35,140 nucleotides of DNA from a virus (taxonomy: Duplodnaviria > Caudoviricetes), in the IMG/VR virus record IMGVR_UViG_3300032373_000067, positions 1 to 35,140 of that record; one strand, given 5' to 3'. The notes beneath the pieces are model-generated. The model made no database searches, was not told the DNA's origin, and saw only the letters and a program-made list of their open reading frames with translations. The translations under genes were made by a program, and so were the position numbers. Below, piece by piece: positions 1 to 35,140 of this stretch; positions within the stretch are counted from its first letter, which is position 1; every line of letters begins with the position of its first letter.

Positions 1-93
1 AAGATTATTATAGAAAAAAAACATTAAGAGAGTAAATTGCCTGGACGCTCAAAAATCATCATATAGTGCTATTTATAAAGCATTGATGTAAAT
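1..93 (+). repeat. Terminal direct repeat, left copy (assembly circularisation overlap)
   Basis: 1-93 is identical to 35048-35140 and contains the end of the last ORF. Confidence 0.95.
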
Positions 94-108
94 ATTTATT
101 CACTTTTA

Positions 109-140
109 TTTGGTGGTTTGTAATATTATGTTTACATTTG
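109..140 (+). promoter_or_regulatory. Bacteroidota-type sigma70 promoter (-33 TTTG / -7 TAnnTTTG)
   Basis: TTTG at 109-112 and TACATTTG at 133-140, upstream of ORF 170. Confidence 0.6.
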
Positions 141-169
141 AATATAGTTAATAACTAAACATTTGAATT

Positions 170-481
170 ATGAGAACTTTTAAATTAAAAACACCAATAA
201 CTTATGATGAATTTATGAAATATTGGTCATTAACAAAATTACCAAAAGTGGTGAATTTGATTTTACAGGATGGTAATAAAAAAAACAATAGCATTCCAAA
301 ATATATTGCTTTCGATAAAAATGGAATAATGTTTGGAGGTGGAGGAAAATCTAAGAAAAAAGCAAGAAAAGAAGCTTTGCATGGACTGAATAGAGATTAT
401 TTCTTTTCTCACATGGTTAACGGAAAAGGAGATGATGAAAAATGTGAGTATATAAAAAAATTATACAATGAATTGGCATAG
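170..481 (+). CDS. Hypothetical phage protein
   Basis: 103 aa ORF downstream of a promoter, overlapping the next ORF. Confidence 0.7.
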   Translation: MRTFKLKTPITYDEFMKYWSLTKLPKVVNLILQDGNKKNNSIPKYIAFDKNGIMFGGGGKSKKKARKEALHGLNRDYFFSHMVNGKGDDEKCEYIKKLYNELA

Positions 482-1016
482 TAGATACAAAAAATTATTG
501 CGAGGTTTAGCAAAATTAGACCTCGCAAAAAATGGAGGAAAATTTGGAAACAAAGAAGTTGCTGAAATAATTGGAAATACTCCAGATAGTGTTAAAAGCA
601 CAACCCAACCAAATAAGGATTTTCCAAGATGGGCAAAGCTTTCGATTGTGATATATGAGTCTTTGATAAAAAAGGCTCGTAAAGAAGAGGGTAATGAGGT
701 TTATGCTCTGTTAGGCACTGTGACGGATTATTATGATAAAGCTGAAAAAACAGCATCAGAAGTAGTCGAAAAAATGGCTCGTCAAATATTACGAGAACAT
801 ACTGAACTTGACAAGTTTGTAATGGCGATGGGTACATACTTCTTTGTAGATGAAAATGACAACAACATAGATACATTTCGCTCTATTGTAAGTGGTGATT
901 TAGAAAAGGCATTTGAGCCATTGAATACCTTTATCGGTGAATGGGATGATGTTTTGAAAATTACTGGTGAGGCAATGACTTTTACAGCAGATGGTATTAA
1001 GGTTACTGAATGGTAG
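468..1016 (+). CDS. Hypothetical protein: HTH-like N-terminus fused to a cassette-borne C-terminal domain
   Basis: NKEVAEIIGNTPDSVKS resembles an HTH. The internal GTTAGGCAC (710) pairs with GTGCCTAAC (1022-1030). Confidence 0.65.
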   Translation: MNWHSRYKKLLRGLAKLDLAKNGGKFGNKEVAEIIGNTPDSVKSTTQPNKDFPRWAKLSIVIYESLIKKARKEEGNEVYALLGTVTDYYDKAEKTASEVVEKMARQILREHTELDKFVMAMGTYFFVDENDNNIDTFRSIVSGDLEKAFEPLNTFIGEWDDVLKITGEAMTFTADGIKVTEW

Positions 1017-1030
1017 CCATTGTGCCTAAC
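710..1030 (+). mobile_element. attC-like cassette body (GTTAGGCAC...GTGCCTAAC)
   Basis: Perfect 9-bp inverted core pair, followed by AAACAAAATAAAGAAAC. Confidence 0.65.
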
Positions 1031-1087
1031 AAACAAAATAAAGAAACACCGATTAAAAATTAATTAAAATAACTAAAAAAAATAATC

Positions 1088-1288
1088 ATGACAAGTAATG
1101 AATCTAAACAAATATCAGACTTAATTTGGAGTAAACTATTCTCTAAAAAAGTTATTGATATGACTAAACAAGAAGAGTTAAACGCTATTGAAAGCGTGAT
1201 AATAAGAGTAGCTCAAGAACAACGCGCAGTAGGTAGAAAACAAATACTAAACCACTTTGAAGAAGAAGTAAAAAATTTGCGAGACTAA
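1088..1288 (+). CDS. Hypothetical protein
   Basis: 66 aa ORF with an A-rich leader. Confidence 0.65.
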   Translation: MTSNESKQISDLIWSKLFSKKVIDMTKQEELNAIESVIIRVAQEQRAVGRKQILNHFEEEVKNLRD

Positions 1289-1368
1289 TGCACTACAACG
1301 CATTCGGGCATAATTAGTATTGGATTAATAAATCAAGAAACCCTATCAAATAACTAAAAAAGTAAATT

Positions 1369-1515
1369 ATGGACTTTAAAAAATTTGAATTAACAGAATC
1401 AGAAATAAATAAGCAATGTCGTATGAATTTGACACAAGCATACGCAAAAATAGACGAAGAAAATAAAATTGATAGAGAAATAAAAGAAATGTTGAGAGGT
1501 GACGAATTTGAATAA
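1369..1515 (+). CDS. Small hypothetical protein (48 aa, MDFKKFEL...)
   Basis: Translated by hand; below the ORF-track cutoff; follows the repeated leader. Confidence 0.6.
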   Translation: MDFKKFELTESEINKQCRMNLTQAYAKIDEENKIDREIKEMLRGDEFE

Positions 1516-1564
1516 TTTTTATTAATTATATATAGTTTTAGCAAACTTTTAAAAATTAGAAAAA

Positions 1565-1732
1565 ATGAACAAAATAAATCAAGTAATAAACGACAAAGAA
1601 TCATTACATAACCGTATAGATAAACGACTTACTTTAAAACTTAAACAGCAAAAAACAGAAGGTAAAAAGTTTATTACTGACGATAAAATAGATAAATTAA
1701 TAGACCAATGTATAGAAGAAGAACTGAACTAA
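1565..1732 (+). CDS. Small hypothetical protein (55 aa, MNKINQVI...)
   Basis: Translated by hand; ends just before TTGTTGCTAAC. Confidence 0.6.
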   Translation: MNKINQVINDKESLHNRIDKRLTLKLKQQKTEGKKFITDDKIDKLIDQCIEEELN

Positions 1733-1798
1733 TTTTTTATTGTTGCTAACAAACAAAATCAAGAAACCCTATCAAATAACTAAAAACCTAAAACAAAG

Positions 1799-1996
1799 AT
1801 GAAATACACAGGAAAATTTGACTCAATAGAGGCAACAGAAGAAGAAAGACTCGATCAAGAGATGGAGCAAGAAATCGAAGATCAAAGAAAGCATTTGAAA
1901 AAATACATTTCTAATTTAGAAAATTTACTCGGAAGAAAAAGAGCTAACGAGGTTTTTAGAAATATAATATACACATTAACTGAAAACATTAAGTAA
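1799..1996 (+). CDS. Hypothetical protein
   Basis: 65 aa ORF following the repeated leader. Confidence 0.65.
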   Translation: MKYTGKFDSIEATEEERLDQEMEQEIEDQRKHLKKYISNLENLLGRKRANEVFRNIIYTLTENIK

Positions 1997-2056
1997 ACGG
2001 AGTGCTAGGGTTGGAAGCCTTTAATTGTTATCAAACAAAATTTAAACAAAGATAAA

Positions 2057-2206
2057 ATGATACGATCAAGATTAGAACCAAAGCTATTCACATTTGAATA
2101 CTTTAAAAACGGAATTAAGAAAAGAACATCAGTTATATCATATTCTTTAAGAGAAGCAAGAGAATATTTCGAGACGATATACACTAATAATTACAAACTA
2201 ATTTAA
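2057..2206 (+). CDS. Small hypothetical protein (49 aa, MIRSRLEP...)
   Basis: Translated by hand; the stop is followed by TCTGTA. Confidence 0.55.
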   Translation: MIRSRLEPKLFTFEYFKNGIKKRTSVISYSLREAREYFETIYTNNYKLI

Positions 2207-2232
2207 TCTGTAATTAAAATAACAACAACGAT

Positions 2233-2508
2233 ATGAACGGACTAGAATTAATCGCAAAAGAGCGACAAGAACAAATTGAAAAACACGGTAGAACCGTTGA
2301 ACAAGACAAAGAGCTAAATCATCAACACCAATTATCTGAAGCTGCTGCATATTTAGCTTGGTATTTTATAGAGGAAGCTGATTGTAGGCACGAAGCTCCT
2401 GAAGGTTGGAATTTGGAAGTATGGCAAAAGATGCATGATAAGCCTTATGAAGAGAGATTAGTTTTAGCTGGAGCTTTAATTGCTGCTGAATTAGATCGTA
2501 TTAACTAA
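2233..2508 (+). CDS. Phage hypothetical protein (ERQEQIEKHG...AGALIAAELDR type)
   Basis: Motif pattern I recall from small phage accessory proteins; not searched. Confidence 0.8.
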   Translation: MNGLELIAKERQEQIEKHGRTVEQDKELNHQHQLSEAAAYLAWYFIEEADCRHEAPEGWNLEVWQKMHDKPYEERLVLAGALIAAELDRIN

Positions 2509-2518
2509 CCTGTAATCT

Positions 2519-2746
2519 ATGAACTACAAAGAAATACTTACAACACCTACTGAAGAACTTTTAGAAAAGAAATCTTCATTAGAAAATGAATATGAAGCAA
2601 TAGAGCATACTGTTTCAAAGATTGATGCTGAGATTTTTTACAGAAAAAATCCAGAATGTAGACCGAAACCAAATTACTGTTCGGTTTGTGGAGAAGGCGA
2701 TGATTTGCCTCAAGTAAAATGTGCAAAAGAGGATTGTCCTCATTAA
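2519..2746 (+). CDS. Hypothetical protein with Cys-rich C-terminus
   Basis: CSVC...C...CP, a possible zinc finger. Confidence 0.65.
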   Translation: MNYKEILTTPTEELLEKKSSLENEYEAIEHTVSKIDAEIFYRKNPECRPKPNYCSVCGEGDDLPQVKCAKEDCPH

Positions 2747-2771
2747 CTGTACTAATCGAAAAATCAAGAAA

Positions 2772-2999
2772 ATGACAAATAGAGACAAAATAAATGTGTT
2801 TGCCGCCAATTTATCAGAAACAGGTAAGTCTTCAATGGCAAGTGGATTAATCAAAATGTATGATGATTTAATTTTAGAGGCATCAAAATTAAACACACGT
2901 TTAAATGAAGGAAGAAACTATTTAATGCAAGTGGAGCCGTGCGACATAAGTGTTGAAAATGCTCTAATGGCGTTTGGCTGGAAATCAGACGGATATTAA
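2772..2999 (+). CDS. Hypothetical protein (start moved to ATG 2772)
   Basis: The in-frame ATG after an A-rich leader avoids overlap with the previous gene. Confidence 0.65.
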   Translation: MTNRDKINVFAANLSETGKSSMASGLIKMYDDLILEASKLNTRLNEGRNYLMQVEPCDISVENALMAFGWKSDGY

Positions 3000-3009
3000 T
3001 ACTGTTAGT

Positions 3010-3105
3010 ATGAACGAAGAGCAATTAAAACAATACATAGATCAATTATTCCATAATATGGGATTAGATCAGTTAACAAACGAAGAACTTAATAATCTGT
3101 ACTAA
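3010..3105 (+). CDS. 31-aa mini-protein, copy 1 (MNEEQLKQYIDQLFHNMGLDQLTNEELNNLY)
   Basis: Paralog at 3777 with the reading frame conserved. Confidence 0.6.
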   Translation: MNEEQLKQYIDQLFHNMGLDQLTNEELNNLY

Positions 3106-3115
3106 ACCTAATATC

Positions 3116-3292
3116 ATGGAAAAACAACAAATCAAGAAGAAGAGCTCAATTTTAATTGAAGTAGTCGACAATGGATTTATAGTAAAAGAAGATTATCAGG
3201 TAAATTTTAGAGAATCACCTGAAAGATCACATAAATCTAAAGTGTTTCAAACGAAGAAATCGTTAAATAACTATATAAACGAAAACCTTTAA
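3116..3292 (+). CDS. Small hypothetical protein (58 aa, MEKQQIKK...)
   Basis: Translated by hand; the stop is followed by TTCTGTA. Confidence 0.6.
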   Translation: MEKQQIKKKSSILIEVVDNGFIVKEDYQVNFRESPERSHKSKVFQTKKSLNNYINENL

Positions 3293-3305
3293 TTCTGTAG
3301 AAATC

Positions 3306-3518
3306 ATGTTTATAGGAAAAAAGAAAATAAAGGAGATTTCTAAACAATCATTCATTCATGAAGTGATTGAAGAAATACTTCCACCGGAAGAAAGCGAGTT
3401 TTTAAATAGCGTTCCGGAAACTTGGCAAACTCATGAAAAACTGATTTATGATTTGCTCTCTGAATTAGAACATAAATACCGAGTTGGAACAATGGAAATT
3501 ATTAATCGCAAAAAGTAA
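3306..3518 (+). CDS. Hypothetical protein
   Basis: 70 aa ORF; the stop is followed by CTGTA. Confidence 0.65.
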   Translation: MFIGKKKIKEISKQSFIHEVIEEILPPEESEFLNSVPETWQTHEKLIYDLLSELEHKYRVGTMEIINRKK

Positions 3519-3553
3519 CTGTAGGTTGAATCCTACATAAAAACAACAAAACG

Positions 3554-3775
3554 ATGAGCAAAGTAAAAGTAAGAATTAAAGCAAAACAAATCATTAGTCA
3601 TTCCAAAACGATTGAAATGGATCAAGATGATTTTGAAAAAATTAAAGATTTAGACTACGATGATATTTCAACGCTTGATTGGGAAAAGTACGAAGTTTTA
3701 GAAAGACACGTCGACCATAGCGAAGGAGCTTTAGAAGATGAGTATCAAGAAGTAATCGTAACTAAATTAGAGTAG
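3554..3775 (+). CDS. Acidic hypothetical protein
   Basis: 73 aa ORF. Its leader AACAACAAAACGATG resembles that of ORF 2233. Confidence 0.7.
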   Translation: MSKVKVRIKAKQIISHSKTIEMDQDDFEKIKDLDYDDISTLDWEKYEVLERHVDHSEGALEDEYQEVIVTKLE

Positions 3776-3776
3776 T

Positions 3777-3869
3777 ATGAGCGAAGATCAATTACAACAA
3801 TACATAGATCTATTATTCCACAACATGGGATTAGATCAATTAACAACCGAAGAACTAAATAATCTGTAG
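3777..3869 (+). CDS. 30-aa mini-protein, copy 2 (MSEDQLQQYIDLLFHNMGLDQLTTEELNNL)
   Basis: Paralog of 3010..3105. Confidence 0.6.
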   Translation: MSEDQLQQYIDLLFHNMGLDQLTTEELNNL

Positions 3870-3872
3870 GAT

Positions 3873-4106
3873 TTGAAAAGGACAGTAATTATCAAATATG
3901 AGCATTTCACAGGTCATAAAGGGTTAATTCCAAAAGGTTTTTGGACTGCTTTTTTCGAAGATGATGGTGAAGGATATGATTACAATCCTAAATCAAAACT
4001 TATTAAGAGCTGTGAGGAAGATGGTTATAATTACAAAGTAATTAGACAACACCAAGACGGATCAACAAGTATAGTAGAAACTAATATTAGCACACAAAAA
4101 CAGTAG
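3873..4106 (+). CDS. Hypothetical protein
   Basis: 77 aa ORF with a TTG start. Confidence 0.55.
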   Translation: MKRTVIIKYEHFTGHKGLIPKGFWTAFFEDDGEGYDYNPKSKLIKSCEEDGYNYKVIRQHQDGSTSIVETNISTQKQ

Positions 4107-4344
4107 CTATCTCAATACACTATTTAATAATAAATATAATTTTCGTAACTTTGATAAAATAGAATGGAAGCGAAAGAATTAAGAATAACCTAGTAATATA
4201 AATGATTATATTTAGTTAGTAAAACAATATGTAAAAAATGGCGGTTGTATTCACTTTAGTTCTTTATGGTTGTGAATGGACGAACAGGCTGCACCAAAAG
4301 TTGGCGAAGAACGCGCATATTGAAACCATTAACTAAATATTATG

Positions 4345-4352
4345 TAACTTTG
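4345..4352 (+). promoter_or_regulatory. -7 promoter box TAACTTTG upstream of the terminase genes
   Basis: Matches TAnnTTTG. A second copy lies at 4146-4153. Confidence 0.5.
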
Positions 4353-4402
4353 AATAACTATAAAGTAAAACTATAGTTTGAATAAACAATATTATTTCAA
4401 TT

Positions 4403-4729
4403 ATGAGTGGAGACGGTAGGCAAAACAATGGAGGTGCAAGAAAAGGAGCAGGAAGGAAATCTAAAGCTAGTGAAGAAAAGGTTAGAAGATTAGGGATAAA
4501 AGCAATAGAATCTGTTTATGGTTCTGTAGAGAACTATTATAAACACATAGCTAAAGAGAGTAAACAAAGCTTTCCGCATTTAAAATTATTACAAGAGTAC
4601 GTTTTTGGCAAGCCTAAAGAAACTGTTGTGATAGAAGATGAAAGCAACGAAGATTTTGATTACTCTAAATTATCAAACGAAACATTAAAAGAATTAGCAT
4701 CACTTGAACCTGAATCCGAACAAAGCTAG
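4403..4729 (+). CDS. terS: Terminase small subunit (putative)
   Basis: GGARKGAGRK N-terminal motif; overlaps the start of the large terminase. Confidence 0.7.
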   Translation: MSGDGRQNNGGARKGAGRKSKASEEKVRRLGIKAIESVYGSVENYYKHIAKESKQSFPHLKLLQEYVFGKPKETVVIEDESNEDFDYSKLSNETLKELASLEPESEQS

Positions 4730-6107
4730 AGCAGAATTATGTAAAAGAGATTTCTTTTATTTTGTGCAGGAGTTTTGGAGCGTTATAATACCTGAAGACC
4801 CTATTTATAATTGGCATATAGAGTATCTATGTAAAGAGCTTCAAGAAATAGTAGAACGAGTATCCAGAAGAGAAGATAAGCTTTATGATTTAGTAATAAA
4901 TATACCGCCTGGAACTTCAAAAAGTACGATTGTCACAGTTATGTTACCAGCATGGAGTTGGACTATCGATCCTAGAATTAGAAATCTTACCGCATCTTAT
5001 TCGGCTTCATTATCAACAGACCATGCGATGAAGTCTAGGGATATAATAAGAAGTGATAAGTATTCTTTATATTTTCCTAATTTAACCATTAAAAAAGACC
5101 AAGATAATAAAACTCATTATAAAAATGAGTTTGGAGGGGAGCGTTATGCTACAAGTGTAACTGGAACTGTTACAGGATTTCATGCTCATTTGATAATCGT
5201 TGATGATCCATTAAACCCTAAAGGAGCGAGTAGTGAGGCAGACAGGTTAACAGCTAATAATTTTATGGATATAACGCTTTCTACTAGAAAGGTATCTAAG
5301 AGCGTTACACCGACTATATTAGTGATGCAAAGGCTACACCAAAAAGATTGTACAGGTAACTGGCTGGATAAGGAAGGGAAGAACATTAAGCATATTTGCC
5401 TACCTGGAGAAATATCAAACGATGTTAAGCCTATAGAGTTGAGAGATAAATATGTTAACGGACTACTTGATATAAATAGACTTAACAGTAATGATTTAAC
5501 AGAACTTAAAGTAAATTTAGGTAGTTATGGGTATGCTGGTCAAATAATGCAAATCCCAAGCCCTTTAGATGGCGGGATATGGCAAAAATGGATTAAACCA
5601 ATAGATGATAAAGAGTTAGATGCTTTATTGCCTGATTTGTTAAGCCTTGGTAGTGATTGGGATTTAGCATATACAGAAAAAGAAAGCAATTCAGCAAGTG
5701 CATATATTACTGCTGGCAAGTTAGATAATAAGATGTATATTGATGCATTAGGTTATGATTGGATGGAGTTTCCTAAATTAATAACTTACATGAAGTCTAG
5801 GAAAGCACCTCACTACATAGAAGCAAAGGCAAGTGGGAAAAGTGCTAAACAAACATTATCAAATCAAGGCATTCCAGCAATAGAGGTAAATGTAACGGGT
5901 GGAGACAAAGAGGCTAGAGCCAACATGGTTACTCCTTATGCAGAAAGCGGAGTAATATATTGTAGAGCTTCTATTTTAGATAAACTTTATTATGATACTA
6001 GACAGGGGATACTAATTTTCCCTAATGGAGAGGGAGATGATTTACAGGATGCTTTAGTTCAGTCTATAAGTAGATTACTTGGTAATCCAGAAGTCTTTTT
6101 CTTCTAA
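4704..6107 (+). CDS. terL: Terminase large subunit
   Basis: Walker A INIPPGTSKS, Walker B LIIVDDP, MQRLH motif, and nuclease acidic motifs DWDLA and DDLQDAL. Confidence 0.92.
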   Translation: MNLNPNKARAELCKRDFFYFVQEFWSVIIPEDPIYNWHIEYLCKELQEIVERVSRREDKLYDLVINIPPGTSKSTIVTVMLPAWSWTIDPRIRNLTASYSASLSTDHAMKSRDIIRSDKYSLYFPNLTIKKDQDNKTHYKNEFGGERYATSVTGTVTGFHAHLIIVDDPLNPKGASSEADRLTANNFMDITLSTRKVSKSVTPTILVMQRLHQKDCTGNWLDKEGKNIKHICLPGEISNDVKPIELRDKYVNGLLDINRLNSNDLTELKVNLGSYGYAGQIMQIPSPLDGGIWQKWIKPIDDKELDALLPDLLSLGSDWDLAYTEKESNSASAYITAGKLDNKMYIDALGYDWMEFPKLITYMKSRKAPHYIEAKASGKSAKQTLSNQGIPAIEVNVTGGDKEARANMVTPYAESGVIYCRASILDKLYYDTRQGILIFPNGEGDDLQDALVQSISRLLGNPEVFFF

Positions 6108-6158
6108 CTACCTAATTATAAGTTTTTTTTATTACTTTTGATTATTATATAAACTTTA

Positions 6159-7541
6159 TTGATAATGAGATTAAGGGAAAGGATTAGGTTAGCTGCTGGC
6201 GCATTTTTTGGTAATAAATTTAATCAGGCTTTCTTTAAGTTAATTGGCGGTGGACTTACAAGTTATGACGATAATCAGAAAACTTATATTGATAAAGGTT
6301 ACAATCTTAATCCTTTTGTTTACTCAGTTGTTAATCAAATAGCAACCAAAGCAGGATCTATTCCGTTTTACATTAAAGAAATTGAGGATGCTAAGTCTAA
6401 ATCAAAGATTGACAACTTAATCAAAGCCTCGAATCATGACCTTTCACCGCAACAATACCTAAAAAAACTTACTTTAGAAAACAAGGCATACGCTAATGAT
6501 TATAAAGACTTACCATTAGAACGACCAAACCCTTTCCAAACATGGTTTGAGTTTATTTCTTTATTTGAAACATTTATAAAATGTACGGGTAATATATATA
6601 TATACTTATTATCTCCAGAAGAAGGAGTTAATGCAGGAAAACCGATAGCATGGTATTTATTACCTAGTCATTTGATGCAAATAGTATTAAAGACTGATGT
6701 TAATATGATTGGTATTGAAAGCCCAATAGACCACTATATTTTAACTGAAGGTAATCAATACACTAAATTTGATTTTAAAGATGTAGTGCATATAAAGTAC
6801 TCTAACCCTAACTACGACCAACAAGGTTCGCATTTATACGGTCAGTCTCCATTAAGAGCAAATTTAAGAAATATACAATCCAGTAATGAATCGATTGATT
6901 TAAACATTAAAACATTGCAAAGCGGTGGAGCGTTCGGTTTAATACACTCTAAAGGACAAAATGCTCTTACAGATACACAAGCGAAAGCACTTAAAGAAAG
7001 GCTTAAAGAAATGGACAACGATCCTAGCAGGTTGGCTAAACTTACAGGAGTGTCAGCGGAAATAGGATTTACTAGATTATCATTAACAAGTGACGAGCTT
7101 AAACCGTTTGATTACCTTAGTTTTGACCTTAAACAGGTATGTAATGTCTTAGGTTGGGATGATAAGTTAATGAATAACGATGAGGGGGCAAAGTATGATA
7201 ATTATACATTAGCAGCTAAAAGAGTGCTACTAAACTCATTAATGCCTGATTTAAAACTACTAGAAGAGGCAATAAATAATGAAATACTACCAAGATATAA
7301 AGGTTATGACAAATCTTGCTGGATGTTTGATATATCAGACCTTCCAGAAATGCAACAAGATATGGTACAATTGGTTTCATGGGCAAAAGACATGGTGGAT
7401 AGGGGTGTTATAACTAGAAATGAGGCAAGACTATTACTTAAATTTATTATTAGTGAAGATTCTAACATGGATGAGTTCACAGTATCTAGTGATATAATGA
7501 CTTTAGAGCAATCTTTAGAAGATTTCCCAACAGTAGAGTAA
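6159..7541 (+). CDS. Portal protein (HK97-like)
   Basis: RPNP, GNIY, VVHIK and YGQSPL motifs; follows terL. Real start is probably ATG 6165. TACTTTTG box at 6133. Confidence 0.9.
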   Translation: MIMRLRERIRLAAGAFFGNKFNQAFFKLIGGGLTSYDDNQKTYIDKGYNLNPFVYSVVNQIATKAGSIPFYIKEIEDAKSKSKIDNLIKASNHDLSPQQYLKKLTLENKAYANDYKDLPLERPNPFQTWFEFISLFETFIKCTGNIYIYLLSPEEGVNAGKPIAWYLLPSHLMQIVLKTDVNMIGIESPIDHYILTEGNQYTKFDFKDVVHIKYSNPNYDQQGSHLYGQSPLRANLRNIQSSNESIDLNIKTLQSGGAFGLIHSKGQNALTDTQAKALKERLKEMDNDPSRLAKLTGVSAEIGFTRLSLTSDELKPFDYLSFDLKQVCNVLGWDDKLMNNDEGAKYDNYTLAAKRVLLNSLMPDLKLLEEAINNEILPRYKGYDKSCWMFDISDLPEMQQDMVQLVSWAKDMVDRGVITRNEARLLLKFIISEDSNMDEFTVSSDIMTLEQSLEDFPTVE

Positions 7542-7555
7542 ATAATTCAATAATT

Positions 7556-7705
7556 ATGAAGACATTTATAAAAAACATAAAACTACTTTTCACGAAAAAT
7601 TTATCAAAGGAAAAAACCTATACTTTTGAATCAAGTAAACAAGATATTTCAGGGATTTTAACTCGTACTTTAGACAGGAATAAAGGTTTAGGTGATAGAT
7701 TATAA
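7556..7705 (+). CDS. 49-aa protein resembling the tape measure C-terminus
   Basis: Hand translation MKTFIKNIKLLFTKNLSKEKTYTFESSKQDISGILTRTLDRNKGLGDRL; TAATG coupling to the next gene. Confidence 0.65.
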   Translation: MKTFIKNIKLLFTKNLSKEKTYTFESSKQDISGILTRTLDRNKGLGDRL

Positions 7706-8505
7706 TGATACGACAATTTAGAAAGCAATGGTTAAGATGGCATAAAAAATACGAAAGAACGGCATTTGTAATTTACCAAAGGTCTTTTAAAGATATCGCT
7801 AACGGTATTCCGTGGGAAAGAATGACATCTACTACTTACGAGGCTTTAATAAGCTTCTATGTTCCTAAAGAAAAAATAGATCAAGCCTATTACAAAGTTT
7901 ATAAAACTATCGGTTTAGTTCATGGTAAAAGAACAGGAACAAAAATAAACAAACAGATAAATCAAAAGAATTTCACGCTTGACACATTCATTAACCTATT
8001 TGAAAGAACGTTATTGACGTGGTTAATCGACAACGGAGGACAAAGAATAACTTCTGTCAGATCAACATATATAGAGTACTTAAATGAAATCATAGCTAGA
8101 GGCATAAGTGACGGCAAGAACATGAGTCAAATCGTTACAGAAATGCAAAAGCTTATAAATTCACGAAAGTTTTATAGAAACGATGCTTTTAGGATAGCAA
8201 GAACAGAAACAACTACAGCCGCTAATTATGCTGCTACTATGGCGTCAGAGTCAAGCGGCGTTGTTATGGATAAGGTTTGGATATCCGCTTTAGATGGCAG
8301 AACAAGAAGAAAGCCGCCAGATAGATACGATCATTACGATATGAATCAAAAAAAGGTAGGACTTAATAATTATTTTATTGTAAGTGGCGAGGAAATGCTA
8401 TACCCAGGAGACCCAAACGGAAGCGCGGGAAATGTAATAAACTGCCGATGTACCGTTGCTCAGGTTGCAAGAAGAGATTCAACTGGGCGTATTATTCGTA
8501 TATAG
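7705..8505 (+). CDS. Minor head morphogenesis protein (SPP1 gp7 / Mu gpF family)
   Basis: RIARTET, KVW...D.RTR, YPGDP and INCRC motifs. Confidence 0.9.
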   Translation: MIRQFRKQWLRWHKKYERTAFVIYQRSFKDIANGIPWERMTSTTYEALISFYVPKEKIDQAYYKVYKTIGLVHGKRTGTKINKQINQKNFTLDTFINLFERTLLTWLIDNGGQRITSVRSTYIEYLNEIIARGISDGKNMSQIVTEMQKLINSRKFYRNDAFRIARTETTTAANYAATMASESSGVVMDKVWISALDGRTRRKPPDRYDHYDMNQKKVGLNNYFIVSGEEMLYPGDPNGSAGNVINCRCTVAQVARRDSTGRIIRI

Positions 8506-8515
8506 TTCTTTTGAT

Positions 8516-8710
8516 TTAATCATCTTTATATTCTATCTGTTTAAGTCTATTAAATACTGTGTTTATAATTTTTTGTGTTGAAAATGATTTGGTATTCCCT
8601 ACACCTATCAGTTTTACAGTTAAAATTATCTCTTCACTTTTAGAATTTGACAATCCTTGCACCTCTGTAGTTCTGTTTGTTTCTTGTACTGACTCTATTA
8701 AAAATTTCAT
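8516..8710 (-). CDS. Hypothetical protein (reverse-strand island; start moved to MKFLIES)
   Basis: The upstream part of the track ORF overlaps a separate ORF at 8715..8879. Confidence 0.55.
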   Translation of the reverse strand: MKFLIESVQETNRTTEVQGLSNSKSEEIILTVKLIGVGNTKSFSTQKIINTVFNRLKQIEYKDD

Positions 8711-8714
8711 ATTA

Positions 8715-8879
8715 TTATGTTTTATCAATTCTAAAATTATGCTTTTCATACCTATCTCGACCCATTCTCTTAAACTGATACCTAAGAGTGTGCCAGTTTA
8801 TACCTTCAGACCTTGATATTGACCTTAAAGTAGTGTGTGTGGTTCTTTTGTCTGTATCTTTGTTTTCAAATATGTACAT
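8715..8879 (-). CDS. Small basic protein, possible HTH (54 aa, MYIFENKD...TLRSISRSEGINWHTLRYQF)
   Basis: Translated by hand; fits between its neighbours. Confidence 0.55.
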   Translation of the reverse strand: MYIFENKDTDKRTTHTTLRSISRSEGINWHTLRYQFKRMGRDRYEKHNFRIDKT

Positions 8880-8893
8880 TAAAACTACACTAT

Positions 8894-9112
8894 TTAGAAT
8901 ACCCTCTTTGTGTTAGGTACTCGGTTAATTTTATATATGTATCCTAAAGCGAACTTTAGTACTTCTTCAATTGTTTCAAATCCACCTGAAGAAGTTAATT
9001 CAACATCGTTCTTTTCGATGTAAACATTATTGTTACCCTTTCCCCAGAATTGGAATGAAAAAGTGTATTTTTCTGAGTATTTTTCGATTTCGTCTAATAA
9101 TAGGTTTATCAT
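8894..9112 (-). CDS. Hypothetical protein
   Basis: 72 aa ORF in a tandem minus-strand operon. Confidence 0.7.
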   Translation of the reverse strand: MINLLLDEIEKYSEKYTFSFQFWGKGNNNVYIEKNDVELTSSGGFETIEEVLKFALGYIYKINRVPNTKRVF

Positions 9113-9124
9113 GATCTATACTAT

Positions 9125-9274
9125 TTATTTAACATATTTAAGTAAAAAATCAATAGTAGCTTCTGCTTGTTCATCAGAGCCATCTAATTCATTTTCAAAA
9201 TCTTCTGGATTATCGATTACTGTTTGATAGTACTTTTTCTGTGCTTCTATAAGCTGTTTTCTTGTGTATTTCAT
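9125..9274 (-). CDS. Small hypothetical protein (49 aa, MKYTRKQL...)
   Basis: Translated by hand; preceded on the minus strand by a TATATTAG promoter-like box. Confidence 0.6.
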   Translation of the reverse strand: MKYTRKQLIEAQKKYYQTVIDNPEDFENELDGSDEQAEATIDFLLKYVK

Positions 9275-9425
9275 ACTGCTAATATAATACTTTTATCGTA
9301 AAAACCCGTAAGAAGTGGTAAATATTTTAATTGTGGTGATTTCGACGTAATTAAACGATTATGCGTTTATATAAATAAATTCTATGATAATTGCATATTT
9401 TATAGAAAAAAGTTATATTTGAACT

Positions 9426-10106
9426 ATGGATGTAATTAATTTCAAACAGTTATCCTATGATATAAAGGATTTCGACGAGGCTAAAGGGATTGTTAAAGCA
9501 TACGCAAACGCTTATGATTTCAAAGATTCTGACGGTGATATAAGCGCAAAAGGTTCTTTTAATAAGACTGTTCATGAAAATTTCAAAAGAATTAGAGTTT
9601 TAAAAGATCATAACCCAACCGTTTCTTTGGGTGTTCCTTTGAGTTTAGATGCAAAGGATTCTTACGGGCTTTTAACGACGACTCAGTTTAATTTAAAGAA
9701 AGAAGTGAGTAGAGATATGTTTACAGATATCCAATTAATGAAGGATAACGGCTTAAACGCAGAACTTTCTATAGGTTATAACGTTCAGAAAAGAGATGAA
9801 AAAAATACAGCAATAATCACAGAATACAAACTTTACGAATATTCATTTTTAACAAGTTGGGCAGCAAATGAGTTGTCAACTGTTCAAGGTATAAAAGGGG
9901 TTAAATCAGTAACTGGAATTATTGAATTAATACAAAAATCATACGATTTAGATTACTCTGACGACAGGTTGATATTAATCGAAACAACATTAAAAGCACT
10001 TTCCAATAAAGAGCCGTTACAAAGTAACACTCCTAAAGAAGAGCCGCTTATTGAACAACAACAAAAAATAATAACAAATTTCACACAACAAATAAAATGG
10101 ATTTAA
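9426..10106 (+). CDS. Prohead protease (HK97 family)
   Basis: DSDGD, DH, LSIGY, LYEYS and AAN motifs; directly precedes the capsid gene. TATATTTG box at 9414. Confidence 0.9.
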   Translation: MDVINFKQLSYDIKDFDEAKGIVKAYANAYDFKDSDGDISAKGSFNKTVHENFKRIRVLKDHNPTVSLGVPLSLDAKDSYGLLTTTQFNLKKEVSRDMFTDIQLMKDNGLNAELSIGYNVQKRDEKNTAIITEYKLYEYSFLTSWAANELSTVQGIKGVKSVTGIIELIQKSYDLDYSDDRLILIETTLKALSNKEPLQSNTPKEEPLIEQQQKIITNFTQQIKWI

Positions 10107-11224
10107 AAGATCAATTAGAGGCTTTATCTAATGAGTTACAGGGAAAGTCTAAAGAACAAGCTGAGAACTTAATAAAAGCTTTCAAAGAAGAGAATAAGAC
10201 AGAGATTGAAAACCAAGTAAAAGAGGCAAAAGATGCTTTTAATTTGGAATTAAAAGGATTGCAAGAACATTTAGATAAGTTAGACATTAAGATTCAGGAA
10301 AAGCCTAAAAAAGAGGTAAAGCAAACACCTTATAGTCAATTAAGTAAACTTATCAAAGAGAATGGAGATGCGATTGTAAAAGTGTCTAAAGATAAAGCAG
10401 TTCAGATAAAAGCTGTTGCCGATATGACAACTGCTAATTTAACTGGAGATGAACCAAGGGATTATAACTATGATATTGTTATGTTCCCGTCTCAAAAAGT
10501 TAATATTGCTGACTTGGTAGGGAGTGTTAACATTTCTGGTGGTACTTACACATACACAAGAGAAACTACAAGTGAAGGGTCTATAGGCTCGCAAACTGAA
10601 GGAAGCTCTAAAAATCAGATTGATTACGATTTTACAACAGTAGATGTTACTACTGATTTCATTGCTGGTTTCGCCAGATATTCTAAGAAAATGAGAAATA
10701 ACCTTTCTTATATCACATCTTCAATTCCTAAGTTATTAAGAAGAGATTACTTTAAAGCAGAAAACGCTTCTTTTCAGGCTGTATTAGCAGCAGACGCTAC
10801 GGATTCTACTGAAATAATTACAGGAAAGTCTAAGGTTGATATGTTAATTAATGAGATTGGAAAACTAGAAGATGCTGATTATGTAGATAATACTTTGATT
10901 GTAGTTAAACCTACTGATTATTTAGATATTCTAAAAACAGCAAAACAAGACTTAGCTTCTGCGGTTACGTATGAAGGAGGTATTTTAAGAGTAGCTGGAG
11001 TACAAGTTTTAAAAGCATCAAGCTGGTTGCCTGCAAATAAGTATTATGTAGGGGACTGGAATAGAATAAATAAGATAAACACAGAGGGTCTATCTTTGGA
11101 GTTTTCAGAAGTTGAAGGAACTAACTTTGTTAAAAATAACATTACTGCAAGGATTGAGGCTCAAACAGCTTTAGCGGTTGAACAACCATTGGCTATTGTT
11201 TATGGTGATTTCACAGCAGTATAA
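10097..11224 (+). CDS. Major capsid protein (HK97 fold, coiled-coil delta domain)
   Basis: Charged helical N-terminus; EG..K, VGDW and F.KN.I.AR.E motifs; expected position. Confidence 0.92.
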   Translation: MDLKDQLEALSNELQGKSKEQAENLIKAFKEENKTEIENQVKEAKDAFNLELKGLQEHLDKLDIKIQEKPKKEVKQTPYSQLSKLIKENGDAIVKVSKDKAVQIKAVADMTTANLTGDEPRDYNYDIVMFPSQKVNIADLVGSVNISGGTYTYTRETTSEGSIGSQTEGSSKNQIDYDFTTVDVTTDFIAGFARYSKKMRNNLSYITSSIPKLLRRDYFKAENASFQAVLAADATDSTEIITGKSKVDMLINEIGKLEDADYVDNTLIVVKPTDYLDILKTAKQDLASAVTYEGGILRVAGVQVLKASSWLPANKYYVGDWNRINKINTEGLSLEFSEVEGTNFVKNNITARIEAQTALAVEQPLAIVYGDFTAV

Positions 11225-11247
11225 AAGTAAACAATAAATAAACAATT

Positions 11248-11276
11248 AGCCTTGCCAATTAAGGCAGGGCTTTTTT
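11248..11276 (+). terminator. Rho-independent terminator after the capsid gene
   Basis: GCCTTGCC-loop-GGCAGGGC followed by a T run. Confidence 0.8.
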
Positions 11277-11288
11277 AATTACACCAAT

Positions 11289-11462
11289 ATGATTATTCTA
11301 AAAAAAGAAATATTTAAACAAAGTGAGAAAAAGACTTATTATCCTAAAGAAAAAGTCAATTTCTCCAAAAAAGAGGAAAAAGATTTGGTAGATAATGGAT
11401 TTGCTGAATTTGTAAAAGAAAGAAAGACGAAAGAGAGTAAGGTTGATTTTAAAACAAAATAA
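11289..11462 (+). CDS. Small basic head-associated protein (57 aa)
   Basis: Translated by hand (MIILKKEIF...); TAATG coupling to the connector gene. Confidence 0.65.
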   Translation: MIILKKEIFKQSEKKTYYPKEKVNFSKKEEKDLVDNGFAEFVKERKTKESKVDFKTK

Positions 11463-11917
11463 TGTCATATCTAACAATCATATCACTAGAAGACGCTAAG
11501 ACGTATTTAAGAATAGACGATACTTTAACTGAAGACGATGCCAACATTACAAGGATGATAAAATCCGCATTGAGTCAAGTAGAATTATTGACAAATCATA
11601 TTTTGTTTGCTAGAGCAAAGGATTATTTATTTGTTGATTGTAAAGTTAGCGTTTATGATTTTCCTATAAACAGCGTAACAGCACCTACAGAAGACTTAAC
11701 AACGGTAAAAAAGACTCTTTATAACACATACTCAACAAGCGATTCAACACAAGAAACATTGACTTTAAATGTAGGGTATTCAGATGTTTCTGACATTCCT
11801 TTCGAACTTGTCGAAGTGGGTTATGAAATGATTGATATTATGTACTACGCAAAGGAGAATAAGCTATCTATGATGAGTAAAAATACAATTGATAACTATA
11901 GAAGATTTATTATATAA
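11462..11917 (+). CDS. Head-tail connector (HK97 gp6 / SPP1 gp15-like)
   Basis: ISLEDAKTYLRID...DD..I motif. Confidence 0.85.
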   Translation: MSYLTIISLEDAKTYLRIDDTLTEDDANITRMIKSALSQVELLTNHILFARAKDYLFVDCKVSVYDFPINSVTAPTEDLTTVKKTLYNTYSTSDSTQETLTLNVGYSDVSDIPFELVEVGYEMIDIMYYAKENKLSMMSKNTIDNYRRFII

Positions 11918-12105
11918 TGTTAAGAAAAATTAAAGTATTTATTTTTAGATGGCTATTAACGGAAAGTGAAAAGTGCTTATTAAATCAAGCTCTTAATCTT
12001 CAATATGAAAGTATTAGAAAAGACTGTATTTCTCCTGACTATAAGGCTGATTTACAAGAAATATACGATTTACTAGAGATGTGTAAGAATAAACTATGGT
12101 ATTAA
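11917..12105 (+). CDS. Hypothetical protein inserted in the neck module
   Basis: 62 aa ORF, translationally coupled to the previous gene. Confidence 0.55.
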   Translation: MLRKIKVFIFRWLLTESEKCLLNQALNLQYESIRKDCISPDYKADLQEIYDLLEMCKNKLWY

Positions 12106-12108
12106 ATA

Positions 12109-12486
12109 ATGTTAAGTAGAAAACTATCTAAGCGTGTTGAATTATGGCAAACTACTAATGTTTCTGATGGATTCGGAGGGAATACTGTTAATGAAACTTT
12201 AATAACTAGTTCATGGGCAAGTGTTAAAACTATGGGGGTAAATAGTAGATATTCTAAAATAAACTCTTCTGAAGGCGTTGGGTCATCTTCTAATGGGATA
12301 GTTATCCAAACTCGTAGAAGGAATGATATTACAATTAATAATATAAATCAATTCATAAAATACGCAGGCGTAAAATACACAATACAATCCATGCCTATTG
12401 ATGTAGATTTTAAACACAATTTAATAGAGTTTATAGCTGTTAGGCAAGAGTTAAAACAAGTTACAGAAATAAGCCCTATAGTGTAA
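12109..12486 (+). CDS. Head closure / head-tail adaptor (SPP1 gp16-like)
   Basis: RV.L....DGFGG......WASV and Y.I motifs. Confidence 0.8.
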   Translation: MLSRKLSKRVELWQTTNVSDGFGGNTVNETLITSSWASVKTMGVNSRYSKINSSEGVGSSSNGIVIQTRRRNDITINNINQFIKYAGVKYTIQSMPIDVDFKHNLIEFIAVRQELKQVTEISPIV

Positions 12487-13013
12487 TGGCTGACAAGACA
12501 TTAAAAGGATTAACAAAAACACTAAGAGCTCTTGAAAAGTTTGGAATAGAAGCGGATAAAGGAGTGGATGCAATTGCTGAAGCAACGGCAAATGATATTG
12601 GAGCAGATGCAAAAACAAACGCGCCTAAAAACTTAGGTAAGTTAGCACAATCCATCTCTTCTCCTGCAATAAAATTAAGCGATTCTAATTATAAAGTATC
12701 TGTAACGGCTAATTATGCAGGTTACGTAGAATTTGGAACGGGAGCAAAAGTAAGTATTCCAGCAGAAATGCAAGAATTAGCAAGTAGATTGAGGGGTGAA
12801 AAAGGAACATTTGAAGAGGGTTTACAATCTATTAGGGATTGGTGTAGAAGTAGAGGGATAGAATTAAGCGCGGCTTATCCTATTTTTATAAGCATCCTAA
12901 AGAAAGGAATTGAGCCACAGCCTTTTTTATATCCTGCTTTTCTAAAAGGTAGAAAGAACTATCTAAAAGACTTGAATAGGTTTTTAAACGATTTAACAAA
13001 AAAATATGAATAA
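12486..13013 (+). CDS. HK97 gp10-like neck/tail completion protein
   Basis: YAGYVEFGTG and PQPFLYPAF motifs. Confidence 0.85.
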   Translation: MADKTLKGLTKTLRALEKFGIEADKGVDAIAEATANDIGADAKTNAPKNLGKLAQSISSPAIKLSDSNYKVSVTANYAGYVEFGTGAKVSIPAEMQELASRLRGEKGTFEEGLQSIRDWCRSRGIELSAAYPIFISILKKGIEPQPFLYPAFLKGRKNYLKDLNRFLNDLTKKYE

Positions 13014-13440
13014 AAGTTTGCCAGATAGATGGATAAGAAAAGCAATTTACGATTTAGTTAATGGAATAACTGTAGATGGAAATACTATAAATTGCTTTGA
13101 TACAAGGGTAACAGGAAATGTTAAGCCAGATCATTACATATTAATGTCTACTCAATCAAACGAGGTGTTAGATGTAAATAAATGTGAAAAACAATGGCAA
13201 AGCTATATTTTATTAGATGTGGTTACCACTTATTTAGCCCCAGGAAACACAGGAAGTAGGTTGTTGGCAGATAATATAATGGATCAGGTCAGAGCTTTGA
13301 CCGACAATTTAACTATAGATGTAGCAAGTGGAATGTATGTGCATAGAATGGAGCAAAGTTTTCCTAATGACATAACAACGAAAACACCTAATCAAAACAT
13401 ATTCAGAAAGTTAATGAGAATAGAATTAGTTATAAATTAA
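13006..13440 (+). CDS. Tail terminator-like protein
   Basis: Position before the major tail gene; size 144 aa. Confidence 0.6.
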   Translation: MNKSLPDRWIRKAIYDLVNGITVDGNTINCFDTRVTGNVKPDHYILMSTQSNEVLDVNKCEKQWQSYILLDVVTTYLAPGNTGSRLLADNIMDQVRALTDNLTIDVASGMYVHRMEQSFPNDITTKTPNQNIFRKLMRIELVIN

Positions 13441-13506
13441 ATCTATGAAAATTACTGAATTAATAAATTTTGATTATATTTGATGTATAAACATAAATTA
13501 TAAAAG

Positions 13507-13944
13507 ATGGCTGAATTAATAAATGGTTCTGTCGAGATATTGGAATTATGGGATGGCGCAGCATACGAGCCAATCGCTTGTTTAAATTCCAACGGCATTA
13601 ACGAACAAAGGGAAGTTATAGAATCAACAACTAAATGTGATCCAGATGAAGTAAAGAGGTCAAATGCAGCATATTCTTATGAGATGTCTTTTGAAGGTGA
13701 ATTTGCAAAGACAGAAGCAGGTAAACAATCTTGGGTTGAGTTAAAAGAAAGAATACGATCTACAACGGATTCTGTGGTTACTTGGAGGGTTACAACAACA
13801 TACATTGACGACTCTACTACTGTTGAGTATGGTTCTGGTATTTTGACGAGTCTTGAAAAAACAGCAGAAACAAATGCAAATATTACTTTTTCAGGAACTA
13901 TCTCTGGAAACGGAAAACCAACAAATACAGATCCTAATGCGTAA
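13507..13944 (+). CDS. Major tail tube protein
   Basis: IAC.......E.IESTTKCD, SFEGE and TFSGTISGNG pattern; TATATTTG box at 13475. Confidence 0.8.
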   Translation: MAELINGSVEILELWDGAAYEPIACLNSNGINEQREVIESTTKCDPDEVKRSNAAYSYEMSFEGEFAKTEAGKQSWVELKERIRSTTDSVVTWRVTTTYIDDSTTVEYGSGILTSLEKTAETNANITFSGTISGNGKPTNTDPNA

Positions 13945-14327
13945 TGAATAGCAGTATAAAATTAGACTTCAACGGCAAAGAAATACCATTTCATTATGGG
14001 CTTTCTTTTTTAGGGTTCTTATTTAAAGAAAAAGGGATTGATGTTTCCGATATTCATACTAAAATAACCACGGTTGAATCATTTTCTTTTTTACCTGAAT
14101 TGATTTTTTGGAGTCATTGTCATTGGTGTGAAAGAAATGCAAAAGATGTTGAAATAACTCTTTTTGATATTAACGATTTTATAGAATTATCAGGGCATTA
14201 TAAAAGCGGAAGTCCAGCATCTAAATTCACAGAACTATTCTTGCAGTCTATATTAAGCACGATTCCTGATACAGAAGAGGTAGGTGATAGCAAAAAAAAA
14301 GAATCGAAAACTGGGACGTTGAAATAA
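13944..14327 (+). CDS. Tail assembly chaperone (lambda gpG-like)
   Basis: Lies between the tail tube and tape measure genes; A9 slippery run near its end. Confidence 0.75.
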   Translation: MNSSIKLDFNGKEIPFHYGLSFLGFLFKEKGIDVSDIHTKITTVESFSFLPELIFWSHCHWCERNAKDVEITLFDINDFIELSGHYKSGSPASKFTELFLQSILSTIPDTEEVGDSKKKESKTGTLK

Positions 14328-14614
14328 TATCTTTAGTCATTGGTGAGTTTGGGTGCAGCTATAAAGATTACTGTAACATGACTTGGGTTGAATTTCAATT
14401 AAGATTACTTTCTTTTAATAGAGTTCAAGAAAAAGAATGGAATAAGGTTCGCTACTTATCCACATGGATAATAAAATCAGGGTTTCTATCGGCACAAGAT
14501 AAAAAGAGAGAATTGAATGGTATTGTTAATCAACAAAGAAACGGAGGTCTTTCGCAACATCAGAAATCAATACTTTTAAAAGCTCAGGAAAGACACAATA
14601 AAACAAAAAAGTAA
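14291..14614 (+). CDS. -1 frameshift extension of the tail chaperone (gpT-like)
   Basis: The -1 frame is open from the A run (RIENWDVEIISLVIGEFG...MTWVEF) to TAA 14614. Confidence 0.75.
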   Translation, partial: QKKRIENWDVEIISLVIGEFGCSYKDYCNMTWVEFQLRLLSFNRVQEKEWNKVRYLSTWIIKSGFLSAQDKKRELNGIVNQQRNGGLSQHQKSILLKAQERHNKTKK

Positions 14615-16350
14615 TGCCAGAGTTATCAGTAGAAATCACAGGAAAAGCTGACAAGCTAGAAAAAGCCCTTAACAACTCAAAGAAAGGGTTAAAGTCATTT
14701 GAAAAAGACACTAATAATTTTCAAAAGAATTTTAATAAAAGCACTACTTCTGCAACAAAAAACGTCAAAGGGTTTCAAAAAGGAGTTGGTGACGGTCAAT
14801 CTGCAATGACATCATTTAGTAGGGTGATTCAGGATGCACCTTACGGGATAAATGGTGTTGCTAATAATATTACTAATTTAACAGAACAATTTGGTTATTT
14901 AAAAAACAGAACAGGAAGCACTTCAGGAGCTTTAAGAGCAATGCTTAAAAATTTACGTGGTTTTGGAGGTGTAACTTTTGGAATATCTTTAGCCACTTCT
15001 TTGATAGTGGCTTTTGGAGATAAAATAGGAGGTGCTGCAAAAAAAACAAATAATTTTGTTAAAGCTGTTGGAGAAGCTTCTACAGGGGCGGTTGTTAAGT
15101 TTAAGGTATTAACCGACACATTATTAGATGTCACAGCATCAGAAAGGGATCAAGCACAAGCTATAAAGATGTTAAAAAAGGAGTTTTCAGATTTTGATAC
15201 TTCTTTACTAACAAACAAAACAAGTTACGAAAAAGCTAAAATAGCTGTTGATAATTACACGGCTTCTTTAATTAGTCAAGCTAGGTCACAGGCTGCTTTA
15301 GGATTAATAGAGGAAAAGCAATCTAAAATATTAGAGTTAGAAGAAAAAAGAATGATGGCTATTCGTAATTCTTTTGGATCTGCAACGATTAAACAGTTTG
15401 AGGAAAGAAGATCAAAACTATTACAGAACGCAGAGAGACAAGCAGGTGATTTAAGCAGGTTAGGAGACAAAGAGCGTCAAATAAGAGAACAACAACTTCA
15501 AAAAAACATTGATTTAATCAATACTAGATTCGATGCTGTCAAAAGCATGGGAGCTAAAGAAATAGACGAGTTAGAAACTCAAATTAAAATACTTTCTAAT
15601 TTAGCAAAAGTCAGAGATAAAATACTATTTGGTAAAGTTGTTAATGATAGGAATAGGGTTGAAAAATCTTCTTTTTTAGAGTCAGTCGGTATACCGAAAG
15701 ATTGGAAAGAGCAAGTTATGGGTGTTTCTGAGTATTTAAAAGATAACCCTATTAAATCTCCTGAGATAGATTTTACACCTGCTTTAACTTCATTATCATT
15801 ATTAGAGTTAAGACTTTTAGAATTTAGTGCAAGATCAAACCAAATAATACAAGGTTCTATCATTCAAACCTTTAACCAATTAGGGCAGGGTATAGGAAAT
15901 GCCTTAGCTAATGGAGGAAATATACTTGAATCTATTGGATTGTCATTGCTTAATAGTATGGGGCAATTTCTTTCCAAAATGGGAGGGTTGTTGATTCAAT
16001 ACGGAATAATGGCTAAACTAAAGGGGAAGTTAGATTTAGCGATAGCTAAAGGAGGTGCTTTTGCTATTGTAGCAGGAACCGCGGCTATTGCAGCAGGTAT
16101 CGCTTTAAAAGCGATAGGAGGCGCAATAAGTAGAGGTGCAACAGGTGGGTTTGCGTCTTCGGGTGGTGGTGTAAACTCAAGTGCCTCTACTTATAGCTCT
16201 TCATCTAGTGGATCTTTTTCAGGGGGTGATTCTGGAACGGGGTTGCAAAATATTGTCTTTGAAATACAGGGAACAAAACTAATAGGGGTATTAAACAATA
16301 CTTTACAAAGAAATAGCGCTTTAGGCGGTACTTTAACAATAGGTGGGTAA
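14614..16350 (+). CDS. Tape measure protein
   Basis: 578 aa, Ala/Gly-rich and helical, QDAPYG motif, follows the chaperones. Confidence 0.85.
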   Translation: MPELSVEITGKADKLEKALNNSKKGLKSFEKDTNNFQKNFNKSTTSATKNVKGFQKGVGDGQSAMTSFSRVIQDAPYGINGVANNITNLTEQFGYLKNRTGSTSGALRAMLKNLRGFGGVTFGISLATSLIVAFGDKIGGAAKKTNNFVKAVGEASTGAVVKFKVLTDTLLDVTASERDQAQAIKMLKKEFSDFDTSLLTNKTSYEKAKIAVDNYTASLISQARSQAALGLIEEKQSKILELEEKRMMAIRNSFGSATIKQFEERRSKLLQNAERQAGDLSRLGDKERQIREQQLQKNIDLINTRFDAVKSMGAKEIDELETQIKILSNLAKVRDKILFGKVVNDRNRVEKSSFLESVGIPKDWKEQVMGVSEYLKDNPIKSPEIDFTPALTSLSLLELRLLEFSARSNQIIQGSIIQTFNQLGQGIGNALANGGNILESIGLSLLNSMGQFLSKMGGLLIQYGIMAKLKGKLDLAIAKGGAFAIVAGTAAIAAGIALKAIGGAISRGATGGFASSGGGVNSSASTYSSSSSGSFSGGDSGTGLQNIVFEIQGTKLIGVLNNTLQRNSALGGTLTIGG

Positions 16351-18260
16351 TGGCATTAAAATATTACTTTGAATTTATAGACGTTGAAGAGGTTCTTCAT
16401 AGGTGTGAGATATATAGTGATGATTTTGTAGGTGATTCTACAGAGGTAAATGGTAGCTTGTCGCTAAATAAGGCAAAATCAGATGATATACTTGATAGTA
16501 TTCGTGGAGGTGGATTGATAGTTTTATTAGACGCAAATAGCGATTTAACATTCGACGACTTATACAGTGAAGAAGAGCGTTCTTTTTCAGTCAAATATAT
16601 TCGTGATAGTGAAGAGTTGTTTTACGGATGGTTAAGCCCTGAAGGATTATTTGAAGACTTTGTTCAAGATAAATGGCAAATATCATTGAATTGTACAGAT
16701 GGCATAGGATTCCTTAAAAATTTATCTTATGTAACAAATGAAGGGTTAAACTTTATAGGAAAACAAAGCGGTTTAGAAATAATAGTAAACTGTTTAAAAA
16801 GAACAGGCTTAGAGCAGGATATTTACACGTCAACAAATATAATTTACGAAGGATTAAGTACAAGTGTAAATCCGTTAGCAAACGTTTACTTTAATTCTGA
16901 TCGATTTATTAAAGATGATGGCGACACTATAATGAATTGCGATGAAGTATTGCGTAGTGTGTTAGAAAACTTTAGTATGTGTATTACTCAAAGACAAGGG
17001 GCGTGGTATTTGTATTCTCCAAATCATATGTATAACATTATAGCAACACAGGTTTTTTACGCTTATGATTATAATGGCGATGCTTTGAGTCCAACTACAG
17101 TAACAATAGATTTTAATCAAGATTTAGGTAGTCAAATTAATGGTTTTTATCCGTATCATTCAGGATCAAATCAACAAATAAGCACAAAAAGTTCTTTAGG
17201 TGCATATCGCATTAACTACAAATACGGGCTTGTTAAAAGATTTATAAGTAATAACTTTATTATTAGCAATAGCGATACTGATATACCAGATTATACGATA
17301 ACAGATGATACTTATTTATCGTTTCCAACAGATAGAATAGGGGTTTATGTTGAAACTACTGGATCATCTTCAGAGGTGTTGAAAATAAGTGATACAATTT
17401 CTTTATCAGAAAGCTCCAGAGTAAAAATAAAGTTTACTACTTTAGGGATAGGTGTTTTTGCGTCTGCTCAGTATTACGGGGCTGTCTTTGAGGTTAAATT
17501 AATAGGTGTTTCTAATACTTATTATTTAAAACTAAAGGATTTGATAAGCGGAGATTTTACTCAAAATAGGGTTTTTTCTGCTTCATGGGAAACTTCATAT
17601 AATACCTTAACATCTGGTTCTTTTGTTAGTGGTGGAGAGCTTTTTGAAGACAGACCTACTTACGAGTCAGAAGATTTACCAGAAGATGGTGATGTAGAGG
17701 TAAGAATTTTAACATCAATTATCGGATCGGGTGCGCCTGGAGGTACACCGAACGGAAACGTGTATATTAAAGAACTTAGTTTTTCACCAATAATAAATGA
17801 AGGTAATTTAAAAGGCGAAAACCATACTTTTCAAAGAACAAACAAGCCTAGTTCTAAAATTAAAAATGTTAAAACGGTTTACACAGGAGACAATACAAGT
17901 GACATTTACGAAGGGGCTATTTACAAATCAGACGAAACAACAACAACACAGAACTGGCTTAGAATAGGATATTCGGAAAGTAAACCATTACTTAGAATAA
18001 TGGGGGAAAATAAAATGCGAATGAATTCAAGACCATTAAAAGAGTTTAAAGGCTCTGTTTATGGGTATTTTCCGTACTTGAGTGTCGTAACTATAGATAA
18101 CATATCAGGATTATTTATGTGTACTGAATATGTATACAACGCTTTAGAGAATAAAGTAGATGTTACATTTAAAGAGACATTAAACCTAGAATTATCAGAT
18201 GTCAGTTATCAATTGGATTTAGATTACGGAAATGTAGTTGAACCTACAATAAGGGGTTAA
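16350..18260 (+). CDS. Tail tip / baseplate structural protein
   Basis: Coupled to the tape measure gene; acidic and beta-rich, 636 aa. Confidence 0.65.
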   Translation: MALKYYFEFIDVEEVLHRCEIYSDDFVGDSTEVNGSLSLNKAKSDDILDSIRGGGLIVLLDANSDLTFDDLYSEEERSFSVKYIRDSEELFYGWLSPEGLFEDFVQDKWQISLNCTDGIGFLKNLSYVTNEGLNFIGKQSGLEIIVNCLKRTGLEQDIYTSTNIIYEGLSTSVNPLANVYFNSDRFIKDDGDTIMNCDEVLRSVLENFSMCITQRQGAWYLYSPNHMYNIIATQVFYAYDYNGDALSPTTVTIDFNQDLGSQINGFYPYHSGSNQQISTKSSLGAYRINYKYGLVKRFISNNFIISNSDTDIPDYTITDDTYLSFPTDRIGVYVETTGSSSEVLKISDTISLSESSRVKIKFTTLGIGVFASAQYYGAVFEVKLIGVSNTYYLKLKDLISGDFTQNRVFSASWETSYNTLTSGSFVSGGELFEDRPTYESEDLPEDGDVEVRILTSIIGSGAPGGTPNGNVYIKELSFSPIINEGNLKGENHTFQRTNKPSSKIKNVKTVYTGDNTSDIYEGAIYKSDETTTTQNWLRIGYSESKPLLRIMGENKMRMNSRPLKEFKGSVYGYFPYLSVVTIDNISGLFMCTEYVYNALENKVDVTFKETLNLELSDVSYQLDLDYGNVVEPTIRG

Positions 18261-18300
18261 TTGCAGTATTTTATAATAGATAATATCTATCTTTACACTT

Positions 18301-18813
18301 ATGGCTATAGATAATAATTATATAAACGGAACAGATCAATTAATATATATTGATTATGGGGAAGGTTTTTTCCCTGTAGGTGCTTTAACTTCAAATTCGT
18401 TTGAAGAGAGTTCAAACACAATATCAACAACAACAAGAGACAATCAAGGGTGGGAAACTCAACAAATCACAAATCAAAACTATATAATCAATTTTGACGG
18501 ATTAGTGATTAACACTATTTACACTAAAGGGGATTTTGATAAAATTAGTTATGATAGATTAAAAATAATAAAAAGAGATCGACAGATTATTGATTGGAAA
18601 ATACAAGATAATAATTTACAATTTATTGAAAGCGGTCAAGCTCAAATAACAGATTTAGCATCAGAAGGAAATATAGACGAGTATGTTTTATTTAGTTGCA
18701 CAATGTTGGGTTATGGCAAACCATCAAGTACAAGTGGAAGAGCTTACATATTGCAGGATGGAAGAGAAAATAATTTACAAGACGGAGATAACAATAACTT
18801 AATAACAGGATAA
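18301..18813 (+). CDS. Second tail-tube-like protein
   Basis: Its pattern parallels 13507..13944 (ING, P[VI], SN, TT[RK], F[DE]G, FS.T..G.GKP). Confidence 0.65.
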   Translation: MAIDNNYINGTDQLIYIDYGEGFFPVGALTSNSFEESSNTISTTTRDNQGWETQQITNQNYIINFDGLVINTIYTKGDFDKISYDRLKIIKRDRQIIDWKIQDNNLQFIESGQAQITDLASEGNIDEYVLFSCTMLGYGKPSSTSGRAYILQDGRENNLQDGDNNNLITG

Positions 18814-20702
18814 TGAGTACAGCAGTAACAGGGGTGGATTTTAACGAACTAGCACCAAAGCCAAGTATTTTGGTAAATGATTTAATTGCGATGTCGGATT
18901 CAAATGGTTTGGCATATAGTGTAAACACGCAGGAATTACAGGTTTTTTTAAATACAATAGGAGTAGTTTCTTATCAGGGAGTTTTGCTGGCTGCTGATTC
19001 AGCGGTTACACAAGACGGTATTTATTTAGCAGGTGACAGCGGAACATATACTAATAACGGAGGTTTAGTTGTTGACATCAATAATAATTTTGTTTTGATA
19101 TCAATTACAGAAACGCAAACGGTATTTACACAAGTAGAGATTCCGTTAAATATTGTTTTTGATGCAGTACCGAAAGAAGGAAGCACCAAGGCAGTAGAAA
19201 GCGGCGGCGTTTTTAGTAAGGATTATATCACAATAGATGTAGACAACGATTGTTTTAATGGTGATTTTCAAAGTGGAACATCAGGGTTAGGGTATTTTTC
19301 ATTGACAGCTTCTATTGAAACAGGTGATTTTAAAGTAGGTACTCAATGCTTAAAAGCAACCACAACAAGTGACGGTTTATCTTCATGGTCAAAAACGTAT
19401 AACTCAACTGCGGTAGGGGATAAATTATTTATGGGCTTTTGGACTAAAAACGGAACTACAGACAATATAAGAGATTATATTTACGGATCTGTTTCTTCTA
19501 CTTATATACTAGGAAGTACTAGAACAATTCCAGAAAGTGATTGGGTTTGGGTATCTTATTATCTCGAGACAGAAGCAGTAGAATCTATTTATTTACGTCC
19601 TCAATTTGGAACTTTAACAGGTGATTATAGATTATTCGACGGGGTTACGGTTATTAATTTAACCGAGGCTTTTGGAGCAGGAAAAGAACCCACTAAGGAG
19701 GATATGGATAATTTAGTTTTCGATAATGGAAACTACATAGGAGATACTACTCCTTTAAAATATACTCAATTTACAGAATCGGCTTCATCAACAAGTTCTG
19801 AGAATACAGATGTTGCTTCAATGGTTTGTGCGGTTGTTGATTTAGAAGGTGACGAAATTACCATGTATAGTAAGGTGAGTAAAAGAAAAACAGTTTTTTG
19901 GGTTATCAAAAAGTTTGGAGTAAATGACGCTATGCAAATGTATTCTTATGGATGGTTTTATAGCGACAACGGAAGCACACCACAACCACCAGAGCCATAC
20001 GACACGGTTACAACTATTGGAGCAGGTGCTGACTACATAGGATCGGTTAAAATTGCCTTAACTACAGGAGGTGATTCAGGTACAGAAGCTTTTACAGGTG
20101 GAAATCATTCTATAGGAGGTGTACCCACGTCAGAAAATATCGGTTATTCTGTATTTAAAAACAACGGTATTGAAATAACAACATCAGGAACTTACTTGTG
20201 CCAAAGCTTGACTATTGACGTAGGATTGAATATTAAAGGCTATAACACGATGGATGCAGGTACATTTATCATGAAACAGTTATTTAACTATACTTTTTAT
20301 TCAGGAACATTATCAGTAGGGTTAAACTTTGTTCCTTTAGACACTATTGATGTGATTTTAATATACGGAATTCAATGTAATGTATCAGGAGGTAACTGGG
20401 ATAATATTAAATTCATTAATGGAGAAAACCCTGCTACACAAACATTGGCTTTTAATCTTAATTCAGGTGAAAAAGGTTTGTATCCAATAAATCATGTAGT
20501 AGTAAGCACAACGGAAGGCGACTCTATACGCTTAACGATTGATCAAAATGTAGGGCTAGGAAAAAAAGAAAAAGTAAGCAATACGGCATATCCTTTTCAT
20601 ACATCAGGACAAGAAGTTTACGCGACTGTTTTTAATGAGCAAGAAACTTTTGCAGTAGGCGACACAAGTTTAAGGTTTAAGGCTATTTACGATTTAAAAT
20701 AA
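18813..20702 (+). CDS. Tail fibre / receptor-binding protein (putative)
   Basis: Last tail gene; Gly/Thr/Ser-rich; central carbohydrate-binding-like segment ending INLTEAFGAGKEPT. Confidence 0.6.
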   Translation: MSTAVTGVDFNELAPKPSILVNDLIAMSDSNGLAYSVNTQELQVFLNTIGVVSYQGVLLAADSAVTQDGIYLAGDSGTYTNNGGLVVDINNNFVLISITETQTVFTQVEIPLNIVFDAVPKEGSTKAVESGGVFSKDYITIDVDNDCFNGDFQSGTSGLGYFSLTASIETGDFKVGTQCLKATTTSDGLSSWSKTYNSTAVGDKLFMGFWTKNGTTDNIRDYIYGSVSSTYILGSTRTIPESDWVWVSYYLETEAVESIYLRPQFGTLTGDYRLFDGVTVINLTEAFGAGKEPTKEDMDNLVFDNGNYIGDTTPLKYTQFTESASSTSSENTDVASMVCAVVDLEGDEITMYSKVSKRKTVFWVIKKFGVNDAMQMYSYGWFYSDNGSTPQPPEPYDTVTTIGAGADYIGSVKIALTTGGDSGTEAFTGGNHSIGGVPTSENIGYSVFKNNGIEITTSGTYLCQSLTIDVGLNIKGYNTMDAGTFIMKQLFNYTFYSGTLSVGLNFVPLDTIDVILIYGIQCNVSGGNWDNIKFINGENPATQTLAFNLNSGEKGLYPINHVVVSTTEGDSIRLTIDQNVGLGKKEKVSNTAYPFHTSGQEVYATVFNEQETFAVGDTSLRFKAIYDLK

Positions 20703-20787
20703 ACAAATATTGATTCAAATAGTAGGTACTACGTAGTTACTACGAGGTTAAAATAAAATTTTGTATTTTTGGGTAAAACCTGATAAT

Positions 20788-21399
20788 ATGATTAAAATAA
20801 CAAACGAGTGTAACATGAAATTGATGGCTAGATATCCTGATAATTATTTTGATTTAGCTATTGTAGACCCTCCTTATGGGATTAATATAAACGAAAGTAT
20901 AGGAAGAAGAAAAGGTATGAAACATAGCGGACATAAAAAAGCCGTTTGGGATAACGAAATACCAACTGAAGAATATTTTACAGAATTATTTAGAGTGTCT
21001 AAAAACCAAATTGTTTGGGGTGCTAATTACTTTAATATGCCACCAACAAAATGTTTTATTATATGGGATAAAAAATATTCTGAAGATGTTACTTTTAGTA
21101 GATATGAATATGCTTGGGCATCATTTAATAAAACAAGTAAAGGGTTTGAATTTAACGGACAAGCGAATAAAGGCAAAACACACCCAACACAAAAACCAAT
21201 AAAATTATACGAATGGATTTTAATGAATTACGCTCAAGAAGGAAATAAGATACTTGACACGCATTTAGGAAGCGGTACAATAGCAATAGCGTGTGATAAA
21301 TTAGGATTTGATTTAACAGCTTGTGAATTAGACGAAGATTATTACAAATCCGCAATGAAAAGATTAAAAGAACATCAACAGCAACTAGTAATGTTTTAA
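20788..21399 (+). CDS. DNA N6-adenine/N4-cytosine methyltransferase (beta-class motif order)
   Basis: DPPY precedes HPTQKP and LDTHLGSGT. Start moved to ATG 20788. Confidence 0.92.
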   Translation: MIKITNECNMKLMARYPDNYFDLAIVDPPYGININESIGRRKGMKHSGHKKAVWDNEIPTEEYFTELFRVSKNQIVWGANYFNMPPTKCFIIWDKKYSEDVTFSRYEYAWASFNKTSKGFEFNGQANKGKTHPTQKPIKLYEWILMNYAQEGNKILDTHLGSGTIAIACDKLGFDLTACELDEDYYKSAMKRLKEHQQQLVMF

Positions 21400-21420
21400 C
21401 AACAAATAAAAACAATTAAA

Positions 21421-21567
21421 ATGACAAAACAAGAAATTAACGAGATTGAAGTAGTACACAATATTATTACATGGAAAATGCAATGCGACGATCCAGAAGA
21501 TAGAGAAGAAGAAAAAGAGATAGACGAAGGCGACGACCTAGTAGGTACTAGACCAGACGACAGATAA
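21421..21567 (+). CDS. Small acidic protein (48 aa, ends LVGTRPDDR)
   Basis: Translated by hand; A-rich leader; abuts the next gene. Confidence 0.6.
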   Translation: MTKQEINEIEVVHNIITWKMQCDDPEDREEEKEIDEGDDLVGTRPDDR

Positions 21568-21569
21568 CA

Positions 21570-21884
21570 ATGAATAAAAAATGGATATTATATATCGGGT
21601 TAATAATTGGCGTTCTAACGTACCTTTTTTGGGAGCATTTTCCAAAGGGTACGTTTTATAAAGGAAACGCCTTATTTGTACTCTCTATATGTTTATATTT
21701 GTTTTTAAATGACACGAAAAGCTTCATTAAGTATGTCCTCCTTTGCCTTTCGTTAAACAACTTAATCGATGAGCTATTTTTAGATCCCACAAAATTAAAT
21801 TGGAGTGAGATTTTAACATGTATAGCTATTGTCGTTTTTGCTTTAATAAGAAACAAGAATGCAAAAAAACCCCCATTTATTTGA
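21570..21884 (+). CDS. Membrane protein of the lysis region
   Basis: Three to four hydrophobic segments. Confidence 0.7.
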   Translation: MNKKWILYIGLIIGVLTYLFWEHFPKGTFYKGNALFVLSICLYLFLNDTKSFIKYVLLCLSLNNLIDELFLDPTKLNWSEILTCIAIVVFALIRNKNAKKPPFI

Positions 21885-22203
21885 AGAGGCTTATGAGTTT
21901 TTATTTAAAATAATGATACCTGCTTTTGTGGGTATTGCTGCAAAGGTGGCTATACAAATGAAAAACGAAAAATTAAGTATAGGCAGGGTAGTAATAAGTT
22001 TTATTGCAGGTGTTTCTTGCGCTTATTTCGCCTTTCCATTGATTGAAAATATTAGTAGTAAGGAATATTTACCTGCATTTGTTGGGCTTACTGCGATTAG
22101 TGGCGAGAAGATAACAGAATGGGTTGTATACAAATTTAAGATAGATATCTTCCTAGGAGCTTTTGCTGACTTTTTATTAGATAAGATTAGAAACAAAAAA
22201 TAA
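21859..22203 (+). CDS. Holin (putative)
   Basis: About three TM segments; coupled to the endolysin gene. Confidence 0.65.
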   Translation: MQKNPHLFEEAYEFLFKIMIPAFVGIAAKVAIQMKNEKLSIGRVVISFIAGVSCAYFAFPLIENISSKEYLPAFVGLTAISGEKITEWVVYKFKIDIFLGAFADFLLDKIRNKK

Positions 22204-22652
22204 TGTATACATTCGGAACAAAAAGCAAAGAGAAACTAAATACCTGTCATATTGATTTACAGAAGATAATGGAATTAGTTATCTCACGTAGTAAAATAGA
22301 TTTTGGGATATCTGAAGGTCATAGAACGATTGGAAGGCAGAAACAACTTTTCGATGAAGGCAAGTCGAAGATTGACGGAATTAATCGATTAGGAAAGCAT
22401 AATCACAATCCTAGTGAAGCTGTAGATATTTACGCTTATCATTCTGATTTAGAAACTAGACGTAAAATAGCATACGACAAGGCTCATTTATCTTATATCG
22501 CTGGATTAGTAGATTCATGCGCATTGGAACTTTTAAAAAAAGGAGAGATTACCCATTCAATAAGATGGGGTGCAAACTGGGATAGTGACGGAGTAATTGG
22601 TTTAGATCAATCATTCGATGACTTTCCACATTTTGAATTAAAAAAAGTATAA
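22203..22652 (+). CDS. Endolysin, peptidase M15 (L-Ala-D-Glu peptidase-like)
   Basis: EGHRT..RQ, KH, AVD, RWG..W and D.PHFEL motifs. Confidence 0.9.
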   Translation: MYTFGTKSKEKLNTCHIDLQKIMELVISRSKIDFGISEGHRTIGRQKQLFDEGKSKIDGINRLGKHNHNPSEAVDIYAYHSDLETRRKIAYDKAHLSYIAGLVDSCALELLKKGEITHSIRWGANWDSDGVIGLDQSFDDFPHFELKKV

Positions 22653-22654
22653 TC

Positions 22655-23155
22655 ATGAGTGATAATCCAAAACTAAGAAAAAACGGAGGAAAAGGAACTT
22701 TCTTTGGAAGAGTTTTAAAAGGAATTGGTTCTGTTGGAAAAATGGTAAGTCCTAATTTAATCGGAGCGATAACAGATGCAACAGGATTGACAGATGTAGC
22801 TGCTATAACAGGACTAATTAATAAAGAAGAAGGATTGTCTCAACAGGACAAAGAAATGCTTTTAAAAGAGCTAGAACAGGACGTTATCGAAATGCAAGAA
22901 GTTACTAAAAGATGGCAGAGCGATATGATGAGTGATAGTTGGTTGAGTAAAAACATAAGACCTTTATCATTGGCTTTTTTAACCATATCTTTATTTGTGT
23001 ATGTAATACTAGATAGTTCAATGTCTAGTTTTGAGGTAAAAAATGAATGGGTAGATTTGCTTTCTAGTTTGTTGCTGTTGGTTTATGGAGGTTACTTTGG
23101 AACTAGAGCAGTTGAAAAGATAACAAAAATACGACAGAACTCGAATAATAAGTAG
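22655..23155 (+). CDS. Holin-like membrane protein (GTA 3TM holin-like)
   Basis: RW.SD..SDSWL.KNIRP followed by TM helices and YFGTR. Confidence 0.7.
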   Translation: MSDNPKLRKNGGKGTFFGRVLKGIGSVGKMVSPNLIGAITDATGLTDVAAITGLINKEEGLSQQDKEMLLKELEQDVIEMQEVTKRWQSDMMSDSWLSKNIRPLSLAFLTISLFVYVILDSSMSSFEVKNEWVDLLSSLLLLVYGGYFGTRAVEKITKIRQNSNNK

Positions 23156-23208
23156 AAAACTATATTTTAGTTTCAGGAACAAATACAGATTAATTCTGTA
23201 ATCTTATC

Positions 23209-23239
23209 AAAAGCTTAGTGATTCGTCGCTGAGCTTTTT
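23209..23239 (+). terminator. Bidirectional terminator between convergent operons
   Basis: AAAAGCTTAGTGA-TTCG-TCGCTGAGCTTTTT. Confidence 0.85.
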
Positions 23240-23253
23240 GGGTTTTATAAAAA

Positions 23254-23520
23254 TCAGTCCGATCCTTTTTCAAAGTTTGGTATTGGTTTGCTATTATCTT
23301 TTGCTGTTTCTTCCATCATAGCTAAAAACTCATCCATTTTTTCAAGACTTGGCTTTTCTTTATTAATCTCTTCTTGTGCTATTAAGTGTAGTAAGTGCAT
23401 ATCGCTTTTAGTTACTAAACAATCAAACGCTTTACATATAGTATGTTGCATTTCAAAAGCAGCAACGCTAATAGTAAAAAATTGTTTCAGCACTTTTATT
23501 TTCTTTTGTTTTTCTGCCAT
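23254..23520 (-). CDS. Hypothetical protein
   Basis: 88 aa ORF preceded by the repeated leader. Confidence 0.7.
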   Translation of the reverse strand: MAEKQKKIKVLKQFFTISVAAFEMQHTICKAFDCLVTKSDMHLLHLIAQEEINKEKPSLEKMDEFLAMMEETAKDNSKPIPNFEKGSD

Positions 23521-23572
23521 AATTTTATTCTTTAGTTTTTATGTAGATGTACGCAATTGTGTATCCCCGTTT

Positions 23573-24045
23573 GTTAGCGTTCATTTGCCACTACTTAAAT
23601 CAGGTTCAGGAGAACCATTACGTTCTAATACATACCCATCTGAACGTAAATACTTATGTCGTTCATCTTGTTTTTTCATAACGTAATCATAAAATGCCTT
23701 ATAGCTTTTTTCATCTGACGGTTTAAACATATCTGATGCAGTATCAATATCATCTAACAACCCCCATAGTATTTTAGATATTGGTTTAAACTGATGCTCA
23801 CAAGCAGCAACATCAAGTTCTCCTGTCCATTCTATATGCTTATCATTATTTCGTGTTCCAGTTTGTACTTCTTCATCTGTGTCAGAAGCAATAAACGTAC
23901 AGTTTGTTGCTGTATTTAATAGTATTGTTTTGCCTGATTTTATCTTATTCATTTTATTTAGTTTTACTGCCAACGCTCAAAAACGAACGCTAACAAGGTT
24001 TAAAATTAATTGCTCATGCCTCACCCGAGATTTTACACAGGTAGT
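23573..24045 (-). mobile_element. attC-like cassette on the minus strand
   Basis: GTTAGCGTTCATTT (23573) pairs with AAACGAACGCTAAC (23981-23994), 13/14. The adjacent arm carries a GAGGCATGAG loop. Confidence 0.7.
23581..23952 (-). CDS. Hypothetical protein (cassette cargo; start moved to MNKIKSG)
   Basis: The ORF fills the inverted-repeat-bounded segment. Confidence 0.65.
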   Translation of the reverse strand: MNKIKSGKTILLNTATNCTFIASDTDEEVQTGTRNNDKHIEWTGELDVAACEHQFKPISKILWGLLDDIDTASDMFKPSDEKSYKAFYDYVMKKQDERHKYLRSDGYVLERNGSPEPDLSSGK

Positions 24046-24048
24046 CAC

Positions 24049-24258
24049 CTAATCATCTCTAAGCATATCCTTTAAAGAAACATTAAACAATGTAGCACAC
24101 CTCCCAAGCGTGTCAAGTGAAATCTTACCCCTTAATCTATGAGATAGTTTAGACTGGGTTAAACCTAACTTTTTAGCCAGTTCTTTATCTGTTTTTATTC
24201 CTTTCTTAGCCATGTAAAGATCTATGTTTGTGTAGGCTCTTTGTATTTTATCACTCAT
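24049..24258 (-). CDS. XRE/Cro-CI family HTH regulator
   Basis: KELAKKLGLTQSKLSHRLRG..SLDTL...A..FNVS pattern. Confidence 0.85.
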   Translation of the reverse strand: MSDKIQRAYTNIDLYMAKKGIKTDKELAKKLGLTQSKLSHRLRGKISLDTLGRCATLFNVSLKDMLRDD

Positions 24259-24273
24259 GATTTTGTTTTTATG

Positions 24274-24507
24274 TTAATAGCGGATATACATCCAGTCATT
24301 AGTTAACTCTACTAAGTTTTCTATGCTGTAATACTGCTTACAGTCTATTCCTTTGCTTGTTACTTTGGTATGATATAATTCCAAACTGCTTGAAGTTATA
24401 TCTGTTATTTGATTATCTCTTTGGTGCTTAATATCTCGTATAGTATCACTTATTTTTAAGGTTTCAAACCACCTCAAACACTTTTCTGTTTTCTCCTGTC
24501 TATTCAT
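24274..24507 (-). CDS. Hypothetical protein
   Basis: 77 aa ORF preceded by the repeated leader. Confidence 0.7.
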   Translation of the reverse strand: MNRQEKTEKCLRWFETLKISDTIRDIKHQRDNQITDITSSSLELYHTKVTSKGIDCKQYYSIENLVELTNDWMYIRY

Positions 24508-24565
24508 GATTTTATTCTTTAGTTTTTATGTGGATGTACGTAATTGTTTATGTCTCTTGTTAGCA

Positions 24566-24748
24566 TTAATAACCGCCAAGATCATGGTCTCTGCCTAAAT
24601 ACTTTAGAGGTATAGTCTTAAAATATCCTCTACTTGTTAAGAATACCGCATTAACCACCTTGTCTATTACTACGTAATTTATTATTTCACCACACAACCC
24701 TCGCAGTATATCTAAATCGTCATTACTTTCTATTACTATTGCTTTCAT
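24566..24748 (-). CDS. Hypothetical protein (start moved to MKAIVIES)
   Basis: A promoter box lies inside the longer track ORF. Confidence 0.6.
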   Translation of the reverse strand: MKAIVIESNDDLDILRGLCGEIINYVVIDKVVNAVFLTSRGYFKTIPLKYLGRDHDLGGY

Positions 24749-24771
24749 AATATTTACGTTTTTATTTACCC

Positions 24772-24861
24772 CAAAGGTAATGCTTTTTTTAATTAAATCA
24801 ATATAAAACTTCAATTAATTTGTAATTGGTATCAATTATATGAAATATTTGTGTATCTTTG
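24772..24861. promoter_or_regulatory. Divergent promoter pair
   Basis: TACCTTTG on the minus strand (24772-24779), TATCTTTG on the plus strand (24854-24861), and palindrome TAATTG-N4-CAATTA at 24823-24838. Confidence 0.7.
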
Positions 24862-24905
24862 ACGAAGTGAAACAAACGAGTATAAACAAATTAAATTTTA
24901 ACGAC

Positions 24906-25232
24906 ATGGAATTAAAAAAAGGAGATAGGGTTTACAGGTGCTACCGAGGAACGCCAACTCATGTTTTAACAATTGAAAGAACTACAAAAACACAGGCAAT
25001 AGCGAAAAATTATAAATTTAGAAAAGAATACTCCAAACACGTATACATCCGTGTTGTTGGTGAAAGTTCTTATTCTAAGGCAAGTTACTGTTTAGAAACA
25101 CCTGAGTTGAAAGCAAAACTCAGAAGAGTGAATATGATTAGAAAGTTAGAATCTGTAAAATTTAAGGATTTAGAAGATAGTAAGTTACGGGAATTACTTA
25201 ATTGTTTGAAACAATCGGACACACACAATTAA
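24906..25232 (+). CDS. Hypothetical protein (start moved to MELKKGD)
   Basis: First ATG downstream of the plus-strand promoter box. Confidence 0.7.
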   Translation: MELKKGDRVYRCYRGTPTHVLTIERTTKTQAIAKNYKFRKEYSKHVYIRVVGESSYSKASYCLETPELKAKLRRVNMIRKLESVKFKDLEDSKLRELLNCLKQSDTHN

Positions 25233-25258
25233 GCACCCACTAACATAAAGGTTTAAAA

Positions 25259-25414
25259 ATGATACAGATAAAAGACAAAGTAAATAAAACACAACTTTTT
25301 AAGGAACTCACAAAAATTGGCAAAAAAAGATTTGAGTTTACTTGTGAGCCTGATGAAGATTTAAAGGTGTTTATCGATGGAGCAGAGCAACTTTTTGAAT
25401 TATTACGACTGTAA
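25259..25414 (+). CDS. Small hypothetical protein (51 aa, MIQIKDKV...)
   Basis: Translated by hand. Confidence 0.55.
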   Translation: MIQIKDKVNKTQLFKELTKIGKKRFEFTCEPDEDLKVFIDGAEQLFELLRL

Positions 25415-25442
25415 ATAAAACACTAATTAAAAACCTATAAAA

Positions 25443-25685
25443 ATGGAACATAAAAATTACGATTTAGATTTTAAAGAAGCACTTGGCATTGTGTTAGATG
25501 GTGGTGCTGTAAAAGGACAAAACTTCGTTGATGGAGTATTTTTGAAACTTAATAGTTACGGACAATTAGTAACCGTTGATGCTGCACGATTGTATGCAGA
25601 AGATGAAAGAGTTTTTATTAAAAGATTAAACCAACAAAAGTTCCGCAACTTAACGGTTATGACCATGAAAGAGCTTTGTGGTTAA
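25443..25685 (+). CDS. Hypothetical protein
   Basis: 80 aa ORF. Confidence 0.7.
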   Translation: MEHKNYDLDFKEALGIVLDGGAVKGQNFVDGVFLKLNSYGQLVTVDAARLYAEDERVFIKRLNQQKFRNLTVMTMKELCG

Positions 25686-25781
25686 ATGGGTTATTGACTT
25701 GTTTAATAAAAATCATGTTGATTATAATGGACTCATAGAAAAAGGACTAGCAATAAACAAAAACAACGTTAAAGAATAATT

Positions 25782-26084
25782 ATGAAAGACTATAGCAAAT
25801 TAAGCAAAGAACAATTGATTGATGAATTAATTTTACTAGGAGACGAAAACCTAATACTAACCTCTTTAAATGAAGGTCTTAAAAAGAAATTAGATTCATG
25901 TGACGTTAGCAAATCGTATTCTGTTGGTCAAGAGGTGATAATTTCAGATAAAAAGCACGAACATGAATTTGAAATAGGCGAAAAAGTAACATTGCTAGAA
26001 AAGTGTGAAACTGGTGAATGGAAAGCTGTAAATGATGAAAAAGAATTCTGGTGGATCGAAGAAGATGAATTCACGCGACAATAA
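25782..26084 (+). CDS. Hypothetical protein reading through an attC-like arm (LDSCDVSKS)
   Basis: GTTAGCAAATCG at 25905. Confidence 0.7.
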   Translation: MKDYSKLSKEQLIDELILLGDENLILTSLNEGLKKKLDSCDVSKSYSVGQEVIISDKKHEHEFEIGEKVTLLEKCETGEWKAVNDEKEFWWIEEDEFTRQ

Positions 26085-26157
26085 TTTAACTTTTATTTTG
26101 ACAGTAAGGATTTAATTACTATATTGCGGTGTGCAACCACAATTAAATAAAACTAAC

Positions 26158-26493
26158 ATGAATAAAAAACTAACAATTACCGACGAATCACTTAAAGAGT
26201 TATTATCAAGATGTGTTATTGATTCCGACGTCAATCATGTAGGTATTGATTATGACAACATCTTAACAGGTGAATTATTATATGCTTACAAATGGTTTGA
26301 CGGATCGGCTCAGGAAGTTAAGATTCACTTTAACAAAAAACAAGTTGAATTAACAAACGCTCAAAAAGAAATGGTTTACGACTTCATGTATAATAGAATC
26401 AGTTTTGACGAAGAAGAAGAGTTTAACAATGATTACGATTGCGTTTCTACATTAAAAGAAATGTTTCAACACGCATTTACAGAAAGGATATAA
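26158..26493 (+). CDS. Hypothetical protein
   Basis: ATG at 26158 preferred over GTG at 26131. Confidence 0.65.
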   Translation: MNKKLTITDESLKELLSRCVIDSDVNHVGIDYDNILTGELLYAYKWFDGSAQEVKIHFNKKQVELTNAQKEMVYDFMYNRISFDEEEEFNNDYDCVSTLKEMFQHAFTERI

Positions 26494-26512
26494 AAATTAA
26501 AAATACAGCAAA

Positions 26513-26709
26513 ATGGATTTTTCAGAAAAAATAAAAACAGAATGTTTACTAAATGGAGTCAAAGTTTTTTACAACGCTTGCAGTACAAGATTAGATTTGG
26601 ATTCAGCTAAAAAGTATTATCATAATTATGAATACATAGGTAGTGAAATGTTTATTTCATAAATGGAGTAAGAAATGAAAGCAAAACTTTACATCACTTT
26701 TTTAAATAA
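26513..26709 (+). pseudogene. Small ORF, possibly frameshifted
   Basis: The 49-aa ORF stops at 26662, while an alternative frame continues NVYFINGVRNESKTLHHFFK to 26709. Confidence 0.35.
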
Positions 26710-26715
26710 GAAACT

Positions 26716-26985
26716 ATGGCATTAATAGTAGGTGAAAAAATAAGCCAAGGATTATCGAATTACATATCTCTGTACACTAATACAGACGACATAAGAGACG
26801 TATGTGATATCATGGATGTTTCTATGGAAACATTAAGATCTGTTCTAAGAAGAGATAAAAAGCTAACTGAGACGAGTAAAAAGTTAGTTTATGATGTTCT
26901 TGAAAAAGCAATAGCTAAAAGACAGCGATTAAAACCGATGTTGGATTTAGCTCATATAGAAGCAGGAAATATAATCAAAAGTTAA
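26716..26985 (+). CDS. Hypothetical HTH-like protein
   Basis: DIRDVCDIMDVSMETLRSVLRR resembles an HTH. Confidence 0.65.
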   Translation: MALIVGEKISQGLSNYISLYTNTDDIRDVCDIMDVSMETLRSVLRRDKKLTETSKKLVYDVLEKAIAKRQRLKPMLDLAHIEAGNIIKS

Positions 26986-27073
26986 GTGTTTGGGGAAACC
27001 GCCACCTCTCTCAACAACCTAAAGCGATAACGGAGAGGTGGTTTTAACGCTAAATATAAGAAACGAAAAAATT

Positions 27074-27223
27074 ATGGATCAATTACCACTAGATTACAAA
27101 GTGACAATGCTTATAGCAGATTACGAAGAACTATTAACACTCTTAGAAACTGACAAACAGAAATGGCAATGGATGATAGATGATATACAGAAGCAAATAA
27201 GTGAACAATTAAAGAAAACATAA
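27074..27223 (+). CDS. Small hypothetical protein (start moved to MDQLP)
   Basis: The upstream GTG lies within a hairpin stem. Confidence 0.6.
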   Translation: MDQLPLDYKVTMLIADYEELLTLLETDKQKWQWMIDDIQKQISEQLKKT

Positions 27224-27337
27224 AAAAATAAGGTTTGGTTAGTTTCCTTTCCCGATAGTTAAACTTACGTGACAATTCATAGCTAGTCACACAACTAAAG
27301 GGAAAGGTTTTTTAACCAACGACTAAAAACATTAACC

Positions 27338-27868
27338 ATGAGTATAAAAAAGAATCATTACAGGAAAGTATTTAAAAGCGATCATTTAGGTATTGCTGAT
27401 TTAGAAGATTTCATCGAGGAAAAAAGACCTTTATTTTTTACTATTAGCCACGTGGCACAGGAGTACGGAACAAAAGTGGCGGGTAGAAAAATAGATGCAA
27501 ATATTGCTTATTTTATTGACCCTATTAAACCAATGGTTTTAAATGCCACTAATTCTAAGATAATTAAAAAGTTTTCTGGGGGAAGTCCTTTTGTTGAAGA
27601 TTGGAAAAATATACAAATAGAACTCTATATTGACGCAAACGTGAAAATGAAAGGTGAGGTAGTAGGAGGTTTAAGAATTAGAGAGGAAGCACCTAAGCCA
27701 CTAACAGATAAAGAAATTGAAGACTTATCTAAGGATATAGACGAAGTAAAAGACTTAGGCGGTCTTTCTAAGCTTTATAACTCAAATATAAAGTATAAAA
27801 CAAATCCAGTAGTAACTGAATTATTTAGAGAACGAAATAAAGAACTACGAGCTACAGAAGCAAAATGA
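27338..27868 (+). CDS. Phage recombination-module protein (possible ssDNA-binding/annealing protein)
   Basis: KPMVLNATN and GLRIR motifs; coupled to the 5'-3' exonuclease. Function inferred from context. Confidence 0.5.
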   Translation: MSIKKNHYRKVFKSDHLGIADLEDFIEEKRPLFFTISHVAQEYGTKVAGRKIDANIAYFIDPIKPMVLNATNSKIIKKFSGGSPFVEDWKNIQIELYIDANVKMKGEVVGGLRIREEAPKPLTDKEIEDLSKDIDEVKDLGGLSKLYNSNIKYKTNPVVTELFRERNKELRATEAK

Positions 27869-28647
27869 CAGCACTAATAGATTTAGATAGTATTTTATAC
27901 AAAGCAGTTTACAAAGTTGTTTCTATTTCAGAAATGAGAGAAGCTATAAAAAACTATGGAAAAGAAGCTGCAAAGCAATGGTTAAAAGAAGAAGTTTATA
28001 ACGAAGGAATTAACCGATGTGAAAACGAACTATTAAAGATGCAGCAGTATTTATCGAGTATCTTCTTTGAAGAGATAACTAATTATGAACTATTCATTAC
28101 TACTTGTTCTAATAGTTTTAGAAAACAGATAAGCAAAACTTACAAATCTAACAGAAAAAAGAACAAATACGTATGGCTACTTAGAGAGCATTACAGGCAT
28201 AATGAGGCAAGAAGTAGTGATAGGCTAGAGGCAGATGATTTAATTGCTATAAAGGCTCAGGAAATAGGAAAAGGAAACTATATCATAGTATCAATAGATA
28301 AAGACTTAAAACAGATAGGAGGTTACTATTGGTCGTATTATAAAATCAGATCCAAAGATTCTTTTGGTGATTATATTTCTAATGAGTTTGGATTCTATGA
28401 AACTGAATACCAACAAAAACAAGTTGACTTTATAAGTGATGATGAAGCAAATAAATTCTTTTGGAGTCAAATGTTAATTGGTGACTCTTCAGATAATATA
28501 AAAGGAGTAAAAAGGATAGGAATTAAAACAGCAGAAAAAATACTAAACAATACAACTGTTCCATGGATTGCAACAGCAAGAAAATACATTGAAAAAGGAC
28601 AAAAAGAAGATTTTAAAATTAATTATCAATTATTAAAACTAGGGTAG
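27865..28647 (+). CDS. 5'-3' exonuclease (T7 gp6 / T5 FEN-like)
   Basis: LIDLD, FR...YK.NR, EADD, DKDL and GDSSDNIKGV..IG motifs. Confidence 0.88.
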   Translation: MTALIDLDSILYKAVYKVVSISEMREAIKNYGKEAAKQWLKEEVYNEGINRCENELLKMQQYLSSIFFEEITNYELFITTCSNSFRKQISKTYKSNRKKNKYVWLLREHYRHNEARSSDRLEADDLIAIKAQEIGKGNYIIVSIDKDLKQIGGYYWSYYKIRSKDSFGDYISNEFGFYETEYQQKQVDFISDDEANKFFWSQMLIGDSSDNIKGVKRIGIKTAEKILNNTTVPWIATARKYIEKGQKEDFKINYQLLKLG

Positions 28648-28740
28648 ATAAGCCTTTATAAGAACGAATTAAATTAATACTAATATTCGTATATGAGTAG
28701 AAGAAGTAAAAATAGAAGTGCAAATAATAACTAAAAAATT

Positions 28741-28983
28741 ATGATAGAACAAGATAAAAAATATGTGATTGAGGCTTTGGAATATGCTTTGCACAAATGT
28801 ATTGATGCTAATGGTAACGCTGAAACACATTACAACACTTTAGCTAATGCAATAGAGGTAGTAAAAAACTGCTCTATACCCGTTGTTGTGGGGCGAAGCG
28901 AACAGTTAAAAGCCGAACAAGAAGCTTATAATAGTGGGTATAATGATGGAGCGCAAGCTGCTGCTAATGATATATTAGGTTAG
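28741..28983 (+). CDS. Hypothetical protein reading through an attC-like arm (KNCSIPVVVGRSEQL)
   Basis: 80 aa ORF with an internal GTT core at 28885. Confidence 0.7.
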   Translation: MIEQDKKYVIEALEYALHKCIDANGNAETHYNTLANAIEVVKNCSIPVVVGRSEQLKAEQEAYNSGYNDGAQAAANDILG

Positions 28984-29005
28984 TCGGCTTTTAATTGCCT
29001 ACAAC
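28885..29005 (+). mobile_element. attC-like cassette body
   Basis: GTTGTGGGG..CAGTTAAAAGCCGA pairs with TCGGCTTTTAATTGCCTACAAC. Confidence 0.75.
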
Positions 29006-29037
29006 TAGTATTATGTGTAATTCAAAAACTTGAACTT

Positions 29038-29550
29038 ATGAAAACATTAGAGCTAGAAATATCACTTATAAAATATCTTAATCCAAGACAAAACATAATA
29101 GTTAATAATGTTAGTAATTGGTCAGGTCTTTTAAATTTTGAAGCTGATATTTTACAGCTCACAAATTCGGGCTATGCAAATGCTTATGAGTTGAAAGTAA
29201 GCAAACAAGACTTAAAGAATGACTTAAAAAAGAAGCATATAAAGAACATAAACAATACAGTTGGATTTTTTAACTATAAATCTGGTTTTGACTTTTACTA
29301 TTCGAATTTAAAAACATTTAGTTATGTTGTTCCTAGTTTTTTAGTAAACGAAGCTTTAAATCAAATTCCTTCTTTTTGCGGACTTTATGAAGCTATATCC
29401 TACGAAGGTAAGATTTATATAAACATAAAAAAACAACCTAAGATTTTGAATAAAGTAAAATGGGATGAAAAACAAAAATTGAAGTTAGCCCACTTAGGAT
29501 GTATGAGAATAGCAGGGTTAAAACAAAAAGTATTAAATCATGAAAAATAA
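29038..29550 (+). CDS. PD-(D/E)xK nuclease-like protein (MmcB-like)
   Basis: EADIL...YELKVSKQDL..D..K pattern. Confidence 0.65.
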   Translation: MKTLELEISLIKYLNPRQNIIVNNVSNWSGLLNFEADILQLTNSGYANAYELKVSKQDLKNDLKKKHIKNINNTVGFFNYKSGFDFYYSNLKTFSYVVPSFLVNEALNQIPSFCGLYEAISYEGKIYINIKKQPKILNKVKWDEKQKLKLAHLGCMRIAGLKQKVLNHEK

Positions 29551-29650
29551 AAACCTAATAAAAAACACAATAGCAGTACTTCTTTATATTACTGTAGTAG
29601 GATTTATTTCTGTTTTGTGTGTAATACCAATACTTAAATATTTTAGATAA
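29540..29650 (+). CDS. Small single-TM protein (36 aa)
   Basis: Hand translation MKNKNLIKNTIAVLLYITVVGFISVLCVIPILKYFR; overlaps both neighbours. Confidence 0.5.
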   Translation: MKNKNLIKNTIAVLLYITVVGFISVLCVIPILKYFR

Positions 29651-30084
29651 TGAAAAGCAAAGATTTTTACAAACAAACAGCATGGAAATGGTTTTCTAGA
29701 TATGTATTACTTTACTACTCTATAGACGGAGCAGTACAATGCGCAACAGGAGGGCGTTGGTATAATTGCAATGATAAATTAATGCATTGCGGACATTTAA
29801 TCAAGGTCTTCGACTCAGGCGCAAAGACTAATTTCGCGACAGCTTTTGACTTTAGAAACGTTTTACCTCAAAGTCACCAACATAACGTACATATGGGAGG
29901 TAACGAGTTAAAAATGCTTGAAGCAGTAGAAAAAATCCACGGAAAAGGAACGTACGAAGAGTTAAAACAAAAAGCTAGATTTCCTTTTAGATTAGACGCT
30001 CCTACTCTTATGGAGATATCTTACAAGTATAGAATTAAATTCAACGAACTAGCAAAGACTAAAGGAAACCCCTGGAAGGGTTAA
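29650..30084 (+). CDS. NinG/Rap-like recombination endonuclease
   Basis: FSRY, C.T.G, HCGH, FD.RN..PQ...N and G..Y.EL pattern. Confidence 0.75.
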   Translation: MKSKDFYKQTAWKWFSRYVLLYYSIDGAVQCATGGRWYNCNDKLMHCGHLIKVFDSGAKTNFATAFDFRNVLPQSHQHNVHMGGNELKMLEAVEKIHGKGTYEELKQKARFPFRLDAPTLMEISYKYRIKFNELAKTKGNPWKG

Positions 30085-30383
30085 CGGCTACCGTGTATGG
30101 AATCGGTTTTTAACGGATAAATAGAACAAAATGGAAATAGATTACGACAAAGATTTAAAAAAGGTAATGACTGAACTACAAACCAATTTTGGGTGGGGCA
30201 ACATTGAAGTATTACCCGACAGTTATAAAGACTTACTGAATGATACGATAAAGGCAGTTAAAAACTGTTCTATACACGATGTTAGCGTTTCGTTTGATAA
30301 TGGTTACGACTTAGGTTACAAAGATGCAACAAGTGAGGCTTGTAAGGAAATTGAAAAGAATTACAGACCAAATGAACTCTAAC
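30082..30383 (+). mobile_element. Complete single attC-like cassette
   Basis: Arm 30082-30116 pairs with 30255-30284; GTTAGCGTTTCGTTTG pairs with CAAATGAACTCTAAC. Confidence 0.8.
30131..30382 (+). CDS. Hypothetical protein (cassette cargo, KNCSIHDVSVS)
   Basis: Starts in the hairpin loop; its stop TAA is part of the TAAC core. Confidence 0.75.
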   Translation: MEIDYDKDLKKVMTELQTNFGWGNIEVLPDSYKDLLNDTIKAVKNCSIHDVSVSFDNGYDLGYKDATSEACKEIEKNYRPNEL

Positions 30384-30431
30384 AAGCGCAAATACGAAAT
30401 CACGTATATGCAAATAACAACTAAAAACAAA

Positions 30432-30594
30432 TAAATTAAAAGAGGTTAAAAATGCAGAAATTAGTGGGTTTACCAACAGCAGAAAAGATAGTAAAATTGA
30501 AGGTGTCCAAAGCCTGTTTTCTGTTCCTTCCGTGGGGGCTTCGGCTTGACCCGAAAGGAATAACGGATAGTTGGGCTGCGCCTCTTTTAATTTA
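30432..30594 (+). ncRNA. Candidate structured RNA
   Basis: 14-bp perfect closing stem, GC-rich interior, and a C-TTCG-G tetraloop hairpin. Confidence 0.5.
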
Positions 30595-30612
30595 ATTATT
30601 AAATAAAAAGAC

Positions 30613-30873
30613 ATGAATACATCATCACAATTAGCAAAGAAACGGTTTGACTCTTCAGGTAAGAAGGAAAACCATTACAAAAGAATATTAAAAGCTTTAA
30701 AAGAACTTAAAAACGGATGTTCTAAGGCAATAGCAGAAAAATGTGGACTAGACTATCATCAGGTATCTAGGAGGCTTCCAGAATTAGAGAAAAAAGGAAA
30801 GATTGAAGTTTTAGAAACAGCTAAAACAAAGTATTATGAAACGTCTGTTAATATTTATCAAATAGTAGGTTAG
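30613..30873 (+). CDS. Winged-helix DNA-binding protein
   Basis: IAEKCGLDYHQVSRRLPELEKKGKI. Confidence 0.8.
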   Translation: MNTSSQLAKKRFDSSGKKENHYKRILKALKELKNGCSKAIAEKCGLDYHQVSRRLPELEKKGKIEVLETAKTKYYETSVNIYQIVG

Positions 30874-30875
30874 TT

Positions 30876-31304
30876 ATGGAGTTAATCACACACGAGTTTA
30901 TAAAAAAAACTGTTCAAGAAGTTTCAGGAATAAAAGACCTTTCAGAATGCAAAAGAGATAAAGAATATCCTTTAACTAGATACGTTGCATTTAGATTAAG
31001 TAGAGATTACTTGCCAAAACAAATAAATACTCTTGAATCAATCGCAAAATGTTACGGATTAAAAAACCACGCTACAGTATTGACAGGTATTAATAAGTTC
31101 AATGAATTTAAAAAACAACCATTCTTTAAACCATATTTAAAAGTTTATCAGTTGTCAAATATGGTAATAAACAATCACATAAAAGGAATCTTAGATGATA
31201 TAATAAAGGTTAGTGATTTCAATAAATCAAATACAGATCAAGAGTTAAAAGAATCGATTGATAAAATACTTAATTTTATAAATAATTTCTATGTTTTTAA
31301 CTGA
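30876..31304 (+). CDS. DnaA domain IV-like HTH protein
   Basis: R.KE...R, TLESIA and KNHATVL resemble the DnaA C-terminal signature. Confidence 0.7.
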   Translation: MELITHEFIKKTVQEVSGIKDLSECKRDKEYPLTRYVAFRLSRDYLPKQINTLESIAKCYGLKNHATVLTGINKFNEFKKQPFFKPYLKVYQLSNMVINNHIKGILDDIIKVSDFNKSNTDQELKESIDKILNFINNFYVFN

Positions 31305-31331
31305 GAACGTTTGATATTAAAAAATAAATTG

Positions 31332-31437
31332 TATCTTTGTGTATAGTTTCGTGGTGCAATTTAAGGAACTAATTAAAAAGATATAAACTCTTAATGCGGA
31401 TAGGATTGCACCCCTTGAAGCGTTAAGAGTTTTTTTT
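31332..31437 (+). promoter_or_regulatory. Promoter plus two-hairpin leader/attenuator upstream of the replication gene
   Basis: TATCTTTG at 31332; hairpin 31344-31371; terminator-like stem 31385-31432 with a T tract. Confidence 0.65.
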
Positions 31438-31447
31438 ATACTTTATA

Positions 31448-32203
31448 ATGGCTAGACCAGAAAAAAATACAGTTGAATATTTTCCTTTTTTATGTGATGA
31501 AGGTAAAAAAATGTTTTACATAGAGGAAACTTACGGAAATGATGGGTTTTCTACGTTTATAAAAATACTTAGAGAACTAGCTAAAACAGATTATCATTAC
31601 TTGAACCTATCTAAAAACACTACATTAATGTTTTTATCTGCTAAATGTAAAGTAAGTAAAGAAACTTTAGAATCTATCATAAAAGATCTAGTTGAATTAG
31701 AAAAGTTTGACAGGGTTCTTTGGTATGAAAATAAAGTAGTTTGGTGTCAAGATTTTGTAGATAGTATTCAAGACGCATATAATAAGAGAAAAAATAAATG
31801 TATAACTTATGAGGGTTTAATACTACATTTAATTAGTTTAGGGGTGCGGAAACCTAATAAAAGTAAACTTAAAGTACCTGTAAATACACAAACTATACTA
31901 GAAGAAACTAAAGTATATAAAACTATAGAAGATAGAAAGCGTGAATTTTACAATTCACTTATTCCATTTTTAAAAATTTACAGTAAAGAAATTATAAAAG
32001 AATTTTATGAGTATTGGAGTGAACATGGAGACAAAGACCGTAAATTTAGAAAAGAAAAGGAAAAAAGCTTCAATACATCTCTTAGGCTTAAAAAATGGTT
32101 TAAAAACTCAAAAGAATGGAAAAAAGAAAAAAGTTCCGTTAAAAAAGAAAAGAAAGACGCTTCCGACATATTACTAGAGAGATACGGAGTAACTAAAAAT
32201 TAA
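31448..32203 (+). CDS. Replication initiator (DUF4373 / Lin1244-like N-terminus)
   Basis: MARP.K..VEYFP and IE..YG..G at the N-terminus; C-terminal FYEYWSE...RL..W. Confidence 0.7.
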   Translation: MARPEKNTVEYFPFLCDEGKKMFYIEETYGNDGFSTFIKILRELAKTDYHYLNLSKNTTLMFLSAKCKVSKETLESIIKDLVELEKFDRVLWYENKVVWCQDFVDSIQDAYNKRKNKCITYEGLILHLISLGVRKPNKSKLKVPVNTQTILEETKVYKTIEDRKREFYNSLIPFLKIYSKEIIKEFYEYWSEHGDKDRKFRKEKEKSFNTSLRLKKWFKNSKEWKKEKSSVKKEKKDASDILLERYGVTKN

Positions 32204-32215
32204 AAGAAGTAGAAA

Positions 32216-32425
32216 ATGAAAAGACTTATTAAATACTTAAAAAAGCTATTTGCTATATACATTTTTAGGCGTAGTTATTGGATAATTTACCAAACACGAT
32301 ATGACGAAAAAGTATATTATACTAAGGATAGTATGTGGACAACAGACATAGGTAAGGCAACAAGATACAAGGAACACCCGAAACTTTTTTGGATGGGTAT
32401 AGACCATTTAACAATGAAAGTATAA
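32216..32425 (+). CDS. Hypothetical protein (cassette cargo)
   Basis: Reads through a degenerate arm (LFAIYIFRRS). Confidence 0.6.
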   Translation: MKRLIKYLKKLFAIYIFRRSYWIIYQTRYDEKVYYTKDSMWTTDIGKATRYKEHPKLFWMGIDHLTMKV

Positions 32426-32476
32426 TTACGCCTAACGGACGAGTATATGAAACGAACGACTTAAAAAGACCAAATT

Positions 32477-32695
32477 ATGATCCAAGAACTGAATAAATTA
32501 AAACGCTCAATAAAAGCAGCCGACCCAACACTACAAGACGAAGTTATATGCGACTTGCATAAACAAGTAACAGCTATAATTAAGAATGCAAAACGCTCTG
32601 AAAAAGTAAACCACTTATACGGACTTTATTTTGATAAAACTTATGGTGATGGTTTATCTGCGGAAGAGGCTGCGACAGATTTAGGACTGACCTAA
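32477..32695 (+). CDS. Hypothetical protein located entirely in an attC-like loop
   Basis: Bounded by arms 32433-32463 and 32693-32717. Confidence 0.7.
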   Translation: MIQELNKLKRSIKAADPTLQDEVICDLHKQVTAIIKNAKRSEKVNHLYGLYFDKTYGDGLSAEEAATDLGLT

Positions 32696-32847
32696 GTTTG
32701 TTTTATATACTGTGTTGTGCTTAGCGAAGTGGCGTTTTAATGAAGCACAACGTATGGTTATATGGTTTCGTTGTGAGGTACGAGCAATGAACTATATAAC
32801 GTGTTACCTACTGTATTTGCGTTAATTAAGAACTAAAGTAAATTAAA

Positions 32848-33978
32848 ATGACAGAAGTAAAAAAAAATAAAAAGGGCGTGGCTTTGCAAAAGCCAAATAA
32901 CACGCAACACAAGTTTCCGTATGAGTGGACTTTAAAAGATGCTAACTTTACAAAAGACAAAGGAACTGTATTTAGTTGCTTTGCTTGTGGTGGTGGTTCA
33001 ACTATGGGTTACAAACTTGCGGGATTTGATGTGTTAGGATGCAATGAAATTGACCCTAAAATGATTGAAGCATATAAAACAAACCATAAACCTAAATATG
33101 CTTATTTAGAGCCTATACAAACTTTTAAATTAAGAAAAGACTTACCAAAAGAATTATACAATTTAGATATTTTGGATGGTTCGCCACCTTGTAGCAGTTT
33201 TAGTATGGCTGGAAATAGAGAAAAAGATTGGGGAAAAGAAAAGAAATTTAGAGAAGGACAAGCTGAACAAACTTTAGATACTTTGTTTTTTGACTTTATT
33301 GACCTTGCAAAAGAATTACAACCAAAAGTAGTAGTTGCAGAAAATGTAAGTGGTTTAATGATGGGTTCAGCAAAAGATTACGTAAAAAAGATTTATAAAG
33401 AATTTCAAAAAGCGGGTTATCAATTAAGAATTGAACCCTATTTATTGGATTCTTCAAAAATGGGTGTACCTCAAAAACGTAGGCGTGTTTTCTTTATTGC
33501 AATACGAAATGATTTATCTAATCAATTTATGGAACAAGTGGATATGTTTCAAGTAGCTCCTAAATTAGATTTAACATTTAATGAACCACCAATTAATTTC
33601 AGAAAGATATATGATGGAAAAGGTAAACCAATAACAGATTATAAATTACAAGCGTGGAAACATAGAAAAATAACAGATAAAGGTATTGCAGACAGTAAGA
33701 AACACGCAGGAATGAAAGTAAGCGACTTTAATCACGTTTATTTATTTATGGATAAAGTAATGCCAACTATAACTGGGAAAGCTGAACACGCTATGTCATT
33801 ATTTAATGAACCAATAAAACCAAGTGATACGGAATTAAGAAAAGGCGGAACTTACCCTTTAGACTATAAATATGATGGAAGTATTGGTTATTTGGTAGGA
33901 ATGAGCGTACCACCTGTAATGACAGCGCAAATATCAACAAAGATTTATGAGCAATGGTTATCTAAATTGCTGACGTAG
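32848..33978 (+). CDS. DNA (cytosine-5) methyltransferase
   Basis: FACGGG (motif I), GSPPC (IV), ENV (VI), Q.R.R.F (VIII), GMSVPP (X). Confidence 0.93.
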   Translation: MTEVKKNKKGVALQKPNNTQHKFPYEWTLKDANFTKDKGTVFSCFACGGGSTMGYKLAGFDVLGCNEIDPKMIEAYKTNHKPKYAYLEPIQTFKLRKDLPKELYNLDILDGSPPCSSFSMAGNREKDWGKEKKFREGQAEQTLDTLFFDFIDLAKELQPKVVVAENVSGLMMGSAKDYVKKIYKEFQKAGYQLRIEPYLLDSSKMGVPQKRRRVFFIAIRNDLSNQFMEQVDMFQVAPKLDLTFNEPPINFRKIYDGKGKPITDYKLQAWKHRKITDKGIADSKKHAGMKVSDFNHVYLFMDKVMPTITGKAEHAMSLFNEPIKPSDTELRKGGTYPLDYKYDGSIGYLVGMSVPPVMTAQISTKIYEQWLSKLLT

Positions 33979-34174
33979 GAAGCAAAACGCCCTTTTTATT
34001 TTTTTTGGGTTTAACAATGAACTTTATTAAAAGGTAGAAAGTAAGCCAATATTGTAGGTAACACCAAGATAAGATTTGTGAGGCACGAAATGAATTTTAT
34101 CGACTGTTGAAAAGAGTATGACGCAGCTTGAAAAGCGAGTAATATTCGTTTAAAAAATTAAAATTAAATAAAAA

Positions 34175-34387
34175 ATGAATAAGTTAGAATTTGAAACATG
34201 GTTAAAAGCAGCAATAAGCGATTCTTTTATGGATTTGTTTTACTATGACAGAAAAAATTGCGAAGAAATGCCATTGAGCCTACTTAACGAATGTGAAAAA
34301 AAAGGATTTATAGATAAAGAAACTTTAATTAAACTATTTACAAATCATATAGAGACTGAATTTATTGAAAAACCATCAACTAAATGA
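34175..34387 (+). CDS. Hypothetical protein
   Basis: 70 aa ORF containing DLFYYDRKNCE. Confidence 0.7.
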   Translation: MNKLEFETWLKAAISDSFMDLFYYDRKNCEEMPLSLLNECEKKGFIDKETLIKLFTNHIETEFIEKPSTK

Positions 34388-35082
34388 GCAACCTACCGAT
34401 AATATTTGAATCAAACACTTCTTTAAGAGAATACAAAGAAGAAGACTTAACTTTAATACTTATAACTGAGTTAATGCCATGGTTAAGTAAACTTCTATCA
34501 CTTACGGATGAAGTAAGCGCAAACAGGTTAGAAATGGCTTTACCCGCTATAAAGACTCAATGTATCGGAATGGGGTTTGTAGAAATAAAGAAGATGTTTG
34601 AAATGTATGTAGATGGTAAAATGAATTTAGAAGCTAGAACCAATTTCTTTGACAGAATACTGCTTGGAAAAATAGTGTCAGAATACAAGCGAATACAAAA
34701 CCAAAAACAAAGTACTGTGAAAAAGGAGGAAAGTATATCTTCAGAAGAAAAGAAAAAGATTAATGATGATATTTTGAAAAGAGTAGAATCATTTTTTAGA
34801 GAAAACAGATACATTAAAGAAGATGATTTTTACGCCTTTGATATTTTAGAGAGCAGAAAGGAAATAATATTAACTTTAAATCAGAAAAAAGAGATTAAAA
34901 AAGATGCTATTGATGCTTTAGAAATAGAGTACTTAAACAAAAAACCTTCTTCAAGGTCAGAGCACAATGAGATACAAAGTGTAATTAAAAGCTTAAAAAA
35001 CAAAAACAATCCTAGAGTTAAAATAAAGTGTAAACAACTAGCTTTAGAAGATTATTATAGAAAAAAAACATTAAGAGAGTAA
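34384..35082 (+). CDS. Hypothetical replication-associated protein (possible helicase loader)
   Basis: 232 aa helical protein downstream of the initiator once the cassette array is discounted; function inferred from position only. Confidence 0.5.
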   Translation: MSNLPIIFESNTSLREYKEEDLTLILITELMPWLSKLLSLTDEVSANRLEMALPAIKTQCIGMGFVEIKKMFEMYVDGKMNLEARTNFFDRILLGKIVSEYKRIQNQKQSTVKKEESISSEEKKKINDDILKRVESFFRENRYIKEDDFYAFDILESRKEIILTLNQKKEIKKDAIDALEIEYLNKKPSSRSEHNEIQSVIKSLKNKNNPRVKIKCKQLALEDYYRKKTLRE

Positions 35083-35140
35083 ATTGCCTGGACGCTCAAA
35101 AATCATCATATAGTGCTATTTATAAAGCATTGATGTAAAT
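35048..35140 (+). repeat. Terminal direct repeat, right copy
   Basis: Identical to 1-93. Confidence 0.95.

Follow-up and report, generated by a model that had tools for sequence, protein, structure and literature searches.

The phage genome analysed here carries exchangeable units, each made of a hairpin and a body, that probably belong to an integron-like system of Bacteroidota and probably depend for their movement on a tyrosine recombinase encoded elsewhere and acting in trans; we put the probability of this reading at about 0.78. The window, that is, the whole analysed stretch of 35,140 nucleotides, is the complete, circular-permuted genome of a 35-kb siphovirus with a 93-nt end repeat and a flavobacterial affiliation by BLAST. 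Units of the form TAAC-hairpin-GTTcore-body-coreAAC were found at five loci, and three further loci are weak. Cassette-like units had been claimed in a preliminary description of this DNA, which is borne out, with several details and single loci corrected. The features are:

692-709, + strand: degenerate left core (TAAT, 692-695) and right-arm remnant; joint from 698 to 1025 in two runs.
710-1030, + strand: cassette body whose offset cores are complementary over 9 bp.
1031-1050, + strand: terminal attI-like half-site with no arm after it; near-copy at 1751-1770.
1297-1750, + strand: decayed unit; hairpin at about 1297-1539, ORF 1369-1515 in its loop.
1537-1750, + strand: body of the decayed unit; the core reads TTT; ORF 1565-1732.
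23992-24043, - strand: short hairpin of the conserved-loop family, from alignment; left core degenerate (TAC, 24041).
23573-23994, - strand: body containing ORF 23973-23581, offset cores of 10 bp; contig end at 23571.
23572 downwards, - strand: terminal half-site after this body.
25056-25244, + strand: weak locus, unsupported as a cassette.
25765-25907, + strand: hairpin, probably decayed; ORF 25782-26084 crosses the GTT at codon 42.
28682-28887, + strand: hairpin with a degenerate left core (TAAT, 28684), containing the start and N-terminal half of ORF 28741-28983.
28885-29005, + strand: body, the C-terminal half of ORF 28741-28983; its ends pair for a further 14 bp (z -3.19).
30083-30283, + strand: intact hairpin, its AAC overlapping the stop of the NinG-like gene; joint from 30086 to 30398 in two runs.
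30281-30383, + strand: body, the C-terminal half of ORF 30131-30382; terminal half-site from 30384.
32216-32436, + strand: decayed unit; ORF 32216-32425 crosses the core TTT (32264); matching end 32427-32436.
32434-32716, + strand: intact hairpin with an entire 72-aa ORF (32477-32695) within the loop.
32714-32751, + strand: gene-less body of 38 bp (z -2.62).
32749-32805, + strand: intact short hairpin; joint from 32755 to 34059 in one run.
32803-34062, + strand: body with C5 DNA methyltransferase gene 32848-33978.
34060-34108, + strand: last hairpin, short, spacer 5/4; without a matching downstream body end (decayed end).

Units are indeed present at the five loci that had been called clear, but the left arm or the cores are lost or degenerate at 710, 28684, 24041 and 32264. 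Several of these loci are decayed, as are about half of the sites in the window. Since the left arm was lost at 692-709, ORF 468-1016 is an in-frame fusion of the upstream gene with the cassette body. The joints 1046 to 1752 and 1059 to 1755, both in one run, fall at or close to the half-site at 1031-1050 and its near-copy. At 23992-24043, relatives have a loose end at 23991 and a joint to 24044. The loop and right arm of 30083-30283 hold the start and N-terminal half (51 aa) of ORF 30131-30382. In relatives the decayed unit at 32216-32436 shows a contig end at 32265 and loose ends at 32215 and 32276. The methyltransferase body has an inner 20-bp inverted repeat (32860-32879 / 33987-34006), and its gene also lies within arrays of tooticki6-1 and phi18:3. 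Among the loci described as weak, 1290-1750 fits only as a decayed unit and falls below the arm-scan threshold. The one at 25765-25916 retains a hairpin that is probably decayed, as PHROG 10201 matches from residue 44 and the GTT is codon 42. Locus 25056-25244 was rejected as a cassette: the left arm is missing and a single PHROG family runs across the junction (residues 24-127). Sequences of relatives branch at the TAAC at 25241-25244.

The three intact sites (30083-30283, 32434-32716 and 32749-32805) score 27, 26 and 25 in a geometry-constrained arm scan. A score of 25 was reached by none of 12 shuffles, with a geometry picked after the sites had been seen; at a score of 21 there are six hits in the window and 0-5 per shuffle. 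The offset cores pair over 9 bp at 710/1030, 32714/32751 and 32803/34062, and over 10 bp at 23573/23994. This pairing, noted earlier, is present at the claimed loci but is not diagnostic alone: perfect 8-bp offset cores form 44 pairs genome-wide, many of them inside structural genes. Neither core complementarity by itself nor unconstrained arm energy separated sites from background, and both were discarded as site criteria. Folded alone, the short window hairpins are no stabler than shuffles (z -1.0, -0.8, -0.5). The system had also been described as genome-wide, which is too wide, as 4.4-23.2 kb contains only two background-level arm-scan hits and the scan found no convincing unit in the structural block.

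Near-identical relatives swap units at the TAAC feet. Relative L228 is identical to the window at 656-698 and 1025-2041 and has a different complete unit in between. Within the window population the joints 698 to 1025, 28683 to 29000 (two runs, at the foot of hairpin 28682-28887), 30086 to 30398 and 32755 to 34059 were found. Among the joints listed (15 of 39 in one listing), 10 of 42 joint ends (24%) lie within 6 nt of a predicted foot, one foot (695) having been named after its joint was seen, compared with 11.7% of positions that near any YAAC. No empty allele of the dispersed loci was seen among the joints listed, whose between-sequence is mostly not known, and no circle junction was seen in the window-population data. 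Eight metagenome hits to the terminal motif comprise two loci of one relative (L227/L228), two in the window's own record and four with the motif only. An IMG/VR protein search with four core genes yielded distant relatives only (44-77% identity), unusable for breakpoints.

Eight Muminvirus/Lillamyvirus regions gave 64 breakpoint rows, 45 of them in the array; by a hand count in which rows share junctions, 28 of the 45 are at TAAC, five at the GTT foot and 12 in arms, loops or genes. Homology often stops 0-3 nt from TAAC, and the arms past that point are unrelated. Twelve Baltic Flavobacterium phages show clean gain or loss of single units at TAAC feet. Of the 150 units in their 12 arrays, 128 have an offset core of 9-10 bp; as the compared genomes are close kin, such counts are not independent. 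Of 24 hairpin types seen twice, two have more than one downstream body and six more than one upstream body. One body occurs with two hairpins whose arms differ, each pair being self-complementary. The proposal that units are exchanged at the coding-strand AAC foot is thus upheld by the window-population joints, by L228 and by both phage comparisons.

A second point of exchange, missed in the preliminary description, is the GTT foot. Two window ORFs exchange N- and C-terminal halves exactly at the GTT codon, and six proteins share the C-terminal half of ORF 28741 yet differ up to this codon. Unit exchange likely also creates new pairings between the front half of one small protein and the back half of another.

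The same hairpin sites build long arrays in Flavobacteriaceae chromosomes. Where sites were picked by a left-arm-only pattern, 77/83 in hosts and 41/51 in viruses also have the complementary right arm that it predicts. The bulge geometry is 5-6/2, with a spacer of 2 in 77/77 host and 40/41 viral sites. Offset cores of at least 7 bp link neighbouring sites in 209/239 host and 61/91 phage cases, against 14/218 and 2/61 with shuffled partners. Of the two strands, the one bearing AAC gives the better pairing at 345/348 host and 126/147 phage sites. Stems are paired 16/16 ungapped, with no extrahelical base, in 70/87 host and 41/53 viral sites, and in a minority of sites a single T bulges from the 5' arm. 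Host ORFs are antisense to the AAC-bearing, predicted cleaved strand (70 versus 0), whereas phage ORFs lie on it (24 versus 1), often start in the loop and in 14 of 41 cases cross the site. Because of this inversion, phage loops often supply a start codon and the N-terminal half; the earlier observation that genes start in the hairpin loop and read through the right arm is confirmed. An estimated ~1300 genome stretches match one arm pattern, while the exact 30-base short-hairpin pattern has no match in GTDB.

Host arrays adjoin a tyrosine recombinase without the IntI insertion (355-454 aa in hosts, 266 aa in a phage). At 49 loci picked by protein, not by site, a site lies within 1.5 kb of 13/29 such genes and of 0/20 Xer-like genes; 15 of the 29 have no site in the 1.5 kb searched, five of them with under 300 nt downstream. 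This recombinase family occurs in 65/81 genomes from a single bacterial family (E<=1e-50, hand count). Host arrays are mostly 3' of the recombinase gene and co-oriented with it, and all eight arrays examined end in an offset core and an armless attI-like half-site, 41-148 nt from that gene. The window itself encodes exonuclease and NinG-like recombination genes (PHROGs). No integrase was found among its 70 ORFs by the PHROGs scan and no tyrosine recombinase (PF00589) in a six-frame search that recovered 14/14 controls, in agreement with the earlier claim of no recombinase in cis. By adjacency, a recombinase from the host chromosome or from a helper or co-infecting phage likely moves the units. 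The host arrays, the non-IntI recombinase and the inverted phage gene polarity had also escaped the first description.

Each unit is C-arm-loop-arm-GTTcore-body-coreAA. In the mechanism that these data suggest, the AAC-bearing strand would fold into a 9-10 bp core box, a 5-6/2 asymmetric bulge and a ~16-bp stem with G.T wobbles, and be cut at AA|C. Excised units would circularise and then enter attI-like TAAC half-sites, several of which this phage carries. Less often, the opposite strand may be used; units would then be exchanged at G|TT, creating new protein fusions. The units with a methyltransferase likely act against host restriction. Pairing of body ends beyond the core, with a dumbbell-like excised circle, had been proposed as a general feature. 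Comparison with controls gives this no support (host -5.25 versus -5.35 kcal/mol, virus -6.39 versus -6.12), although the controls share recurrent body-end motifs and may hide a weak effect; the dumbbell is therefore confined to individual units, for example 28885-29005 (z -3.2). The units, AAC-foot exchange, the lack of a recombinase in cis and loop-started genes stand.

One alternative is homologous or microhomology recombination at arm and core sequences, by host RecA or a phage annealing protein, with hairpins as relics or regulatory signals. The phage's own recombination genes fit it, as do the 12 of 45 breakpoint rows away from the feet and the swaps of other window genes that involve no AAC foot, with joints at start/stop boundaries or in microhomology of 6-7 nt (154 to 467, 24250 to 24505, 25780 to 26080, 29022 to 29524). 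However, we regard it as unlikely, given the unrelated arms beyond TAAC, the six proteins that differ right to the GTT codon, the offset cores matched unit by unit, the body with two hairpins of different self-complementary arms, and the dedicated recombinase abutting host arrays. It is hardly credible that the window's pattern arose by chance from AT-rich composition, or that it reflects RNA structures controlling translation. The 44 core pairs, the non-discriminating arm energies and the weak folding z-scores would agree with it, but unit exchange at the feet in relatives largely refutes it. The arm scan, the arm prediction, the offset-core shuffles and single-unit indels also argue against it, and no credible Rfam match was found in the window or in five array-bearing loci.

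That the sites are ordinary attC (CALINs), on which a classical IntI integrase of another bacterium acts, is very improbable. The core logic is identical, and IntI1 recombined P12002L_attC2 (accessible text of PMC9892861). This site maps to the terminal half-site of its array with the same AA|C cut, if the forward oligo is the top strand. On the other hand, the full site P12002L_attC1 gave no verified IntI1 recombinant as tested, according to the same text. All nine array-associated recombinases fall below the TIGR02249 cut-off (121-213 versus 265 bits, split match) and lack ~48 residues compared with IntI4; residues 179-214 of the 266-aa protein span IntI4 182-265. Stems mostly have no extrahelical base, and IntegronFinder 2.0 reported almost no complete integrons in Bacteroidetes.

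A broader reading, to which we give even odds, is that Bacteroidota have a second widespread integron-like system, with a simpler recombinase and with hairpins defined by their bulge. Phages would have reversed it, with the hairpin (start codon and N-terminal half) and the body (C-terminal half) as independent modules and both feet recombining, into a combinatorial small-protein library at several attI-like sites without an enzyme of their own. The ~1300 arm-pattern stretches and the recombinase in 65/81 genomes contrast with the reported scarcity of integrons in Bacteroidetes. What the IntI insertion is needed for could be probed with an insertion-less recombinase whose hairpin substrates lack extrahelical bases, and hairpin-body exchange offers a visible route toward the open question of the origin of cassettes and new small genes. 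Cultured phage-host pairs exist for this system. The available text of PMC7077304 links methyltransferase presence/absence to plating efficiency, with no mechanism named there; unit exchange would explain this presence/absence.

Among known systems, the Flavo-1 RNA motif RF01705 is also a repeated Flavobacteriaceae hairpin. It is unrelated, having another sequence and a dispersed occurrence (as far as PMC2864571 and PMC9723704 could be consulted) and no hit in five array loci or the window. The window cassettes are dispersed rather than in one array. In this they resemble attG secondary sites, at which Loot et al. (2024) reportedly found cassettes scattered over the genome, away from a single array. 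Unlike attG sites, the window's terminal half-sites are similar to the attI-like sequence of the hosts, and the system does not rely on IntI. The classical attC spacer geometry is ~6/5 nt. This geometry and the two extrahelical bases (T-N6-G type) are absent here, whereas offset AAC...GTT cores, an imperfect one-strand-favoured hairpin and gain or loss at the core are present. The attC arrangement of a top-strand ORF between sites is seen in hosts but not in phages. Like classical integrons, as far as described in the portions seen of PMC3053210, PMC11023631 and PMC8138268, the system has offset RYYYAAC/GTTRRRY-type cores, one better-folding strand, and arrays whose end next to a tyrosine recombinase is an attI-like site, with variation concentrated there. 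Unlike them, it has no IntI insertion, its core box is 9-10 bp and its bulge 5-6/2, extrahelical bases are not obligatory, host arrays are mostly 3' of the recombinase gene and share its orientation, and phage genes are encoded by the cleaved strand, extending across the site.

Our literature search, with subscription journals and bioRxiv supplements outside its coverage, found no description of the Bacteroidota hairpin system. The print record of such sites found in it is two sites of the flavobacterial (Polaribacter) phage P12002L, in "divergent directions" and named classical attC (Qi et al. 2023, accessible text of PMC9892861). Like the window, P12002L has attC-like sites that flank DNA methyltransferases, and no integrase. 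Its sites belong to the window's hairpin family, one having a single difference from 32749-32805 in the 51 nt between the feet (32752-32802), and by eye its stretch has at least five hairpins that share one polarity. The text of that paper available to us describes neither host arrays nor a non-IntI recombinase, inverted gene polarity, loop-coded starts or half swaps. As judged from sequence, IntI in cis and the IntI insertion are both lacking and the attI-like end beside the recombinase is present, and the system thus appears to work like an integron yet to fall outside the IntI/attC class.

Candidate units of the proposed layout (TAAC, left arm, loop, right arm, GTT core, body, core with AAC) are present in the window sequence. 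Perfect offset cores of at least 8 bp are common (44 pairs in the window genome), and free arm energies fail to separate sites from background. In an arm scan with fixed spacing (4-7 nt after AAC, 2-4 before GTT, picked after the sites were seen), the top three scores, at 30083-30283, 32434-32716 and 32749-32805, were reached in none of 12 block shuffles. Short hairpins folded alone gave z of -0.5 to -1.0. Among the loci named in the preliminary description, three sites are intact and the rest are damaged; locus 25056-25244 is unsupported as a cassette. A genome-wide spread was also claimed, but the structural block gives just two arm-scan matches, both at background level.

Damaged candidate sites in the window
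710 locus: left arm lost
28684: left core reads TAAT
24041: left core reads TAC
32264 and 1537: core reads TTT
34108: nothing matching downstream as a body end

Peculiar to the window are several dispersed one-unit loci, each having a terminal half-site of its own (an armless attI-like sequence after the last core), a whole gene (32477-32695) within a 277-nt loop followed by an empty 38-bp body, and numerous decayed sites. The latter suggest that exchange in this phage is occasional and that units afterwards age in place. The methyltransferase body contains a perfect 20-bp inverted repeat (32860-32879/33987-34006). Shorter related repeats form body ends in phi18:3 and P12002L, and thus an older body seems to be nested within a newer one.

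The phage genome is complete and circularly permuted (35,047 bp, end repeat of 93 nt; rated 100% complete, with direct terminal repeats). Genes for a siphovirus head and tail occupy ~4.4-23.2 kb, with early and middle genes elsewhere (PHROGs), and in a BLAST search 59 of the 71 records matching at DNA level are phages of Flavobacterium, Polaribacter and Cellulophaga. As noted previously, it lacks a recombinase ORF: no tyrosine recombinase was found among 70 ORFs or in a six-frame search of the window (controls 14/14). An HTH repressor-like gene (24049-24258, minus strand) is present in this integrase-free phage, which may be lytic or plasmid-like. A second DNA methyltransferase gene (20761-21399), with no convincing cassette sites, is located between the genes for the tail and those for lysis. 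Direct repeats of 96 nt (3006-3101/3773-3868), 47 nt (23518-23564/24505-24551) and 37 nt (1330-1366/1756-1792), with 91-95% identity, lie upstream of small early genes; some are exchange points in relatives.

Contigs from four public runs were compared with window positions 22800-35140 and 94-2600. The content between predicted feet (the TAAC and GTT ends of a hairpin) is replaced at joints 28683->29000, 30086->30398 and 698->1025 (two runs each) and 32755->34059 (one run). At the loose end at 23991 the same hairpin is joined to another body in a relative. A metagenome relative, L228, is identical to the window at 656-698 and 1025-2041, with a different complete unit in between. Among the joints listed (there are 24 more), 10/42 ends are no more than 6 nt away from a predicted foot, the expected share being 1.2% for the 14 feet, including foot 695, named only after its joint was known, and 11.7% for any YAAC. 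The remaining joints are ordinary gene swaps. Neither empty alleles nor circle junctions were seen in the relatives' contigs. The 170-aa gene 29038-29550 (weak PHROG DNA-repair match) is missing in relatives via joints with 6-7 nt microhomology, and is mobile by a route other than AAC feet. Joints 24547->24758/24762 land on AAC triplets flanking gene 24566-24749, with no visible arms; 24546-24760 (minus strand) is possibly a fully decayed unit.

In Flavobacterium phage tooticki6-1 and Cellulophaga phage phi18:3, the window methyltransferase gene lies within tandem arrays built to the same plan. Twelve arrays were parsed into 150 units, 128 of them with an offset core of 9-10 bp. Here the hairpin moves together with its downstream body: of 24 repeated hairpin types, 2 have more than one downstream body and 6 more than one upstream body. 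A few bodies have alternative hairpins. The first units are common to these phages and the last ones variable. Gain and loss at the AAC foot, as proposed, is seen among these cultured phages, which are close kin: genomes differ by whole single units with clean edges, and in eight Muminvirus/Lillamyvirus regions 45/64 breakpoint rows lie inside the array, where TAAC accounts for 28, the GTT foot for 5 and other positions for 12 (hand counts; rows share junctions).

Protein halves are swapped as well. Among 29 homologues of ORF 28741-28983, 22 share the N half alone, 6 the C half alone and 1 both, in searches biased towards N-half sharers; the junction, defined at the protein rather than DNA level, is the GTT codon (Val49). 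The six C-half sharers diverge right up to this codon, which points to the foot, and not a long homologous stretch, as the place of exchange. For ORF 30131-30382, where the searches have the same bias and likewise define junctions in protein, the GTT codon corresponds to Val in 102/118 mapped sequences (query included); the tails of these 102 form 53 clusters. Many C halves of the proteins compared with this ORF are short, Cys-rich and zinc-ribbon-like.

A pattern built from the left arm alone, applied to part of GTDB, gave at least 139 GTDB stretches and 62 viral contigs; the 80 GTDB stretches listed are almost all from Bacteroidota. Excluding sites at locus edges (70 host, 5 viral), a complementary right arm is present at 77/83 host and 41/51 viral judgeable sites, and its spacer measures 2 nt at every one of these except a single site. 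Stems are paired 16/16 without a bulge in 70/87 host and 41/53 viral cases. Offset cores match between neighbours in 209/239 host and 61/91 phage cases (14/218 and 2/61 with shuffled partners), and AAC lies on the better-pairing strand in 345/348 and 126/147. Body ends, also reported to pair in the window, show no enrichment for pairing outside the core. Gene polarity is inverted: relative to the AAC strand, downstream genes are antisense at 70 host sites, sense at 0 and absent at 7, and sense at 24 viral sites, antisense at 1 and absent at 16. Genes starting inside the loop and crossing the GTT, first noted in the window, recur at 14/41 viral and 2/77 host sites. Units of one host array (L034:4551-16248) contain restriction-modification-like multi-gene blocks, named by eye from N-terminal sequence. 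In a phage array, a host-polarity gene (L198:3368-4128) adjoins a 266-aa recombinase, suggesting that phages capture host cassettes.

Tyrosine recombinases, the candidate enzymes for moving the units, are present at seven host (355-454 aa) and two viral loci (266 aa, a form with many close relatives). Their best match is NF040815; all score too low for the integron-integrase cut-off, and their match to that model is split. The array recombinase is ~48 residues shorter than IntI4 across the insertion region, essential for integron function according to the available text of PMC8138268. Beyond the last core, 8/8 arrays examined have a half-site without arms, at a distance of 41-148 nt from the recombinase gene. 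By eye, the window terminal sequences at 23572 and 30384 are similar to this half-site, and the similarity is weaker at 1031 and 1751. When loci were picked by protein, a site with matched core occurred within 1.5 kb in 13/29 family members, always 3' of the gene, versus 0/20 Xer-like proteins. The family was found in 65/81 genomes sampled (E<=1e-50, hand count).

The comparisons show the unit anatomy, exchange at TAAC, arrays in hosts, recombinase genes next to them, inverted gene polarity and half swaps. In the mechanism proposed from them, a single strand would fold and be cleaved at AA|C, circular intermediates would form from units, and the enzyme would be provided in trans; the other strand may be used now and then, at G|TT. 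Methyltransferase units may act against restriction. Methyltransferase correlates with plating efficiency in the accessible portion of PMC7077304, where 'integron' and 'cassette' have 0 occurrences.

Two sites of Polaribacter phage P12002L were called attC; in the section of PMC9892861 consulted, attC1 gave no verified recombinant with IntI1 and attC2 recombined. The former is a full site of the same family as the window sites, and attC2 maps to the terminal half-site of the array on the other strand, assuming that the published forward oligos are top strands. One complete integron is listed for Bacteroidetes in the IntegronFinder 2.0 material available, and no description of this Bacteroidota system was found in the literature searched outside subscription journals. 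The system is real. Its logic is that of an integron, but the recombinase insertion, extrahelical bases (a classical integron-site criterion in the excerpt of PMC3053210) and spacer geometry each place it outside integron membership.
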